Positions 1 to 61,763 of a DNA stretch of 61,763 bases are shown here, piece after piece; positions within the stretch are counted from its first letter, which is position 1, and the number at the start of each line of letters is the position of its first letter. Below the pieces are notes generated by a model. That model made no database searches. It was given only the letters and a program-made list of their open reading frames with translations, and was not told where the DNA came from. Source of the DNA: an uncultured Clostridia bacterium (GTDB taxonomy: Bacteria; Bacillota; Clostridia; Christensenellales; UBA1242); the NCBI GenBank assembly GCA_947595235.1, contig CANQEP010000002.1, positions 1 through 61,763 on the forward strand, read 5' to 3'. The position numbers were made by a program, and so were the translations under genes.

Positions 1-1
1 C

Positions 2-1602
<1,601 letters not shown>

Positions 1603-1605
<3 letters not shown>

Positions 1606-1665
1606 AAAACGCAAAATTGATATAAAATAAGTGAAAAAACGCATCAAAAACCGCAAATTGGAGGA
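1603..1665 (+). repeat. Copy A of a dispersed A-rich two-box element (TAAAAAACGCAAAATTGA ... GTGAAAAAACGCATCAAAAACCGCAAA)
   Basis: Begins on the obg TAA stop and ends at the yhbY RBS. Near-identical to 8234-8295 and 25138-25200. The two AAAAAACGCA boxes are 31 nt apart. Confidence 0.7.
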
Positions 1666-1671
1666 AAATTT

Positions 1672-1968
1672 ATGGATTCAAAGACAAGGGCAACCTTGAG
1701 AAAAATTGCAAATAATATTGAGCCAAGTGTCACAGTTGGCAAAGATGGAGTGACCGAAAACGTTATAAAGCAACTTGAAATGAACCTTTTTGCGCATGAA
1801 CTTGTCAAGGTGTCATTTGTGTATGGCGAGCGCGACGAACACAAAGAGTTTTTCAGTATGCTTTGCGAAAAGACTGGCGCTGAGCCCATTTGTATGATTG
1901 GCAAGCGTTGCGTCGTTTATAAATATTCACAAAAAAAGGGTGTTAAACACATATTGGAGGTAAAATAA
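1672..1968 (+). CDS. yhbY: YhbY/CRM-domain RNA-binding protein
   Basis: 98 aa. LRKIANNIEPSVTVGKDGVTENVIKQLEMNLFAHELVKV matches the YhbY/CRS1 pattern. A GGAGG RBS lies 7 nt upstream. Confidence 0.85.
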   Translation: MDSKTRATLRKIANNIEPSVTVGKDGVTENVIKQLEMNLFAHELVKVSFVYGERDEHKEFFSMLCEKTGAEPICMIGKRCVVYKYSQKKGVKHILEVK

Positions 1969-1969
1969 A

Positions 1970-2308
1970 ATGACACACGAATTAAAGTTAAACAGGGGAC
2001 CATTTGAGAGTATGGCAAATGGAACAAAAACTGTTGAGATGAGGCTCAACGACGAGAAGAGGAAAAAAATTCACGTTGGAGACAAAATCAAATTCTCTAT
2101 GCGAGACGACGAAACCAAGAGCCTTTTGTGCGAGGTTGTTAACAAGGTTGTTTATGACAACTTTGAAGAACTCTATGCCGACTATGACAAGGAAGAACTT
2201 GGCTACAAAGAAAATGAAGATGCAAAGCCCGAAGACATGGAGGCGTTTTATCCCAAGGAAGAGATTGAAAAGTATGGCGTTGTTGCCATAGAGGTCGAAC
2301 TTTGTTAA
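1970..2308 (+). CDS. ASCH-domain protein
   Basis: 112 aa. LNRGPFESMANGTKTVEMRLNDEKRKKIHVGDKIKF ... YGVVAIEVE resembles small ASCH (ASC-1 homology) proteins. The start lies 1 nt after the yhbY stop, with a GGAGG upstream. Confidence 0.7.
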   Translation: MTHELKLNRGPFESMANGTKTVEMRLNDEKRKKIHVGDKIKFSMRDDETKSLLCEVVNKVVYDNFEELYADYDKEELGYKENEDAKPEDMEAFYPKEEIEKYGVVAIEVELC

Positions 2309-2313
2309 AACGC

Positions 2314-2341
2314 TTGACAAATGCGTTTTCTTTGGTATACT
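2314..2341 (+). promoter_or_regulatory. Sigma-A type promoter for the pheST leader
   Basis: TTGACA (2314-2319), a 16-nt spacer, then TGg-TATACT (extended -10, 2336-2341). Confidence 0.55.
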
Positions 2342-2344
2342 AAA

Positions 2345-2568
2345 TTTATTGATAACGTTGAAGGTGACCTATTAGGTTATAAGTCCCTTAAAGAGAGCAG
2401 TCGCCGTGGCTGAGAGCGGTTGCAAGGCAAGGTTATAACTGAATTTCAACACCCGAGTTGTCCGCAGTTTAGCGAAACAAACATGAATGAGGTCGATATT
2501 TTCGGCGAAGCAAGGTGGTACCACGCATAAAGCGTCCTTAGCAAATTTTTGCTGGGGACTTTTTTATT
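2345..2568 (+). promoter_or_regulatory. T-box leader (Phe specifier) with intrinsic terminator
   Basis: Stem I elements AGAGAG and GCTGAGAG are present. The specifier-loop candidate is TTC-A at 2445-2448 (Phe codon plus purine). The T-box sequence is GCAAGGTGGTACCACGC (2510-2526). The terminator hairpin is GTCCTTAGCA/TGCTGGGGAC (2534-2559) plus a T6 run. It lies directly upstream of pheS. Confidence 0.85.
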
Positions 2569-2587
2569 ACAATTATAGGAGAGAAAA

Positions 2588-3619
2588 ATGAAAGAGAAAA
2601 TCAACGAACTTAAAGAATTATTTTCAAAAAGAAAGACCGAGGCACAAACAAAAGAGGACATTGAGGCTCTAAGGCTTGAGTTCATGGGCAAAAAGGGGCA
2701 CATCACTACTTTGATGGGCGATTTTAGGAACGTTCTTGGCGAGCAAAAGAGAGAGATTGGCATGATGATTAACTCTCTTAAGCAAGAAATCGAAAAGACC
2801 ATTGAAGAGTTGAAGGCAAAAAATGAGCAAAAAGAGATGGACAAACGCCTTGAAAACGACAAGAAAATTGACTACACTCTTCCCGTGGAGGACGGCGTTG
2901 GCGCTCTTAACCCACGAACCATACTTCAAAAGCAGATTGTGGACTTGTTCGTCTCTATGGGCTTTACTATTGAAGACGGCAACGAAATTGAGACCGAGTA
3001 CAACAACTTCGACTCGGTCAACGTTCCCGCAACGCACCCCGCAAGAGATATGCAAGACACCTTCTGGCTGGATAACGGCGAGGTGTTAAAAACTCAAACC
3101 TCCGCCGCCCAGAACAGAATTTTGAGAGAGCATGGACCAAAGTGCAGAGTGCTTTTCCCGGGACGATGCTTCAGAAATGAGGCGGTTGACGCCACACATG
3201 AAAACACCTTCTTTCAAATTGAGGGCGTTGTTGTTGACGAAAATGTCAGCGTTTCAAACCTCATATATTTCATGGAAGAGATGTTAAAAGGGGTTTTGAA
3301 AAAAGATGTCAAGGTCAGACTTCGTCCGGGGTTTTTCCCTTTCACCGAACCATCTTTTGAACTTGACGCAACTTGTCCGCTTTGCGCCGGAAAGGGCTGT
3401 GGAGCGTGCTCGCATACTGGCTGGCTTGAACTTTGTCCTTGTGGCATGATTCATCCAAACGTGCTAAAAGAGGCGGGGATTGACCCCGAAAAATACAACG
3501 GATTTGCGTTCGGCCTTGGCTTTGACAGACTTGTTATGATAAAGACCGGGCTTGACGATATCCGTCACCTCAACAGCGAGAACGTCAAACTTCTAAAACA
3601 ATATGGAACAAAGATTTAA
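2588..3619 (+). CDS. pheS: Phenylalanine--tRNA ligase alpha subunit
   Basis: 343 aa. Class II motifs FRNEAVDATHENTFFQIEG and GFAFGLGFDRLVM are present, with an N-terminal coiled coil and an AGGAGAG RBS. Confidence 0.97.
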   Translation: MKEKINELKELFSKRKTEAQTKEDIEALRLEFMGKKGHITTLMGDFRNVLGEQKREIGMMINSLKQEIEKTIEELKAKNEQKEMDKRLENDKKIDYTLPVEDGVGALNPRTILQKQIVDLFVSMGFTIEDGNEIETEYNNFDSVNVPATHPARDMQDTFWLDNGEVLKTQTSAAQNRILREHGPKCRVLFPGRCFRNEAVDATHENTFFQIEGVVVDENVSVSNLIYFMEEMLKGVLKKDVKVRLRPGFFPFTEPSFELDATCPLCAGKGCGACSHTGWLELCPCGMIHPNVLKEAGIDPEKYNGFAFGLGFDRLVMIKTGLDDIRHLNSENVKLLKQYGTKI

Positions 3620-3630
3620 GGGGTAGAAAA

Positions 3631-6003
3631 ATGAACATATCAATAAATTGGATAAAAGAATTTGTCGACCTTGACGGCATCGAAACAAGCGAACTTATAA
3701 GGCGCTTTAACCTTGCAACCGCCGAGATTGAGGGCTATGAAGAAAAGGGCAAAAACACCTATGGCATTGTTTTTGGAAAAATCATCAAGGTTGCAAACCA
3801 TCCAGAAAGTCAAAAATTGCACGTTTTGAGCGTGGACATAAAGAGCAAGGTTTTGCAAATAGTTTGCTCTGCACCAAATGTGCGCGAGGGCATGGTGACT
3901 TGCGTTGCCACAGTTGGGGGCTGTGTTAACGGGAAGAAAATTGCGCCAGTCACTATGGTGGGCGTTGAGAGTCAAGGAATGTGCTGTTCTGCTTTTGAAC
4001 TTGGCATTGGCGCAGACGACGAAGGAATTATGGACATAAAGGAAGAAGTTCCAATCGGCGCAGACATAAAGTCTGTTTTGCCAATCGACGACGTTGTTTT
4101 TGAAATTGACAACAAGACGCTAACCAATCGTCCCGACCTTTGGGGACACTATGGCTTGGCGCGTGAGTTTGCGGTCATTTTTGAAAGAAAACTTAAACCC
4201 ATTGACACCGTTGACCTTTCTAAGTTTGACGGACTTAAGAAACTTCATATCAATGTTAGCACTCCGGGGTGCTACCGCTATGGCGGGTTGTCTGTTGATA
4301 ACGTCACTGTGAAGAAAAGTCCGCTTTGGATGGCGATAAGGCTTTACTACACGGGAATGAGAGACATCAACCTTCTTGCAGATTTGACCAACTATGTCAT
4401 GCTTGAAATTGGTCAGCCAATGCACGCCTTTGACCACGAGAAAGTGAAGGGAATTGAGGTTCTTGAGGCAAAGAAAGGCGACAAACTCTTGACTCTTGAA
4501 GGCGAAGAACACGAAATTCCCGAGGGCTCAGTCGTTATTGCAGACGAAAAGAAAGTCCCAGTCGCGATTGCGGGCATAAAGGGGGGACTCAAAGATTCCA
4601 TTGGCGAAGACACGACCTCTGTCTTGTTTGAGAGCGCCACATTTGACGCGGTGAAAATTCGAAAGACCAGCCGTGCGATTGGGCTAATTACCGACAGCAG
4701 TCAACGCTATGAAAAGTCTCTTGACCCCGAGATGACGCCAGTTGCCATGGGGAGACTTTTGAAACTTCTTAAAGACATTGACAAGAACATTGTTGTTACA
4801 AGCGCGTTCACCGACTGCTACAAAAAGAAGTACGATTTGCCAGTTATAACCATCAGTGAGGATTTTATTTCTTCGCGAATTGGCATAAAAGTTGAGCAAA
4901 AGTACATTGTAAAGATTTTGAGTGCGCTTGGATTCAAGGTGGATGTCAATGGCAAAGACATTGTTGTTCATGTTCCGTCGTTCAGAGCAACAAAAGATGT
5001 TTCCATGAAGGAGGATCTTGTTGAAGAGGTCGCAAGAATCTATGGCTACGACAACATTACTCCAAAGCCACTCGCGTTTGAGCCAAAGCCAACAACTCTC
5101 AACAAGGCAATCGCCGAGGAATATGAGGTCAAAAAACTTCTTGCAACAAAGTATAACGCGGTTGAAATTCACTCACACATTTGGAATATGCAAGACTTTA
5201 ACGAGGCGCACGGCATAGACTCAAAGTCCGTTGTTAGGCTTCTTGACAGCAGTTTGGCGGGGCAAAGCGGAATACGAAGTGAACTTCTGCCAACAATGCT
5301 CAAAGTTGTTTATGAAAACAGAAACCAACTTTCTGACATTCGAGTTTTTGAGGTTGGTCATGTTGCTCCATCGCTTGACGAGAACAATCTTGTTAAAGAA
5401 GAAAAGCGTTTGGCAGTTGTTTTTGCAAGCCAAAAGGCCACGAGTGAGGCATTGTTTGAAGAATTAAAGAAGTTCATTGTTGACTACGCAAAGCACGACC
5501 TTGCCATTGACATCGTGCTTAAAGAGGGTGACAAGCCTTCGTTCATGCATCCGTACAACACATTTAGGGTGACCAGTCGCGAAGGTGACTATGGCTACAT
5601 TGGTGTTGTTCATCCAAGAACTGCCACATCTATTGACAAAAGGCTTAATATGGTTGCTTTGGAAGTTGACTTTGGCTTGCTCTCTAGCAAAGAGGGATAT
5701 TTCAAAAAGGCGAGAGTGCCAAGCAAGTATCAGACCGTTAACCTTGACGTCAGCGTGCTCGTTCCAAAGGCAATGAAGTATGGCGAACTTGACCAAATTC
5801 TCAACAAATATCGCTCAAAGATAATGAATGGCTACGGGCTAAAAGAGATTTATGAGAATATCACCCTTGGAAGTAACAAGAGCATTACAATTTCTTATGA
5901 ACTCTGCGGAAAAGACCACACGCTTGAGGGCAAAGAGATTGACGAGTTCTTAAACGGCCTCATCGCGCACCTTGCGAAGAACAAACTTTCAATAAGAAAA
6001 TAA
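3631..6003 (+). CDS. pheT: Phenylalanine--tRNA ligase beta subunit
   Basis: 790 aa. The N-terminal tRNA-binding OB domain reads GKIIKVANHPESQKLHVLSVD. B3/4- and B5-like regions and a C-terminal anticodon-binding-like domain follow. The gene follows pheS by 11 nt. Confidence 0.97.
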   Translation: MNISINWIKEFVDLDGIETSELIRRFNLATAEIEGYEEKGKNTYGIVFGKIIKVANHPESQKLHVLSVDIKSKVLQIVCSAPNVREGMVTCVATVGGCVNGKKIAPVTMVGVESQGMCCSAFELGIGADDEGIMDIKEEVPIGADIKSVLPIDDVVFEIDNKTLTNRPDLWGHYGLAREFAVIFERKLKPIDTVDLSKFDGLKKLHINVSTPGCYRYGGLSVDNVTVKKSPLWMAIRLYYTGMRDINLLADLTNYVMLEIGQPMHAFDHEKVKGIEVLEAKKGDKLLTLEGEEHEIPEGSVVIADEKKVPVAIAGIKGGLKDSIGEDTTSVLFESATFDAVKIRKTSRAIGLITDSSQRYEKSLDPEMTPVAMGRLLKLLKDIDKNIVVTSAFTDCYKKKYDLPVITISEDFISSRIGIKVEQKYIVKILSALGFKVDVNGKDIVVHVPSFRATKDVSMKEDLVEEVARIYGYDNITPKPLAFEPKPTTLNKAIAEEYEVKKLLATKYNAVEIHSHIWNMQDFNEAHGIDSKSVVRLLDSSLAGQSGIRSELLPTMLKVVYENRNQLSDIRVFEVGHVAPSLDENNLVKEEKRLAVVFASQKATSEALFEELKKFIVDYAKHDLAIDIVLKEGDKPSFMHPYNTFRVTSREGDYGYIGVVHPRTATSIDKRLNMVALEVDFGLLSSKEGYFKKARVPSKYQTVNLDVSVLVPKAMKYGELDQILNKYRSKIMNGYGLKEIYENITLGSNKSITISYELCGKDHTLEGKEIDEFLNGLIAHLAKNKLSIRK

Positions 6004-6008
6004 ACCTA

Positions 6009-6035
6009 TTGACCGACTAAAATCGGTCAATTTTT
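6009..6035. terminator. Bidirectional rho-independent terminator between pheT and the convergent gene
   Basis: TTGACCGA-ctaaaa-TCGGTCAA hairpin followed by T5. The region upstream on the opposite strand is A-rich. Confidence 0.7.
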
Positions 6036-6888
6036 ATTCTAGTAGGCGATTTGGAGCGTCTTTGGGTTGCCGTCTTCCAAAAAGCAGACATATGACACCA
6101 AGCAAAAGGCTGATGCTCCCAACAATAATATAGTACTTTGAAAAAGGTATAAAAATCGCAACAAAATTCAATGCCAATCCAATTCTTATAAGGTCACGCG
6201 CGCGACTTTTCATAAAGACGTGAAAAAGAGGAAAAGTGCGGTGGGGACTTTTTGCGCTCGCATCACTTTGCGTTGGAAAATGGTTGTACTTTTTCATGAG
6301 CGCATAGGTCTCTATGGGGGTGAAGATTGAGATTTTTTTGTCAAGTTTTTTAACAAGTTGCCTTGCTGGTTCGCTTGCTCCGTTACAAAGAATGACAATT
6401 TCACTAAGTTTATTTTCGCCGTCCGCCATGGCATAGGTTTTGTAGACCGTGCTTTGCGACAACTCCTCTTCATTAAAATCCATGCATATAAACACTCCAT
6501 TATTTAATAAAAGGCCTCCGCCTTGCTCGGTGGGGCAAAAAGAGTGAAGAAGGGTTTTGAAAAATTCAAGTTGCTTTTTTTGAGGGAGTTTTCTAAGTTC
6601 GAAATTGCAATTTTCTATGTCTTTTAGTTCGCTCTTTTTTATGGAAAGTTTGCTGAATCGCTTGTTTTGATGCGCTCTAATAAGATATACGAAAAAACAT
6701 GAAAGAACAAAGGTCAAAGAAAGGCAAACAAGGTTGCTTTTTATGAATTGTTTGAAGAACAAAAACACAAGAGTGAAAATGGCAATCGCCAAAACAAAGT
6801 TGTCAATCGCTCTTGCTAGCCTTGACTTTTCCATAAAATGATTTTTAACAACTTTGCGTGCGTTTATGCATTTTTTTTGCTTGCACAT
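6034..6888 (-). CDS. Hypothetical membrane protein (2 N-terminal and 2 C-terminal TM helices around a soluble core)
   Basis: 284-aa ORF. Hydrophobic segments include FVLAIAIFTLVFLFF, LVCLSLTFVLSCFFVYLI, IGLALNFVAIFIPF and IIVGSISLLLGVICLLF. No family was recognised. The true start may be the ATG at 6834 (MEKSRL). Confidence 0.55.
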   Translation of the reverse strand: MCKQKKCINARKVVKNHFMEKSRLARAIDNFVLAIAIFTLVFLFFKQFIKSNLVCLSLTFVLSCFFVYLIRAHQNKRFSKLSIKKSELKDIENCNFELRKLPQKKQLEFFKTLLHSFCPTEQGGGLLLNNGVFICMDFNEEELSQSTVYKTYAMADGENKLSEIVILCNGASEPARQLVKKLDKKISIFTPIETYALMKKYNHFPTQSDASAKSPHRTFPLFHVFMKSRARDLIRIGLALNFVAIFIPFSKYYIIVGSISLLLGVICLLFGRRQPKDAPNRLLE

Positions 6889-6928
6889 AAAAAGTGGTTT
6901 TGCTATACTATAAATGAGGTGAAAGACG

Positions 6929-8236
6929 TTGACGGCAAACGAGATAATTGAAAAGAAGATATCTGGCGAGGCTCTGAGTGAGAGTGAAATTGAATTTCTT
7001 ATTCAATCTTACAAGGCGGGCAAGGTCAGTGACGGAAAAATGGTGAAGTTTATGAAAAGCGTGAACGAAACCAACTTTTCTTATGACGAGGCGTTTTATC
7101 TTGCAAACAGCATGGCAAAGACGGGAAAGATGCTTAATATTGGCGAAACCGAGAATGACATTGTTGTTGACAAACACAGCGCCGGCATTATCTCTGACGC
7201 GTCAACAATAATCTTCATGTCGGTTCTTGCGTCGCTTGATGTCAAGTGCATAAAGGTTATGTCGGGATACTTCGGAAATTTTAGAAATTCCATTGACCGA
7301 TTTGATGCCATAAAGAATTTTAATGCGCGAGTTAGTAGCAAAAAGTTTCTTGAGATTCTTAACAAAACGAAAATGGCAGTCTATGAAGAGGCAGACGATA
7401 TTGCGCCCGTTGACAAAAAATTGTACGCTTTAAGGAAAAAGTATAAAATAACCTCAATTCCTCTTGTTGCTTCTTCTATACTTTCAAAAAAGATTGCGTC
7501 TGGGGCGAACGTGCTTGTCTTTGACGTTAAAGAGGGTGAAGGGTCGATAAGTAGTGACCCGAAGTTTTCAAGGACTCTTGCTCAATATTTGACAAATATA
7601 GCAAAAAGTGCGGGCATTGCCTCGGCAAGCGTTGTTACAAATCTTGACAGCCCACTAAGTTCAAATATAGGTAACAAACCCGAAATGAAAGAGGCTGTTT
7701 TGGCGCTTAAAAATGGTGAGGCGCTTTATGGCTCAAAACTCTTGCTTGTTGCAAAAGAACTTGTTGAACTTGCGCTCATATTGAGCAAAAAAGCCAAGGG
7801 AAGGGCAGATGCAAGCGAGATGTTTCAAGATGCAATAAAGAGTGGCAAGGCGTATGAAAAGTTCTGTGAGTTTTTGAGTGCATATGGTGGTGACATCAGT
7901 TCTGTCTTAAAGCCCGACACTCTTCTTGACGGAGTTGGAGCAACGTATATTGTTGCTGACGGAAGTGGATATGTTTGTAACATCAACTTGCGCGCTCTTA
8001 AAAAATCTTTTGACACCCTTCTTTTGAAAAATAAGAACGCAAAAGACCCAAATGCGGGGATAAATATTTTGCTTAATGAAGGGGCAAAAGTGAATACGGG
8101 TGACAAACTTGCAAGACTTATTTTTTCACTTGACAACAAGAATATTTTCTCTGCAAGGCAGACCCTTTTGACTGCATTTGAAATAAGCAACACAAAGCCG
8201 GAAGTTAAGAATGTGTTTGATAAGGTGGTTGTTTAA
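6929..8236 (+). CDS. Thymidine/pyrimidine-nucleoside phosphorylase-like protein with degenerate phosphate-binding loops
   Basis: 435 aa with a TTG start after a GAGGTGA RBS. It is collinear with PyNP/DeoA and conserves DKKLYALR and IPLVASSILSKKIA. However, HSTGGVGD reads HSAGIISD and SGRGLGHTGGT reads SGYFGNFRNS. Confidence 0.75.
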   Translation: MTANEIIEKKISGEALSESEIEFLIQSYKAGKVSDGKMVKFMKSVNETNFSYDEAFYLANSMAKTGKMLNIGETENDIVVDKHSAGIISDASTIIFMSVLASLDVKCIKVMSGYFGNFRNSIDRFDAIKNFNARVSSKKFLEILNKTKMAVYEEADDIAPVDKKLYALRKKYKITSIPLVASSILSKKIASGANVLVFDVKEGEGSISSDPKFSRTLAQYLTNIAKSAGIASASVVTNLDSPLSSNIGNKPEMKEAVLALKNGEALYGSKLLLVAKELVELALILSKKAKGRADASEMFQDAIKSGKAYEKFCEFLSAYGGDISSVLKPDTLLDGVGATYIVADGSGYVCNINLRALKKSFDTLLLKNKNAKDPNAGINILLNEGAKVNTGDKLARLIFSLDNKNIFSARQTLLTAFEISNTKPEVKNVFDKVVV

Positions 8237-8295
8237 AAAACGCAAAATTGACCATTTTGATGTGAAAAAACGCATCAATTTTTGCAAAAAGGAGC
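8234..8295 (+). repeat. Copy B of the dispersed A-rich two-box element
   Basis: TAAAAAACGCAAAATTGACCATTTTGATGTGAAAAAACGCATCAATTTTTGCAAAAAGGAG. It begins on the upstream TAA stop and ends at the downstream RBS. The boxes are 30 nt apart. Confidence 0.7.
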
Positions 8296-8299
8296 AAAA

Positions 8300-8971
8300 A
8301 TGTTTGGTAAACGAAAAAAAGAAGACATAAGCATACAGAACTTTAATGAGCGAATTGAACTGACGCTTGTTGACCCAAGAGCCATAAGTCGTGACGTTCA
8401 CACTCTTGTTAATGTGGCGGTTAAAAATGGTTATCTTGGAGTGTGCGTGAACCCAATCAATGTTGCTGAGGCAAGAAGTTATATCGACGAAAAAGTGCGA
8501 GTTGAGATGAGAGTTATTGCGGTTATTGGTTTCCCTCTTGGGGCAACTAGCATTTCAGCAAAAGTGCAAGAGGCAAAAGAGGCAATAAGTGCGGGAGCGG
8601 ACGAACTTGATGTTGTTATAAACATTGGGGCGGTGAAGTCGGGAGACTTTGCGTTTGTTAAAAGTGAACTCTCGCGAATTGTTAGAATTGCAAAGGGGCG
8701 CATTGTCAAGGCAATTATTGAAACTTGCTACTTGTCACGCGAAGAGATAAAAGACGTTGTTAAGGCGTGCGTCAAGGCAAAAGTAGATTTTGTGCAGACC
8801 TCAACGGGATATGGAACTGGTGGCGCAACAGCCGAAGACATTTTACTTATAAAGGAAGTTGCTGGTGGAAAAATTGAAGTTAAGGCTGCCGGCGGAGTTC
8901 GAAGTCGCGCGCAGGCCGAGGAACTTGTGCGTGCGGGCGCAATAAGAATTGGAACAAGCAAGGTGATTTGA
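8300..8971 (+). CDS. deoC: Deoxyribose-phosphate aldolase (DeoC/DERA) family protein; Schiff-base Lys replaced by Gln
   Basis: ATG at 8300 after an AAAGGAG RBS. Family motifs present are VCVNP, GFPLGA, LDVVINIG, VKAIIETC, TSTGYGTGGAT and VKAAGGVRS. The canonical DFVKTSTG reads DFVQTSTG (CAG at 8795-8797). Confidence 0.85.
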   Translation: MFGKRKKEDISIQNFNERIELTLVDPRAISRDVHTLVNVAVKNGYLGVCVNPINVAEARSYIDEKVRVEMRVIAVIGFPLGATSISAKVQEAKEAISAGADELDVVINIGAVKSGDFAFVKSELSRIVRIAKGRIVKAIIETCYLSREEIKDVVKACVKAKVDFVQTSTGYGTGGATAEDILLIKEVAGGKIEVKAAGGVRSRAQAEELVRAGAIRIGTSKVI

Positions 8972-9384
8972 TGGAGTTTATATCGAGAAATGAAAGTGAC
9001 ACCCTTGAGGTGGCAAAAAAAATTGTTAAATATCTTAAAAGTGGTGATGTTGTTTTGCTTGAAGGTGACCTAGGGGCAGGCAAGACCACCCTTGTCAAGT
9101 GCATTGTTTCTGCACTTGGGGGCGAAAAAGACTCAGTCACCAGCCCAACGTTCACCATTGTTAATGAGTATGTGGTGAAAGGAATGCCAATTTATCACAT
9201 GGACCTTTATCGCATAAAGAGTGCTGACGAACTCTTTAACATTGGAATTGAGGACTATTTATACGGCGGTGGCATTTGCTTTGTTGAGTGGCCCGAAAGA
9301 GCACCTGAACTTTTTGAAAATTACAAAAAAATTACAATAGAAAAATTAGGTGAAAACTCAAGAAAATTCACCTTTGGGGAGTAG
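8971..9384 (+). CDS. tsaE: tRNA t6A37 biosynthesis ATPase TsaE
   Basis: P-loop LEGDLGAGKTTLVK, SPTFTIVNEY and HMDLYR motifs. The ATG overlaps the deoC TGA stop. Confidence 0.9.
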   Translation: MEFISRNESDTLEVAKKIVKYLKSGDVVLLEGDLGAGKTTLVKCIVSALGGEKDSVTSPTFTIVNEYVVKGMPIYHMDLYRIKSADELFNIGIEDYLYGGGICFVEWPERAPELFENYKKITIEKLGENSRKFTFGE

Positions 9385-9386
9385 AT

Positions 9387-9974
9387 ATGAAACTTGTTTT
9401 GGACCTTGCGTATGCACCAATCGTTGCAGTTGTTAAAGATGATAAAGTGATAAAGAAAATTGAGAGCAAAAGTGAGCACTCGTCTGATGCGGTCATGAAA
9501 GATATTGACGACCTTTTTAAAAGTTGTAATATCACACTTGACGACATAGATACCATATGCGTGAACATTGGTCCCGGATCATTCACGGGGCTTAGAGTGG
9601 CAATAGCGATTGCAAAGGCCTTTAATATTTTACATGACAAAAAATTTCAAGTGTTTTCTACCTTTGACTACATTGAAAGTGAAAAGACAAAGGTATTTTC
9701 TGCATTTTCAAACTATGTTTATATTAAAGACTCAAATGACATGGACTGCGTTCAAATTGACTCGCTAAAAGAGGGGAAATATATTACAGCCGAAGAGTCG
9801 ACTTTTGAAAAATTAAAGGCACTTAACCTTGATGTTGAAAAGAGAAACAAACTTGACTATGCAAAGATAATAGAGGGAAAGACTTGGGTTTCTTCAAGCG
9901 AACTAAGGCCACTATATTTAAGAAAGTCACAAGCCGAGATTATGCGCGAACAAAACTTAAAAAACGCAAAATAG
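9387..9974 (+). CDS. tsaB: tRNA t6A37 biosynthesis protein TsaB (YeaZ)
   Basis: 195 aa. NIGPGSFTGLRVAIAIAKAF is characteristic of TsaB. The gene is adjacent to tsaE and rimI. Confidence 0.85.
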   Translation: MKLVLDLAYAPIVAVVKDDKVIKKIESKSEHSSDAVMKDIDDLFKSCNITLDDIDTICVNIGPGSFTGLRVAIAIAKAFNILHDKKFQVFSTFDYIESEKTKVFSAFSNYVYIKDSNDMDCVQIDSLKEGKYITAEESTFEKLKALNLDVEKRNKLDYAKIIEGKTWVSSSELRPLYLRKSQAEIMREQNLKNAK

Positions 9975-9985
9975 GTTCAAAAAAG

Positions 9986-10432
9986 ATGAAAAACATATAT
10001 CAAAACGCTGAAATAAGCAAAATTTTTGAAAAAGACATACCTTTTGTTCGAGAGATTGAGAGGACTTGTTTTGGTGAAAAATTCCACGAAAATTTTGAAA
10101 AACTCATAGCCAATGACTCATACATTTATTTGCTTGCGAAGGTTAATAATGAGGTTGTCGCATATGCTGGCGCGAGCATAGAATATGAGCAGAGCGACCT
10201 TCTTTATGTTGCAGTGAAAAGCGATTTCAGACGCCAAAAAATTGCCTCAAAACTTCTTTTGTCGCTTTTTGAAATGGTGAAAAATCGTGGGGCAGAAGAG
10301 ATGTTTTTGGAGGTCGAAGAAGACAACACATCTGCAATCAACCTCTATAAGGGGCTTGGGTTTGTCTTTCTGGGCACAAGAAAAAACTACTATGGCGACA
10401 AATCTGCCATGGTATTTGTTAAAAAACTATAG
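9986..10432 (+). CDS. rimI: Ribosomal-protein-alanine N-acetyltransferase (GNAT)
   Basis: Internal ATG at 9986 (MKNIYQN...). The ORF-track start at 9884 overlaps tsaB. The GNAT core reads LLYVAVKSDFRRQKIASKLL ... LEVEEDNTSAINLYKGLGF. The tsaE-tsaB-rimI order is conserved. Confidence 0.8.
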   Translation: MKNIYQNAEISKIFEKDIPFVREIERTCFGEKFHENFEKLIANDSYIYLLAKVNNEVVAYAGASIEYEQSDLLYVAVKSDFRRQKIASKLLLSLFEMVKNRGAEEMFLEVEEDNTSAINLYKGLGFVFLGTRKNYYGDKSAMVFVKKL

Positions 10433-10454
10433 ATTTTTTGAACTTATTTTTTTT

Positions 10455-11162
10455 ATGGACTATGATGTAGTGCGTGGCAAAGGGGACTTTGTGTTTTTTC
10501 TTCATGGGTGGGGCGGTGACAAAAACGCCTTTAAACTGGCCAATGGGCATCTTGAAAATAACCTTGTGTTCGTTTCTATGCCGGGATTTGGCGAAAGCGC
10601 ACCGCCCGAGCGTGCATACTCAATTTTTGACTATGCAAGAGAGGTGAAAGAACTCATTGTCAGCCTTGCGAAGGGGAAAAAGTCAACAATTGTTTGCCAC
10701 TCATTTGGAGCACGGGTGGCAAGCATTATTGCAAGTGAGTGCCCTAAGCTTATAAAGTCACTTGTAATAGTTGATGGCGCGGGACTTCGACCAAGGTTTT
10801 CACTTAAGAAGTTCATTGCAAAAAAGAAATATAAGAGGCTGAAAAGGTTGGTCAGACTTGGCAAAAGAGACGAGAGCAAACTTGACGGTTACGGCTCAGC
10901 GGACTACAAGGCGCTAAGTGGCGTTATGAAAGAGACTTTTGTTAAGGTTGTCAATGAGTCGTTATGCGCCTTCTACAAAAAAATACGAGTGCCCACTCTC
11001 ATTCTTTGGGGCGAAAAGGACAAGGAGACTCCACTATATATGGCAAAGAAGATGAAACGCCTCATAAAGGGCTCAGAACTTTTTATCATAAAGGGTGCGG
11101 GGCACTTTTCGTACCTTGAAAGACCGGATATTTTTGTTTCGGCTTTAAAATGCTTTGTCTAA
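10455..11162 (+). CDS. Alpha/beta-fold hydrolase
   Basis: ATG at 10455 (MDYDVVRGKGDFVFFLHGWGGD). The nucleophile elbow is VCHSFGA and the C-terminal GAGHF carries the catalytic His. The 5' extension from 10287 overlaps rimI. Confidence 0.75.
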   Translation: MDYDVVRGKGDFVFFLHGWGGDKNAFKLANGHLENNLVFVSMPGFGESAPPERAYSIFDYAREVKELIVSLAKGKKSTIVCHSFGARVASIIASECPKLIKSLVIVDGAGLRPRFSLKKFIAKKKYKRLKRLVRLGKRDESKLDGYGSADYKALSGVMKETFVKVVNESLCAFYKKIRVPTLILWGEKDKETPLYMAKKMKRLIKGSELFIIKGAGHFSYLERPDIFVSALKCFV

Positions 11163-11167
11163 ATGTT

Positions 11168-11196
11168 TGATTTTTTGCTTTGTATAAGTTAAAATA
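11168..11196 (+). promoter_or_regulatory. Sigma-A type promoter upstream of the murF-like gene
   Basis: TTGATT, a 17-nt spacer, then TAAAAT. An AAGGAG RBS follows before the ATG at 11215. Confidence 0.45.
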
Positions 11197-11214
11197 TAGT
11201 TTAAGGAGTCGTTT

Positions 11215-12897
11215 ATGAATTTTAGACTACTTTTTTGTGCAAATGAACTTGCAGATATGCCTGCGCCTCTTGGGTTCGAGAACTGGCTGACATTTTGGAT
11301 GGTCATTGCCGTTTCTGTTACCAACACTATCTTGATGATTTTTGCGGGTTACAAGTTTTTGCAGGTCGTTCAACTCTCTTCATACAAGATGAGCGGATAT
11401 TGGCGCTGGATAAAAGAGACAAAGGGCTCTTGGTGGGGGAGACTTGTTGTTTTGTCGTTCCTCAGTTCCGCCGCCCTTCTTATCACAAATGTCTTGCTTG
11501 AAGACATCTTTGTCTATAAGATAATGACCTATCTTGGACTTGTCTTTTATCTTATATTTTGCATTGTCTATATCGTCAACCAATATTCAACGCCAACAAA
11601 GACCCCACTAAAGTACACCATGCGAATGACAAGAATGGTCGGTGTCTATGCCGTTTTGGTGTTCGTTTTGTCCATGGTGTTTTTGAACGTTTCGTTCTTG
11701 TATATTCCATACTTCAAGTATGGCGCAATCGGGCTCACACCTATATTCATTCCACTTCTTGTCTGCCTTGCATACTACATCACTTGGCCATTTGAGACCC
11801 TTCACAACAAGGCGTTTATTAAAAGGGCAAAAAAAGTGCTTTCCTCTCGCAAAGACCTCATAAAAATCGGCATCACGGGAAGTTATGCAAAGACTTCGGT
11901 CAAGAACATTTTGGCTACGCTTTTAAAAGAAAAGTATGAGGTTTTGGCAACTCCACACTCGTTTAACACTCCGCTTGGAATAAGCAAGACCGTTCTTGGC
12001 GACCTCAATAACAAGCACCAGATTTTTATTGCCGAAATGGGGGCGCGCTACCAAGGCGACATAAACGAACTTTGCAACATTGTTGACCCCGACATTGGTA
12101 TTATAACCGGCATTGGCAACCAGCACCTTTTGACATTTAGGTCAGAAGAAAACTTAATAAAGACCAAGGGCGAACTGAGAGACTACGTCGCGAAAAAAGG
12201 CGGAAAAATGTTCTTTAATGGCGACAACGAAAAGTGCAAAAAAATGTTTGAAGAAACAACTTGCGAAAAGGTACTTTCTTTGCCAAACGAGAAAAGCAAT
12301 CTCTATGCCGAGAGAGTAACCTATGACAAACTTGGGGTGAACTTCACGCTTGTTTTTGGCAGTGAAAAAAAGAGGGTTCACTCAACTTTACTTGGTCAGC
12401 ACAATGTTTCAAATATCATTTTGTGTGCAAACGTTTGCCTTTCGCTTGGCATGACGCTTGACGAAATCGCAAACGGCATAGAAAAAATCATCCCTTCGCC
12501 ACACAGACTTGCAATAATTCCATCCTCAAATTCACTCATTGTTATTGACGATGCATACAATGGAAGTGTGGAGGGGTCCAGGGCAGCACTTAAAGTTCTT
12601 GCGTCGTTTGAGGGAACAAAAGTTGTTATAACTCCCGGGCTGGTGGAACTGGGAAGTGAGCAGTACCAGTCGAACAAAACGCTCGGCAAACTTATTGCAG
12701 AAAGTGCCTCGTATGTCATCATCAACGGAACAACCAACTATGACGCGCTCTTTGAAGGACTTATCGAGGGGGGTATGCCCGAAGACAAGATTTTAAGGTC
12801 GGGAAGTTTGAAACAAGCCGTTTGGCAACTTAATGAAATAACTGGGCCCGGAGACGTTGTTCTTTTTGAAAACGACTTGCCCGACAACTACAGTTAG
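11215..12897 (+). CDS. murF: MurF-like Mur ligase (D-Ala-D-Ala adding enzyme family) with an N-terminal ~200-aa membrane domain
   Basis: 560 aa. Residues 1-200 carry about 5 hydrophobic helices. The Mur ligase core follows: GITGSYAKTS P-loop, IAEMGAR, DDAYNGS and TPGLVELG. The gene lies immediately upstream of ddl. Confidence 0.8.
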   Translation: MNFRLLFCANELADMPAPLGFENWLTFWMVIAVSVTNTILMIFAGYKFLQVVQLSSYKMSGYWRWIKETKGSWWGRLVVLSFLSSAALLITNVLLEDIFVYKIMTYLGLVFYLIFCIVYIVNQYSTPTKTPLKYTMRMTRMVGVYAVLVFVLSMVFLNVSFLYIPYFKYGAIGLTPIFIPLLVCLAYYITWPFETLHNKAFIKRAKKVLSSRKDLIKIGITGSYAKTSVKNILATLLKEKYEVLATPHSFNTPLGISKTVLGDLNNKHQIFIAEMGARYQGDINELCNIVDPDIGIITGIGNQHLLTFRSEENLIKTKGELRDYVAKKGGKMFFNGDNEKCKKMFEETTCEKVLSLPNEKSNLYAERVTYDKLGVNFTLVFGSEKKRVHSTLLGQHNVSNIILCANVCLSLGMTLDEIANGIEKIIPSPHRLAIIPSSNSLIVIDDAYNGSVEGSRAALKVLASFEGTKVVITPGLVELGSEQYQSNKTLGKLIAESASYVIINGTTNYDALFEGLIEGGMPEDKILRSGSLKQAVWQLNEITGPGDVVLFENDLPDNYS

Positions 12898-12932
12898 CCT
12901 AGTTTCCCCTCCACGCCAAACTTGGAGGTATT

Positions 12933-14066
12933 ATGAAAAACATCTTGGTTGTTTTTGGCGGGAAATCTTTTGAACACGACATATCAATAATCACCACTCT
13001 TTTGCTTGTGAACAGGTCTGAGGGCTCAAAATATAACTTTTTGCCCCTCTATATTAGCAGACAAAACGAGTGGTTTTTTGTTGACAAAAAACATCTTTGC
13101 GGTGACAACTTTAAAAATTTTGACGGAAAAAACGGCAAGTTTAAGCGCGCGTTTTTTGGCGAGAACAAGACCATTGTTGTGAGGGGCAAAATAACAAAAA
13201 CCACTTATCACTTTGACGCGGTCCTAAATTGTTGCCATGGTGGAATTGGAGAAAATGGCTCACTGACTGGACTTTTTTCTTGCCTTAATGTGCCAATATC
13301 ATCGTTTGGGCTGACGGGCATGGCGGTCTCTATGGACAAACTAGTTTCAAAATACGCCTTCAAGGGGATGAAACTCCCAGTAATTGACTTCACCTCATTC
13401 ACAAAAGACGAGGCAGAAAGAAATATTGAGGTTGTTATAAATCGCGCCGAGAAACTTGGATATCCACTGATTTTGAAGCCGTGCAATCTTGGAAGTAGCA
13501 TTGGAATAAGCATTGCAAAAAACAAAGAAGAGTTGATTGAGGCAATAAATGTTGCCATCAAATTTGACAAGACAATACTCGTTGAAAAGGCACTTTTGAA
13601 TTTTGAAGAGTACAACGTCGCTTGCATGAAATATCAAAAAGCAACGCTTGTCTCGGATGTTGACAAGCCAATTAAACATGACGAGATATTGTCGTTTAAA
13701 GACAAGTATATCGGCTCGGGCGAAAAGACCCAAAAGTCAAGAAAAATGAAAGGGGGCGCGTACCTTGAGAAGAAAGAGTTTGAAAAAATCGACAAAAAAC
13801 TAGAAGGGAAGTTGAAGTCGCTAGCAAAGACTGTATACGAAAAACTCGGGCTTGGCGGGGTTGCTAGGGTGGACTTTATTGTTTTTTGTGGCAAAATCTT
13901 TTTAAACGAGGTCAACACCGTTCCGGGGTCGCTCGGCTACTACTTTTTTTGCCCATCAGTCTTCAAAAATATTGGCGAGTTTCTTGATGCAATAATAGAC
14001 GAGAGCATAGCGCAAAAAAATGAGGAAGCAGATGTAGACAACAATCTTGTCACACGCTTGTTTTAG
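12933..14066 (+). CDS. ddl: D-alanine--D-alanine ligase
   Basis: 377 aa. The N-terminus reads VVFGGKSFEHDISI, followed by an ATP-grasp core and a C-terminal ARVDF...LNEVNTVPGS. Confidence 0.93.
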   Translation: MKNILVVFGGKSFEHDISIITTLLLVNRSEGSKYNFLPLYISRQNEWFFVDKKHLCGDNFKNFDGKNGKFKRAFFGENKTIVVRGKITKTTYHFDAVLNCCHGGIGENGSLTGLFSCLNVPISSFGLTGMAVSMDKLVSKYAFKGMKLPVIDFTSFTKDEAERNIEVVINRAEKLGYPLILKPCNLGSSIGISIAKNKEELIEAINVAIKFDKTILVEKALLNFEEYNVACMKYQKATLVSDVDKPIKHDEILSFKDKYIGSGEKTQKSRKMKGGAYLEKKEFEKIDKKLEGKLKSLAKTVYEKLGLGGVARVDFIVFCGKIFLNEVNTVPGSLGYYFFCPSVFKNIGEFLDAIIDESIAQKNEEADVDNNLVTRLF

Positions 14067-14979
14067 CGTACTCATTAGCAATTTTTGTGCACTCAGAGAC
14101 CAACGCAAGCCTTAGTTTTTCGGGCGAGACCACTCTGACTGAGTTGCCGCACTCCATGAGGCGGTGTACCAGCCCCAGCGAAAAACTGGCTTTTGACGAT
14201 ATCATGACCATGTCGCCCGAGGTTTTTATAACTCGTCCACCATCAAGCCACTCAAGAATGTCGCTTGCAATGTCGCTTTTGCACTCAAGATTTATGACAA
14301 TGTTTTCAAAACTTTTACTAAAGTCGTTGTTCCATGGCTTTTCAAGAAGGTTGATGTTTTTTCGCGTGAATTTCTCGTCAGTTGTGGCGAGATTTTTTAT
14401 TCGTGAAACCTTAAAGAGCCGAAATGAGCCACGCCTCAAGCAAAAGGCATAGACATACCATGCGCCCGCCTTGAAAACAAGGGTATATGGCTCTATTGTG
14501 CGAGGCTGCGCCATATAATCGATTTTCAGCCGTGTCTCACTGGATATTGCATCTTTGATGGTTTCAATTTTCGTGTTCTCTTTGGCGGTGGAGCCCCATG
14601 TTTGGGTGTCGATAACAAGTTCTTCGCTCTCTTTCAAAAGTAGATTTTTTAGATTTTTATCCTTGCAATTTTCAAGTTTTTCTTCAACAGAAAAGTCGTT
14701 TGAGCCAACAAGTTCTTTGCTGGACTTCAAAAATCCAAGTGACAGCGCCAACTCCTTCGTTGTTAAAAATGACGAGTAAAGAAGGCTGTCTTTGGCAAGT
14801 TCAAAGCCTCCATTTTTACCCGCAATACTGACAATTGGCATACCCGCCATAATGAGCGAGTCAATGCAGCGATAAATAGTCTTTACCGAGGTTTCATGCT
14901 TTTCGGCAAGGGCGGGAGCGGAGTATCTTTTGCCCGACAAAAGGTTGAGCATTATTGCAAGTGATATGTACTTTTTCAT
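14050..14979 (-). CDS. WYL-domain transcriptional regulator (YafY-like: wHTH-WYL-WCX)
   Basis: ATG at 14979 after a GGAGAAAAAA RBS. The N-terminal HTH reads YSAPALAEKHETSVKTIYRCIDSL. The WYL core reads RTIEPYTLVFKAGAWYVYAFCLRRGSFRLFKVSRI. The 3' end overlaps the ddl 3' end by 17 nt. Confidence 0.85.
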   Translation of the reverse strand: MKKYISLAIMLNLLSGKRYSAPALAEKHETSVKTIYRCIDSLIMAGMPIVSIAGKNGGFELAKDSLLYSSFLTTKELALSLGFLKSSKELVGSNDFSVEEKLENCKDKNLKNLLLKESEELVIDTQTWGSTAKENTKIETIKDAISSETRLKIDYMAQPRTIEPYTLVFKAGAWYVYAFCLRRGSFRLFKVSRIKNLATTDEKFTRKNINLLEKPWNNDFSKSFENIVINLECKSDIASDILEWLDGGRVIKTSGDMVMISSKASFSLGLVHRLMECGNSVRVVSPEKLRLALVSECTKIANEYAKTSV

Positions 14980-15174
14980 TTTTTTCTCCAAGGTTATTAT
15001 AACGCCAAACCTAAACATTTTGCAAGCGTTTATCGAACATTTGTTTGAAGTTTTTTATGCGGGCAATATTTGTTTTTTTGTGAGTTATTTTGAAAAAACT
15101 TGTTCAAAATGTTTTGATATAATACATTTATAGTTTATAATTACAATATTAAAGATGTGAGTTGGAGAGGGTTT

Positions 15175-15858
15175 ATGTTTGAATTTTTACAAACAACTGA
15201 AAAAAAGAGCGCGTTTAAAAAGGCATTAAACGAGATTACTCATGAAAAGCCTGAGCCAATTGTGTTCAGTGAAAAAAGGTCAGTTGAGGGCGCACCAAGG
15301 CGTTATTCAACAACAATAAAGAATCCACTAAGAAAGCCCGAAACAACTGCCGTTGACCTTAAAAACTTCAAGGATTGGCGTCAAGTTGACAAGGTTAAGA
15401 GCGACAATCCGGTCTATAAAAAGCCCGACCCAGCACCAGTTCCAAAGCCGGCTCCAGCGCCAAAAGCAAAGGACGACGACGAGGACGAGATTTTTGAAAG
15501 GTTCCCGGGCGGAAGAACGTTTGCAAAAGACAATCCGGTCACCACGGCAGAGGTCATTGACCGCTTTGCAGTCCTTCCAAAAGACGAACCACAAACCACC
15601 ACAAACAGAAAGGTTACTCTTCAAGAACTTGTCAACAGATTTCAATCTAGCCACAGCGAGGCTCCAAAGAAAGAGCCCGAAAAAGAAAAGCCCGCCGTCA
15701 AGGTTAAAGAAGAGCCAGTTGACAAGAACATCAAAGTTGAAATTGTTGACTTTTCTGACAAAAAACCAAAGGCAAAGACTCCGTCAAAGCGCAAGCCAAG
15801 AGGAAAGAGCAAAAAGCGTTTTGATGCAGACGTTATATCTTCTGTTGACTGGAAATAA
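15175..15858 (+). CDS. Hypothetical Lys/Pro/Glu-rich, probably disordered protein
   Basis: ATG at 15175 after a GGAGAGGG RBS. 227 aa with no TM helix. Low complexity, for example KKPDPAPVPKPAPAPKAKDDDEDE. No family was recognised. Confidence 0.5.
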   Translation: MFEFLQTTEKKSAFKKALNEITHEKPEPIVFSEKRSVEGAPRRYSTTIKNPLRKPETTAVDLKNFKDWRQVDKVKSDNPVYKKPDPAPVPKPAPAPKAKDDDEDEIFERFPGGRTFAKDNPVTTAEVIDRFAVLPKDEPQTTTNRKVTLQELVNRFQSSHSEAPKKEPEKEKPAVKVKEEPVDKNIKVEIVDFSDKKPKAKTPSKRKPRGKSKKRFDADVISSVDWK

Positions 15859-15869
15859 GAGGAAAAACT

Positions 15870-17504
15870 TTGAAATACTTTCTTTTGAAACTTAAAGATG
15901 TTGGACTGACCATGCTACCAATAGTTTTGGTGGTTTTGGTTTTGCATTTTGGTTTTGCGCATTTCTCCACGGGGCTACTTGTTAAGTTCTTACTTTCAAT
16001 ACTCATCATAACAATTGGTCAAATATTCTTTTTGACGGGAATTGATGGTTCAATAATGAAGATGGGCGACCTTGTTGGAACAAGCGTCAACAAGTTCTCA
16101 AAACTCATCGTCATTCTTTTTTTCGCATTCATCTTTGGACTTTTTGCAACAGTTGCCGAACCCGACCTCAACATCCTTTCAACTCAAGTTGTGTCATTAG
16201 GAATAATAAATATCAACAAGTTCCTCATGATTTTTATAATTGGGGCGGGAGTGGGCGCATTTGTTGCCTTTGCACTCTTCAGAATAATAAAAAACATCAA
16301 CTACAAGATTGTCATTGTCGGGGTCTTTGCAGTCATTTTCACAATTGCTGCATTTGTTCCCGACTCACTCATCGCTGTTGCGTTTGACTCGGCGGGGGCA
16401 ACAACGGGGATTGTCACTTCACCATTTCTTCTTGCACTCTCTTCGAACATTAACAAGAACAAAAACTCGGTTGATGATAGCGACAACTTTGGCGTTATAG
16501 GAATTGCCTCGCTCGGACCAGTCATTGCAATGCTTATCTTGTCGCTCATTTGCATGGGGAGGGGCACCACGCAAGAAGTTATTGCATCGGGGAGTTTGAA
16601 TGTCTTTTTGGACACACTTCTTGACACCACTCTTGCGATAATCCCTCTTGTTTTTGTGTTCTTCATCTTTGACATTCTTTTCCTTAAATTAAGTAAGAAG
16701 AAAAAACTCAGCCTCATTATTGGCAGTGCTGTGACATTCTTTGGGCTTTATCTGTTTTTGTTTGGCATCAACTATGGACTTCTTGAAATGGGCAAAGAAG
16801 TGGGAACTTTTCTTGCAAACAACTCACTTTTGATGACCATTGTTGTTCTTGTTATTGTGGGATTTTTGATTGCCTTTGCTGAGCCATCGGTCAGAGTTCT
16901 TGGCGCGCAAGTTGAAGACATAACAAAGGGCAACATTCGGCGTAGACTTGTCACTTTTGCAATTGCTATTGCCATGATGATTGCCGTTTCGCTGTCTATT
17001 CTTAAAATTTATTTTGACTTCTCAATTTGGTACATTATTGGCATCGGATACGGGCTAATACTTATCTTGTTGCCATTTTCTTCAACCACTTTCGTTGGCA
17101 TTGCCTTTGACAGCGGCGGAGTTGCGAGCGGTCCAATGAGCGCGGCGTTTGTTCTTCCAATAATGACGGGATTTGCCGCAAGTAATGGTGGCGCGGCAGA
17201 GGGCTTTGGACTCATTGCAATTGTTGCTCTTGTTCCAATTCTTGTTTTGGAAGTTCTTGGAATAGTCTACAAAATTAAGTTGTCTGCCGCATCTCAGAAG
17301 GCGTACAAAAAGGCTCTGCGAATTTCTTATGGCATTGATATGTACTCTAACATCGACTCTCTTGAAGAAGCATATAACAGGCGCAAGCAACTTGAAACCT
17401 TGAAAAACGAAGAGGTTGCAGAAAAAGAAGAGCGGGAACTTCTTGAAAAACAACTTGAGCAAATTAAGAAGTTGAGGGAGGAAGACAATGAAATTAAAGG
17501 TTAA
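15870..17504 (+). CDS. DUF1538-family integral membrane protein (duplicated domain)
   Basis: 544 aa with a TTG start after a GAGGAAAAAC RBS. It has more than 10 TM helices. Two homologous halves each contain ...AFDSAGATTG / AFDSGGVASGP. A coiled-coil tail is present. P-II-like genes follow, as is typical for DUF1538. Confidence 0.75.
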   Translation: MKYFLLKLKDVGLTMLPIVLVVLVLHFGFAHFSTGLLVKFLLSILIITIGQIFFLTGIDGSIMKMGDLVGTSVNKFSKLIVILFFAFIFGLFATVAEPDLNILSTQVVSLGIININKFLMIFIIGAGVGAFVAFALFRIIKNINYKIVIVGVFAVIFTIAAFVPDSLIAVAFDSAGATTGIVTSPFLLALSSNINKNKNSVDDSDNFGVIGIASLGPVIAMLILSLICMGRGTTQEVIASGSLNVFLDTLLDTTLAIIPLVFVFFIFDILFLKLSKKKKLSLIIGSAVTFFGLYLFLFGINYGLLEMGKEVGTFLANNSLLMTIVVLVIVGFLIAFAEPSVRVLGAQVEDITKGNIRRRLVTFAIAIAMMIAVSLSILKIYFDFSIWYIIGIGYGLILILLPFSSTTFVGIAFDSGGVASGPMSAAFVLPIMTGFAASNGGAAEGFGLIAIVALVPILVLEVLGIVYKIKLSAASQKAYKKALRISYGIDMYSNIDSLEEAYNRRKQLETLKNEEVAEKEERELLEKQLEQIKKLREEDNEIKG

Positions 17505-17868
17505 GCACAAACTAAAAACTCAACCAACACATAGACCCACTCTTAACGAAATCAACGAACTCACAATGTCAATCTTTATTATCAAGAGAAAACAAGAGGA
17601 AAAACTCGCAAGTCGCATACTTGAACTTGGTGGACAGATTTTGAGCATCATGCGTGGGATTGGCGTTTCAAGGTCTAGCGTTTTTGAAAGCCTCAAGGTG
17701 GGCACAGACGACTGCAGTGTGTTCTTTGTTATCTCTCGGGTTGAGGACGTGAGAGACATGATGCAGACCATTGCCGAAGAGTTCAGTCTTGCGGTTCCGG
17801 GAAACGGAAAAGGATTTTGTGTTGACATCGACGGCTACCTTGGTGCCAAGGCAATGTTTATTGAGTAA
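17488..17868 (+). CDS. P-II-like signal-transduction family protein
   Basis: 126 aa after a GGGAGGA RBS. The ferredoxin-like core reads FIIKRKQEEKLASRILELGG...VFFVISRVEDVRDMMQTIAEEF. It overlaps the DUF1538 gene by 17 nt. Confidence 0.65.
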   Translation: MKLKVKHKLKTQPTHRPTLNEINELTMSIFIIKRKQEEKLASRILELGGQILSIMRGIGVSRSSVFESLKVGTDDCSVFFVISRVEDVRDMMQTIAEEFSLAVPGNGKGFCVDIDGYLGAKAMFIE

Positions 17869-17878
17869 GGAGGAGTCT

Positions 17879-18289
17879 ATGGACATTTTTGATGAAGATA
17901 TTTTTGATGACGATTTATACAAACTTGTTGTTGCCATTGTTCAAAGGGGCTACAGCGATGAGGTGGTTTTTTCGGCAAAGGCAGCGGGAGCAAAAGGTGC
18001 TGTCATTTTGCAAGGCAAGGGTTCGGGCGACAGCGAAAGAAAGTTCTTTGGCTTTAAAATTGACCCCGAAAATGAAGTTATTTTGATACTTGTGAAAGAA
18101 GAAATTGTTGTTCCAATAATGAAGGCCATCTATGCCACGACCGACTATCAGTCCGCCGCAAGGGGAATGGTGTTTGTACTGCCAGTTTCTTATGTTACTG
18201 GCATGACCCACATTCGTAACACCGACGACGAACAGCCCGAAGAGGCGCAAGAAAAAGACAAGAAAAGCGATAAAGACAAAAAGGAATAG
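17879..18289 (+). CDS. P-II-like signal-transduction family protein
   Basis: ATG at 17879 after a TAAGGAGGAG RBS. YKLVVAIVQRGYSDEVVFSAKAAGAKGAVILQGKG...VILILVKEEIVVPIMKAI matches the P-II fold pattern. An acidic/lysine tail is present. Confidence 0.7.
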   Translation: MDIFDEDIFDDDLYKLVVAIVQRGYSDEVVFSAKAAGAKGAVILQGKGSGDSERKFFGFKIDPENEVILILVKEEIVVPIMKAIYATTDYQSAARGMVFVLPVSYVTGMTHIRNTDDEQPEEAQEKDKKSDKDKKE

Positions 18290-18310
18290 GCAAGCACCTA
18301 TTCCTTTTTT
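18278..18310. terminator. Bidirectional terminator shared by the P-II-like gene and murG
   Basis: Perfect inverted repeat AAAAGGAATAGG-caagca-CCTATTCCTTTT, with A/T runs on both sides. It overlaps both stop codons. Confidence 0.75.
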
Positions 18311-19356
18311 GAGTTTTTCAAAATTATTTCCATGATTTTCTCATTTGCGGGAGTGAAGTTTGCATCCTTCAAATTCTTCACAAGTTTTGGGCTGTCTTTT
18401 AATGTTTTTTCTATGTGAAAGAGAAGATTGTCGTTTTCAAGTTGCTGTTCAAAAACAAAGTTTGCGTAGCCCATTTTGTTGAAGTATTTTGCGTTATCAA
18501 CTTGGTCGCCTCTTGAATTACCCTTTGGAAGAGGAATGAGTAGCATTGGCTTTTTTAGTGCTCCAAGTTCAAAGATGGTGTTTGAGCCCGCCCTTGAAAC
18601 AACTATATCAGCCGATGCAAGGATGGGTCCCATGTCGCTCGCGAACTCAATTTGTTTGTAGTCACTTATATTTTTTAGGTGCGGGTCAAGGTTGTTTTTA
18701 CCAACAATGTGAATAACATAGAACTTGCTTGTAAGGGGCTTTATTTCGTTAAAGACCTTGCTGTTTATAAACCTTGAGCCAAGGCTCCCGCCCGTTACAA
18801 CAAGCACGGGCTTGCTAGTTACAATGCCAAGTTTTTTTCTTGCGTCGTCTTTGCTAATGAGTAACTCGCGTCTCATAGGCGAGCCCGTGAAAATTGCTTT
18901 TTTCTCGCGGTCGGCGGTGTCTGAAAAGGTGGTACAAATAACACTTGCTGAGCGCCTAGACAACTTGTTCGCCAGCCCCATATAAAGGTCGCTCTCGTGC
19001 GCAACGACGGGGACTTTCAGTCTTTTTGCCGCAATGACAACGGGCAAAGAAACAAATCCCCCCTTCGAAAAGACAACACTAGGCTTTTCTGCCTTTATTA
19101 TCCTTTTAGACTCGTGAATCCCACGAATTAGTTTGAAGGGTATCAAAAGATTTTTAAAGATTTTTCTTCGCACGAACTTGGTGGTTGTTATGGGGTAATA
19201 TGCAATGTCTTTTTGCGCCTCAATAATGGATTTTTCAATCCCGTTTTCACTGCCTATATAGACAATCCCGTCGTAGTTTTTTCGAAATAGGTCAAGCATC
19301 GCGATGTGGGGCATAACGTGACCCGCAGTTCCGCCACCCGTCAACAAAATCTTCAA
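18298..19356 (-). CDS. murG: UDP-GlcNAc:lipid I GlcNAc transferase MurG
   Basis: The G-loop reads KILLTGGGTAGHVMPHIA, with TGGSLGS further on. The likely start is the TTG at 19356, preceded by AAGGAG with a 7-nt spacer. The ATG at 19380 in the ORF track lacks an RBS. Confidence 0.9.
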   Translation of the reverse strand: MKILLTGGGTAGHVMPHIAMLDLFRKNYDGIVYIGSENGIEKSIIEAQKDIAYYPITTTKFVRRKIFKNLLIPFKLIRGIHESKRIIKAEKPSVVFSKGGFVSLPVVIAAKRLKVPVVAHESDLYMGLANKLSRRSASVICTTFSDTADREKKAIFTGSPMRRELLISKDDARKKLGIVTSKPVLVVTGGSLGSRFINSKVFNEIKPLTSKFYVIHIVGKNNLDPHLKNISDYKQIEFASDMGPILASADIVVSRAGSNTIFELGALKKPMLLIPLPKGNSRGDQVDNAKYFNKMGYANFVFEQQLENDNLLFHIEKTLKDSPKLVKNLKDANFTPANEKIMEIILKNSKKE

Positions 19357-19464
19357 TTTTTTTCTCCTTAATAATTCCATTGTTAGTTTATGAAAAAAGT
19401 GAGTTATTATGTAACATTTACCGAGAAAAACCCACCAAAGTGTGCAAATTTACTCGAATTTTGT

Positions 19465-19494
19465 TTGCCTCATTGGTTTGAAATTTGATATACT
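19465..19494 (+). promoter_or_regulatory. Candidate sigma-A promoter for the topoisomerase operon
   Basis: TTGCCT, an 18-nt spacer, then TGa-TATACT (extended -10). Confidence 0.35.
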
Positions 19495-19525
19495 AAAAAA
19501 GAAGAATTATTAAAGGAATTATATT

Positions 19526-21466
19526 ATGGCGAAAACGAGTTATGAAGCAAAGGATATTCAAGTTCTTGAGGGGCTAGACGCCGTTAGGCTTCGCCCCGGA
19601 ATGTATATTGGAACAACGGGACCCAAGGGGCTCCATCACCTCATTTGGGAGATTGTTGACAACGCCATCGACGAGGCTGCAAACAAGTTTTGCAACCGTA
19701 TTATCGTGACGCTCAACAAAGACGGCTCGGTCACCGTTGAAGACAACGGCAGAGGTATCCCCGTTGATATGCACCCCGTCTTAAAAAAGAGCGCGGTGGA
19801 AGTTGTTTATACCGAACTTCACGCGGGTGGCAAGTTCAATAACGAGAACTATGCCTACTCTGGCGGACTCCACGGCGTTGGCGCGTCGGTTGTTAATGCG
19901 CTCTCAAAGTGGTGCACCGTCGTTGTTATGCGCGACAACAAAAAGTATGAAATAAGGTTCGAAACCATCAAGAAAAACGGCAAGGTTAAGTGCGGGCAGG
20001 TTGTTAAGCCACTCACTGAAATTGGCAAGTCAACGTCCACTGGAACCATTGTCACTTTCATGCCCGACGATTCTGTTTTTGAGACCGTTGAGTTTAGTTA
20101 TGACACAATTTCAAAGAGGCTAAAAGAACTTGCGTTCTTAAATAAGGGCGTTGAAATCTGCCTCATTGACCAACGCGCTGAAAACGAGCAAGACGTTGTT
20201 TATAAATCTTATAAATACGACGGGGGTCTCAAAGACTTTGTTAAGTACGTTAACGAGGGCAAGAACATTCTCTATGATGACCCAATCATCTTTGAGGGCG
20301 AAGAGAATGGCATTAAAGTTGAAATCGCCATTCAGCATACCGACAGTTATGTTGAAAGCGTGTTCTCATTCGTAAACAACATCCCAACAACAGAAGGGGG
20401 AACCCACGAGGTTGGGTTTAGGTCGGGGCTAACGAGAGTGCTCAATGACCTTGCAAGAAAGAACGGCACTCTTAAAGACAAAGACAGCAACCTCATGGGC
20501 GACGACTTTAGAGAGGGTTTGACCGCTGTCATCTCCATAAAGATGAAGAACATCCAATTTGAGGGGCAAACAAAAACAAAACTTGGTAACCCCGAGGCAA
20601 AGCCCGCAGTTGAGTCGGTCACCGTTGCTGGCCTTAACAACTACTTTGGACTTCGCGGAACTGGAAAAGTCTTTTCAACAATTATAGACAAGGCTGTTGG
20701 AGCGGCAAAGGTTCGTGAGGCGAGCAAGAGGGCAAAGGACCTTGCAAGGCAGAAAAACAGCATAGAAAACTCAACTCTTGTCGGGAAACTTGCGTCTTGC
20801 ACGGGCAGAAACTATGTTAACAACGAACTCTTCATCGTTGAAGGTGACTCTGCGGGTGGAAGTGCAAAGCAAGGCAGAGACCGACACTTCCAAGCAATCT
20901 TGCCTCTTAGAGGAAAGCCACTAAATGCCGAGAAAAAGCGTATTGACCAAGTGCTGGCAAATGAAGAAATACGAACAATAATTTCTGCACTTGGTGCGGG
21001 AATTGGCGACGAGTTCAATATCGACAACTTGAAGTATCACAAGGTCATCATCTTGGCGGATGCCGACCAAGACGGCGCCCACATCCGCGCGATACTTATA
21101 ACTTTCTTCTTCAGATACATGAAAGAACTAATCAACGAGGGTCACCTCTATATTGGAACTCCACCGCTCTACAAAATCAGCAAAAAGGGCAAGAGCGAAT
21201 ACGTCTATTCAGATGTTGAACTTCCCGAAGCGGTTGAGCGAATTGGAGGAAAGCCATATAACATACAAAGGTACAAGGGTCTTGGTGAAATGAACCCCGA
21301 ACAACTTTGGTCAACAACCATGGACCCAACCAACAGAACGCTGGTGCGCGTCACCATTGACGATGCCGCTGAGGCAGAGAAGATGATAACCATTTTGATG
21401 GGCGACAACATCGAGGCGCGAAAGCAATACATAACCGAGAACGCAGATTTTAACAAAACAAACTAA
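19526..21466 (+). CDS. parE: Type IIA DNA topoisomerase subunit B (ParE/GyrB family; ParE favoured by partner and context)
   Basis: 646 aa. The GHKL ATPase region reads IQVLEGLDAVRLRPGMYIG and EIVDNAIDE. The Toprim motifs are EGDSAGG and ILADADQDGAHI. The tail reads QLWSTTMDP. The family call is secure; the ParE versus GyrB subtype is uncertain. Confidence 0.85.
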   Translation: MAKTSYEAKDIQVLEGLDAVRLRPGMYIGTTGPKGLHHLIWEIVDNAIDEAANKFCNRIIVTLNKDGSVTVEDNGRGIPVDMHPVLKKSAVEVVYTELHAGGKFNNENYAYSGGLHGVGASVVNALSKWCTVVVMRDNKKYEIRFETIKKNGKVKCGQVVKPLTEIGKSTSTGTIVTFMPDDSVFETVEFSYDTISKRLKELAFLNKGVEICLIDQRAENEQDVVYKSYKYDGGLKDFVKYVNEGKNILYDDPIIFEGEENGIKVEIAIQHTDSYVESVFSFVNNIPTTEGGTHEVGFRSGLTRVLNDLARKNGTLKDKDSNLMGDDFREGLTAVISIKMKNIQFEGQTKTKLGNPEAKPAVESVTVAGLNNYFGLRGTGKVFSTIIDKAVGAAKVREASKRAKDLARQKNSIENSTLVGKLASCTGRNYVNNELFIVEGDSAGGSAKQGRDRHFQAILPLRGKPLNAEKKRIDQVLANEEIRTIISALGAGIGDEFNIDNLKYHKVIILADADQDGAHIRAILITFFFRYMKELINEGHLYIGTPPLYKISKKGKSEYVYSDVELPEAVERIGGKPYNIQRYKGLGEMNPEQLWSTTMDPTNRTLVRVTIDDAAEAEKMITILMGDNIEARKQYITENADFNKTN

Positions 21467-21478
21467 TAAGGAAAGAAA

Positions 21479-24076
21479 ATGGATAAAGACAACGAAAACA
21501 TTGAAAACAAAGACGAGAAGTCGGAGCAAATCAACATTGACGACATTATTGACGGCGGCGGAATTGACGACCTTGTTTCGGGCGACACCGAAGAGGAAAA
21601 GAAAAATAGTCGCAAAAAAATCAAAGAGCAACTTTTGGTGTCGGCAAACCTTGGAAAGAATGTCATCAACAAGAATCTTGACGTCATCATGCACGAGAGC
21701 ATGCTCCCATACAGCGAGCACGTTATTTTGGACCGTGCTCTGCCAAGAGTTGAAGACGGCTTAAAGCCCGTTCAAAGGCGCATTTTGTATACCATGCATG
21801 AACAAGGGTTAACCCCCGACAAGGAGTACAGAAAGTCTGCAAAGATTGTTGGTGACTGCCTTGGTAAGTATCATCCTCACGGCGACACGTCGGTCTATGA
21901 TGCCATGGTTAGGCTTGCGCAAGACTTCAACCTTAGGGCTCCGCTTGTCGACGGCCACGGGAACTTTGGTTCAATCGACGGCGACAGCGCTGCCGCCATG
22001 CGTTACACCGAAGTTAAAATGGCTCCGCTTGCTCTTGAGATGCTCCGTGACCTTGAAAAGGACACCGTTCCTTGGCAATATAACTATGACGACTCTCTTC
22101 AAGAGCCCGTGCTTTTGCCAAGTCGCTTTCCAAATATTTTGGTTAACGGCGCAACGGGTATTGCCGTTGGTCTTGCAACAAACATTCCTCCGCACAACCT
22201 TGCCGAGACCATTTCGGGAGCGATTGCATATATCGACAATCCATACATCACCATTGACGAAATGATGAAAATTATTAAGGCGCCCGACTTTCCAACTGGG
22301 GGCTACATTGTTGGCTCAGACGAACTTAGGCAAGCCTACGAGACGGGCAAAGGCAAGATAACCATTCGTGCAAAAGTCCACATTGAGGGTGAGGCTGGAG
22401 AGAAGAAAAATATCGTTATAACCGAGATACCATACCAAGTTAACAAGGTCAAACTTCAACAGAAAATTGCTGAGGTGCGCGACCAACACAAAGAGACCCT
22501 TGGTGGCATAACAGAAGTTGTTGACGAGTCGGACAAAACGGGAATGCGTGTTGTTGTTAAGGTCAAAAAGGACGCAGACCCCGTCAAGATTCTTGACCAA
22601 CTCTTCAAACTCACAGATTTGCAAGTGTCGTATGGCATAAATATGGTTGCCATTGCAGATGGGCGCCCTCAACAGATGGGCCTTATTGACATTTTGGCAT
22701 ACTATGTTAACTTCCAGCGCGAAGTTATCTATAAACGAACAAAGTTCGACCTTGATGCCGCAAAAGAGCGTCAACACATTTTGCAAGGGCTTATAATTGC
22801 TGTTCGAAACATCGACGAGGTTGTAAGAATTATCAAGACCAGCGAGTCGGTTGTTGTTGCAAAGCAAAGGTTAAGAGAACGCTTCTCACTTAGCGAAAAA
22901 CAAGCGCAAGCAATCCTTGACATGAGACTTGCAAGACTGACGAGCCTTGAAGTTTTCAAACTTGAGCAAGAACTTTTGGAACTTGAAAAGCGAATTGAAG
23001 AGTTAACCAAGATAATTGCCAGCAAGAAGTTGCAGTTCGAGATTGTTAAAGAAGAAATGGGCGAGATAAGAAAGAAGTTCAAAGACTCTCGTCGAAGCGA
23101 CGTTATTGCTGACATTAAAGACTATGTTGTGCAAACAAGCGTTGGAACGGGCGCAAAGGGACCGATTGAAAACGTTGTTGTTGCCGCCACAGAAGGGGGA
23201 ACAATAAAGTCAATGCTCGCCAAGCACTATGCGCAAGTTTCAAGAGTTTGGAACGACAAGTCTAGCCTTTGCGAAGTCATAAAGTCTAGCGTTTCCACCA
23301 CCTCAGACAAGACCATACTTGCCTTCACAAACCTTGGCAACGCCTATAAAATCGAGCCTTCCAGCCTTCCAGACAGCAAGTTCAGAGACAAAGGCACGCC
23401 TCTTTCAAAACTCGTAAGTGGCGCCTTGGAAAATGAAAAAGTTGTCTTTGTTATGGACACCAAAGAAAATCTTTTGAATGAGGAGTTATTGTTCTTCACA
23501 AAGCAAGGCATGATAAAGAAAACGCCAGTCAGCGAGTATCAACTTCAAAAGTCAGCATATCAAGCCATCAAACTCAAAGAGGGTGACAGCGTCATCTCTA
23601 TTGAAGTTGACAAGCCAGACACAACCATCTTGTTCGTAACAAAAGAAGGCATGGGACTTAACGCAGAAAAGAGTGACATTCCAAGTCAAGGCAGAATTTC
23701 GGCGGGTGTTAAAGGCATCAACCTTGCCGAGACCGACAGTGTTGTCTTTGCAAAACAGATAACAAAAGAAGACAGCATCATCCTTGTTTCTAACAAGGCA
23801 TACGCAAAGCGCGTCAACGTTAACGAAATTGACGTGCTTGCAAGATACAGAAAGGGCGTTAAAGTGTTTGACCTCAAAGGCGAGAACTCAAGCGGAACAG
23901 AGATTGTTGGCGCGGGACTATACACCTCGGACGGCGACGTTATCACAGCAAGTGCAAATGGCGACTTCGCATCGCTCAGCAACAACACAATTGTTGAGGA
24001 CACTCGCGCATCAAGGGGCAAAAACCTCTCAATTGGAAGCGCAACCCTTGAAAAGGCTTTCATAAGAACATTCTAA
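21479..24076 (+). CDS. parC: Type IIA DNA topoisomerase subunit A, ParC-like
   Basis: 865 aa. [25 protein letters not shown] and AAAMRYTE (catalytic Tyr) are present. KPVQ and KSAK are ParC-type signatures. No GyrA box (QRRGGKG) was seen in the C-terminal domain. There is a ~65-aa acidic N-terminal extension. Confidence 0.85.
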
Positions 24077-24092
24077 ATTGCCCCATTATCAT

Positions 24093-24121
24093 TTGACCAA
24101 AATTTTTGCTTTTGCTATACT
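24093..24121 (+). promoter_or_regulatory. Candidate sigma-A promoter
   Basis: TTGACC, a 17-nt spacer, then TGc-TATACT. Confidence 0.45.
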
Positions 24122-24148
24122 AATTTTATAGATAATTATTTCTTTTAG

Positions 24149-26389
24149 TTGGGGCATACTAAAAAGGAGAGAAAATTGGCAGACAACAAGAAAAATGGTT
24201 CATATAAGACTGCAAGCGACTCGGCTCGCTCGTCTTCTGATGCCAAACTCTCCAAAGAGAACAAAAAAGAAGTTGAAAAACAACTAAGAAAAGAGCAAAA
24301 GAGACTTGAAAAATTAAAGTCCATGCCAAAGATTGTTCTTGACGAGGACAGCATACAGAATATCTCAAGCGCCCGCCTTGAAAAAGAGGCGCAAGAAGAG
24401 GCTCGCCTTGAAGAAGAAAGGTTAAGGGCAGAGAGCGAGCAAGCAAATGCAAATCCTCAAGAAGTTATTGACATCGTTAAGAGCGAAACAAAATCCGAGC
24501 CCACCAACACAAGTCAAGAAGTTGACATGAATGCTGGCGGTGAAGAGAAACAAAGCGAAGAGAAACAAACTGAAGAGGGCGACAAGACCTCAACTTCATA
24601 TGAGCAAAATATTACTACACCTGCACCAAATGAGCAAAATAGTGAAGGGGCGACCAGCGTTGCAAAAGTTGACCTTGACGAACTGAAACGCCTTCAAGAA
24701 GAAATAAAGAAAGAGCGTGGCGAAACCGACGAAGTTATTGACACGCACTACAAAATTAACCACGACGATGACGAGAACTATTCTTCAAGCGACAGTTCAA
24801 GTTACGCTTCAAGTGGCAATGAAAGTCCATCATATGAAAGCCATAACAAAGAAAATGGAACTGAAAAGCCAACCGAGAATAAAACTGAGACAGATGGTGC
24901 TTTAAAAAGTGAAGAACCAGCAAGTGAGGTGGGTGAGGACGAAGCGACCGAAACCCTGACTCAAGACGAAAGCATTACCGTTACTGAAGAAGATAAAAAC
25001 TACCGCGAGAAAAAAGAAATTGACAAACGCCTTAAAGAAAGCGACAATATTTCACGAGTTGACAAAGGTGAAATGGCTGCCCTTCTTAGAGAAATCAACC
25101 GCGAAAAAGGTATTGTTGAAGAAGATGACGACGCTTCAAAAAACGCAAATTTGACCGAAAATAATGAAAAAAACGCATCAAAACCGCAAAACGAGGGTGA
25201 AAATGCAGAAAATGAAAGCGTAGAAAACGAGAAAGAGACAGATAGCGAAGAAGAAAAAAGAGAGAAAGAAGAGCAAAAAAAGAAAGAAGAAGAGTTCAAT
25301 GAAGAAGTCATGACTCTTATTGACGACGGGTTCTATGCCGGTGAAGAAACAAAATTAGGGCCAGAGGAAGTAAAGGTCAAGTCTGACGAAAACTTGCCAC
25401 CCGAAGTCAGCCAACAAGACAACATCACCGACGAGGACATTGAGTCTCTTTTGAAAGAGCAAGAGGAAGAGGCAAAAAGGCAACTTGAAGAGGAACAAGA
25501 AGAAGACTACACTGGCATGACCGAAGAGGAGATTGCCGAGGCAAAACAAAGAAACCAAAAGTTCCGTGAACTTAAGCAAAGGTACAACGCAAAAGAGACA
25601 AGCATCGACGGCGATGTTGGTGACTACAAAAAGAACCTTGACTTTTCAATCAACACAAGCATAAAGAGGTTTAAAGTCAAACCTCCAAAAAAGCCATTCA
25701 TCATTGCGGCTAGTGTTGTTGCTATTTTGATGGTGGTTGCTGCTCTTATAACATATTTTGTTCTTAACCAACCAGAGCCACCAGTCGCACTTATAAAGAT
25801 TGAACTCTCTCAGCCATATGTAACTCAATATGTTGGTGAAGACCTTGACCTAAGGGGAATATATATTGAAAAGTACTATTCTAGTGGTGCAGTCGAAAGA
25901 GTGAAGGCAACAACCGACATGATATCAAGCAAAACGCCAAACATCTCAAGTGACTACGTTATAACCGACTACCGTCACGAGACCTTTGTTGAGTTCAAAA
26001 TAGACAAAACCGAGGCAAAGCGCCTTTCAATAACGCTCTATGAAATGATTGCAACCGAACTTAAGGCAGAGGTTTATCAAAGCGAGATTGTGGCAGGGCA
26101 AGAACTAAAATTTGAGAACATCCTTCTTTCTGCAACAATTTCTTATGGTCGTGACGGAGAGCCAATTGGCAGTCTTGGCACATCCACAGTCAAACTTGAC
26201 ATTGACCCAACAAAGATAAAGGCATTTATTGGAACTGAAGAGTTGACCATAACTGGCACGGGCATAGTTATTCCAGAGGGAGTGGTCTCGGTGCAATACA
26301 TAAAGATAAAATATCCAATATCTTCAAGCAAGTTCACCATTTCAGAAAATTTTGAGGCAGAAGTTCGAATTGAAGTTGTAAGAGGTTAA
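24149..26389 (+). CDS. Acidic low-complexity protein with a single TM helix and C-terminal Ig-like (Big_3-type) ectodomain
   Basis: 746-aa ORF. The likely start is the TTG at 24176 after AAAGGAGAG. About 520 aa are E/K/D/N-rich. The TM helix is FIIAASVVAILMVVAALITYFVL. The ectodomain then shows YVTQYVGEDLDLRGIYIEKYYSSG, typical of bacterial Ig-like domains. Confidence 0.65.
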   Translation: MGHTKKERKLADNKKNGSYKTASDSARSSSDAKLSKENKKEVEKQLRKEQKRLEKLKSMPKIVLDEDSIQNISSARLEKEAQEEARLEEERLRAESEQANANPQEVIDIVKSETKSEPTNTSQEVDMNAGGEEKQSEEKQTEEGDKTSTSYEQNITTPAPNEQNSEGATSVAKVDLDELKRLQEEIKKERGETDEVIDTHYKINHDDDENYSSSDSSSYASSGNESPSYESHNKENGTEKPTENKTETDGALKSEEPASEVGEDEATETLTQDESITVTEEDKNYREKKEIDKRLKESDNISRVDKGEMAALLREINREKGIVEEDDDASKNANLTENNEKNASKPQNEGENAENESVENEKETDSEEEKREKEEQKKKEEEFNEEVMTLIDDGFYAGEETKLGPEEVKVKSDENLPPEVSQQDNITDEDIESLLKEQEEEAKRQLEEEQEEDYTGMTEEEIAEAKQRNQKFRELKQRYNAKETSIDGDVGDYKKNLDFSINTSIKRFKVKPPKKPFIIAASVVAILMVVAALITYFVLNQPEPPVALIKIELSQPYVTQYVGEDLDLRGIYIEKYYSSGAVERVKATTDMISSKTPNISSDYVITDYRHETFVEFKIDKTEAKRLSITLYEMIATELKAEVYQSEIVAGQELKFENILLSATISYGRDGEPIGSLGTSTVKLDIDPTKIKAFIGTEELTITGTGIVIPEGVVSVQYIKIKYPISSSKFTISENFEAEVRIEVVRG
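25138..25200 (+). repeat. Copy C of the dispersed two-box element, embedded in coding sequence
   Basis: AAAAAACGCAAATTTGACCGAAAATAATGAAAAAAACGCATCAAAACCGCAAAACGAGGG. The boxes are 30 nt apart. It is read through as SKNANLTENNEKNASKPQNEG. Confidence 0.65.
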
Positions 26390-26390
26390 A

Positions 26391-26416
26391 AGTCCTAAAT
26401 TTTTAGGGCTTTTTAC
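26391..26416 (+). terminator. Rho-independent terminator
   Basis: AGTCCTAAA-ttt-TTAGGGCT hairpin followed by TTTT, directly after the stop at 26389. Confidence 0.6.
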
Positions 26417-26433
26417 TTTCAAATTTTTCTTGT

Positions 26434-26467
26434 ATTCATAAACGCGCCAGTTTATGAATATTTTTTT
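26434..26467 (+). terminator. Second hairpin plus T-tract (tandem terminator)
   Basis: Perfect 10-bp stem ATTCATAAAC-gcgcca-GTTTATGAAT followed by ATTTTTTT. Confidence 0.55.
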
Positions 26468-26597
26468 ATTAAGTCAAAATGCCGCAAAGATAAAGTGCAA
26501 AAACTTGCAAGAAAACAAAAATTCTTCGGTTTTTCGACAATTATATTTTTGGTTGGGCATGGGGCTATATTATAGAATAGGAGTGTTGCTACGCTTT

Positions 26598-27362
26598 ATG
26601 AAAATTTCATGTTTTTCTTTAAAACCCGTCAAAGTTTTTGTGTGTCTTTTACTTGTCTGTGCCACGCTTGGAGTCATGCTTGGTGTTACCTCATGTGAGA
26701 GTATATACTTTGGATACCAAGCACGAAAGGTACCTATCTATAGCGTTGACACGACCGAGAAAAAAGTCGCCTTGACCTTTGACGCCGCGTGGGGAGCGGA
26801 CAAAACTAGCAAAATCATAGAGATACTAAAAGAAGAGGACGTTTCGGGCACTTTCTTTCTTGTTGGATTTTGGAGCGAGAAATTTGCAGACAAGATAAAA
26901 GAGATTGACGAGGCGGGGCTGGACATTGGAACCCACTCAAACACGCACCCAAAGATGAGCACTCTCAGTGAAGAGAAGATGACCGAAGAACTTGAAAAGA
27001 GCATGGAACTTATAAAAAACGTGACAAACAAAGACGTTAAGTTCTTTCGACCTCCATATGGAGACTATAACGACCAAGTCGTTTCGTGCGCCGAAAAACT
27101 GGGACTTAAAACCATTCAGTGGGACGTTGACAGCCTTGACTGGAAAGGGCTTTCAAGTGACCAAATTCTTAGCCGAGTTAAGGCGTCGGTGAAGTGCGGG
27201 TCGATAATACTTTTCCACAACAACTCAGACAACATCTTGGAGGCACTGCCAAATGTTATAAAGTATTTGAAGGCAGAGGGCTACAAAATGGTCAAACTTA
27301 GCGACCTTGTTTATGAAGACAACTACGTTATTGACAACAATGGACTACAAAAAAAGAAATAA
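26598..27362 (+). CDS. Polysaccharide deacetylase (NodB domain), PdaB-like
   Basis: ATG at 26598. 254 aa with an N-terminal signal/TM (VFVCLLLVCATLGVMLGV). The NodB motifs are LTFDAAWG, GTHSNTHP and FFRPPYG, plus WDVDSLDW. Confidence 0.85.
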   Translation: MKISCFSLKPVKVFVCLLLVCATLGVMLGVTSCESIYFGYQARKVPIYSVDTTEKKVALTFDAAWGADKTSKIIEILKEEDVSGTFFLVGFWSEKFADKIKEIDEAGLDIGTHSNTHPKMSTLSEEKMTEELEKSMELIKNVTNKDVKFFRPPYGDYNDQVVSCAEKLGLKTIQWDVDSLDWKGLSSDQILSRVKASVKCGSIILFHNNSDNILEALPNVIKYLKAEGYKMVKLSDLVYEDNYVIDNNGLQKKK

Positions 27363-27385
27363 TTAAGATATCAAGGGGAAAATTT

Positions 27386-28108
27386 ATGAATAACAATTAT
27401 GAAAAAAACAATCAAGTTGTGATAAAGGGGAACATATACAGCGAGCCGATATACTCGCACAGCGTTATGGGAGAGGGCTTTTATGAGTTCGTGCTGTCAG
27501 TAAAAAGGCTCTCTGCCGAGGTGGATTATCTTCCAGTGACAATTAGTGAAAGGCTTTTGCCCGAAATTAAGGACACAAAAAGTGAGGTTGGCATCATTGG
27601 GCAACTGAGAAGTTACAACAAGCAAGAAAACGACAAGAGTAGGCTGATTTTAACCATATTTGCGCGAGAAATTGTGGACAGCGAAAGCCTTAACATCTCA
27701 AACCAAATCAACATAACGGGCTACATTTGCAAAGAGCCAATCTACCGCACAACTCCATTTGGAAGAGAGATAACCGATATACTCGTTGCGGTCAATCGTG
27801 CATATAATAAAAGTGACTACCTTCCATGCATTGCATGGGGACGCAACGCCCGATTTGCCGGCGACCTTGAAACGGGAGACAAGGTTGAGTTGACCGGAAG
27901 AATTCAGTCAAGGACATACCAAAAGAAGATTGACGAAAATTCTGTTGTCACAAAAACCGCCTATGAGGTTTCGATATCGTCCATAATGAGCGTTGTTGAT
28001 AGTGACAATGGAGGAGAACATATGAAAGACGACGAAGAAACAAAGTCCACCACCGAGATTGAGGACGAACTTTTCACCGAACCCGACGTTCACATCTCAA
28101 CAAGGTAA
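27386..28108 (+). CDS. SSB-like protein with two tandem OB folds and an acidic tail
   Basis: 240 aa. There are two similar ~100-aa units (NQVVIKGNIYSEPIYSH... and NQINITGYICKEPIYRT...). The C-terminus reads EIEDELFTEPD, reminiscent of an SSB acidic tip. Confidence 0.6.
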   Translation: MNNNYEKNNQVVIKGNIYSEPIYSHSVMGEGFYEFVLSVKRLSAEVDYLPVTISERLLPEIKDTKSEVGIIGQLRSYNKQENDKSRLILTIFAREIVDSESLNISNQINITGYICKEPIYRTTPFGREITDILVAVNRAYNKSDYLPCIAWGRNARFAGDLETGDKVELTGRIQSRTYQKKIDENSVVTKTAYEVSISSIMSVVDSDNGGEHMKDDEETKSTTEIEDELFTEPDVHISTR

Positions 28109-28117
28109 TTTAGTAAG

Positions 28118-28145
28118 AAAAAATGAGCGAATATGCTCATTTTTC
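28118..28145. terminator. Bidirectional terminator between the SSB-like and M16 genes
   Basis: AAAAAATGAGC-gaatat-GCTCATTTTT hairpin flanked by A and T runs. Confidence 0.7.
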
Positions 28146-29465
28146 TTTGAAAATTAGTTTTTTGTAGTCTTTTATGGACTTCACCTTTTTCTCATCAAAG
28201 TCACCCATGATTGTTATGTAGATGTCGTTATCCTTGTTAAACATCTTGTCAATAAAGTCTTTGCACGTCTTTTCGTTTGCCTTGTAAAGGTCCTTTCTTC
28301 GTGACTTTTTTGTGTTTTTATAGTATGGGTTGTTTTCGCGATAAACCTCGTAGGCGTCAAAAAGGAAGTTAGCGTCATCATCATTTGATGACGTGTCGGG
28401 CAAGTCCTCTTCGGTTTCATAGTTATATCTGAACGCAGATATGTCTCCACTTGAAACGTAGTCGGTTTTTAGGCGAGAAATGGAGTCACCAATTATATCT
28501 ATGATTTTTTCTACATTTTCTATTTGGCTTGTTTCAAAACTGAAATTGAAACTTATATTTTTTGCAATATGATTGCAATAATACGCGCTTGCGTGGTAAA
28601 TGAGCCCCTTTTCTCTCAGTTGATAAAAGTATAGTTCAGGCTTCATAAGAAGGTTCCATCTCACGATCTTGTGCGAAAAGTCGTTAATGTAGACTTTGGG
28701 GTCAGGAACATCTAACTTTATTGTAACAATGCACTTTATGGACTTGTTGTCGTTCTTTACTAGGTTTATGCCTTCCTTTGCAACTATAGGGTGGGGCTTG
28801 TAGGCAAGAATCTCGCCCTTTCTTTTTTCACTAATTTTAGAGAGAAAGTACTTTTTGCAAAGCCTTTTGATTTTATAAAAAGGAAGGGTGGAGGATGCGA
28901 ACATTATGAACTTGTTTTGAGTGAAGTGCTTGTTTTTATACTCCACAAAGTCTGCGGTTTTTAAGTTGTCAAGCACCTCATCCGTGCCGAGCAATTTTGC
29001 CGCTTCGTCTTCAATGCTCTCATACCTCTTTTCGCAAAAGAGATTGAAGTGCCGATACGTAAGGGTGCGCCTGTCTTTTTCACAGCGCATGGAACGTTCC
29101 TCTTTTATGACATTAGCCTCTTCTTTTATATTCCTTTGGTCAAATGTGGAGTTGAAGAGGAGGTCCGAGGCAAATTCAGCCCCCGCATCAAGTTTGCGGT
29201 TTGAGGTATAGTATTTGATAAGCATGAGAAAACAAGATGTTACCGCGTTAAGATAACAAACTTTGTTTCTGTCCTCAACAATTTGCTCGCGAGTTCGGTT
29301 TTTTGTGCCTTGAAAAAGCATATGCTCAAAGGCGTGAGGAAGGCCATTCTCAAGATAATTTGTGCCACAATGAAACCCCACATATATGGCACTTGCACTT
29401 CCACGTGGAAAATGCTTATAGACTATTGTTGCTCCGCTTGGGAACTTGTGTATTTTAACTCTCAT
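28137..29465 (-). CDS. M16 (pitrilysin/insulinase) family zinc peptidase
   Basis: 442 aa. The inverted zinc motif HxxEH is present in GLPHAFEHMLFQGT. The start overlaps the upstream stop (ATGA at 29462-29465). Confidence 0.85.
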   Translation of the reverse strand: MRVKIHKFPSGATIVYKHFPRGSASAIYVGFHCGTNYLENGLPHAFEHMLFQGTKNRTREQIVEDRNKVCYLNAVTSCFLMLIKYYTSNRKLDAGAEFASDLLFNSTFDQRNIKEEANVIKEERSMRCEKDRRTLTYRHFNLFCEKRYESIEDEAAKLLGTDEVLDNLKTADFVEYKNKHFTQNKFIMFASSTLPFYKIKRLCKKYFLSKISEKRKGEILAYKPHPIVAKEGINLVKNDNKSIKCIVTIKLDVPDPKVYINDFSHKIVRWNLLMKPELYFYQLREKGLIYHASAYYCNHIAKNISFNFSFETSQIENVEKIIDIIGDSISRLKTDYVSSGDISAFRYNYETEEDLPDTSSNDDDANFLFDAYEVYRENNPYYKNTKKSRRKDLYKANEKTCKDFIDKMFNKDNDIYITIMGDFDEKKVKSIKDYKKLIFKEK

Positions 29466-31354
29466 CTTGTCACCCTATTTTTTATACAAACTATAACAAT
29501 CAGCAAAATGACGTTGATGGCAATTAGCAAAATTCCAATCATTTGCACCATATTCCAAGAGTCTGCCTCAAGGTTATAGGTGTAGATGTAGCCCTCAATC
29601 TCGTTGCCCTCTTGGTCGTTGAACTTGACGTGGGTGAGGTTAGAGATTGTGTCGCGCTTGCCAATAACTTTCACCCTATGGTTTTTGTTAAGCGTCATGA
29701 TAACGTCGCTTGTGCTGTCCTTTTCAACAAAAATTTGGCTGTTATCTTTCATGACAGTCGCGTTTGGAATAATGCGGTCGGTTATTGAAGTGGTATTTCT
29801 CACCATGTCGCGGTCAATGTATCCAACTTGACTGCCGTCTTCGTTGATGCCCACTCTGAAGAACTTAACCTCGCGATTGCCACTTGTAAAGGAGTAGTCA
29901 AAGACAGTGCTCAAAATTTTTAGCCTTGTTGAAGAAGGTGAGGTGATTCGCGCAACAATGGTGTTTTTTATGCCAGCGTCTGCCTCTTCGACGGGGTCAA
30001 GATTGGTTGATGGCAATGAGTAGACAATTGTGTTTGGCTGAACGGTGATGTATGTTTGGTCGGTGGTGGTGTCCTCAAGGTCGCGAAGAGGGAAGTTGAA
30101 AACGTAGCCATAATAGTTGCTCGTTCCACTTGAGTACATGCAATAGTCCCAGCCGTGAACTGCCTCGCCCGTGCTTTGGTACTTGCCATAGCCAATAATG
30201 GCAAGGTCTGAGTCTGCAGTAATTGTTGCAACAACGTCGCTCGGCTCACTTGGATTGCCAAATGGAGTTTTTAGCATGGTTATTTCTTCACTTGTATGGC
30301 GATAGTCGAAACTCTCTTCGCCGTTTATAACAAGTTCAATTGCCTCGTTGACCTTTGTTTGACAAGTTGGTTCATCTCCCGAAAGAATATAGTATTTTAG
30401 CGCCTTCATTTCTTTTGAAACAAGCCCGATGATTGAGTCCGCGCCCGAAATATCAACCAAATTGAAATCGTCGTCAAGGGCTATTTTTTTGCTCGCATCT
30501 TCAGTTATTGATTGATTTGAAACAATATTATAAAACATTATGTTCTTGTTGGTTGAAAGGGCAAGGCAAGGAGAAGGGTAGTTGACCATGCTAAGTGACA
30601 AGATTGTTTCGCCCGCTTCAAATGCTGGTATACCTCCAACGCTGATTGCTTGACCAACGCTTGAAAGGTCGCCAGTCGGGTCAAGGCTTATTGAAACTAT
30701 GGACGACGAATTCGCAAAAAAGACGGCAATTTTTTCGTCAACAACTGCCACTTGAGAGGCTGTATAGTTACTTATTGGGGCGCTTTGTGGGGTGAAACTC
30801 TTATAGTCAGAAAGAGTTATTTCGCTCTCGTCTTCGCTCTTTGTGAGTTTTGCAATTTCAAACGTGCCTTCTTGTATGTTTTCAGGGCAGAGGAGAAGAT
30901 AACTAACACCATTTAGAGCCACTACATGAAGGGACTTGCAACTTTCAAGCGTTGTTAGGCTTGAAAAGTTAAAGTCAAATTCTTTGAAGCCCTCTTCAGT
31001 GCGCTCCCTTGCAATTATTGAGGCGTCCTCTTTTGAAAAGATGAGCATAATGTTTTCAAAGAACAAGATGTCGTCGGTCTTTGCCCTATAGTGGCTGTTC
31101 TCGGTGACATAGTTATTGGTCTTGCTGTCAAGAATCTTGATGGTCTCGTCTGCGCTGTCATAAACATAGAGAAGATCGCCGTGGACTCTGACAAGACTTG
31201 GCGTAACAAAGAAAAGACTGATGTCGTCGGTGCTGGCACTTGACAGCGCAGCATAGTTTTCTAAGGGTTTGCCCCTTAGAAAACTTAGCATTGCCGTTGC
31301 CAGCATGGATGCTACCAAAAATGTCATAACGAAGATTTTTTTGAGTTTTTTCAT
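29462..31354 (-). CDS. Secreted/membrane-anchored protein: N-terminal signal, beta-rich region, SH3b-like modules, C-terminal TM
   Basis: ATG at 31354 (MKKLKKIFVMTFLVASMLATAML), 11 nt after the giant-gene stop, with an AAAGGA RBS. The SH3b-like stretches end in ...VGYIDRDMV and ...EIEGYIYTYNLE. The C-terminal helix is MVQMIGILLIAINVILLIVIVCI. The extension to 31444 in the ORF track overlaps the giant gene. Confidence 0.7.
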   Translation of the reverse strand: MKKLKKIFVMTFLVASMLATAMLSFLRGKPLENYAALSSASTDDISLFFVTPSLVRVHGDLLYVYDSADETIKILDSKTNNYVTENSHYRAKTDDILFFENIMLIFSKEDASIIARERTEEGFKEFDFNFSSLTTLESCKSLHVVALNGVSYLLLCPENIQEGTFEIAKLTKSEDESEITLSDYKSFTPQSAPISNYTASQVAVVDEKIAVFFANSSSIVSISLDPTGDLSSVGQAISVGGIPAFEAGETILSLSMVNYPSPCLALSTNKNIMFYNIVSNQSITEDASKKIALDDDFNLVDISGADSIIGLVSKEMKALKYYILSGDEPTCQTKVNEAIELVINGEESFDYRHTSEEITMLKTPFGNPSEPSDVVATITADSDLAIIGYGKYQSTGEAVHGWDYCMYSSGTSNYYGYVFNFPLRDLEDTTTDQTYITVQPNTIVYSLPSTNLDPVEEADAGIKNTIVARITSPSSTRLKILSTVFDYSFTSGNREVKFFRVGINEDGSQVGYIDRDMVRNTTSITDRIIPNATVMKDNSQIFVEKDSTSDVIMTLNKNHRVKVIGKRDTISNLTHVKFNDQEGNEIEGYIYTYNLEADSWNMVQMIGILLIAINVILLIVIVCIKNRVTR

Positions 31355-31365
31355 AGATTTATCCT

Positions 31366-34300
31366 TTAGAAGTTGATGTTGGTTAGCACTGTAAACAGCG
31401 TTGAATCGTCTGTTACCATCTGTACTATGCAGTCCACAATGCATATGACAGTTGCAGCAATAAGAACAGCGCTTGCACCAAGTGTCATACCGGTGATCAT
31501 TGCAGCCAAAACGGCTGAAAGAGCGACCACCAACGCATCGGCGAGTGGGATAGGAGCATAATCCAAAATTGCAGTCATTATTGGTCCGTCATCATGATGT
31601 ATGTCAACGCTACTAATCGCCGTTGTGCCTTTTTTAAAGTCGCTTGTTGGCGGTGTGAACGAAACGTGCAACAACCTTACATATGTGCCAGCGTATTTTT
31701 CTCTTCCATTGAACATACCAACAACGAAGTTTCTTACATCTTTTGTCCAATGGACATCTCTTTCTGGAGCACGGTTTACATTTTCAGGGTTGTTGTCATA
31801 GACACTTGTAAGAGCAGTTCCCATTTTAGATAATTTGGCATTCATTGTTGCGTGTCTGACATAGTCGTAGCCTTTGTTGGCAGTCCAAACTGGCAATTTT
31901 TTATTACCGAATAGGTATGATGTGTTTATTTGTGGGGCAGAGTGCTCTTGCAAAACACATTCAGAAATAACAAGGTCATCGGCGTTGGCAAAGTCACCAT
32001 ACATTGTTGGAGCAATACCTTTTTTATAGTAAGCAAATGTGTTGACAATATACTTAACTCTAAAGAAATTCGTTATTTGTTCTTTAGCATTATCATAACC
32101 GCCAACGGCTTCAACCCAATTTACTCCCTTTAACTGCATATATCTTTGGACTAAGACTGTAATTACTTTAGAAGTATTGCTCCAATTACCAACAGGAATG
32201 CAACTATAATACTCACTAAGTAATCCATAGAATATTTTAAATAAGTCTATATTCAAATTTGCAATAGCCCTTGCCGTTTCGTCGCCATCCCAATCAAGCA
32301 AGTTTCCACTATTTGATTTTTCCTCTTCATCGGAGGCTTTAACAAATTTAGCATTAAAGTTTATACTAGCCGAAGTGCCAACATTGCCAGTGTTTGCCAC
32401 ATTATAAACTTCGCCTCGTTCACCCGAATCTCCGGCGGCAAGTGACAACAAGTAAATTTGTGCATAACCGGCAGCTGCTCTAATTGATTCATTTGTGTCA
32501 TGTTCAGAAAGCCATTCCAAAATATTTATTAGGTATTGTCCATTTTGGATGACCGCAACGTAGTATGCTTGAATCTCTTCATCGTGTTCGTGAACATCTG
32601 ATTGAGCATTCTTATTTTTACAAACAGATGCAGTTATATCTTCTATGCTGCTTACTGAACTACGACCGTTGCCACTTAATTTTATATGTTGTGTTTTTCT
32701 TCCAGTTGATATTGACACTTCTGAGTCAATTGCCATGGCAAGTTTTTCCCATTTTATAACAACAGTAACATCAAGGTTGCCAAGGTCAAGGTCTGGGTTG
32801 CTGAGGTCAACATTGTCGTAGAGTCCAAGGTGGAAACCAGTGAAGTCTGTGCTGTTAAATTGCTTGTCGCTTTGAGTTGTTGGAATATAACCTTCTGGTG
32901 CGATACCCATTGGAATAATTGCTCCATCTGTCAGCGCGGTACCGCCACGGCCTTCGTTCTGGGTTATTCTGACTGATGGGAATCCACTTGAAGTTGCAGT
33001 GACCTTTATTTTTATTTGAACCACTCCTGTGTTTGGGTCAATAACAATTCTTGGAATATTCGAACTATCAAATTCTTTATTTTCGGTTTCTCCATGGATT
33101 CTTACTGTAAATAGACCCTCCATCAGCCTAATTCCAGTATCTGCAAACTCAATATAGTTATAGATATTGTCAAGTTTTGGAGTGCTTCCATTCATTTCAT
33201 ATTGGTTGCTATCAAAACCACTTGTATAAAGTTGATCAACGCCCGACCTGTCAGTTGACCTTTTGATTTGACTCATGTCGGTTGTTTTATAGAACGCCAT
33301 GAGACCTTCATCGTTGTTTGACCAATTTCCGCTGTAAGGGTAGTTCAAATAATTCGATGCTCCGCTTGGGTTCTTGTAATTTGTTTCTGTTATTATGTTT
33401 AATACAACTGCATCTGCACTTGATGATTTATTGATCACATATGTGAGTTTCCCGTTTTGTTTGCTATAGAGAGGGCTGACCAAACTTCTTGGCACTCTTG
33501 TTGGATATGCATATGATGTGTCACCATTTTCGCCAGTGCCAATTATAGAGTTACCCTTGTAGTCATTCATAACATAGACATATGGGTCGTTTTCTTTAAT
33601 TTCTACTTTTGTTGTGGTTGTTGCGCCATTTCTGTCATTAGATGCCAAAGTTGTGGCGTATTCGTATGTTCCGGCAGATGGGTTCTTCCAGCCTGGGGAC
33701 ATTCTTATGTAGTCGGCGTAGGTGAGGTAAGAGTCAGATATGGATTCAGATACTTGGTTATTATTCAAATCTCCAAATCCATAATTAGAATCTGCATAGA
33801 CATGGACGCCCAATATTTCTGCAAGGTTGATTGTTATTTCATATGACAGAGCGGCATAGTAAACACAAAGTTCAACATCATTATAGACATTGTAAAGGTA
33901 GATGTAACTTGACATCGCTGTGATAGGGAAGCCGTCCATTTCTTTTGTTTCTTCGTTATAGAAACTCATTATGTTTGGAGAGAGCTCGTCATATTTCAAA
34001 GGACGGGCATCTGAAGTGAATGCGCTGGTTGGCTGGTCTTCGGCTGTTGCAAATGCTTTGAAGCGATCATCTTCGTCAAACGAGTTGATGTACTCTTTTG
34101 ACGTTGCCCAACCGGCAAGTTGAATGTATGGGAAGTTGATGTTTTGGATCTTTCCGTCAACACCTTGTTGAATGAGAAGTGAGCCCTTGAACTTTGACGA
34201 AACAACTTCATTTGTTGTCATCTTTGATTTGCTTCTGTCCGCCTCGTTGAAGATGTCTGGGTGCTCTGCATCGTCGATAAATTCGTAACTCTTTATGGTT

Positions 34301-37300
34301 ACAATATATGGTCTTGCCTCGTAGTGAGCATAAATCTCGACACTGCCATAAAGTTGCAGGTCGGCAAAGGCGTATCGCTTTGAATCAATAATCTCATAAC
34401 GCGAAGCCCTTAGCACGGTGTAGGTGCTAAGAGAAGAGTTCATCTTTGCGCCACCAAACTCCAAGATGTTCAAGGTTGTGTGGTATAGTGAGTCGGCAAT
34501 AACAAAGCCTTGGAAGTAATAACCCTCTGGAATTTCTGCCCTCAATGAGATTTTTTCGCCCGCCTTGAATGAAAGGTTCTCTTCAAGTTTGGCGTAACTT
34601 GTAACAAGAGATTCTCCGGTGCTGTCGTATTTTGCATAATAGATATTGTCTTTTGTGAAGCGATTGTCGGTTATTTCTGGGAACGCGTTCTTAATGTAGT
34701 TTTCAAGGTCGGTATTGCTGTCGCCCGAAGGGTCATCTTGTTCAACATACTCTTTTCTTAAACGCCTTGACGATGCAACCAATGTGAGTTTTGGAACAAT
34801 GACAAATCTGAATGTCATTTCACCAAATATTCCCTTGGTGGAAGCATCCACCATCGCAGAGTAGAAGGTTGAGAAGGCAATGTTAATGTCGTTTTGACCA
34901 GAAGAGGTGTTATAGGTTCCGCGGTCAGTATAGAATCGGCTGGTGTATGAACTTGTTGACTGACCTTGCTTTAAGTTGACTTTGACAGTTGTGTTTTCTT
35001 CGGTGAAGTCCAAGGTGAAGCCGTCACCCTTTTTGTTGTCTCTTGACGACGACCTTATCGAAATTGATGCGTCGTCACCATGAGAAGAGTCAAGAGTGCC
35101 CGGTGTGTAGAGCACGGCAACTGGATATCTTCGGTTGAATGAAACACAATTGAAGCAGTCGGCAAGAATAGAAAGGTTCTTTGATGCCGTGAAACTTATT
35201 GACGTAAGGTCGCCTCTTTCAACAAGGTGGTTGAACACTTGAATAATAGGAGAGAACTTGCCGTCTAGGGCGTCTGCCCACCACTGACGAACATCTCCGC
35301 CCGCTTTCGCGTCATCAGTTGGCAAATTGTTGTCTCCAAAGGTTCTTCCAGCAAACAAATCACTGAGCATAACCTCGTCTGAACCAAGAAGAAGCACTGA
35401 ACCTCCAGTGTAATCGTTAAGGTCAATTCTGGCAGTTATTGAAGTGCCTTCTTCTGCCTTGTAACTTATGAGCGCGTTATTAAATGTGTGGTAATTAGAC
35501 GATGAAGCAATAGGTATGTACTCAACACTTTGAGTTGCGCCGTCACTCGAAATGCGAGTTAGACTCAAAACAATCTCGAACACGTCATTTTTGTTGTAGG
35601 CAAACTCAATCAAATAGAGGTTGACAGCGCTTGCGGTGATAACATCACCACTGAGCATATTTCTAAGGTTAATCTCAACTTCTGGGTTATAAATTGAGCC
35701 GAGAATTTCGCCATTTGCGTTGGTGTATTGCTTGAACCTCAAATAAACGTCGTTAATCTTGTTGCCAGTGCCCGCAGAAATGGTCTTTTCATAGAATCTG
35801 TCAACTCCCACGATTTCAAGAAGTGGGTCGGTTGTGTCTGACGAGAGACTAAAGTCCACTGCAGTAACTTTGAAAGTCGCTGATGCGTCGCAAAGGCTAA
35901 GAGGGTATGAGATAACAAGTTTGTTTCCGTCAAGTTTATATGAAAGGTAGCCAACATTAGTTGAAGTGCTGAATGCTTTGTAGGTCTGGATGTTTGCTGT
36001 TGGGGTTAATGTGGCACCGTCAATGCTGAGTGTGAAACTTGGAGAAACATATGATGCCTCAAAGACTACCTCTTTTACAATTTCTTCAAATACCGCATAG
36101 ATGATGATGTTGCCGTCGGTGTCGCGACTGAACGTGCTTCTTGATGGGTTAAAGTCGTCAAAGGTGAATGCGTAGTTTGAACTCTCGGTAACAAGTCTGC
36201 CACCCAAAGCGTATGAATCGGTGTAGTAGCCGATGAACTTGTAGTAATTGTTGGTGTCTTGTGCATAGATTGGGGTGGCAAGCGCGGTTTGATAGTTGAA
36301 TGCATCCATACCAGTTATTTTTCCAACCACAAGCCCCGATGCTCCAAGAGTGACAGTAAGGCCGTCTTTTGGAGCGTTATACAAAAGTTGTCCGTTTTCG
36401 GTCTTGTTGATGCCCTCAACATAGACTTTGACTTTGCCCTCGCTCTGCCTGTTGAGATGGATAGTTGCCTCAATAATACCAGTAAGGTCAATATCGTCTT
36501 CGGTAATAATGTTGCCCTCGAAGGTGAATGTGGAAGCACCATACTCATAAATGCTGGCAAACGAAGCATTTTGACTTATTATATAGTCAATAAATGCTTT
36601 CAATGAACTTAGATTTATGACTGAATCAAAGTAATAGAACATATTACTTGTTGAACTGTCGCCAATTTGCAAGTTGATTTTTACAACTGGGACATAGGTA
36701 ACATATATAGCAATATCCTTTCTTAGGCTCATTGTTATTTTTGCAGAAGTCAAGATGGTTCTTGAAAGGTCATCGCTCGCTGGTGAAGTTGTGTTGTTTC
36801 TGTCAATTGAAAGACTGCTAAGGAGAGCGCCATACTCACCGGCAGAAGCGGTCAACAAGTCAACTCCCAACGAAGGAATGTCGTCAAGAGAAGTAACACT
36901 ATTTATATCAAGAGCATAGACTTTGTCGATGACAAATCCATCATGTGCGTGGATATCAAAGACGTAGTTACTCAAATTCCTCTCAACCTTAACTTCGCCC
37001 TTTGAGTCGTCGTTTCCAACAAGTGTAGCGGTGTAGAGCGTGCTAAACCTTGCAGTGATGTATAGGGATGATGAAGACCTTGTTGTGTAGTAGTAGGTGT
37101 AAACAACATCTTTCGATATATAGGTTGAGTTGTTAACAATGCGATACTCAATAAATTCTGTGTTTTTGTCAAGGTCAAAACTTAGGGTTATCTTTGAGCC
37201 CGTTTTAACGTATTCAACATGGTCGTTGTTTTCCTCTGAAACTTCAAATTGCTTGTAGTTGCCAAGTTCGTCAAGGATGGTAACATAAAGAACACTGCCC

Positions 37301-40300
37301 GCGCCGTTTTCAACCGAGAATGTTGCTCTTGCGGTCTCTTCGATGTTGTTTATGTTAAGTTGAGATGCGCTTGAGGTTGAAGAAGAAACACTGGCATTGC
37401 TATTTATGACATTGTTAACAACATTGACGTTGGTTATAATTCCATATTTGTCAACTTGCACGTTATTTGAAACATCACCTGTCACAGAACCAATGTTGTT
37501 GGTTGAAGGACTAATGTTGTAGCCATAGAAAGCGTACAAAGTTGAATTAACTTGTGCACCTGCAAGGGTGGTCAATGTGCCATTCGAAGTTCCAAGACCG
37601 CCATATGCCGTGTCGGCACTATATGCAAGGTTGACCTCGTTATATGAACCAACAACGCCCACTCTATTGAAGTTGTTGGTGACTTTGACAATCTTAACAA
37701 ATCTTGCAATTAGGCTTGGGTAAACACCTGTGTATTTGCTAAGGTTAGCATTGTAGGAGTTGGTAATTTTAAGATAGCCAAGGCTACTGTCGCTGAGTTT
37801 TGTGTAGTAACCTATGAACAAGTAGTCGTCACCATTATATGATGTTACTTGGTTAACAACTGAGCCGGCAAAGGCGGAGAGAACAGTGGTTGTTGTTCCA
37901 TTAAAGAACTCATACGACCTTTCGGTTGAAACGGTGTAGTTGTTTTGGTCATCTTCAGGAACGAACTTCGCGATAAGAGATAAATTGCCGTTAACGTTAA
38001 ACTCCATGCTACTGTTATAGGCAACAGCAAAGTCAGAAGTTGCAACGCTTGTTCCGTCATAGACATACCAGCCGTCAAACACATAGGTTATTCCGTCACT
38101 TGCCGTGAACCTTGTTCGACTGTTATATCCAATGCTAAGAGTCACATTGTTTCCAACTTGAAGGCTACTATAATTCAAATACATTGAGTTTGCCGTGCTA
38201 AATGTACGTGTGTTGCCTCCTATATTCACAGAGAACGAACTTGGGTTAAGGCCGAGTTTGTTCTTTATCTCGTTGGCGTCACTAGTTCCAGCAACTGCAA
38301 CCCTAAGACTAAGAGTTACGTTTTTGACAAACTTAACCTCGATATCAAGGCTTGTTGTGCCGTTTGGAATATTAAATACGACATTTCTTGAAGATGTGAC
38401 ATAACTGCCGTTAGCATAAACGCCCATAAGAGTGTAGCCACTTATTACATTGACAGTGAACGAGATTGAAGATTGACCCTTCACAAATGAATATTGTTGA
38501 TTTGAAAGGTAACCACCTCTGCTTGTTGATGCGCCCTCGCCATCTAGGGTGGTGACGGTGTAGTTGATAGGGTAGACTCTTTCAAATGAAGCGGTAACAT
38601 GAACGCTTTCGCCCGAATTGATAATAATTGTGCAAACGGTGCCATAACTATTTGAGTTGACCGTTCCGGTCCTTTTAACGCCGTCAACGGTTATTGTGAA
38701 GCCCTTGAAAGAATATCCGTCAATGTTGTCCACAACAAGAATGAGCCTCTTTGAGGTGTCAAGTCTTCTTCCGCTAAACGATGTTTGGTTCTCGTCAAGC
38801 ACGATTTGCTCGAACCTGTTGATGACTTGACCATCGTTTTCTTCAATAAATGTGCCAAGGATGTTGAATTTCATGCCCGACTGAACACTTTCGCCAGCGC
38901 CTTCAACAACAATCTCGCCCTCAAGCGAAGCCGACGAAGAGAAGACAATGGTGTAGTTGATATTTTTGTTGTCAACAAGTTGAATTGTTGCCGTGTCATT
39001 TCGTGAGTAGAGCGCGCCATTTTCATAGATGCCGTGATATGTGTAGCCGTTTGGAGTGGTTACTGTTATTGTGAGAACGTCGCCCCTAATAAGTTGAATT
39101 TTTGCTTGACTAGAAACTGAGCCACTCGCTTTCACAAGTCCAGTATCAGATGAAGAAATTTCATAGTTGACGTCAAGTTCGCTAGCATCTGTTAAAGTGC
39201 CGTTGAGCACTTTTGAAAGTGTTATAAATGAGGCAGGAAGGAAGATTGCTTTTATGTCGATACTTGAAGCGTTGTTGAATGTTAACGTCTGTTTTAGGCC
39301 GTCATTCACAACATTTGTGGTTATGGATTTTGCAGTTGTGTTGAGGCTGGAAACATAGTATCTGTCGGACACAATATTAGATATCCAAACCTCAAAGGTT
39401 ATGCTTGTGTCTCTCTTTGCCAAGATGCCTTCAACCGAGAGTTTGCTACCAAGCGAAACGCTCCTTTGCGCGCCATAGATATCGGTGTAGGTCAACTTTA
39501 TGTCAAAGAATGACTTAAACAGGTCACTAAGAACGCCGTTATATGCGTATGTTCCAATGTCTTCATCAGTTGCCGTTATTTCTTTGCTTATGCTAATGAC
39601 GGTTGACGAAGTGTAGATTGCAGCAATCTTAACATAACCGCCCCTTGAACTGTCAATGGCTTGTCGAAGGTCTGTTAAAACGCCCAAAACTGCCTCTTTG
39701 CTGTTTGAAATGTGCTTGACAATGCTGTTTGAAGTGTCAACAACGCTCCACTCAACAAAGGAGTATGGATTGCTCTCGGCGGTGTCTGGCCTTGTCTCTT
39801 TCAAGGTGACTTGAGTTCCGGCTGGAATAGAGATGAACGACGACATTCCAGTTGAATAAGAGTAAACAGCGTTGTTGCCCGTTCTTAGGTCAAGGTAGGA
39901 AAGTTCAGCCATGAAGTTAGAGATATAGGAGTTCGTTTCGCTTATGACGCTTGAAACGTTAACAGTGACATATGGCACAAATCTTGCCTCGATAATGAGG
40001 TTGCTGTTAACTTCCTCAGAATATTCCGTGCCGTAAACAACGCGGTCATTGACGTCGACAGTTGAAACAATATTTCCGTTTATGAAGAAACCAACAAAGT
40101 AGTAGATAGTGCTGTTGATTGCAGAGAACAAAACAACAGTTCCATCTTGAACAACAAATTCATAGTTGGTCATCGATTTTCCGTTAACGGTGATTGCAAC
40201 ATAGTTTCCGTTTGTTAGAGTTGAGCCGTCAAGTTCCATGTTTATTGACGAGTAAAGCGTCTGGGTCAAAATGACGGTGCAACCGCGCGTGAAGTTGACA

Positions 40301-43300
40301 TAGACTTTGACATTCTTTGTCGCAACAAAACTCAAATTCCTTACGCCATCAATTTCAGTTGTGGTGAATTCCACAGGCGAGCCATTTTGGTCCTCAACTT
40401 TAAGGCTGTCCTCCAAAATGAAGTATCCATTGTTTGGAGTTGCTTGCAAGGTTATTGTTGCACCCGAAAGGGCATAGTTGAATGCATCGTGGCCGTCATC
40501 ATAGTAACCATAGACGGTGTGGGTGATGGTGCTGTCGGTTATTCCCGCATTTGGAAGATGTTGCTGAGTTACATAAGAAACACTGCCATATGTTTCGTTG
40601 ACATTTGTGTTGTCAACCTCATATGCACGAATATATTTTGCTTCATATGCGCCCGTTGCCGGTCTATACTGCAAAACTGGGTTCTTTTGAATGAACTCGG
40701 CAGTTGAAACACCCTCTTGAATGTTGAATCCAAGGCGATACCAACCAACAAAGACATAAAGTCTTCGACTAGCCCCGCTTCCTATTAAAACATACTCGCT
40801 GTTGACAGCAATTGATATGAGAGCGTCTTTGCCAAAACTTAGAACTTGCTTGTTCTTAACAACAAACGAGCCGTTTGTTGAAACTATGCTTCCGTCTTGA
40901 TAATAATCGCCACTGTAACTTAGCATTGAGTAAACATCGGCGTTGTAGCCCATTGTTCCTGCCGGATAACCTGCAATTGCAGCCGAATCAATGCTGTCGG
41001 CAAACGAGTGGGTGATAACAAGGTCTTGAGTCTCTGTAACGACCTCTGCCTTCATGTAAAAGACGCTGTTGCTCTCTTTAAGGGCAAATCTGTCGCCACC
41101 ATTATAGTTGTCAATATTAGGGTCGCCCGTGTCATAAAGGAAGGTGATTGTGAATTCATCATTCACTTCTTTACCGGTCGCGTCTTTATATATGTGTGTG
41201 TCAAAGACGTTTTTGGTAGAGCCGTCACCCTCATCGCTTGAAGAGTTTGTTGCAGTTGTGTAGCCGTTGATGTACCACTCATTGACAGAGGTGGTGCAGT
41301 ATTCGTCTTTGAATGTGACAATGACAAGTTCGCCCGAAATGTCATAGTCAAAGTAGCCGTACATATATAGCGTTGTTCCGTTGACAGCGCAAACAACGTC
41401 GTTTTGCGTGCTGTCACTATTGGTAACAAATTGTCTTGAACCACTTTCTCTGCCGTTGGTTCTTGCATATTCATGGACAGTTGAGCCATGAACAGAGTAA
41501 AGCCCAAAGTCAAAGCCCGAGAAGGTGTAGGTATAGGCCGAGCCAGTTCCATAGACATAGTTTTCTACATTGATATAAACAAGCACAATCTTTTTGAAGT
41601 TGATGTTCATTTCAACATCAGTGGTGTCGGTTGACCTAAATAGTGCCTCTTTTATTGGAAGTATCATTCTTAGCATGGCGTTGAGGCGCACGCTATAATA
41701 TGACCTTTGCACGCCATTTGGATAGGCGTCTGAGAACTCTGAATAATAGACTGCAGACGAATCTAATGCTGGATTGAAGAGAATGCCATCATTATAGGTG
41801 AGGTTATCAAAGCGATATCCTCCATTTGGAACGATTGTGAGCGGAAGTTCAGCATCAAAGTAGAAGTCTCCCTTAATTGTGACTTTTGTGCCGTCGTCTT
41901 CAACACTCAAAGCATGACCCAAACTGTCAAGACTTCCATTGAGGTCGACAGTACCTTCATCTTTGTTATAGGTCATGGTCACGTTAACCACCTTTTTGTA
42001 CACCGCAAGAATGACAGTATCGGCAGTTGCAAGCGACATATATGGAATATCAATGCTGGTGCTCATGAGGGCAAGAGGGGACCACTTGTTCGTGTCGCGG
42101 TCATACTTTTGCTCATACCAGCCGGCAAACTCGTATCTGTCGGCGTTCGGATCAGAGTTGTCAACCTCTTCTGTTCCCGAGAAAAGAACCATGGTGTTTG
42201 ATGCGAAAGGAAGGTCTGGCAAGATGGTTGTGTTTGTGTTGTCGTTGGCATATTCAAGGTTGTCAAATCGCTTATAGAACTTTATGGCAGTTGTGCCGTA
42301 GAAGTCGGTTATGCTTGTTGGGTTAAAGTATACAAATGGGTCGGTCAAAGAGATTTCTGTTGCAGAGCCAAGGAAAGTTCTTCCGTTGATGCCCGCAGAA
42401 GCATAGACGCTATTTTTGAGCGTGAACTGCTTGACTGAACTTGACTGCATGATTGCCCTTCCATTTGCGTCAATGTTGATAGTAGGAGAGGTGTCGTCCA
42501 ACGTCACGGCTTGCACTGTGTAGGTGTAGACCGGAATTGTTGACAAGTTGATAAAGTTCTGTTGTCCCGACCAAATGAGATAAGGATTTTTGAATTGTCT
42601 TAATGGAATGTCAGATTCGTTCTTAACAACATTGCCCGATTCATCAATTTTATAAATTGCTTTGAGCGCGGCAAAAATATCTTCGCTTTTGCTAAGTTTG
42701 TCGCTGTCGATATCTCCGGCATAGTCCTTGTCATAAGTGCCCGGCTTTATTGTTACATATCCAACTTTGAGGCAATCCGGGTCTTTCATGTCCTTGTTCA
42801 TGGCATCAAGCAATTCGCTGATGTTTTTGAATCTTAGGTCTTTATCATTATATTTGTCATAAATAGACTGGGTGATGACATTGTTGTCTTTCAATTGCTT
42901 CAAGAATCTGCTGGTCCTTGAGCCCGCGCCAAGACCGAGGCTGAGCCCGTCATCATGCAAAACGTAGTCAACGCCCTCATCAAAACTGTACTCCCTTGTC
43001 TCGCGGTCAACAATGTAGGTTACAAAGTAGTTGTTATAAAAGTCAAGATAATTGCCCGCAAGAATATCAAATGCCATGGATTCACCACGATTTGGATGGA
43101 CAATATAACTTGCATACTCGTTTTCTGGGTCACGGTTATAGGTTACCCTAAAGATATAGTAAACATAATCAACCTTTTCACTTTGAGGTGCGGTCTTGTT
43201 ATAGATAATGAAGTCCTCAGTTGGAGCAAAGATAGGTTCGATGGTGTAGTTTGAGTTAAGACCGAGTGAGTGAATAGTAAGGTCGGCCTCTGCCTTGACT

Positions 43301-46300
43301 TGAACCAATATAAACACAGTGGTTTCAATGTCAAAATACATTGAGTTTAGCACCAACTTGCCATCAAGGTCTTCGTCATCTTCGGCGTTAACCCTATATG
43401 TTGGTGTTGTTGCCCTTTTGCCATTTCCAATTGCAGTTTCAGAACCAAAGCCATCGTCTTGGGCAAGTATAGCATACATATCCTTGCTGGCGTTGTCATA
43501 TGCATAGAATGTTCTCTTGATTCCATCAACAGTCCTTTCGTATGTATTGCTGAATATGCTACTTGTGCGGGCGGTCTTGGTCTCATCTTTATAAAGTCTC
43601 ATGTAGTCTTCGTCAAGTTTTGAAACTTGGTCGTCGCCTGGATATCCCATAGTGCCATTTGCATCGCGCGACGGACTTGTCTTGTTCACGCCAAGATTGT
43701 TGGTTCTTATAACCATTTGTTCATTAACAGTATCAATGTCGGCTTTTCGTGGGTCACTGTTGTTATAGTAAACGGCAAGGACGTCGATCCCTGAGTCTTC
43801 GGCTTCTTCTGCAAAGATGTATTGGTTATAAATCTCAATGAACTTCGCAACGTATCTAACATTCGAGTGAAGTTTGTGGATGATGAGTTTGTTTTCTTTA
43901 ACCTCAACATTGCCCGTTTCACGAACCCTATAGAAGTGTTCAGTCTCAACCGCAACGCCATCCTTGTCATAGCTGGTTTCCATGCGCCTAAATACTGGAT
44001 AGTCACTAAGAGTGTATGACTTTTCTCCGCTTGATGGAATATCCCTGTTTATGGCGTCAAAATGCGTCATTTCAATTGGGGTGTAGACATCGGTGTCGAC
44101 TGGACTTTGATGCATTCCTACGTCAAAGTAATAGTTATTCGCATAGTTTTTGTAAACACGAATATAGTTAGGCCTGCGAGAAGTTCCTTGGTTCTCGTTA
44201 ATGTTGATGTAGTATCCACGAACAGAATCAAGCATGTTGTCGGGAACAATGGCCTCGTTAATAAAGCCTTTGTCTGGGTCATATTGCGAATAATAGATAT
44301 ATGTTCCAGTGTCATCAAGTTCAACACAGAACTGAGTAACATAGAAGTATTGCCTCAAAATAGGGTTGTAGTATCCGTGCAAAACCTCATCAGAATAAAT
44401 ATATTCGGTGTTTTCAACCTTTTCGTCAGTGGTGTACCAAGTGTCGGTGTCTGCGTCATAAAGACACTTATACCAGCCTTCAACTCTGTAGCCCCTTGCT
44501 GGGGTGACTTCAAGCAAAACATACGCGTCACGGTCAATGTAAACCGACTTGAATTGCTGCGTTGAATATATGTTTCCATCTTTGTCTTTAACAAGTTCGC
44601 CGTCGTGCAATGAGCCGTTCACACTATAGCGATACTCGCCACCGATCACACCGTCTTCAAAGGTGGTCATTTCTGTAAAGATGCGCGTGTCTATATTTGC
44701 AACATGGTCTGTTCTTAGCGAGTCAATTAAGATTCCAGGTGAGTCCAAATCAATATTCCAAAATTCTTCATTGAACTCATCATATGCATCATTGCGGTTC
44801 TTAAAATCATCATAAAGGTCCTCAAACGCCTCTCGGCTATCAGAAGGGAACAACTCGTTGTTGTGGTGCATATTCCAAACATAGAGATACATGAGGAAGG
44901 TGAGCCCGCCAGTCACACTCTTTGTTGCATCATCGAATTGGCTCATGTCAAAGGCATAAAGGCTGTTGGCGCCTTTGTTATAGAAGAGTGGGGTACTCTT
45001 GTATCCTTGAGCAGCGTCTCCGCCAACAGTATCATAATAGAAGTATGAGTTGAACGCATAAGAAATCATCTCATTGAATTCTTCTGCCTTTACCACGCCT
45101 CTACCACTTTTATAATAGTAGTTTCCTTGGCCGTTATATGCGGCTTGCATTGCCGTGGTGTCGCCGTAAGAATACTCTGAGCCGTCAAAGTTAACTATGT
45201 TTCCTGAATAGTTGAACGCGTCATCCACGTGGGTGAGCATAACAACACCCGGCTTGTCTTTTTCAAATCTTTGAATGACATCTACTGGCCTAATTGCTGT
45301 TATGCGAGTTTTTGTTGCGTTATACTTAACTTGGAAATATAGCGTCAGATTGCCCGTTTCAAATGTATCATATTTTTGGTGGAACCTAATTGCAAAGATG
45401 TCGTCTCTAACCTCAAAGACAGGGTAGGCAGCAGAAGAGCCAACAATCTCGGTTTCATTTTTAAACTCGCCTGTGAAGTACAAGAATGCCGAACCATCGA
45501 TGTCGCCATAATAATAGCCTTCGCGACCACCATAGTTGGTTTTTAGGTATTCATATATATATAGGTCTCTTTCATCACGGTTGTCAACGTCTGCGCTGGC
45601 GCTACCAATGTCATACATAACATCAATACTGCCACCTTGGTTAAGTGCGCCGTCAAGAACTGCCGTTCCAATATCAATTGAGTAGACTCTTTGATAAACT
45701 GGCATAATAACATAGTAGCCCGCTTCGTTACTGGTAAAGCGCAAGATAGCATTTGTGAGAGAGTCGTTTTCAAGGGTGCTAATAACATTAGGATTATAGA
45801 AGATGACTTCGCTATTTCTTCTTTGATAAATCTTCCACTCTTTAAATCTATATATATAGTTATGGCCACCATCATCGCTGAGCGTGACAACTGGGCTTGC
45901 AAAAAACACTGCAGCCTCACGACCCGACAAGAAGTATGCGTCATGGCTGTCATAGGCATCCAAAAGCCCAAGTCCACGGTCAAGCCAATAACCATAGAGG
46001 TTGTTTGTTGCCTCGTCGATTACTTGAGAGGCCTTTGTTCGATAAGCATATGTAACGCCGCTGAAAAGTACCTCATCGTAGTTGAACATACTATTCTCGC
46101 TGAATTGCGCATCATAGTTGAAGTTCTCCATGCCATAGCACTTTATATTCACATCGGTGTCAATACCCGAATTGAGATATAGCGTGCCGTCAAGGCCTTG
46201 ATAGTAGGAGTGGATGTCATAGGTTCTAACTTCCTCAAGTGCAGTTGAAGACGAACTCCAAACATACACATCTTTTTCGTAGTCAAGGAGTTCATAAAGT

Positions 46301-49300
46301 CCAGCATCGTTCAATTCTTCTTCACTATCTGGATTGCCAACAAACCTATACAACTCATAGATATATTTCCCGTTTGAGGAAACATAATCTTTTAGGTATA
46401 TTCTGTGGCCAGCAATGGTATCATCAATTGCAACTTCTTGCAAAGAAAGTGTGTCCGAAACTTTGATGAACTTGCCGGTGGATTTATCCTTAATATAGGC
46501 AACGACTGGCTTGAGAGTTGTGCGGTCAAGAACCCAGAAAGATTTGTCCATGTAGTCGTTGAGTTCAAGGTTAACAAGCGTGTCTTTGAAGGCGTAGGTG
46601 TTAAAGTCATAGATATTGATGTCGTCTTCTTTCTCAATTGCCTCGCCAAGCACCTCAACATAGAATGCATTTTTGATGTCAAAGCAAAGGTTAACAATAG
46701 CGGCCTCATCCGCCTTGTGCCTTATTGAGAAGTAGAGAACTTGGTTAGGGTATGGAGGGCCCGCAAGCAAACTTACGCCAGGGAATCCCTCAATAACAAG
46801 GTTCTTGCTGGTGTAGTCAAGAGAATAGTATTGATTGAATTTTTGGTCATGAGATGCCAAAATGTATGCCTCATCCTCGCCATAGACATCATAGATGGAG
46901 AATCCCGGATAGATGACCGGAGAGTCAACGTCGTTGGTCTCGATATATTTTCCAAGCAAGGTTACCGAAACGCCAGTATTTGTCTTTTTGTTTGCCGACC
47001 TAACAAGGCTCGACTCGAAGTTTGGTATTGTTACCGTTGTTTGCTCGTAGTACAAGGTAAATGTTGCAGGCGTGCTTGTGCCTTGAAGGTTACCATTATT
47101 TTCAACCCTTATACGAGACTTAGTGCTAGGGTCAACAACATAACGAATGTTACCCGGCGTGCTGCTTGGGTCAACCAAATATCCATTATCGCAAACTGGA
47201 ACACCTTCGCTATACCAAGCCTTGCCACTACTTTCGTCAATGGTAAATGAAGGGACAGCGACATAGGTTGTTGCGTCAAAACTGAAAGTATTGCTAACAA
47301 TTGTCTTGCTTTCAGCCCCATAAGACTCTTTCAAATAGAGAGGGAACTCTGTCGCATTTTCTTTTTTCAAGTATGTTATGCTGTTTTCTTCTGAGCCTAC
47401 TTTTTCACCATCTTCAGGTCTAATAGCATAATATGTTGGAATTAGGAATGCACAATATCCAGTTTTTGTGCCTCCACGTTCACTTGGCGTATATTCAACC
47501 TTAGTTGTAGTTTTTGTGTCTGAGCCTCCACTTACATTGTGTTTCGTGTAACTGACAACTGAAACTCTGTCGCGGAAACTATTGCTGTTAGGGCCAACCA
47601 ATTCAAATGTGTAATAGACGCTTTCATCAATGCTAGCAGAATATTCATAGTAACGCATCCCACTGCCATCGTTAACTCCAATAAGTTGCATCGAACGTTT
47701 ATTTCCGTCCAAGGTGGTTGCATAAAGGGTATATGAAACTCTAATTAAGAAGTCAGTGCCAAGTTTTTTTGCTCCCGGCGAGAAGGTCTGTGTGCCCATG
47801 CTAATATTAGAATAGTAAACATTTTGCCATGTCGAAGTCGTCGTATCTTGATAGTGGCTGTTGAAGTAGTTGCTAGGCTTAAGCGAGGCTCCCACGTCAT
47901 AGGAAACGCGACCCGTTGAATCATAGAGAATATTGTCATCTTTAACATTATCGAATTTTGAGTCAACAACGCCATTTACATCTGATTGAATAAGTGTGCC
48001 AATCACTTCGCCACTAGACATTATGGTGCCATTGAATTCATGAGAAGAACCATCGCTTGTTTTATATGTATATTTGTTAACAACTTTTGTCTGGTCCTCG
48101 GTGTTCTCATCAGTTATATATTGTTTAACATAAAGTTCAATGGCTTCGCCAAGCGGACGAATATAATAGTAGCAAGAAGAAACAAGCCTTGCGCCCATAA
48201 TCTCACGATAAATATAGGCATCTCCACTGGTGGCAGTCAAAATGTCTGAGCCAAGCATGATACTTTTTTTATTATTGACAAGGTCATCAAAATTGGATAT
48301 TTGTTTGAAGTATAGGTTGTCTATTTCATCAAAAGTGATATTGCCGCTTGAGTCAGTCTTTTGAATGAACTGCTTTTTGGCAACAGGGGAGATATAGTAG
48401 AATTTGTTGCCACGCGCCTTAACATCATAGTAGACATATACTTCTTGAGACTCGGTATCATCTTTCGGATTGGTTTGTCTCATTTCAGTTGCATAGGCAG
48501 TAACAACAGCCGAAACTTCATTTGCCTCGCTCAAAAGAAGGTCGTCAATAACACTGCTTTGCTGAGTAAGAACTTCGCCATTTATTTTAATTTGCACATC
48601 AACTTTGGTTCCGTCAGATGTACTTGAACTTGGCGTTTCAACACTAATAGCACTTTCGTCCACTTTTGTGTATGTCAAAAGGTAGAAACTCTCTGGACCA
48701 CTATTTGGAATTTTGCGCGCGATTACAGTATATTTACCTTCATTTTCTACTTTTGTGGAGTTATAGTAATAAATCGTGCCACCGTTTGCACCACTTGCGT
48801 CACTCTTCACGCCGGCCTTGTGGCTGAACAAAAATACTTCGGTATCGCCTCCGTTTTCATATATGAGCGCCGTGCTGTTTTGGTTAACATGAACATTGCC
48901 AGATGTCAATGGTTGATTGTCAACCTTAAAGAACGAGTCAAGGTCGAGCGAAATATCCGCATCTGATTGGCTATAATTTTGGCTTGCGACATAAACTTTG
49001 CCATTCGCAGTTGTATAGTAAAGGGTTGGAGCAAAGTTGAGCGTCTCCATATTGTATCCAACAAGCACTGCATTTGAAGGCAACAAAATGGAGATTATAA
49101 CATTGGTTTGAATGTATCCAAACTCGTCCTCATAGGTGCTTATGCTCTTGATAATTTCATAGTCAACAAGCCCCTCCTGAAGTGGCATGATGCCAAGGCC
49201 CTCGATTTCATTTGCGCTACCTTTGTCTGTCGTTTGATACAAGTTGACAACAAGGTTGGTATCCTCGTTGTATTGAGTTCCAATAATGGCAATGTCTTGC

Positions 49301-51450
49301 CTGTCTGAGTAAAGAGTCTCTGTCGCTTTAAGAGACATGACCTTCTTTTCCACGCTATAGACAATATTTTTGTCCATGAGAGGGGAGTGGAAATTAAATG
49401 GCATCAACGATGACACCGTGGCAGTTCCTTCACCCATCGTGGCATTGTCCATCTTTTCAAAGTAGACATAGTCGTTCCACTCAAGACCCGAAACGCTAAA
49501 ATATGAGCCATTTTGCTCAATCTTTATTGGCTGAGTTCTATACTGCTGACCAATATCACTAAAATCATCCTTGATAGAATAGGAAGTGTCATTGTTCGGC
49601 CTTAAAGCGGTTATAAATTCGCCATTATTGAAGACACTAACATCAACAAATTTTAAGTGTTGGTCTGCGCCTGTAAAGAAGTTGTCGCCCGCAAAGAATG
49701 TTCCGCTAACAACAAACCCTCTAACTTTCGCCCAGTTGGCATAGAACTTGGTTGTGTGGAGTTTTGCGTGAGAGGTAACAACAATTTCGCTGATGACCGC
49801 CACTCTTTCAAGTTGATGGGTGCTGACGTTTTCTTCTTTCACCTCATAAATGTGGTCATAAACATAACTGGAAAGTGGTTTTGTCAGTTCGTTTGAAGGG
49901 TAGTGCATCATCTTTTGAGTCTCATTGTATTTGGCGTCAATTGATGTGTACAAATTTGGGTCTTGCGACCTTGCAATAGGAATGACGTCTTTGGTTAAAA
50001 CGTCATTTAAATAATCACTATAACTTCCAACAAAGTCACTGTTAAAGTTGCTGTATCTATAAAAGTCGTCTGTAATTCCCGTTGCACCGCCAGATGGCTT
50101 TTGACCGCCTTTTGGCAAAGTTTCCTCAATAACATTACTGTTTTCAGCATAGGTGTTCGTTGTCCAACTTTGAAGGGCATAGTTGTAGTCGGTCGTATAC
50201 TTACTATAGCGTTGAACAACCACTTGTCTGCCTTCTGGGAACGCACCCGTCAAACTCTTGACATACTCTTGATTGGTCTTGCTGTCGTATGCGCTTTGGC
50301 TAGAGAAGAAGTAGTATTTATCAGCATCATAAACAAGCCCGCCATAATCGGTCTCGATAGAGTTTGTGCTCCTTGCCGAGAAGGAGAGGGTATAGGCTTC
50401 GAAACTGACCGTGCTTGAATAAACAGACTCACCACGCTCACCTTGTAGGTTAGCGGGGAGTGCCTTGACTTTGAGATATCTGTTTTTAACGCCCTCTTCA
50501 AGGCGAGGGTTGAACCTTATAACATAGTTGCCGTCGCCGTCAACAAAGTATGTCATGTAGTCCTTTGGGCATTCAGTAAAGCCAGTAAGTCCCGCACCCG
50601 CAGTGGATGCCATACCGTTTCTGTAATAGAACTTGAAAACAGACTCACTCGTTGTGCTGAGTGGGTTTGTTAGCAAATTGTCCTCGGTCTCACTAGGCAT
50701 ATCAAATGTGACGCCACTGTCAAGAACCACCCTAAAAGTGTAGTACCTTCCGTCAACAACAACCTCGTAGTCTGGGAACTGCAAAACACTTTTGCTGGTT
50801 TTATATTTTTGTGCGACCTCATCAAAGCCCGTATAGAGCCTTATGATGCTGTTTTCTGTTTCTGTTCCGGTCGCCTCTTTGAAGCCATAAAAGTGTGGGG
50901 TGGAGTCAAGGTCACCAGAACCATTTGGCCAAGCAACAGAATCCTCAGAGCCAAGACTATAGTGCGCGATGATTTCTTCTTTTTTATTTGTGTAGATGGG
51001 CAGTACTTTTTGTTCTGAAGCGCCCGAGGCATAGTTCAGATAATACTTGAAGATATAATCGCTTTTGTCGCCATTAAAACTGCTAGAAAAAACGTCTACG
51101 GTATAGAAGTTGGTCTTGTAATAGATTTGGTCGTGCTCAATATCTGTGCCTGAAGTGTAATAGTAAGAGAGTGGCCATGTGAATGAGCCAGAATTTTCGT
51201 CGATAATATGAGCGCTGTCAATGCTATTTCCCTCAAGCGAATAAGGATTGAACGTAACAACAGGAGAGGCCAGCCTAAGCCTTCCCGACGAGTCATATGT
51301 TGCGTTTGTTGATGGCTCTTCGTCATTGAACAGTTTGCAGGCAGAAAAAGTGAACAGCGAAATAATCATCACAAAAAGCAATGAAAAAAGTGCCAAGAGT
51401 TTTGATTTCGTTTGTTTTTTAGCATTTGTAAGGCTCATACCAACTCCCAT
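31366..51450 (-). CDS. Giant (6,694 aa) cell-surface protein: lipoprotein-type signal, long non-repetitive beta-rich region, many degenerate Listeria-Bacteroides (InlB B-repeat/Flg_new-like) modules, distinct C-terminal domain, C-terminal TM helices
   Basis: A single 20,085-nt open frame. The N-terminus has K-rich n-region, a hydrophobic core and FSAC (Cys38). Recurrent modules have a G(Y/F)x(F/L)xG(W/Y)(Y/F) core and end in (A/V)x(F/Y). The last ~60 aa are strongly hydrophobic. An alternative start is the ATG at 51438, preceded by GGAG. Confidence 0.9.
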   Translation of the reverse strand: MGVGMSLTNAKKQTKSKLLALFSLLFVMIISLFTFSACKLFNDEEPSTNATYDSSGRLRLASPVVTFNPYSLEGNSIDSAHIIDENSGSFTWPLSYYYTSGTDIEHDQIYYKTNFYTVDVFSSSFNGDKSDYIFKYYLNYASGASEQKVLPIYTNKKEEIIAHYSLGSEDSVAWPNGSGDLDSTPHFYGFKEATGTETENSIIRLYTGFDEVAQKYKTSKSVLQFPDYEVVVDGRYYTFRVVLDSGVTFDMPSETEDNLLTNPLSTTSESVFKFYYRNGMASTAGAGLTGFTECPKDYMTYFVDGDGNYVIRFNPRLEEGVKNRYLKVKALPANLQGERGESVYSSTVSFEAYTLSFSARSTNSIETDYGGLVYDADKYYFFSSQSAYDSKTNQEYVKSLTGAFPEGRQVVVQRYSKYTTDYNYALQSWTTNTYAENSNVIEETLPKGGQKPSGGATGITDDFYRYSNFNSDFVGSYSDYLNDVLTKDVIPIARSQDPNLYTSIDAKYNETQKMMHYPSNELTKPLSSYVYDHIYEVKEENVSTHQLERVAVISEIVVTSHAKLHTTKFYANWAKVRGFVVSGTFFAGDNFFTGADQHLKFVDVSVFNNGEFITALRPNNDTSYSIKDDFSDIGQQYRTQPIKIEQNGSYFSVSGLEWNDYVYFEKMDNATMGEGTATVSSLMPFNFHSPLMDKNIVYSVEKKVMSLKATETLYSDRQDIAIIGTQYNEDTNLVVNLYQTTDKGSANEIEGLGIMPLQEGLVDYEIIKSISTYEDEFGYIQTNVIISILLPSNAVLVGYNMETLNFAPTLYYTTANGKVYVASQNYSQSDADISLDLDSFFKVDNQPLTSGNVHVNQNSTALIYENGGDTEVFLFSHKAGVKSDASGANGGTIYYYNSTKVENEGKYTVIARKIPNSGPESFYLLTYTKVDESAISVETPSSSTSDGTKVDVQIKINGEVLTQQSSVIDDLLLSEANEVSAVVTAYATEMRQTNPKDDTESQEVYVYYDVKARGNKFYYISPVAKKQFIQKTDSSGNITFDEIDNLYFKQISNFDDLVNNKKSIMLGSDILTATSGDAYIYREIMGARLVSSCYYYIRPLGEAIELYVKQYITDENTEDQTKVVNKYTYKTSDGSSHEFNGTIMSSGEVIGTLIQSDVNGVVDSKFDNVKDDNILYDSTGRVSYDVGASLKPSNYFNSHYQDTTTSTWQNVYYSNISMGTQTFSPGAKKLGTDFLIRVSYTLYATTLDGNKRSMQLIGVNDGSGMRYYEYSASIDESVYYTFELVGPNSNSFRDRVSVVSYTKHNVSGGSDTKTTTKVEYTPSERGGTKTGYCAFLIPTYYAIRPEDGEKVGSEENSITYLKKENATEFPLYLKESYGAESKTIVSNTFSFDATTYVAVPSFTIDESSGKAWYSEGVPVCDNGYLVDPSSTPGNIRYVVDPSTKSRIRVENNGNLQGTSTPATFTLYYEQTTVTIPNFESSLVRSANKKTNTGVSVTLLGKYIETNDVDSPVIYPGFSIYDVYGEDEAYILASHDQKFNQYYSLDYTSKNLVIEGFPGVSLLAGPPYPNQVLYFSIRHKADEAAIVNLCFDIKNAFYVEVLGEAIEKEDDINIYDFNTYAFKDTLVNLELNDYMDKSFWVLDRTTLKPVVAYIKDKSTGKFIKVSDTLSLQEVAIDDTIAGHRIYLKDYVSSNGKYIYELYRFVGNPDSEEELNDAGLYELLDYEKDVYVWSSSSTALEEVRTYDIHSYYQGLDGTLYLNSGIDTDVNIKCYGMENFNYDAQFSENSMFNYDEVLFSGVTYAYRTKASQVIDEATNNLYGYWLDRGLGLLDAYDSHDAYFLSGREAAVFFASPVVTLSDDGGHNYIYRFKEWKIYQRRNSEVIFYNPNVISTLENDSLTNAILRFTSNEAGYYVIMPVYQRVYSIDIGTAVLDGALNQGGSIDVMYDIGSASADVDNRDERDLYIYEYLKTNYGGREGYYYGDIDGSAFLYFTGEFKNETEIVGSSAAYPVFEVRDDIFAIRFHQKYDTFETGNLTLYFQVKYNATKTRITAIRPVDVIQRFEKDKPGVVMLTHVDDAFNYSGNIVNFDGSEYSYGDTTAMQAAYNGQGNYYYKSGRGVVKAEEFNEMISYAFNSYFYYDTVGGDAAQGYKSTPLFYNKGANSLYAFDMSQFDDATKSVTGGLTFLMYLYVWNMHHNNELFPSDSREAFEDLYDDFKNRNDAYDEFNEEFWNIDLDSPGILIDSLRTDHVANIDTRIFTEMTTFEDGVIGGEYRYSVNGSLHDGELVKDKDGNIYSTQQFKSVYIDRDAYVLLEVTPARGYRVEGWYKCLYDADTDTWYTTDEKVENTEYIYSDEVLHGYYNPILRQYFYVTQFCVELDDTGTYIYYSQYDPDKGFINEAIVPDNMLDSVRGYYININENQGTSRRPNYIRVYKNYANNYYFDVGMHQSPVDTDVYTPIEMTHFDAINRDIPSSGEKSYTLSDYPVFRRMETSYDKDGVAVETEHFYRVRETGNVEVKENKLIIHKLHSNVRYVAKFIEIYNQYIFAEEAEDSGIDVLAVYYNNSDPRKADIDTVNEQMVIRTNNLGVNKTSPSRDANGTMGYPGDDQVSKLDEDYMRLYKDETKTARTSSIFSNTYERTVDGIKRTFYAYDNASKDMYAILAQDDGFGSETAIGNGKRATTPTYRVNAEDDEDLDGKLVLNSMYFDIETTVFILVQVKAEADLTIHSLGLNSNYTIEPIFAPTEDFIIYNKTAPQSEKVDYVYYIFRVTYNRDPENEYASYIVHPNRGESMAFDILAGNYLDFYNNYFVTYIVDRETREYSFDEGVDYVLHDDGLSLGLGAGSRTSRFLKQLKDNNVITQSIYDKYNDKDLRFKNISELLDAMNKDMKDPDCLKVGYVTIKPGTYDKDYAGDIDSDKLSKSEDIFAALKAIYKIDESGNVVKNESDIPLRQFKNPYLIWSGQQNFINLSTIPVYTYTVQAVTLDDTSPTINIDANGRAIMQSSSVKQFTLKNSVYASAGINGRTFLGSATEISLTDPFVYFNPTSITDFYGTTAIKFYKRFDNLEYANDNTNTTILPDLPFASNTMVLFSGTEEVDNSDPNADRYEFAGWYEQKYDRDTNKWSPLALMSTSIDIPYMSLATADTVILAVYKKVVNVTMTYNKDEGTVDLNGSLDSLGHALSVEDDGTKVTIKGDFYFDAELPLTIVPNGGYRFDNLTYNDGILFNPALDSSAVYYSEFSDAYPNGVQRSYYSVRLNAMLRMILPIKEALFRSTDTTDVEMNINFKKIVLVYINVENYVYGTGSAYTYTFSGFDFGLYSVHGSTVHEYARTNGRESGSRQFVTNSDSTQNDVVCAVNGTTLYMYGYFDYDISGELVIVTFKDEYCTTSVNEWYINGYTTATNSSSDEGDGSTKNVFDTHIYKDATGKEVNDEFTITFLYDTGDPNIDNYNGGDRFALKESNSVFYMKAEVVTETQDLVITHSFADSIDSAAIAGYPAGTMGYNADVYSMLSYSGDYYQDGSIVSTNGSFVVKNKQVLSFGKDALISIAVNSEYVLIGSGASRRLYVFVGWYRLGFNIQEGVSTAEFIQKNPVLQYRPATGAYEAKYIRAYEVDNTNVNETYGSVSYVTQQHLPNAGITDSTITHTVYGYYDDGHDAFNYALSGATITLQATPNNGYFILEDSLKVEDQNGSPVEFTTTEIDGVRNLSFVATKNVKVYVNFTRGCTVILTQTLYSSINMELDGSTLTNGNYVAITVNGKSMTNYEFVVQDGTVVLFSAINSTIYYFVGFFINGNIVSTVDVNDRVVYGTEYSEEVNSNLIIEARFVPYVTVNVSSVISETNSYISNFMAELSYLDLRTGNNAVYSYSTGMSSFISIPAGTQVTLKETRPDTAESNPYSFVEWSVVDTSNSIVKHISNSKEAVLGVLTDLRQAIDSSRGGYVKIAAIYTSSTVISISKEITATDEDIGTYAYNGVLSDLFKSFFDIKLTYTDIYGAQRSVSLGSKLSVEGILAKRDTSITFEVWISNIVSDRYYVSSLNTTAKSITTNVVNDGLKQTLTFNNASSIDIKAIFLPASFITLSKVLNGTLTDASELDVNYEISSSDTGLVKASGSVSSQAKIQLIRGDVLTITVTTPNGYTYHGIYENGALYSRNDTATIQLVDNKNINYTIVFSSSASLEGEIVVEGAGESVQSGMKFNILGTFIEENDGQVINRFEQIVLDENQTSFSGRRLDTSKRLILVVDNIDGYSFKGFTITVDGVKRTGTVNSNSYGTVCTIIINSGESVHVTASFERVYPINYTVTTLDGEGASTSRGGYLSNQQYSFVKGQSSISFTVNVISGYTLMGVYANGSYVTSSRNVVFNIPNGTTSLDIEVKFVKNVTLSLRVAVAGTSDANEIKNKLGLNPSSFSVNIGGNTRTFSTANSMYLNYSSLQVGNNVTLSIGYNSRTRFTASDGITYVFDGWYVYDGTSVATSDFAVAYNSSMEFNVNGNLSLIAKFVPEDDQNNYTVSTERSYEFFNGTTTTVLSAFAGSVVNQVTSYNGDDYLFIGYYTKLSDSSLGYLKITNSYNANLSKYTGVYPSLIARFVKIVKVTNNFNRVGVVGSYNEVNLAYSADTAYGGLGTSNGTLTTLAGAQVNSTLYAFYGYNISPSTNNIGSVTGDVSNNVQVDKYGIITNVNVVNNVINSNASVSSSTSSASQLNINNIEETARATFSVENGAGSVLYVTILDELGNYKQFEVSEENNDHVEYVKTGSKITLSFDLDKNTEFIEYRIVNNSTYISKDVVYTYYYTTRSSSSLYITARFSTLYTATLVGNDDSKGEVKVERNLSNYVFDIHAHDGFVIDKVYALDINSVTSLDDIPSLGVDLLTASAGEYGALLSSLSIDRNNTTSPASDDLSRTILTSAKITMSLRKDIAIYVTYVPVVKINLQIGDSSTSNMFYYFDSVINLSSLKAFIDYIISQNASFASIYEYGASTFTFEGNIITEDDIDLTGIIEATIHLNRQSEGKVKVYVEGINKTENGQLLYNAPKDGLTVTLGASGLVVGKITGMDAFNYQTALATPIYAQDTNNYYKFIGYYTDSYALGGRLVTESSNYAFTFDDFNPSRSTFSRDTDGNIIIYAVFEEIVKEVVFEASYVSPSFTLSIDGATLTPTANIQTYKAFSTSTNVGYLSYKLDGNKLVISYPLSLCDASATFKVTAVDFSLSSDTTDPLLEIVGVDRFYEKTISAGTGNKINDVYLRFKQYTNANGEILGSIYNPEVEINLRNMLSGDVITASAVNLYLIEFAYNKNDVFEIVLSLTRISSDGATQSVEYIPIASSSNYHTFNNALISYKAEEGTSITARIDLNDYTGGSVLLLGSDEVMLSDLFAGRTFGDNNLPTDDAKAGGDVRQWWADALDGKFSPIIQVFNHLVERGDLTSISFTASKNLSILADCFNCVSFNRRYPVAVLYTPGTLDSSHGDDASISIRSSSRDNKKGDGFTLDFTEENTTVKVNLKQGQSTSSYTSRFYTDRGTYNTSSGQNDINIAFSTFYSAMVDASTKGIFGEMTFRFVIVPKLTLVASSRRLRKEYVEQDDPSGDSNTDLENYIKNAFPEITDNRFTKDNIYYAKYDSTGESLVTSYAKLEENLSFKAGEKISLRAEIPEGYYFQGFVIADSLYHTTLNILEFGGAKMNSSLSTYTVLRASRYEIIDSKRYAFADLQLYGSVEIYAHYEARPYIVTIKSYEFIDDAEHPDIFNEADRSKSKMTTNEVVSSKFKGSLLIQQGVDGKIQNINFPYIQLAGWATSKEYINSFDEDDRFKAFATAEDQPTSAFTSDARPLKYDELSPNIMSFYNEETKEMDGFPITAMSSYIYLYNVYNDVELCVYYAALSYEITINLAEILGVHVYADSNYGFGDLNNNQVSESISDSYLTYADYIRMSPGWKNPSAGTYEYATTLASNDRNGATTTTKVEIKENDPYVYVMNDYKGNSIIGTGENGDTSYAYPTRVPRSLVSPLYSKQNGKLTYVINKSSSADAVVLNIITETNYKNPSGASNYLNYPYSGNWSNNDEGLMAFYKTTDMSQIKRSTDRSGVDQLYTSGFDSNQYEMNGSTPKLDNIYNYIEFADTGIRLMEGLFTVRIHGETENKEFDSSNIPRIVIDPNTGVVQIKIKVTATSSGFPSVRITQNEGRGGTALTDGAIIPMGIAPEGYIPTTQSDKQFNSTDFTGFHLGLYDNVDLSNPDLDLGNLDVTVVIKWEKLAMAIDSEVSISTGRKTQHIKLSGNGRSSVSSIEDITASVCKNKNAQSDVHEHDEEIQAYYVAVIQNGQYLINILEWLSEHDTNESIRAAAGYAQIYLLSLAAGDSGERGEVYNVANTGNVGTSASINFNAKFVKASDEEEKSNSGNLLDWDGDETARAIANLNIDLFKIFYGLLSEYYSCIPVGNWSNTSKVITVLVQRYMQLKGVNWVEAVGGYDNAKEQITNFFRVKYIVNTFAYYKKGIAPTMYGDFANADDLVISECVLQEHSAPQINTSYLFGNKKLPVWTANKGYDYVRHATMNAKLSKMGTALTSVYDNNPENVNRAPERDVHWTKDVRNFVVGMFNGREKYAGTYVRLLHVSFTPPTSDFKKGTTAISSVDIHHDDGPIMTAILDYAPIPLADALVVALSAVLAAMITGMTLGASAVLIAATVICIVDCIVQMVTDDSTLFTVLTNINF

Positions 51451-51511
51451 ATTGCCACCATAATTTAGTTTCTGCTAGGTGCACAATATATTTACTATAA
51501 ATACTTTACTT

Positions 51512-51539
51512 ATTTTAGCATATGTTGTCGACAAAGCAA
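51512..51539 (-). promoter_or_regulatory. Candidate sigma-A promoter for the giant gene
   Basis: The minus strand reads TTGCTT, a 16-nt spacer, then TGc-TAAAAT, about 60 nt upstream of the start codon. Confidence 0.4.
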
Positions 51540-51805
51540 AACAAATAGGGCTTTATGAGAAAAATTTTTAAATTTTTTTTAATGTGGACATAGTGGTGTC
51601 TGGTTTTGTTTTGTATTCTTTATTTATCAAACATTTGTTCGAATATCGCAAAAAAATTTTTGGCAGTCATGGGTCAAAGTTTTGTGAATATGAGTTTAAA
51701 CTCAAATCAAAAGCGCGAGAAATAACAAAAATTTTGAGCATAAGCGCGCAACGCACTTGACATAATTCGACAAAATATGACAAATATAAAAGGAGAAAAA
51801 GACAA

Positions 51806-52501
51806 ATGACAAACACACTAAAAATGCAAAGCATAACGGAAGAAAATCATGTTCAAAAGGAAGAGATTGAATCTTCAAAAAAACGCAAAATTCAACAAGA
51901 AAACATGAAAAAATGCACAAAAAACACCAATTTTTGCCAAGAAAGTTGCAAAAATAAACTTTTTCTGGGCGATGAAAATCTGCAAAAAAAGTTGTTTGTC
52001 AAAGTGCTTTTGTCTGCAAACAAGACCATTCCAAACACCATTGCCATTCTTGACAAGATAATAGAGGAAAGAGCGTCAACTTGCATATCGTCGTCACTTA
52101 TCTATTCAAGTGCTCTTTCAACCTATGGCGAGATTGACCATGTTATTGACCTTACTGCAAGAAAGGACAAACTGCTAAACATCTATGTTATGGGCAAAGA
52201 ACTTCTTGAGTCTCTTTCGGGCGACCTAAAAGACATCGCTGTTTTGAGGTATCAAAAAAGATACCAAGTTGACGACATTGTCCTTGCTCTAAATTCCTCT
52301 CAAAGAACAATATACAGAAAATTGAAACTCATTGACGAAAAGTTGGTGCGCTACATGAACCTCAACAACTGGAACATAAGTTTTCTTGAAGACCAAATCA
52401 GTAGCGAGCCGTGGCTAAAATCTCTCTATGAGAAAAAGTATAATGAAGAACTTGTCAATATGTCACGCGCGGAGTGCAAAAAGAAAAATCCTAGTGCCTA
52501 G
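51806..52501 (+). CDS. Sigma-70 region-4-like HTH protein (ArpU/RinA-like late-regulator architecture)
   Basis: 231 aa. The C-terminal part DIAVLRYQKRYQVDDIVLALNSSQRTIYRKLKLIDEKL matches the region-4 / SxRTxYRxK pattern. The N-terminal ~60 codons overlap a copy of the A-rich element, so the start is uncertain. Confidence 0.5.
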   Translation: MTNTLKMQSITEENHVQKEEIESSKKRKIQQENMKKCTKNTNFCQESCKNKLFLGDENLQKKLFVKVLLSANKTIPNTIAILDKIIEERASTCISSSLIYSSALSTYGEIDHVIDLTARKDKLLNIYVMGKELLESLSGDLKDIAVLRYQKRYQVDDIVLALNSSQRTIYRKLKLIDEKLVRYMNLNNWNISFLEDQISSEPWLKSLYEKKYNEELVNMSRAECKKKNPSA

Positions 52502-52522
52502 GATTTTCCTTTGGGGAGTATT

Positions 52523-53575
52523 TTAAAGTAAGTCATCGTCGTCAACAACTTCGTAGTTAGGAAACTCGGGCTCAAGATTGGCGGTTGACCGGCTGGGCTT
52601 TTGGTCAAGAAAGTTGGTGTAAAAAACCGGCTTTCTAACAAGCGTTTGCCCGTCAAGGTCGTCGAGGTTTCGAATTTTGCTACTAGACTTTTTCTTGGCG
52701 GTTGTTCGCGATTTCTTCTTTGGCGCAGGGCTCTTTGCTTGGCCATTCAACTCTTCGCCAAGTTCTTTTTCAAGTTTGTCGTTTTTACTCTTGCGATTGG
52801 ATATTAGAAGTAGCACAAACACAAGTATTATCGGCAAGCAAATCATAACAATCAAAATTATTTTGACCGTGTTGTTCATGGCAAAGTTTGCGTCCGACTC
52901 GCTCATCTCTTCATCGTCAGTGGATGGCGGTGGGGTCTCTTCAATACCTTCGCTGTTTGGCAAAATAGTTGAAAGATTGCTAACCCTCTCTGAGTAGATA
53001 TAGCCCTCAAAGACGCTTGTTGGGTCATATGGAGGAACAAAGACTGCATAATACCAAACATTTGAAACTCCGCCCGAAGGAACTTCACCATAGGTATAGG
53101 CAACATACTTTATCTGCCTTGTGTTTTTTGAAATAACGCATTCAACCTCGCTTTCAACACTTGGCGCAGACATAATCTGCGTTCCACTCGCAGACGAAAT
53201 ATCAAGGGTCGCTCCGCTAAGGGTGGGGTTGACTGGAACGAAAGACACCTCTTTTATGGTGTCGAGTGAAACATAGCCAAGAGTGTCGCCGTATCTCACT
53301 TTTATTGCGGGCGAGGTGGAGTCATCAACAATGATAACAAAGTATGTTTCGGGAACGATATAAAAGACATTGCGAAAAGAAACATCATTGATGTTAGATG
53401 TCTTAAAGAAATAACACTCACTGCCAACTTTTGCATAGCGAACACTTTGCCCCTCGGCGTAGTATAGAGGTTTGCCTATGTAACTTCTTATTGCCAGTCC
53501 CGAAAAGAATGTTGCAAAAAGTGGAAGAATAATCATCATTAGCGACACAAACAATTTTTTGATAAAGTTTTTCAT
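52523..53575 (-). CDS. Bitopic membrane protein with SH3b-like ectodomain modules and a basic/acidic cytoplasmic tail
   Basis: ATG at 53575 (MKNFIKKLFVSLMMIILPLFATFF). The SH3b-like stretches end in ...RYGDTLGYVSLDTI and ...FEGYIYSERV. The TM helix is VKIILIVMICLPIILVFVLLLI. The tail is K-rich and ends in VVDDDDLL. The architecture parallels 29462-31354. Confidence 0.65.
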   Translation of the reverse strand: MKNFIKKLFVSLMMIILPLFATFFSGLAIRSYIGKPLYYAEGQSVRYAKVGSECYFFKTSNINDVSFRNVFYIVPETYFVIIVDDSTSPAIKVRYGDTLGYVSLDTIKEVSFVPVNPTLSGATLDISSASGTQIMSAPSVESEVECVISKNTRQIKYVAYTYGEVPSGGVSNVWYYAVFVPPYDPTSVFEGYIYSERVSNLSTILPNSEGIEETPPPSTDDEEMSESDANFAMNNTVKIILIVMICLPIILVFVLLLISNRKSKNDKLEKELGEELNGQAKSPAPKKKSRTTAKKKSSSKIRNLDDLDGQTLVRKPVFYTNFLDQKPSRSTANLEPEFPNYEVVDDDDLL

Positions 53576-53746
53576 GACCCAACTATACAACCTTTTTAAT
53601 GCACATCAAAGGTTGATTTTGCAAACATTTTGAACTTTTTGATGTTTAAGAGTGATTTTTGTTGAAAAGCACTTTTTTCTTACAATTTGGCAAAGTGAAG
53701 CCATTTTTCACAAATTTTTATCAAATTTTGCATTTTTGGAGGTTTT

Positions 53747-55175
53747 ATGACAAACAATCTTAATAACATTTTTAGTCTTTCAAATGAAATTGTAAGCGAG
53801 ATGAAAAGACGCAAAAGTTGTCCGCTTTACACCTACAACAAGGGCAAGAAAAAACACAAAAAGCAACTTCTTTTTCACAAGAGCAAAAAACGTAACCGCT
53901 GGGTGTTTGGTGGCAATCGTAGTGGCAAAACCGAGTGCGGAGCGGTTGAAACCATTTGGCTTGCAAGGGGCATTCATCCTTACAGAAAAAACAAAAAAGA
54001 CGTCTTTGGCTGGGTGGTCAGTCTGTCAACCAAGGTGCAAAAAGAGGTTGCTCAAGAGAAGATACTAAAATACCTTGACCCCTCATTTATTGAAGAAATA
54101 ATAATGAACACGGGGAGCAAAAGCAGTCCACAATATGGCGTTATTGACACTATTGTTATAAAGAACGTTTTTGGCGGACTCTCACGAATATCTTTCAAAT
54201 CTTGCGAAGAGGGGCGTGAGAAATTCCAAGGGACATCGCTTGACTTTGTTTGGTTCGACGAGGAGCCCCCAGAGGACATATACAGCGAGTGCGTTATGCG
54301 TGTTCTTGACAAGCGTGGCGACATCTTTGGCACAATGACCCCACTTAAAGGGCAAACATACATCTATGACAGAATCTACCTTAACAAAAATAACGACCCC
54401 GAAGTTTTTTGCTTGTTCATGGAGTGGTCAGACAACCCGTATCTTAACAAGCACGAACTCAGGCGTCTTGCAAGCACCATGAGTGAGGAAGAACTAGTTT
54501 CAAGGCGTTATGGCAGATTTTTGATGAACAACAAGAGCATGGTCTATAAGGAGTTTGACCCAGAGGTTCATGTTATTGAGCCCTTCGACATATCTCACGA
54601 GTTCTATGACATGATATCCATTGACCCCGGGCTAAACAATCCTCTTAGCGCGCACTTCTACGCTTGCGACTACGACGGCAATATCTTTGTTATTGCAGAA
54701 CATTTCGAGGCGGGGCAAAATGTTGAGTATCACGCAAAGAAGATAAAGGAAATTGCAAAGTCACTTGGTTGGATGCCAAGAAAAGACGGACGGCGCAGCA
54801 AACCAAAAAACGCTCTCAAGCAGCAAGAGCGTCACCGAACTGTTTTTTGAAAACGGCATTGCAGTCAATCCAAATGTCAACAAGGACCTTTTCAGTGGCA
54901 TAAGCAGAGTGAAGACCTACCTTAAGAATGGGCTGGGGCAGGCGAAACTTTTCATCTTCTCATCTTGCGTCAACCTCATTCGAGAAATGAAGTCATATTA
55001 TTGGGGGAATGGCGACCGACCCGTCAAAGAAGACGACCACTCGCTGGACGAACTAAGGTACTACATCATGTCAAAGCCCGAACCAGCCAAGCAAAAGCAA
55101 GAGAAGTCCGCCATCCAAAAGGACAAGGAAAGACTTTATAGACGCCTAAAAAATTATGGCAGTCGCAAGATGTGA
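53747..55175 (+). pseudogene. terL: Terminase large subunit, interrupted by a +1 frame change near 54781
   Basis: ORF 53747-54850 carries Walker A GGNRSGKTE, Walker B LDFVWFDEE and the nuclease start SIDPGLNNP. ORF 54753-55175, in the +1 frame, continues with TDGAANQKTLSSSKSVTELFFENGIAVNPNVNKDLFSGISRVK. Deleting one A of the A4 run at 54781-54784 gives one 475-aa frame. Confidence 0.8.
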
Positions 55176-55215
55176 GGGCAATATATATAAGATATAATTT
55201 GTTCGAAGGCAGAGT

Positions 55216-55581
55216 ATGGAAAATATTGATAACGAACTTCTTGGCAAAATAAAGAACATTCTCATAAAAAAGGCGGAGGGCTATAACTACAAAGAAGAAA
55301 CAGAGGAATATGTTGCAAAGGTCGAGCAAGAAAACGAGCAACTCAACTTTCTTAACGAAAACAACCCAACTTGCCTCAGCCCACCCAAAAAGTCCAAACA
55401 AAGCATGACGCTCAGCAAAAAGAAAGTGTCCTCTCACCATATTCCGCCCGACCTTTCAGCAGTCAAGATGCTACTTGACTACTTCGTTTCAAGCAAGACA
55501 GATATAAATTTGGAGTCGCTCAGCGACAGCGAACTAAAAGCAATGCGAGACGATTTGATAAAGAAATTAAGTGAGTTATAG
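55216..55581 (+). CDS. Hypothetical phage protein (weak resemblance to small-terminase-like proteins)
   Basis: 121 aa. The motif KKKVSSHHIPPDLSAVKMLLDYF recalls the ...hvPPd..A..fwL... segment of some small terminases. Its position next to terL fits. This is a low-confidence functional call. Confidence 0.4.
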   Translation: MENIDNELLGKIKNILIKKAEGYNYKEETEEYVAKVEQENEQLNFLNENNPTCLSPPKKSKQSMTLSKKKVSSHHIPPDLSAVKMLLDYFVSSKTDINLESLSDSELKAMRDDLIKKLSEL

Positions 55582-55591
55582 GAGGAAAAAA

Positions 55592-55798
55592 ATGAACATT
55601 CAATCATGTCCACAAAACATAAGGTGCGACTGCATCAATTGTAACAAACTTGCAAAGTACAGCATTGACACATCAAGTTATAAAGGCAACATCAACCTTT
55701 GTGAAGAGTGCTTCACAAACCTTTATAACGCCATGATGAAGATGAAAAAAGAAATAACAAAATTAAATGAGGTACACAATGAAAAACGCAAAAAGTAA
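55592..55798 (+). CDS. Small Cys-rich (zinc-ribbon-like) phage protein
   Basis: ATG at 55592 after a GGAGGAAAAAA RBS. 68 aa. Cys pairs are CPQNIRCDCINC and CEEC. Confidence 0.5.
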   Translation: MNIQSCPQNIRCDCINCNKLAKYSIDTSSYKGNINLCEECFTNLYNAMMKMKKEITKLNEVHNEKRKK

Positions 55799-57710
55799 CA
55801 CAAAGACCATGAAAAACAGCGTCAAAACGCCAAAAACAGAGAAATATTTTTATAATGAGGATGACGACAGAGCCATAGTAAAATCTGTTCTTAGCGACTT
55901 TGAAAAAAGGCGAGAAGAGAGAAAAAACTATGAACTTGCTTGGCAACTCAACATGAATTTTATGCTTGGCAATCAATACTCATATATCGACCCGCGAGGG
56001 GAAATCGAAGAGACCGACAAGTCTCATTATTGGGAGGAGCGCGAAGTGTATAACCACATCGCTCCAATAATTGAGAGCCGACTTGCAAAACTTGGGAAGG
56101 TTCGCCCAACGGTGTCAGTAAGGCCAACGGGAAATGAGCAGAGCGACCTCTATTGCGCAAAACTCTCAAAAGCAATCTTGTCAAATGTGAGTGACCAGTC
56201 GCAACTCTCTGACATCATAACAAGTGCAACAATTTGGAGCGAAGTCACTGGAACGGCGTTCTATAAAGTTGTTTGGGACGACAACTTGGGCGACGGCGTT
56301 GCTCTGCAAGATGGCAAGGTCATTCGAAATGGAGATGTTTCAATAAGTGTTTGCCCTCCATTTGAGATTTATCCCGACAGCAATGGTCACGCCCGCATTG
56401 ACGAGTGCGAAAGCATAATCCATGCGCGCGCCTATCCATCAAAACAAGTCGAAGAAACATATGGCGTTCAACTTGAGGGCAAGGACATCGACACTATCAC
56501 CCTTGACAACTTCTATAGCCGTGGAGCGGTGACTGGACTTAGCAACATTCCAAAACTCACACACTCACTTCTTCACGACCATGTGCTTGTTTTGGAAAAG
56601 TACACAAAGCCAACAAAAAATAATCCCGACGGGCGCCTCACAATAGTCGCTGGCGACAAGTTGATTTTTGACGGAGAAATGCCATTCACTCTTGGAAGTG
56701 GCAAGTCAAAAACTTATCCATTCATAAAGCAAGTTTCAACTTCACAAATAGGCTCTTTCTGGGGAGTGAGCGTGATTGAGCGATGCATCCCAATTCAAAG
56801 GGCATACAACGCGATAAAGAACAAAAAGCACGAGTTCATGGCTCGTCTCTCGGCGGGAGTGCTTGCCGTTGAGGATGGTTCTGTTGACATTGACAACATC
56901 GAAGAGGAGGGGCTCGCTCCCGGCAAAATTCTTGTTTACAGAAACGGGAGCACTCCGCCAAGGTTCATTGACCCCGGCTCAATCCCATACGAATTCAACA
57001 ACGAAGAGGACAGGCTTTTAAGCGAGTTTATCACCGTTAGTGGAGTCAGCGAGTTCATGCGAGACAGCACTGTTCCATCAGCCGTTTCAAGCGGAACAGC
57101 GCTCAGCCTTCTTATTGAGCAAGACGAAACAAGGCTCTCGGTCACTGCCGAATATATCCGCAGTTGCGTTAAAACACTCGCGCAATTTATCATAAGGCTC
57201 TACAAACAATTCGCAACGACTGAACGCCTCATCAAGTCCACCGACGACAATGGGCAAATTGAACTTTTTTATTGGACAAACAAAGACCTAACCAGCGACG
57301 ACGTTGTGCTTGACACAATCAACGAACTGACCGAAACACCCGCCCAAAGAAAGACAATGCTACTTGACCTTTATAAAAATGGACTACTAAATGACGAGAA
57401 CGGAAGGCTGTCAAACAGAAACCGCGCAAAACTCATTGAGGCGCTTGGCCTTGGACTTTGGGAAAACTCAACAGATATATCAAATCTTCATATCAAGCGC
57501 GCAACAAAAGAAAACCTAAATCTTATACCAATGGAAGCACTTGAAATTGACGACCACCAGATTCACATCGATGAGCACACAAAGTTCTTGCTCTCTGACG
57601 AGGGCGAAAAACTCTCAAGCGAAGGCAAAAAGAAACTTAGCGAGCACATCTTGGTTCACAAATCACTTTTGTATGCCATGAGCATGGTGGGAAAAAATGA
57701 GGGAGAATAA
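55779..57710 (+). CDS. Phage portal protein
   Basis: About 643 aa, downstream of terL. The likely start is the ATG at 55779 after TGAGG. The size, position and acidic/helical C-terminus are typical of portals. Confidence 0.75.
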   Translation: MKNAKSNTKTMKNSVKTPKTEKYFYNEDDDRAIVKSVLSDFEKRREERKNYELAWQLNMNFMLGNQYSYIDPRGEIEETDKSHYWEEREVYNHIAPIIESRLAKLGKVRPTVSVRPTGNEQSDLYCAKLSKAILSNVSDQSQLSDIITSATIWSEVTGTAFYKVVWDDNLGDGVALQDGKVIRNGDVSISVCPPFEIYPDSNGHARIDECESIIHARAYPSKQVEETYGVQLEGKDIDTITLDNFYSRGAVTGLSNIPKLTHSLLHDHVLVLEKYTKPTKNNPDGRLTIVAGDKLIFDGEMPFTLGSGKSKTYPFIKQVSTSQIGSFWGVSVIERCIPIQRAYNAIKNKKHEFMARLSAGVLAVEDGSVDIDNIEEEGLAPGKILVYRNGSTPPRFIDPGSIPYEFNNEEDRLLSEFITVSGVSEFMRDSTVPSAVSSGTALSLLIEQDETRLSVTAEYIRSCVKTLAQFIIRLYKQFATTERLIKSTDDNGQIELFYWTNKDLTSDDVVLDTINELTETPAQRKTMLLDLYKNGLLNDENGRLSNRNRAKLIEALGLGLWENSTDISNLHIKRATKENLNLIPMEALEIDDHQIHIDEHTKFLLSDEGEKLSSEGKKKLSEHILVHKSLLYAMSMVGKNEGE

Positions 57711-57712
57711 AT

Positions 57713-58411
57713 ATGGAAGAAAATAACATGATGGAACAACCCGCAGACCTTAATTCCAATGTTGGTGAACAAATCACAAAAAGTGAAGAGGGAAGTGACG
57801 GCGCGGGCTCCATACTTGGAAAGTTTAAGGATACAACAAGTTTGTTAGATGCCTATAATAGTTTGCAAAAAGAGTTCACACGCAAGAGCCAAAAGTTGGC
57901 TGAATTGACAAAACTATTCGAAGAAAAAACGCAAAATTCACAAAAAGAAGATGAAAAAACGGCTCAAAATGAGCAAAATGGCACAAATCCACCTCAAAGT
58001 GAAGAGCAAAGGCCCCTGTTCTTCACATCGCAGTGGAGAAGTCGCGTTGCAAAGTTTTTTGAAGAAAATCCCGAGGCAAAACCTCACTCAAAAGAAATTT
58101 CAAATATCTTAATTTCTGACCCAAAACTTGCATCGCTAAATAACTGCCTTGATTATGCGTTCTCTCTTGTTAAGGCAAAAAACACCAAACCTGTAGACAT
58201 AGACAATCCAAGCACACTCAGCCTTCTTGCAGAAAACGAGAAGATAAAAAATGCTGTTATTGAAAAATATCTTCAATCGCTGAGCGCAAGCAGGTCAAAT
58301 CTAAGGTTCATTTCGGGCGAGCCAACAACGCTAGCAGTGACTCCAACCCCAAAAAAACCAAAGACAATAAAAGACGCATCAAACATACTAAAAAAACTAC
58401 TACAATCTTAA
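57713..58411 (+). CDS. Phage scaffolding protein
   Basis: 232 aa, helical and charged. GKFKDTTSLLDAYNSLQKEFTRKSQKLAEL is typical of scaffold proteins. It lies between the portal and capsid genes. Confidence 0.65.
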   Translation: MEENNMMEQPADLNSNVGEQITKSEEGSDGAGSILGKFKDTTSLLDAYNSLQKEFTRKSQKLAELTKLFEEKTQNSQKEDEKTAQNEQNGTNPPQSEEQRPLFFTSQWRSRVAKFFEENPEAKPHSKEISNILISDPKLASLNNCLDYAFSLVKAKNTKPVDIDNPSTLSLLAENEKIKNAVIEKYLQSLSASRSNLRFISGEPTTLAVTPTPKKPKTIKDASNILKKLLQS

Positions 58412-58420
58412 GGAGATAAA

Positions 58421-59611
58421 ATGGTTACACTACAAACAGCAGACAAGGCACTCAAAGAGGTCTATCTTGGAGTTGTCAGCGACCAACTCAACACTTCAAT
58501 CAACCCTTTGCTTGCCAGAATAAATCAAACCACCTCTGACGTTTGGGGAAAAGAAATAAGAAAACTTGCCCCATACGGCATCAATGGTGGAATTGGTGCA
58601 GGAGACGAAGATGGCTCACTTCCAACCGCGGCTGGAAACAACTATGCACAATTCGTTCTTGACCTCAAAAACTTATACGGAAAAATTGAAATTTCCGACA
58701 AGGCAATTCGCGCTTCGCAAAGTTCTGCAGGCGCATTCGTGAACCTTCTTAACGCTGAAATGGAGGGGCTCATCAAGGCGTCAAGTTTCAACTTTGGAAG
58801 AATGCTATATGGCAACGGCAGTGGCGTGCTTGCCGAAATTCAAGACAACACAACAAACACCATCACTCTTGACAGCGTGAACAATGTTGTTGAAGGCATG
58901 GTAATTGATGTTGTAAACAGCACCGGCGTTGCACAAGCAACTGCAACCGCAATCCGCATAACGGCAGTTAACCGCCAAACAAAGGTCATCACTGTTGATG
59001 CAACAATGAGCGGTAGCGCCTTCAAAAAATCTGACTCTGCATTCTCAATTTGCATTCAAGGTTCATACGGAAAAGAACTTACCGGTCTTGGAGCAATCTT
59101 TTCAAAGACTGGCAGCCTTTATGGTTTGAGCCGTGACACATACAGTTGGCTTAACCCATTCACAAAGGACCTCACAGACTCTGACCCACAAGACATCTCA
59201 GAAGTTGCAATGCAGACTGCAATCGACGAACTTGACGAACTCTACGCTAGCCAAGTTGACTTTATCGTTTGCTCGGCTGGGGTAAAGCGCGATTATCAAA
59301 AGTATCTTGCAAGTTACAGAGCAAATGTGGACATCATGGACCTTGCTGGTGGTTACAAGGCAATCTCATACAACGGCGTTCCAGTTGTTTCAGACAGATT
59401 TGTTAAGCCAAACACAATGTACCTTCTTAACACCAAAGAGTTCAATCTTCATCAACTCTGCGATTGGCAATGGCTTGAGGGCGAGGATGGAAGAGTTATC
59501 AAGCAAACTCAAAACAAACCAACTTATACCGCAACCCTTGTTAAATATGCAGATATAATTTGCGACCAACCATGCGGGCAAGCAATGATAACTGGAATTA
59601 AAGAACTCTAA
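58421..59611 (+). CDS. Major capsid protein (HK97-fold type)
   Basis: 396 aa, directly after the scaffold gene, with an AAGGAG RBS. Its composition and length are typical of an MCP. Confidence 0.7.
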   Translation: MVTLQTADKALKEVYLGVVSDQLNTSINPLLARINQTTSDVWGKEIRKLAPYGINGGIGAGDEDGSLPTAAGNNYAQFVLDLKNLYGKIEISDKAIRASQSSAGAFVNLLNAEMEGLIKASSFNFGRMLYGNGSGVLAEIQDNTTNTITLDSVNNVVEGMVIDVVNSTGVAQATATAIRITAVNRQTKVITVDATMSGSAFKKSDSAFSICIQGSYGKELTGLGAIFSKTGSLYGLSRDTYSWLNPFTKDLTDSDPQDISEVAMQTAIDELDELYASQVDFIVCSAGVKRDYQKYLASYRANVDIMDLAGGYKAISYNGVPVVSDRFVKPNTMYLLNTKEFNLHQLCDWQWLEGEDGRVIKQTQNKPTYTATLVKYADIICDQPCGQAMITGIKEL

Positions 59612-59646
59612 TTGCAGTTTTGACACTAAAATTAAAGGTTTAAACA

Positions 59647-60048
59647 ATGAAAAATGCGAATTTATTTTATATGACGAATTTTGATGATGTCTATTTTATA
59701 TCATCATATGTTATGGCCTTTAACAGTGATTTTAGGCTTCTTTATGACACTTTGAACCAAAGATATGTCGTTTTTAACTTGAAAGATGGAAGTATTGTCT
59801 TGTCATCCACTGAGTATCCCGACTACAGTTTTATTGACAGACTTTACATGACAAGGCGAGAGAACTTTTATAAACTCTTTGACGATATCGAGCGAGAAAA
59901 CGAAAAATTAGAGGAAGAGAAGTTGAATAATGCAAGCCTAAAATCAAAGTGTCAACTTTGTGAAGTTCTTAACTTTGCATCTAGCAATCCAACAAAAGAA
60001 CTAAATCAAAACCAAATAAGAAAAATAATAGGTGAGAATAATGACTAA
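59647..60048 (+). CDS. Hypothetical phage protein
   Basis: 133-aa ORF in the head module. No family was recognised. Confidence 0.5.
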   Translation: MKNANLFYMTNFDDVYFISSYVMAFNSDFRLLYDTLNQRYVVFNLKDGSIVLSSTEYPDYSFIDRLYMTRRENFYKLFDDIERENEKLEEEKLNNASLKSKCQLCEVLNFASSNPTKELNQNQIRKIIGENND

Positions 60049-60610
60049 AGAAATTATAACTCTAACTGCAACAATGCTTGGACTTGATGATGTTGTTAAC
60101 TATTTGGCAAGTGAAGGGCAAGAAGACAACGCTGAAGCCGAGGCTGTTATAAATGAACTTCTTGTCTATCTTAACCACACTGCCCGCGAGGTCACAAAAG
60201 AGTACTTCACTCTTTCAAAGTGCGACGAGGTGAAATCTAGCACAAGTTGCGAAATTGAATATAGTTCGCTGAGCGAGACCCCAGTGAAGATAAACAATGT
60301 CACAAATTCGCTCAATTTGAAAGTAAACTTCCTTGTTAATCCAACTTGCCTTGTTGTTTCAAGGCCGAACGAGACATACAAGGTCTTTTATAACTACACT
60401 CCCGCGCCCGTAAAGAGCATTGATGACGACATAAACTTGCCACTTGGCCTTGACTATTTTGTTTTGTGCTATGGAGTGGCAAGCGAGTATGCGCTCTCAA
60501 AATTGCTCTATGACGAGGCGAATATGTGGCAAAGCAAGTTTGTTTCGTCACTAGAGAGGTTGACTTCGCGATGCAAAGAAAGAAGATTTTTTGCGAGGAA
60601 ACTCAAATGA
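60041..60610 (+). CDS. Hypothetical phage head-completion/connector-position protein
   Basis: ATG at 60041 after AGGTGAG, overlapping the previous stop. 189 aa. The function is inferred from position only. Confidence 0.45.
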   Translation: MTKEIITLTATMLGLDDVVNYLASEGQEDNAEAEAVINELLVYLNHTAREVTKEYFTLSKCDEVKSSTSCEIEYSSLSETPVKINNVTNSLNLKVNFLVNPTCLVVSRPNETYKVFYNYTPAPVKSIDDDINLPLGLDYFVLCYGVASEYALSKLLYDEANMWQSKFVSSLERLTSRCKERRFFARKLK

Positions 60611-61763
60611 AGATTTCTTATCCAAGCACCAGCCAACTAACTTTAAGCATAAACGACTTCAACCTTGGCATGAACACCTCAAAAGATGAGGGGCTAACAA
60701 ACATGAACTATGCCACCAGCGTGGAGAATTTTTCTTTCAAGGATGGCGCACTAAAAAACGGCATTGGATTCAGCGACCTTATAAGCGAACTTTCGGGAGC
60801 CTCTTCAAGCCTTAAGCAAGACATTGATGCAATCGGAAGTATTGTTAGGGTCTTTCACTTCTACAAATTCAATAGTGAGTCGGGCAAGCGAGAGGACAAG
60901 TTGATATTCGTCAATCACTTGTTCATGCTCTACTACATCAACCTCTACGACAAAGAAAAACAACTTTTGCCACTGAGAAACATCTTTTTCACATCAATTC
61001 CCGTCGCGGTGAGGTATAGGCTAAATGGCGAGGACGTCATAATTCTTTCCAGCGAAACAGACAACATGGTTGTTTGGAACGGGGAGAGCGAGCCCTATAC
61101 CGTGCTTGATGCACCAAAGATTTCTTCAATGGCAATTCACTATGAAAGGCTGTTTGCAACAGTTGACGGCGAGAAAAATGCAGTTTGGTTTTCGGACGAC
61201 CTTGACCCGACAAATTGGAGCGTTAGCCTTGAAGAGGCAGGCTTCATTGAACTTATTGACGAGCGTGGCGCACTGCTGAAAGTTGTCAGTTTCCTTGACT
61301 ATGTCTATATTTTCCGCGAATATGGAATTTCTAGGCTGACCGCCTATGGCGACCAAACCACTTTTGCTGTGAGCAACTTGTTTGTTTCCAGTGGAAAAAT
61401 TGACGCATCGTCAGTCTGCGTGTGCGGTGACAGAATAATATTTCTTGCCGAGGATGGGCTCTACTGTTTTGACGGGGTCAACACAAACAAGATACTTTCG
61501 TCAGTTGAAAGAAACTTGACTTCTCTTGGGAACGACAAGACTTCTTCTTGCTATTATAATGGCTACTACTTTCTTGCTTGCAAGTTTAATTTCTCATCTC
61601 ATGAAGACGAGTGCCTTGACTTGTTTTATAACAATGCCATACTCTGCATTGACATAAGCACCATGAAACTTTGTTCAATAACCCATGGAGTTGATATTGT
61701 TTGCCTTGCCACAATCGAACCGCTTGGGGGAGTTATTGCCATTGCGAGCGAGAATGCAAAAAA
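60607..61763 (+). CDS. Hypothetical phage structural protein, 3' end outside the window (absent from the supplied ORF track)
   Basis: The ATG at 60607 overlaps the previous TGA (ATGA). I translated the frame by hand and found it open for 385 codons to the window edge (MKISYPSTSQLTLSINDFNLGMNT...IAIASENAK). Confidence 0.6.
   Translation, partial: MKISYPSTSQLTLSINDFNLGMNTSKDEGLTNMNYATSVENFSFKDGALKNGIGFSDLISELSGASSSLKQDIDAIGSIVRVFHFYKFNSESGKREDKLIFVNHLFMLYYINLYDKEKQLLPLRNIFFTSIPVAVRYRLNGEDVIILSSETDNMVVWNGESEPYTVLDAPKISSMAIHYERLFATVDGEKNAVWFSDDLDPTNWSVSLEEAGFIELIDERGALLKVVSFLDYVYIFREYGISRLTAYGDQTTFAVSNLFVSSGKIDASSVCVCGDRIIFLAEDGLYCFDGVNTNKILSSVERNLTSLGNDKTSSCYYNGYYFLACKFNFSSHEDECLDLFYNNAILCIDISTMKLCSITHGVDIVCLATIEPLGGVIAIASENAK

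Follow-up and report, generated by a model that had tools for sequence, protein, structure and literature searches.

Does the minus-strand gene of 6694 codons described here, from an uncultured gut bacterium, form the core of a dedicated surface system, and if so, which of its neighbors belong to that system? Giant bacterial proteins are rarely understood, and this one represents a family of 6.2-6.7-kaa non-repetitive, collinear members that, beyond a few B-repeat units, have no detectable similarity to solved structures or Pfam families. The first-pass annotation proposed a module in which the giant gene is coupled to an SH3b/transmembrane protein and an M16 peptidase and flanked by a paralogous SH3b/TM protein and an HTH regulator. 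The window (the entire 61,763-nt stretch of DNA that was analyzed) contains the following features in and beside the operon.

24149..28108, plus strand: conserved left flank, comprising p746, polysaccharide deacetylase (PDA) and a two-OB SSB, syntenic with the trio in relatives
28118..28144, strandless: bidirectional hairpin terminator, from sequence and folding
28137..29465, minus strand: M16B-type zinc metallopeptidase (M16), 442 aa
29462..31354, minus strand: SH3TM, 630 aa, type-I membrane protein by hydropathy
31366..51450, minus strand: giant gene, 6694 codons; the database model has 6690 aa, from ATG 51438

I will refer to the giant gene, SH3TM and M16 collectively as the trio.

The operon and its divergence

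The trio is read from the minus strand in the order giant ORF, SH3TM, M16, the genes abutting or overlapping and closed by a hairpin terminator. The layout given by the first-pass annotation holds in its main points: the giant ORF (31366-51450, 6694 codons) ends in a TAA stop, an 11-nt spacer, AGGATAAATCT, separates that stop from ATG 31354 of the 630-aa ORF, and an ATGA stop/start overlap at 29462-29465 leads into the 442-aa M16 ORF. No internal terminator was found within the unit. The terminator at its end, AAAAATGAGC-ATATTC-GCTCATTTTTT, is common to the convergent SSB and M16 genes, with the TGA stop of M16 lying within the stem, and has a folding energy of -12.9 kcal/mol (z -6.4) as read from the minus strand, against -12.4 kcal/mol as read from the plus strand. 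It had been called a strong bidirectional terminator; it is bidirectional and real, but its strength is moderate, with 6 core pairs plus an A-U extension. The base composition of the operon, in both GC content and skew, matches that of its flanks and of the chromosome. The window belongs to a low-GC Bacillota chromosome and not to a phage. In the left flank, p746 consists of an acidic cytoplasmic half, a TM helix and an ectodomain.

The earlier proposal set as a check the conservation of the neighbors with homologues of the giant gene, and here it stands up: SH3TM adjoins the giant gene in six lineages (the window, L005/L172, L006, L007, L178 and L179). The gaps are 11-25 nt, with 115 nt in L179, whose SH3TM was called by architecture read from the sequence, tblastn having given no match at E 1e-3. 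SH3TM and M16 are adjacent, at a spacing of -4 to 14 nt, likewise in six lineages (the window, L004/L005/L172, L006, L007, L173 and L175), where SSB and PDA are also syntenic. The trio is syntenic with SSB, PDA, ParC, ParE and MurG in genomes whose ParC is 76-78% identical, and since the order of SSB, PDA and ParC is conserved as well, the gene order of the trio alone could reflect shared ancestry.

Rates of divergence add to this. The identities of housekeeping and flanking proteins to relatives (ParE 89%, ParC 76-78%, SSB 72-75%, PDA 69-78%) may be set beside those of the trio to the same relatives (M16 34-39%, SH3TM 34-38%, giant 27-32%). The pairwise identities of M16 and SH3TM run parallel, at 80/82 for L006 and L175 and 36-47/36-58 for the other pairs. 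Judged by these identities, the giant gene, SH3TM and M16 diverge fast and together, all three at the same rate. Spacing, synteny and the common fast rate thus bear out the claim that the three genes behave as a single conserved transcription unit. There is an exception: L001-L003, representing one lineage, have an M16 orthologue nested within the group (52% identical to that of L173), and neither SH3TM nor a giant gene lies within 10 kb of it; more distant M16 relatives (27-29%) lie with other small partner genes. The peptidase can therefore exist uncoupled.

The operon is real, conserved and very rare. No described match to the giant/SH3TM/M16 operon was found, nor any match indicating its function in Pfam, PDB, PHROG or PADLOC. 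The gut lineage that carries it is absent, among the matches listed, from the collection of species-representative genomes that was searched.

The three proteins

The start of the giant protein in the database model, ATG 51438, is preceded by a GGGAG RBS, and the N-terminus that follows carries a lipoprotein-type signal with a conserved Cys34 (residue 38 if counted from ATG 51450). A lipoprotein signal was taken to have Lys/Arg in its n-region, an uncharged h-region and a lipobox of the form [LIVMFWSTAG]2-[LIVMFYSTAGCQ]-[AGS]-C, with the Cys within about 15-40 residues. The window protein has MIISLFTFSAC, with Cys at residue 34. A PROSITE-type lipobox with its Cys occurs in four of the five full-length orthologues and in three N-terminal fragments from loci (the carriers besides the window are P0014, P0015, P0016, L092, L094 and L114). 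Most of the protein is an ectodomain, non-repetitive and rich in Y, S, T, N and D, with divergent InlB-B-repeat-like units; a windowed comparison of the protein with itself gave 10 weak matches, all within aa 3700-5200. In the C-terminal module, conserved in 14 sequences, a globular domain is joined to a hydrophobic stretch rich in Gly and Ala, and the chain ends in ..N(L/I)NF. The length of this stretch differs between orthologues, in some of which its hydrophobicity is weak, so that anchoring at both ends is uncertain.

An exhaustive search of 1.84 billion proteins produced 14 representatives of the relatives of the giant protein. Four of the other giants are full-length (6,151-6,639 aa) and collinear with it over the whole length, three at ~35% and one at ~23% identity. 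Neither the first 3,300 aa of the protein nor its C-terminal module matched anything in PDB or Pfam, and the AlphaFold predictions were too poor to use, at pLDDT 39 (SH3TM) and 41.

Giants of the Ebh type in Gram-positive bacteria (e.g., Staphylococcus aureus Ebh) have an export signal, a C-terminal membrane segment and many near-identical repeats, and their genes are chromosomal and fast-evolving. Giant extracellular proteins are also found in Lactobacillus kunkeei (PMC4494060). Like the giants of both kinds, the window protein has several thousand residues, is predicted to be extracytoplasmic and has an N-terminal signal and a C-terminal membrane segment. It differs from Ebh in being almost non-repetitive, without tandem repeats and with collinear orthologues, in having a lipobox rather than a YSIRK or plain signal, in having no sequence similarity to any solved structure, and in the presence of dedicated SH3b/TM and M16 partners.

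SH3TM opens with a signal peptide, continues through a beta-rich region into about three SH3b-like units, and closes with a TM helix and 5 residues on the cytoplasmic side. Its MK start is invariant in three orthologues. The beta-rich region gives weak matches to Tako8/NHL propellers and is possibly propeller-like. Conservation peaks in the juxtamembrane segment and the TM helix, and on the aligned sequences the predicted SH3b units are also among the most conserved parts of the protein. The SH3b calls of the first-pass annotation, which took in SH3TM2, the second membrane protein described below, fall under the Pfam cut-off for the window proteins: SH3TM reaches 17.1 bits where 27 are required, and SH3TM2 gives no match at all. 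By E-value, SH3_3 matches 4 of 4 SH3TM-family members, best E 1.4e-5, and 2 of 7 SH3TM2-family members, best 4.2e-5. The GW/GY units of ~60-70 aa, with their sub-threshold to moderate matches, resemble the SH3_3 modules of lysostaphin-type and NlpC/P60 hydrolases. Unlike those, they accompany no catalytic domain and lie in one chain with a beta-rich N-domain before them and a C-terminal TM helix after them; their binding to the wall is putative. That SH3TM docks the giant protein to the envelope is plausible.

M16 is a recognizable member of its family: Peptidase_M16 (PF00675) scores 45.1 bits where the cut-off is 22.3, and M16_C (PF05193) scores 35.6 bits where it is 23. This is the layout typical of M16 proteins, a chain of about 400-450 aa with two homologous alpha/beta domains. 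The HxxEH motif is intact, as had been noted: it reads HAFEH at aa 44-48, and H44, E47 and H48 are invariant in 10 homologues. The third zinc ligand of the family is a Glu about 75 residues downstream, within an E(x)6E region; E116 and E123 are invariant in the same number of homologues, and E123 lies 75 residues after H48. The best relatives of solved structure are MPP-beta and a bacterial processing protease (3hdi). With these and other M16B proteins (MPP-beta, Bacillus halodurans BH2405/PDB 3hdi, B. subtilis YmxG, YmfF/YmfH, AlbE/AlbF) the window protein shares HxxEH and the distal Glu, the M16 plus M16_C domains, a length of about 440 aa and a predicted cytoplasmic location. It differs from them in belonging to a very small divergent subfamily, with only 10 homologues in 5.8 billion proteins and, among the matches listed from 185,579 species genomes, no relative closer than about 30%, and in being translationally coupled to a membrane SH3b protein and a giant lipoprotein. 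The window has no partner M16 gene, and no gene for a second M16 subunit is adjacent.

The first-pass annotation would have the peptidase mature or shed the megaprotein, an idea that these data do not support. Signal peptide and TM segment are absent from every M16 homologue, the N-termini being non-hydrophobic, and the enzyme is therefore predicted to be cytoplasmic, whereas the giant protein and SH3TM are almost wholly extracytoplasmic; shedding of the ectodomain is thus topologically unsupported. M16B enzymes generally degrade or process a broad range of peptides, which are short or unfolded and are cut within a closed chamber.

The regulator and the particle genes

To the right of the giant gene, the window continues with the features listed here.

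51512..51539, minus strand: candidate sigma-A-type promoter of the giant operon: TTGCTT, 16 nt, TGcTAAAAT (extended -10)
51519..51531, minus strand: copy 1 of a 13-nt box, TCGACAACATATG, inside the spacer of that promoter
51767..51779, plus strand: copy 2 of the box, TCGACAAAATATG, in the promoter region of the regulator; kept in L092, L093 and L094
51806..52501, plus strand: regulator, 231 aa, sigma-70 region-4-like HTH
52523..53575, minus strand: SH3TM2, 350 aa, bitopic
53747..55175, plus strand: large terminase (TerL), by Terminase_6N and tblastn
55767..61763, plus strand: rest of a podovirus-type particle cluster, by Pfam and PHROG matches, made up of the next five entries
55767-57710, plus strand: portal (P22_portal)
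57713-58411, plus strand: scaffold-like protein
58421-59611, plus strand: major capsid protein (capsid_maj_Podo 5e-81)
after the major capsid gene, plus strand: two small proteins
60526 to the end of the window, plus strand: start of a virion protein of about 500 aa

The HTH gene is divergent from the giant gene across a 355-nt intergenic region, as first described. Its product reaches 17.2 bits with Sigma70_ECF, where the cut-off is 21.1, and matches phrog_36 ("transcriptional regulator") at 2e-5, and its matches to Pfam r4, r4_2 and ECF all fall just under the cut-offs, while the family profile matches the PDB SigF-type region 4 at 6.5e-5 to 2.6e-4. Searches of Pfam, NCBIfam and PDB profiles gave no match to region 2, only profile positions 80-147 being matched, and so I term the protein a sigma-region-4-like regulator, not a sigma factor.

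L092 and L094 retain the candidate promoter of the giant operon, which takes the form TTGAAA-17-TGtTAAAAT in L114, with TCGAC and TATGxTAAAAT as the invariant columns of the alignment. Copy 1 of the box occupies the same place in L092, L093, L094 and L114. The promoter region of the regulator (51755-51795) reads ACTTGACA-N4-TCGACA..TATGACAAAT-ATAAAAGGAG. Perfect matches to TCGACANNWTATG in the window number two, one per divergent promoter, where 0.04 would be expected by chance; the box is absent from the other loci scanned (about 2.4 Mb in total) and from the region upstream of TerL. Since both promoters have it, both units may be co-regulated, probably by the regulator. A promoter spacer is a typical binding site of repressors; the box sits in such a position, and this was counted against the proposed scheme of co-regulation.

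TcdR of the Clostridioides difficile PaLoc is a small, sigma-like, autoregulated regulator beside very large genes. The locus is similar in outline, with a sigma-region-4 protein beside a giant gene and one element in both promoters. Unlike TcdR, however, the window regulator has no detected region 2 and no similarity beyond region 4, the promoter of the giant gene is sigma-A-like with a box in its spacer, and the predicted product is membrane-anchored, not a secreted toxin.

The second bitopic protein at 52523-53575 is there as reported. A signal or anchor sequence is followed by two SH3b-like units and a TM helix, and the cytoplasmic tail, ~90 aa long, ends in ...FPNYEVVDDDDLL (conserved form ...YE(I/V)(I/V)DDDDLL). 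The motif said to be common to the two membrane proteins is indeed shared, but it is EGYIY (IEGYIY and FEGYIY), not (E/F)EGYIY. To call them paralogous is to claim too much: hhalign gives a profile-profile probability of 17% (E 1.4e-3) over a single SH3b-like unit, making SH3TM2 a distant paralogue at most. Nor does synteny place SH3TM2 and the regulator in the giant module. A relative of SH3TM2 adjoins TerL, divergently, in 14 of 35 TerL loci, and relatives of the regulator occur in 9; in L120 and L126 a non-giant gene or housekeeping genes lie upstream of the cluster, with no giant gene. Both are better assigned as companions of the TerL-portal-capsid cluster.

That cluster was missing from the earlier annotation. 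PHROG matches in the window and L093 include a major head protein, a virion structural protein and a tail protein. TerL of the window is split by a frame change at about 54785-54795 (relative to L092), while relatives have it intact at 475-485 aa. It is 81% identical where the housekeeping proteins ParC and ParE are about 77-89%, and 63-65% identical where ParE is 65% and ParC 54% (L103/L109). The cluster is set among housekeeping genes in the four contexts examined, in none of which an integrase was seen to its left. No replication or lysogeny genes were seen beside it in the stretches examined, its right end lying beyond the ends of the window and loci. Diverging in step with housekeeping genes, and thus apparently inherited vertically with the host chromosome, as are the structural and packaging operons of gene transfer agents (GTAs), the cluster looks domesticated and GTA-like.

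GTAs of gut Firmicutes have been recognized only recently. FpGTA of Faecalibacterium is a podovirus-like GTA encoded by a 10.5-kb operon of ten ORFs (PMC12946183). Like FpGTA and PBSX-type defective prophages, the cluster is a TerL-portal-scaffold-capsid-tail operon of about 10 kb that evolves at housekeeping-like rates; the likeness to FpGTA is one of gene content, known here by description rather than sequence, and unlike FpGTA the window has a frame-shifted TerL.

A proposed envelope operon and its rivals

The reading that I prefer, and to which I would give an even chance, is that the trio is an envelope operon which an uncultured clade of low-GC gut Bacillota inherits vertically and which is restricted to that lineage. 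The giant protein would be exported by Sec, lipidated at its conserved Cys (residue 34 in the 51438 model) and also held in the membrane by a C-terminal hydrophobic hairpin, so that ~6,600 mostly unique, beta-rich residues would lie on the cell surface, forming a coat or an adhesin-like structure. SH3TM would lie beside it in the membrane, may pair with it through the conserved TM and juxtamembrane segment and would tie the assembly to peptidoglycan through the SH3b units. M16 would act on the cytoplasmic side, where, given its chamber, it would likely cut the precursor, a signal or tail peptide after its release, or intermediates whose export has failed, and not the folded ectodomain. Transcription would start at the conserved extended -10 promoter, and the regulator and SH3TM2 would originally have been companions of the podovirus-like, GTA-like particle cluster. 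With its two fixed partner genes and conserved promoter element, the system can be approached by experiment at the M16 active site, at the lipobox Cys and at the 13-nt box.

Perhaps the functional unit is smaller than this, consisting of the giant protein and SH3TM only, with M16 a general cytoplasmic housekeeping peptidase that, in most members of the clade, is last in the operon by chance. Such a view would accommodate the uncoupled M16 of L001-L003, the unrelated contexts of its distant relatives, its predicted cytoplasmic location and the generally broad activity of M16B enzymes; it sits poorly with the overlap or gaps of at most 14 nt between M16 and SH3TM in six lineages, with an identity of 34-40%, like that of its operon partners, vs. 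72-89% for housekeeping proteins, and with the rarity of the M16 subfamily, which equals that of the giant family. I consider it a minority possibility. The unit may instead be larger, the block from M16 through the capsid and tail genes being of phage origin throughout, and the trio, regulator and SH3TM2 serving as accessories of a GTA or defective prophage, switched on with the particles, in preparing the envelope for particle release, in donor/recipient surface recognition or in superinfection exclusion. The order of the giant N-terminus, regulator, SH3TM2, TerL, portal and capsid is indeed the same in the window, L092, L094 and L114, the regulator and SH3TM2 accompany TerL in many more loci, the box is common to the promoters of regulator and giant gene, the particle cluster looks domesticated by its housekeeping surroundings and the rates of TerL, and a GTA of the same gene content exists in Faecalibacterium (PMC12946183). 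This reading is nevertheless unlikely, because the cluster occurs without the trio (in L103/L109 ParC is followed directly by TerL, and L107, L120 and L126 also lack the trio), no copy of the box lies upstream of TerL, PHROG gives no match to the giant protein, which carries a lipoprotein signal, the window retains an intact giant operon beside a broken TerL, and the trio was not found in IMG/VR contigs, except for giant N-terminal fragments beside TerL.

Least probable by far is that an integrated temperate podovirus brought in the trio recently as its cargo (a moron). The start of the giant gene does lie 2.3 kb from terminase, portal and capsid genes, and IMG/VR flags related contigs as viral, but the GC content and skew are those of the chromosome, synteny with SSB, PDA, ParC, ParE and MurG extends to genomes with ParC at 76-78%, none of the trio has a PHROG match, and related particle clusters lack the trio.

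The preferred envelope operon may be set beside a more specific proposal, that the trio, regulator and SH3TM2 make up an undescribed envelope module of a podovirus-like GTA in gut Bacillota, co-regulated with particle production and needed for particle exit or docking at the thick wall; I think this improbable. A functional link between operon and particle cluster would make this the first accessory module for the envelope in such a GTA; without such a link, the operon would still encode a well-defined surface structure that evolves rapidly, in a gut lineage present in humans and herbivores.

Operon structure and chromosomal setting

The giant gene lies at the head of a run of three genes on the minus strand, the second encoding an SH3b-like protein with a transmembrane (TM) helix, which I will call SH3TM, and the third an M16 peptidase.

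51450-31366, minus strand: giant open reading frame (ORF), 6694 codons; the database model starts at 51438
31354-29462, minus strand: SH3TM ORF, 630 aa; its ATG at 31354 follows the TAA stop of the giant gene after 11 nt containing AGGA
29465-28137, minus strand: M16 ORF, 442 aa; its ATG overlaps the TGA of SH3TM in ATGA (29462-29465); matches Pfam Peptidase_M16 and M16_C above cut-offs
28118-28144, both strands: hairpin, -12.9 kcal/mol (z -6.4) on the minus strand and -12.4 kcal/mol on the plus strand

The main statements of the first-pass annotation on these genes hold: the three ORFs, the 11-nt spacer, the ATGA overlap and the HxxEH motif of the peptidase. The bidirectional terminator it placed after the M16 gene is likewise present as a hairpin that folds on both strands. 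A scan for consensus terminators missed this hairpin, probably by extending the stem into the adjoining A/T runs, and folding confirmed it. Hydropathy bears out an N-terminal signal and a C-terminal TM helix in SH3TM and in a second SH3b-like/TM protein, SH3TM2 (52523-53575, minus strand), and gives neither in M16.

The 28 kb to the left encode Obg, PheS/PheT, a nucleoside phosphorylase, DeoC, TsaB, RimI, a Mur ligase, Ddl, a WYL regulator, DUF1538/PII, MurG and topoisomerase subunits of the ParE/ParC type, followed by a membrane protein of no assigned family (p746), a polysaccharide deacetylase and a two-OB single-strand binding protein (SSB) of the PRK05813 type. This gene content identifies the window as chromosome of a low-GC Bacillota organism and not phage. 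The idea that the entire window is phage is ruled out by these housekeeping genes and by the lack of a terminal repeat (tRNAs were not found in the window either). That the trio is recent prophage cargo is rejected on synteny and on base composition, GC content and skew between 28 and 54 kb being no different from those of the flanks.

Two minor features of the left flank may be recorded. A T-box leader is usual upstream of pheS in Firmicutes; no Rfam family reached threshold anywhere in the 61.8 kb, including the 980-nt region upstream of pheS (1605-2588). In p746 (24149-26389), a single TM helix (about aa 525-545) joins a long, acidic cytoplasmic half of low complexity to an ectodomain of about 200 aa. 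Its gene keeps its place by synteny in relatives, but identity of the protein is only about 40%, against 77% for ParC, a pace of evolution equal to that of the trio.

Conservation of the trio and reach of the peptidase

The peptidase is rare: a search of 5.8 billion clustered proteins returned only ten homologues, among which H44, E47, H48 (from HAFEH, aa 44-48), E116 and E123 are invariant. An alignment of these sequences run against a genome collection found, among the matches listed, solely generic M16 genes of 30% identity or less. Gene contexts were fetched for nine of the ten. In five protein clusters with 34-40% M16 identity (P0002, P0003, P0005, P0006 and P0007), SH3TM lies directly upstream of M16 with gaps of 9-14 nt, and genes for SSB and the deacetylase are convergent downstream, as in the window; long contigs carrying the P0002 type run from 113 to 435 kb. 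Since the M16 proteins of P0005 (locus L175) and P0007 (locus L006) are about 80% identical, the five clusters and the window represent at most six lineages. Three contigs extend beyond this point, and in each of them SH3TM is preceded by a giant gene, of which the 3' part is present (at least 1228, 2074 and 2204 aa). Scanning metagenomes with the SH3TM alignment gave one locus, a 24.9-kb human-gut contig from the same species as locus L005, which lengthens the giant gene of that species by at least 10 kb. An SH3TM-like gene also comes after two more distant C-terminal fragments of giant proteins (L178 and L179), identified in L179 by architecture as read from the sequence. SH3TM was also run through word-indexed protein searches, alone and as a four-sequence profile; among the matches listed there was only the query. 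Scans of IMG/VR with SH3TM and SH3TM2 gave no match.

SH3TM-M16 adjacency is thus seen in at most six lineages, but M16 can be uncoupled. The P0004 peptidase (L001-L003) is nested within the group (52% identical to that of locus L173) and lies between a DUF4932 gene and divIC/yabQ/yabP, with neither SH3TM nor a giant gene within 10 kb. The three most distant peptidases (27-29%) have small, unrelated genes upstream. In L001 the DUF4932 protein upstream of M16 (8996-9871) carries an HExxH motif (VIHEFLH), and M16 is convergent with the sporulation or division genes divIC-yabQ-yabP. In L177 a 137-aa ORF (34-447) upstream of a distant relative (29%) resembles the C-terminal end of an M16_C domain and could represent either a remnant or a second subunit.

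Comparison of the window with the L004-L007 genomes gives identities of 89% for ParE, 76-78% for ParC, 72-75% for SSB, 69-78% for the deacetylase and 67% for MurG; for the trio they are 34-39% (M16), 34-38% (SH3TM) and 27-32% (giant protein). Pairwise identities of M16 and SH3TM co-vary. That a cytoplasmic M16 keeps evolutionary pace with partners of the same operon that are exposed at the surface argues for functional coupling between them, beyond the shared ancestry of a neighbourhood. Junctions, synteny and shared rate thus support the interpretation of the trio as an operon.

What the peptidase might do is a different matter. The first-pass annotation had it maturing or shedding the megaprotein, which conflicts with topology: an export signal is absent from M16 in the window and in all homologues. 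M16B enzymes form a dimeric chamber that encloses short or unfolded peptides. The ectodomains of the giant protein and of SH3TM, once folded, would therefore be out of the peptidase's reach. Neither shedding nor extracellular maturation is supported. What would fit the topology is a peptidase that acts on precursors, released signal or tail peptides, or failed export intermediates.

The giant protein and SH3TM

An exhaustive HMMER search of 1.84 billion representatives with the last 1,100 residues of the giant protein found 14 proteins, four of them full-length (6,151-6,639 aa). These four are collinear with the giant protein of the window over 4,800-5,900 aligned positions, three at about 35% identity and one at about 23%. 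The N-terminal half is better conserved (37-49% in many 200-aa bins) than residues 3600-5600 (21-32%). Self-comparison gave only ten weak matches, all within aa 3700-5200, the same region that holds the summed Flg_new_2 (InlB B-repeat) signal, so the protein is not built of near-identical repeats. It is poor in Cys and rich in Y, S, T, N and D. Seven orthologous N-termini carry a PROSITE-type lipobox whose Cys, residue 34 in the 51438 model, is conserved. At the other end is a conserved globular module with the motifs DLVxxQxxLxEH..PQxN, WxADKGYxYY and GxFNGxxKYAGTYxR, then a Gly/Ala-rich hydrophobic stretch of variable length and a terminal ..N(L/I)N(F/W).

Single-sequence and profile searches of the giant protein against solved structures gave no match, nor did a profile of the N-terminal 3,300 aa against PDB sequences or homologues of the C-terminal module against Pfam; structure prediction for that module (11 sequences) reached a pLDDT of about 40. 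A defence system found no backing in PADLOC, which gave no match. The C-terminal module is conserved and is not where the protein varies, which makes a polymorphic toxin unlikely.

The last 250 residues of SH3TM are its most conserved part, comprising three GW/GY-type units, a GYIYTYNLExDxW segment and a TM helix with a KN(K/R)(V/I)(T/A)R tail, which leaves only 5-6 residues in the cytoplasm. Its first 350 residues are rich in beta structure and give weak propeller-like matches; a single-sequence structure prediction of SH3TM had a pLDDT of about 40.

The finding is real, and the operon part of its first interpretation is supported. To judge from the sequences, the giant protein would be an envelope-anchored surface protein of a known kind with a set of partners that seems undescribed. 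The interest of the system rests on its rarity, the failure to find a structural homologue, the testable handles it offers and a possible link to a Firmicute gene transfer agent (GTA).

The particle cluster and the divergent promoters

The last of these concerns genes that the first-pass annotation did not mention.

53747-61763, plus strand: particle cluster, encoding a T4-type large terminase (TerL), a P22-like portal, a scaffold-like protein, a major capsid protein and further virion proteins

The major capsid protein is of the podovirus type (NCBIfam, 5e-81). About 35 close relatives of TerL (58-84%) occur in IMG/VR contigs, and many of these contigs come from samples that also yielded the M16 contigs. 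In L092, L094 and L114 the order is that of the window: giant N-terminus (minus), the 231-aa HTH regulator (51806-52501 in the window; plus), SH3TM2 (minus), then TerL (plus), portal, scaffold and capsid. An HMM search placed relatives of SH3TM2 beside TerL in 14 loci and relatives of the regulator in 9. In L120 the upstream gene is not a giant gene; in L126 tuf-rpsF-ssb-rpsR is found upstream, and SH3TM2 there has lost its SH3 part and kept the TM helix and acidic tail (YEIFDEYDDKEL) beside TerL. TerL follows ParE-ParC directly in L103 and L109 and rho-methylase in L107. SH3TM2 and the regulator, proposed as companions of the giant gene, thus belong historically to the particle cluster, though the regulator's promoter shares a box with that of the giant gene. 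The regulator's HTH is of the region-4 type as claimed, and sigma region 4 is the only part of a sigma factor that the regulator matches.

The paralogy proposed for SH3TM and SH3TM2 reduces to one common SH3b-like unit (profile-profile probability 17%, E 1.4e-3). Their shared motif is EGYIY rather than (E/F)EGYIY, and the SH3b calls themselves are sub-threshold in the window (SH3_3), although SH3_3 matches recur across both families. The end of the SH3TM2 cytoplasmic tail (52523-52800), ...FPxYE(I/V)(I/V)DDDDLL, is conserved in the window, L092, L094 and L114. This, together with the TM helix and acidic tail kept in L126 despite loss of SH3, suggests a role for the tail as docking peptide for some partner in the cytoplasm.

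Across the window and L092-L126 the cluster is surrounded by housekeeping genes, in no fewer than four distinct chromosomal contexts in related genomes, with no integrase or replication genes seen left of TerL in the contexts examined. For L103/L109, TerL identity (63-65%) matches that of ParE (65%) and ParC (54%). Housekeeping-like divergence, such surroundings and the lack of an integrase on the left lead me to conclude that the cluster behaves like a domesticated, vertically inherited element; it looks like a GTA or a long-domesticated prophage. It is alike in size and gene content to the FpGTA I operon of Faecalibacterium, which is podovirus-like (PMC12946183). In the window, a frame change at about 54785-54795 breaks TerL into two ORFs, an N-terminal one of 367 aa and a C-terminal one of 140 aa; at this point relatives have eight extra codons (KIEALIDS), and their TerL is a single ORF of 475-485 aa. 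Either the gene is a pseudogene or the assembly is in error at GACGGACGG. A 75-aa ORF (55571-55798), placed between terminase and portal, has a CxxC...CxxC zinc-ribbon pattern and no PHROG match.

The 355 nt between the giant and regulator genes are 61% identical on average to their orthologues, the flanking proteins about 40%. Three conserved elements stand out.

51539-51512, giant side: promoter-like block TTGCTT-16-TGNTAAAAT, about 55 nt upstream of the giant start
51583-51602, intergenic: inverted repeat GACA-N6-TGTC (TAGACAGCATTATGTCTA in L094)
Directly upstream of the regulator ribosome binding site, regulator side: block ACTTGACA-N4-TCGACA..TATGACAAAT

The window holds exactly two copies of the box TCGACA-NN-WTATG (0.04 expected by chance), one in each divergent promoter and each oriented with its own gene. 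The box is kept at both sites in L092, L093 and L094 and on the giant side in L114, and does not occur in the other loci that were fetched and scanned, among them regions upstream of TerL. A cis element is therefore common to the giant operon and the regulator gene, and the regulator may bind it. A further conserved block, CAAA(T/C)GTT(T/C)G followed by ATAAA..AAGAATA, lies at 51614-51640.

Follow-up and report, generated by a model that had tools for sequence, protein, structure and literature searches.

Bacterial proteins of more than 5,000 amino acids are rare. Ebh and Embp of staphylococci are megadalton proteins with a Sec signal, a huge extracellular rod, a C-terminal membrane span and a role in the envelope and in adhesion; Ebh is chromosomally encoded, carries a YSIRK signal and consists largely of many near-identical FIVAR/GA repeats. 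On the phage side, Ltp of phage TP-J34 and Llp of T5 are prophage-encoded surface lipoproteins of 100–200 aa that block superinfection, and PblA/PblB of S. mitis phage SM1 are phage-borne adhesins, tail-fibre-like virion proteins without a lipobox. Here we analyze a giant gene within 61,763 nucleotides of DNA from an uncultured Clostridia bacterium, a stretch referred to as the window. The best reading, to which we assign a probability of about 0.45, is that the gene belongs to a prophage-derived element and encodes a putative giant lipoprotein that forms a fibre or coat at the surface.

A conserved 20-kb gene of uncultured gut Clostridia

The giant open reading frame (ORF) occupies positions 31366..51450 on the minus strand and, from the ATG start of the ORF listing, comprises 6,694 codons plus stop. 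Its strand is absent from the preliminary description. The translation contains no internal stop, and the chance of 6,694 stop-free codons, calculated from the base composition of the window, is ~1e-170, which confirms the earlier observation of a single uninterrupted 20-kb ORF of 6,694 aa. The DNA had also been called AT-rich; GC reaches 0.38–0.44 along the ORF, so it is just moderately AT-rich. Translation probably starts at Met5 (51438), giving a product of 6,690 aa. As a GGAG lies 5 nt upstream of Met5 and P0004, the public gene call (6,690 aa), begins at this residue, the lipobox cysteine discussed below is probably residue 34 of the precursor. The predicted mature protein has ~6,657 aa, a mass of 742 kDa and a pI of 4.6; the composition is acidic and rich in Ser/Thr/Asn/Tyr, with cysteine rare (0.3 %).

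Five further full-length homologues (L019, 6,357 aa; P0005, 6,492 aa; P0006, 6,639 aa; P0007, 6,417 aa; P0017, 7,328 aa) are collinear over ~5,800 columns with 32–44 % identity. Partial homologues number at least nine, with human, sheep and roe-deer gut metagenomes as sources. In L010, L012, L014, L016, L013 and L015 no stop interrupts the frame as far as the sequence extends, and in L010 a single tblastn frame matches residues 34–4591. Segment order and length are kept across the family, in contrast to classical adhesin stalks, which speaks against the preferred reading as a surface fibre or coat. Between the two close strains represented by L018 and L019, dN/dS is 0.15 overall and 0.03–0.31 in every 500-codon bin. 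In word-indexed searches, the C-terminal 1,200 aa returned nothing, whether used singly or in a 3-sequence profile, so that an exhaustive HMMER scan was needed to find homologues; with the same 1,200 residues as query against 1.84 billion cluster representatives, it retrieved 13 sequences. Exact look-ups of four window proteins yielded no record, and no description of the family was found in the searched literature. The giant protein represents a small, unnamed new family of uncultured gut Clostridia. The preliminary description had proposed a search for syntenic orthologues in related genomes, and this search found the family to be conserved, collinear and phage-adjacent. Family, operon partners and phage context had all been missed before.

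The 20-kb ORF is a real conserved gene and not an assembly artefact. That the frame is chimeric or non-coding, for which one could cite the origin of the contig in a metagenome assembly and the frame change in one homologue (L007), has a negligible probability given the full-length collinear ORFs in independent assemblies from NCBI, ENA, JGI and Logan, the low dN/dS and the vanishing odds of such a frame arising by chance.

Anchors and interior of the giant protein

Residues 1–38 (51337..51450, minus strand) form a signal peptide with lipobox. The ORF translation begins MGVGMSLTNAKKQTKSKLLALFSLLFVMIISLFTFSAC, with Cys38, and reads as a K-rich n-region and a hydrophobic core followed by LFTFSA-C. 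The preliminary description took FSAC with Cys38 for a lipobox; the motif is present, and its cysteine is invariant at position 30–39 in 14/14 homologues, each of which also has a basic n-region (3–7 Lys/Arg) ahead of a ~20-residue hydrophobic stretch. The variants observed are FSAC, FTAC, FAAC, LTSC, FVGC and LVGC. Tested against the pattern [LVI][ASTVI][GAS]-C, the site conforms, with Phe at −3 less canonical than Leu.

At the other end, residues 6631–6681 (31408..31560, minus strand) form a hydrophobic hairpin with a maximum Kyte-Doolittle value of 2.49 in the window protein, followed by a short conserved tail that ends in NINF. The segment reaches the transmembrane threshold of 1.6 in 12 of the 14 homologues; values are moderate in L018/L019 (1.85–1.87) and below the threshold in P0006 (1.23) and P0014 (1.17). 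The window protein and several homologues thus give strong support to the proposed C-terminal transmembrane anchor; these two do not. In the earlier picture of a lipid- and membrane-tethered megaprotein, the lipobox behind the putative lipid tether is present in the whole set, the transmembrane segment in most of it. Counts of LPXTG and GGxGxD motifs in the giant protein are 0 each and the Pfam scan gave no SLH or choline-binding match, in line with the earlier remark that LPXTG, SLH and choline-binding motifs are missing.

Between the anchors, three regions can be distinguished. The N-terminal unique region, residues 39–2200 (44851..51336, minus strand), matches no known family and contains conserved islands at residues 301–400, 701–800, 1501–1600 and 1801–2000 with 50–59 % identity. 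The central region, residues 2275–5690 (34381..44628, minus strand), carries ~11 diverged modules resembling the InlB B-repeat or Listeria-Bacteroides repeat. These lie within residues 2295–5686, measure ~75 aa each, account for ~15 % of the protein and are separated by unassigned sequence. They were recognized by motif count, a module HMM, cross matches between tile HMMs, Pfam and TIGR02543. The motif [FYW]x[FLIV]xG[WFY] occurs 12 times versus 1.7 expected, Flg_new_2 matches the whole half of the protein with 31.6 bits (cut-off 23.6) and TIGR02543 matches with 26.4 bits (cut-off 20.95). One module, residues 4108–4172 (38935..39129, minus strand), passes Pfam's Flg_new_2 threshold as a single stretch (25.6 bits, cut-off 23.6), and the module HMM places a module at the same site, 4109–4177. 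The conserved C-terminal domain, residues 5860–6630 (31561..33873, minus strand), has no known homologue outside the family and a mixed beta and helical character; its motifs include NPSAG, GFPxV, DLVxxxxLxEH, WTADKGYxY and KYAGTYxR.

No family match was obtained for the ~2,200 residues at the N-terminus or the ~1,000 at the C-terminus, and the ~5,600 residues outside the modules gave none in Pfam, NCBIfam, PHROG or PDB; for the PDB, single-sequence and profile queries returned nothing or chance L6 matches. The earlier statement that most of the sequence has no recognisable family held against these four libraries. A known adhesin family along the whole length, which would have overturned the earlier interpretation, was not found either: profile searches gave modules over ~15 % only. 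In the giant ORF, TRF found no tandem DNA repeats and dispersed DNA matches stayed at chance level, and self-BLASTP of the protein gave no match; its size is not a repeat expansion, as had been supposed from inspection by eye. At the level of HMM-HMM comparison, no internal repeats were found in the first ~1,300 residues (hhalign of 120-aa tiles starting at residues 1–1261, no match of at least 70 % probability), and tile HMMs located no modules before residue ~2220 or after ~5160. Of the "highly diverged beta modules" of the preliminary description, only the ~11 InlB-B-repeat-like modules could be shown.

Structure prediction, another of the proposed checks, gave no usable fold. The AlphaFold2 model of the C-terminal 835 aa (12 sequences) has a pLDDT of 49.9, too poor for a fold assignment, and that of residues 1480–2480 (5 sequences), which covers the module at 2295–2362, a mean pLDDT of 34. 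Foldseek against PDB returned generic Ig-like matches only (best E = 0.08). No adhesive or enzymatic domain was identified in the giant protein.

Operon partners, phage genes and host flank

Two genes follow the giant gene in the window and in L018 and L019. The first, p630 (29462..31354, minus strand), starts 12 nt past the giant-ORF stop and encodes a 630-aa membrane protein with a signal/TM segment, a large ectodomain and a C-terminal TM segment; an SH3_3 match is sub-threshold, and the protein is 28 % identical to the L018/L019 orthologues at the same position. It overlaps by 4 nt with the third operon gene (28137..29465, minus strand), which encodes an M16 (insulinase-type) metallopeptidase of 442 aa with an HxxEH motif and without a signal peptide. 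From this arrangement, one transcript would carry the giant gene together with the genes for p630, a membrane protein that faces the wall, and for M16, a peptidase of the cytoplasm. Promoter and terminator scans gave chance-level results, and Rfam and tRNA scans found nothing.

A protease gene in the operon, and a C-terminal domain of ~800 aa with fixed motifs (DLVxxxxLxEH, WTADKGY) that leads into a hydrophobic helical hairpin, may bring to mind a delivered effector resembling polymorphic toxins. Here the N-terminal and central parts would form a filament, the C-terminal domain and hairpin a membrane-inserting or enzymatic active tip, and p630 or M16 would serve processing or protection. We consider this unlikely, as the C-terminal domain is collinear between homologues, has diverged about like the rest and is not swapped. 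Furthermore, Rhs/YD, haemagglutinin-repeat, PT-domain and toxin Pfam matches are lacking, the downstream genes are p630 and M16, with no small immunity-like gene among them, and M16 has no signal peptide.

Upstream of the giant gene, divergent from it and syntenic in all loci, lies a gene for a sigma-70 region-4-like or phage late-activator-like regulator (51806..52501, plus strand; phrog_36), with weak matches to Sigma70_r4_2/DUF722 on orthologues and to TIGR02937. It is followed by p355 (52523..53590, minus strand), a double-anchored membrane protein found in all loci, whose gene shares the strand of the giant ORF, and by the large terminase gene TerL (53747..55175, plus strand). In the window the latter is split by a 20-nt deletion near 54789, so the phage part may be dead, at least here. 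A podovirus-like head module (55767..59611, plus strand) starts at the P22-like portal, continues with a 232-aa protein and the major capsid protein (MCP), and is cut off where the contig ends. In 7/7 loci with upstream DNA available, regulator, p355, TerL, portal and MCP adjoin the giant gene, and as p355 lies between regulator and TerL on the giant-gene strand, both gene sets are interleaved. TerL, portal and MCP of the window are 72–81 % identical to those of L018/L019, whereas giant gene, p355 and p630 share 28–40 %; such far faster divergence is what one would expect from genes that act at the surface or in contact with the host.

The N-terminus of one homologue is encoded on the IMG/VR contig L001. 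PHROG matches were obtained for none of giant protein, p630, p355 and M16. Blastn and tblastn against 50,697 phage records gave no match, with the head-region DNA and the two terminal 3,000-residue stretches of the giant protein as queries. In IMG/VR, neither the C-terminal 1,000 aa nor N- and C-terminal profiles retrieved anything, and a scan with the tail protein recovered only contigs already known.

Its position next to head genes could suggest that the giant protein belongs to the virion or infection machinery of the phage, for instance as a giant fibre or ejection protein. Hydrophobic helices are usual in ejection proteins, and distantly related actinophage podoviruses carry one large gene (Shocker, 1,743-aa product). 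Nevertheless, we regard such a role as very unlikely. The invariant Sec/lipoprotein signal would direct the protein across the host membrane to its external side, whereas capsids assemble inside the cell, the gene is transcribed opposite to the late genes, PHROG searches and phage tblastn with the two terminal 3,000-residue stretches gave no match, and the size would probably exceed that of a plausible internal protein in the head of a ~45–60-kb podovirus. A virion RNA polymerase of crAss-like or N4-like type was likewise considered, but fits poorly with a protein that has a conserved lipoprotein signal, contains surface-repeat modules and is acidic and rich in Ser/Thr/Tyr.

On its left side, the element is flanked by a host gene for a two-OB-fold SSB (27386..28108, plus strand; NF004476, 297 bits), which is convergent with the giant-gene operon. 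In L021, a related host fragment without the element, PDA-SSB is collinear with host genes and followed by yggS-, lspA- and clpP-like genes, as read from ORF translations; giant-gene operon and phage module are missing together. Neither an integrase nor an att site was seen; the contig stops inside the head module, beyond which the right end lies. Two other assignments of this flank were rejected. A huge phage with host-like genes does not agree with the left 24 kb, which are ordinary chromosome. The SSB is no phage gene, as the matching "Bacteriophage sp." record MT835503.1 is a bacterial chromosome fragment, collinear with the host genes of the window.

SSB is 78 % identical between the window and L018/L019, a divergence similar to that of the capsid genes, so the whole block could be vertically inherited chromosomal DNA rather than mobile phage. 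Accordingly, the giant gene could belong to a host envelope megaprotein operon (M16-p630-giant), chromosomal and lineage-specific, that merely neighbours a phage-derived cluster, and the head module could be an old domesticated or cryptic prophage fixed alongside without a functional link. We judge both parts of this explanation possible, if rather doubtful. Co-inheritance would account for the matching identities of SSB and TerL/portal/MCP, the block sits at the same place beside ssb in divergent genomes, and in the window the terminase is inactivated while the 20-kb ORF is intact; the missing PHROG matches of giant protein, p630, p355 and M16 also agree with a host origin. On the other hand, the phage module adjoins the giant gene in 7/7 loci though the latter is just 30–40 % identical, the intervening regulator is phage-late-activator-like, p355 interleaves both gene sets and both parts are jointly absent from L021.

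On our preferred reading, a surface lipoprotein of a prophage-derived element, we infer topology, mobile-element membership and function from sequence features as follows. The giant ORF is a selected gene, predicted to be expressed, and would encode a giant cell-surface lipoprotein. Sec would export the chain, the invariant cysteine would be lipidated and, in most homologues, the C-terminal hairpin would re-insert into the membrane. This would place ~6,600 residues of acidic, Ser/Thr/Asn/Tyr-rich composition on the cell exterior, in a long fibre or loop built in part from InlB-B-repeat-like modules. Giant gene, regulator and p355 would make up the left arm of an element, inserted beside the host ssb, that is a podovirus-like prophage or derives from a phage. 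The protein may then act as a lysogenic-conversion surface factor that remodels or coats the envelope and not as part of the virion; such a coat might mask receptors against other phages or mediate attachment in the gut.

A stronger form of this reading takes the 20-kb gene for a true phage gene, so that a lysogen would display a non-repetitive lipoprotein of 0.74 MDa with a membrane partner and an M16 peptidase. This we put forward as tentative, as we do the corollary that temperate podovirus-like phages of gut Clostridia might spend a third or more of their genome on the giant gene. To our knowledge, the product would then be the largest phage-encoded protein described so far, and with it lysogenic conversion, or a barrier to superinfection, could take a new form. 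The giant gene may be among the largest phage-associated genes known.

Comparison with known systems

The family keeps ~6,400–7,300 mostly unique residues in fixed order across divergent gut Clostridia, and its genes are physically linked to those of the phage head. Should the giant gene move together with the phage, this would revise how much coding capacity a small phage can spend on the host surface, and abundant uncultured gut bacteria would have a surface structure that is yet to be studied. Folds beyond the reach of today's profile libraries, and of AlphaFold2 when alignments are shallow, are stored in the large unique regions.

Ebh/Embp resemble the giant protein in size, N-terminal Sec signal, extracellular rod, C-terminal membrane segment and envelope/adhesion role. 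Compared with Ebh, it lacks repeats at the DNA or BLASTP level, has a lipobox and is encoded by a phage-linked gene. Repeat-built giant adhesins more widely (Ebh, SiiE, LapA/RTX, Bap) have near-identical tandem repeats that are missing here, in homologues of 6,357–7,328 aa, and carry LPXTG, a T1SS C-terminal signal or RTX GGxGxD (0 LPXTG and 0 GGxGxD in the giant protein). With proteins containing the Listeria-Bacteroides repeat or InlB B-repeat (Flg_new, Flg_new_2; TIGR02543) it shares ~11 modules and the GYxFxGW signature, yet these modules make up only ~15 % of its length. Polymorphic toxins (CdiA/Rhs/WapA) have a variable toxin tip, an immunity gene and Rhs/FHA-type repeats, a combination that the giant protein does not show, and it has no similarity to phage virion proteins (tail fibre, tape measure, ejection) by PHROG or by tblastn of its two terminal 3,000-residue stretches against 50,697 records.

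Giant genes of Omnitrophota (bioRxiv 10.1101/2023.11.21.568195) and other "huge proteins" (PMC11573180) share with the family a length of >5,000 aa and an origin in metagenomes; the phyla are different. A survey without viral proteomes reports NRPS and PKS as the architectures met most often among bacterial huge proteins (PMC11573180); the giant protein has neither.

Finally, some parallels come from phages. Ltp and Llp would be alike as surface lipoproteins of temperate phages, although they are ~40 times smaller. PblA/PblB would share with the giant protein that a temperate phage encodes a protein acting at the host surface, but they are virion proteins and have no lipobox. PHROG and phage tblastn searches gave no sequence similarity to Ltp, Llp or PblA/PblB.

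A conserved 20-kb gene under selection

The ORF listing of the window contains a single frame at 31366-51450 on the minus strand that starts with ATG and encodes 6,694 aa. Its translation is free of internal stops, and from the base composition of the window we computed a probability of ~1e-170 for 6,694 stop-free codons. The GC content (0.38-0.44) is close to that of the remaining window. Met5 is preceded by GGAG 5 nt upstream, and the public gene call on this contig (P0004, 6,690 aa, 100% identical) starts at this residue; the window covers this NCBI contig, 61,763 bp long, from end to end. Searches of the ORF found no tandem DNA repeats, dispersed DNA matches were at chance level only and BLASTP of the protein against itself gave zero matches. 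Thus, both the uninterrupted 20-kb frame reported in the preliminary description and its view that the size does not stem from simple repeat expansion are borne out. The mature protein has a computed mass of about 742 kDa and a pI of 4.6; Ser, Thr, Val, Tyr, Asn and Asp are abundant and Cys is scarce.

With the N-terminal 1,200 aa as query, three homologues were retrieved from public gene calls. A scan of species-representative genomes located the giant gene at seven loci in MAGs of uncultured Clostridia or 'Thermoanaerobacterales' from human gut, sheep colon, roe-deer caecum and, for one, an unstated source. With tblastn, residues 34-4591 aligned to locus L010 in one frame (39% identity); L012, L014 and L016 behave likewise, and in these four as well as in L013 and L015 the frame is open up to the last available base. 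L018 and L019, two close strains, emerged from a metagenome scan that used a profile of the middle of the gene; L019 has a complete 6,357-aa ORF aligning to residues 12-6671. When 1.84 billion representatives were searched exhaustively by HMMER, using the last 1,200 aa as query, only 13 sequences matched; among them are the product of the window itself and full-length proteins with lengths of 6,492, 6,639 and 6,417 aa. One of the clusters also includes the largest family member (P0017, 7,328 aa, from a 112-kb JGI/IMG contig), which shares the lipobox and the C-terminal domain.

Five full-length proteins (from the window, P0005, P0006, P0007 and L019) are collinear over ~5,800 columns at 32-44% identity. 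Between L018 and L019 the giant gene has a dN of 0.006, a dS of 0.042 and a dN/dS of 0.15, with values of 0.03-0.31 across every 500-codon bin. At the JGI locus L007, gene calling divides the homologue in two (1,700 aa and at least 3,753 aa) owing to one frame change near 15058, corresponding to window residue ~1875; either a sequencing error or a genuine split could underlie this change. Overall, the giant ORF is a real gene that is under selection and defines a small new family. The reading that the frame is an artefact is very unlikely, and the full-length collinear homologues together with the dN/dS of 0.15 speak against mis-assembly.

Anatomy of the giant protein

All 14 available N-termini combine a basic n-region, a hydrophobic core and an F/L-x-[AGS]-C motif with the Cys at position 30-39, in agreement with the lipobox-like N-terminus described previously. 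Residues 39-2200 are unique sequence with conserved islands of 50-59% identity; tile HMMs gave no internal cross-match in this region, and HMM-HMM comparison of tiles starting at residues 1-1261 detected zero internal repeats. Tile-HMM cross-matches are confined to residues 2220-5160. Between residues ~2275 and 5690 the signature [FYW]x[FLIV]xG[WFY] is present in 12 copies where 1.7 would be expected, and an HMM of the module, derived from orthologous segments, identified ten ~75-aa modules in the window protein. Flg_new_2 (Pfam) matches the C-terminal half with 31.6 bits and residues 4108-4172 alone with 25.6 bits (cut-off 23.6), and TIGR02543 matches with 26.4 bits (cut-off 20.95). Judged by these profiles, the modules are predicted to be diverged members of the InlB-B-repeat / Listeria-Bacteroides-repeat family. 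This supports the diverged beta modules of the preliminary description in part: taken together, these modules account for no more than about 15% of the protein.

A conserved C-terminal domain with fixed motifs (residues ~5860-6630) had no match in Pfam or PDB, profile query included. It is followed by a hydrophobic hairpin at residues 6631-6681. In partial support of the C-terminal TM helices described previously, its Kyte-Doolittle value is 2.49 in the window protein and at least 1.6 in 12 of 14 homologues, with P0006 and P0014 as the weak cases. AlphaFold2 yielded no usable model for two regions (pLDDT 49.9 and 34.1), and Foldseek returned zero significant matches.

Host flank, operon partners and phage head genes

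Ordinary chromosomal genes occupy the left 24 kb of the window (Obg, PheS/T, DeoC, TsaB, Mur ligase, Ddl, MurG, GyrB, GyrA). Neither tRNA genes nor Rfam families reached threshold over the full 61.8 kb; upstream of pheS (2588) this includes the T-box leader, which is common there in Firmicutes. Directly after gyrA, 24149-26389 encodes a 746-aa protein in which an acidic low-complexity stretch of ~500 aa, rich in Glu, Lys and Ser, is accompanied by one TM segment and a C-terminal Ig-like part (Big_3, sub-threshold).

On the strand of the giant gene, 12 nt past its stop, begins p630 (29462-31354), a 630-aa protein whose ectodomain lies between a signal/TM segment and a C-terminal TM segment. It overlaps by 4 nt with a downstream M16 peptidase gene on the same strand, whose product carries an HxxEH motif but lacks a signal peptide. 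In L018 and L019, too, the giant gene is followed by both, showing that the three-gene operon is conserved. Convergent with M16, and separated from its stop codon by only 28 nt and one hairpin, lies a 240-aa SSB with two OB folds (27386-28108; NF004476, 297 bits). SSB is the conserved left neighbour of the block in the window, L018 and L019, with 78% identity of the latter two to the window's.

The best 'phage' match of this SSB was MT835503.1 (49,328 bp), which we rejected as a phage: it is a piece of bacterial chromosome on which the host genes of the window (TsaB, hydrolase, Mur ligase, Ddl, WYL regulator, PDA, SSB) recur in collinear order. After SSB, its translations read as yggS-, lspA-, rluD-, clpP- and clpX-like ORFs, and the M16/p630/giant/phage block is absent there. 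PDA-SSB is therefore host DNA, and the block starts directly past ssb. This record, labelled 'UNVERIFIED: Bacteriophage sp.' in a phage collection, appears misclassified.

Upstream of the giant gene lie a divergent sigma-r4-like / phage-regulator-like gene, then p355 (52523-53590; giant gene's strand), a double-anchored membrane protein, and beyond it the large terminase (TerL), a P22-like portal and the major capsid protein (MCP), in that order. The closest cultured relatives of MCP are actinophage podoviruses (27-31% identity). This upstream order is identical in 7/7 loci with available upstream DNA, one of them an IMG/VR contig; the giant gene invariably adjoins a podovirus-like head module beside host ssb. 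p355 resembles p630 in its N-terminal signal/TM, ectodomain with GY[IV]-type motifs and C-terminal TM. SH3_3 matches are sub-threshold in p630 and its L019 orthologue. p630 and p355 may bind the wall as partners of the giant protein.

Possible phage origin and comparison with known systems

We propose that the whole block represents a prophage, or an element derived from a phage, in which the giant operon forms the non-structural arm. The giant protein would be exported by Sec and lipidated, and its C-terminal hairpin re-inserted into the membrane, giving a giant extracellular fibre or loop that might alter the lysogen surface, either shielding it against other phages or mediating gut attachment. 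Between loci, TerL, portal and MCP are 72-81% identical, compared with only 28-50% for the giant protein, p355, regulator, p630 and M16; that the giant gene and its membrane partners have diverged faster than the capsid genes fits surface exposure. Readings of the protein as an effector or toxin, or as a virion component, are less likely than that of a host gene beside an old prophage.

That a host gene merely sits beside an old prophage is a less likely but serious alternative. We give it weight on four points against a mobile phage: SSB and capsid genes are similarly diverged, the ssb-adjacent site is the same in distant genomes, the window terminase is broken, and neither integrase nor att site was seen on a contig that ends inside the head module. 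Compared with L001, L007 and L014, TerL (53747-55175) carries a 20-nt frame-shifting deletion near 54789 that splits the gene into two frames. The phage module of this genome may be defective, whereas the neighbouring 20-kb ORF is intact; the deletion may also stem from an assembly error. We put the probability of a genuinely phage-borne megaprotein at roughly 0.3; if phage-borne, the protein would be much more unusual.

The giant protein resembles Ebh-type giant surface proteins in its signal, huge ectodomain and C-terminal membrane segment, but lacks their defining near-identical repeats and has a lipobox as its anchor. With the InlB-B-repeat family it shares modules, yet these are a minor fraction of its length. 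Prophage-encoded surface lipoproteins are alike in principle, although the giant protein is ~40 times larger and unrelated in sequence. On these likenesses and differences, we class it as a giant anchored surface protein founding a new family.
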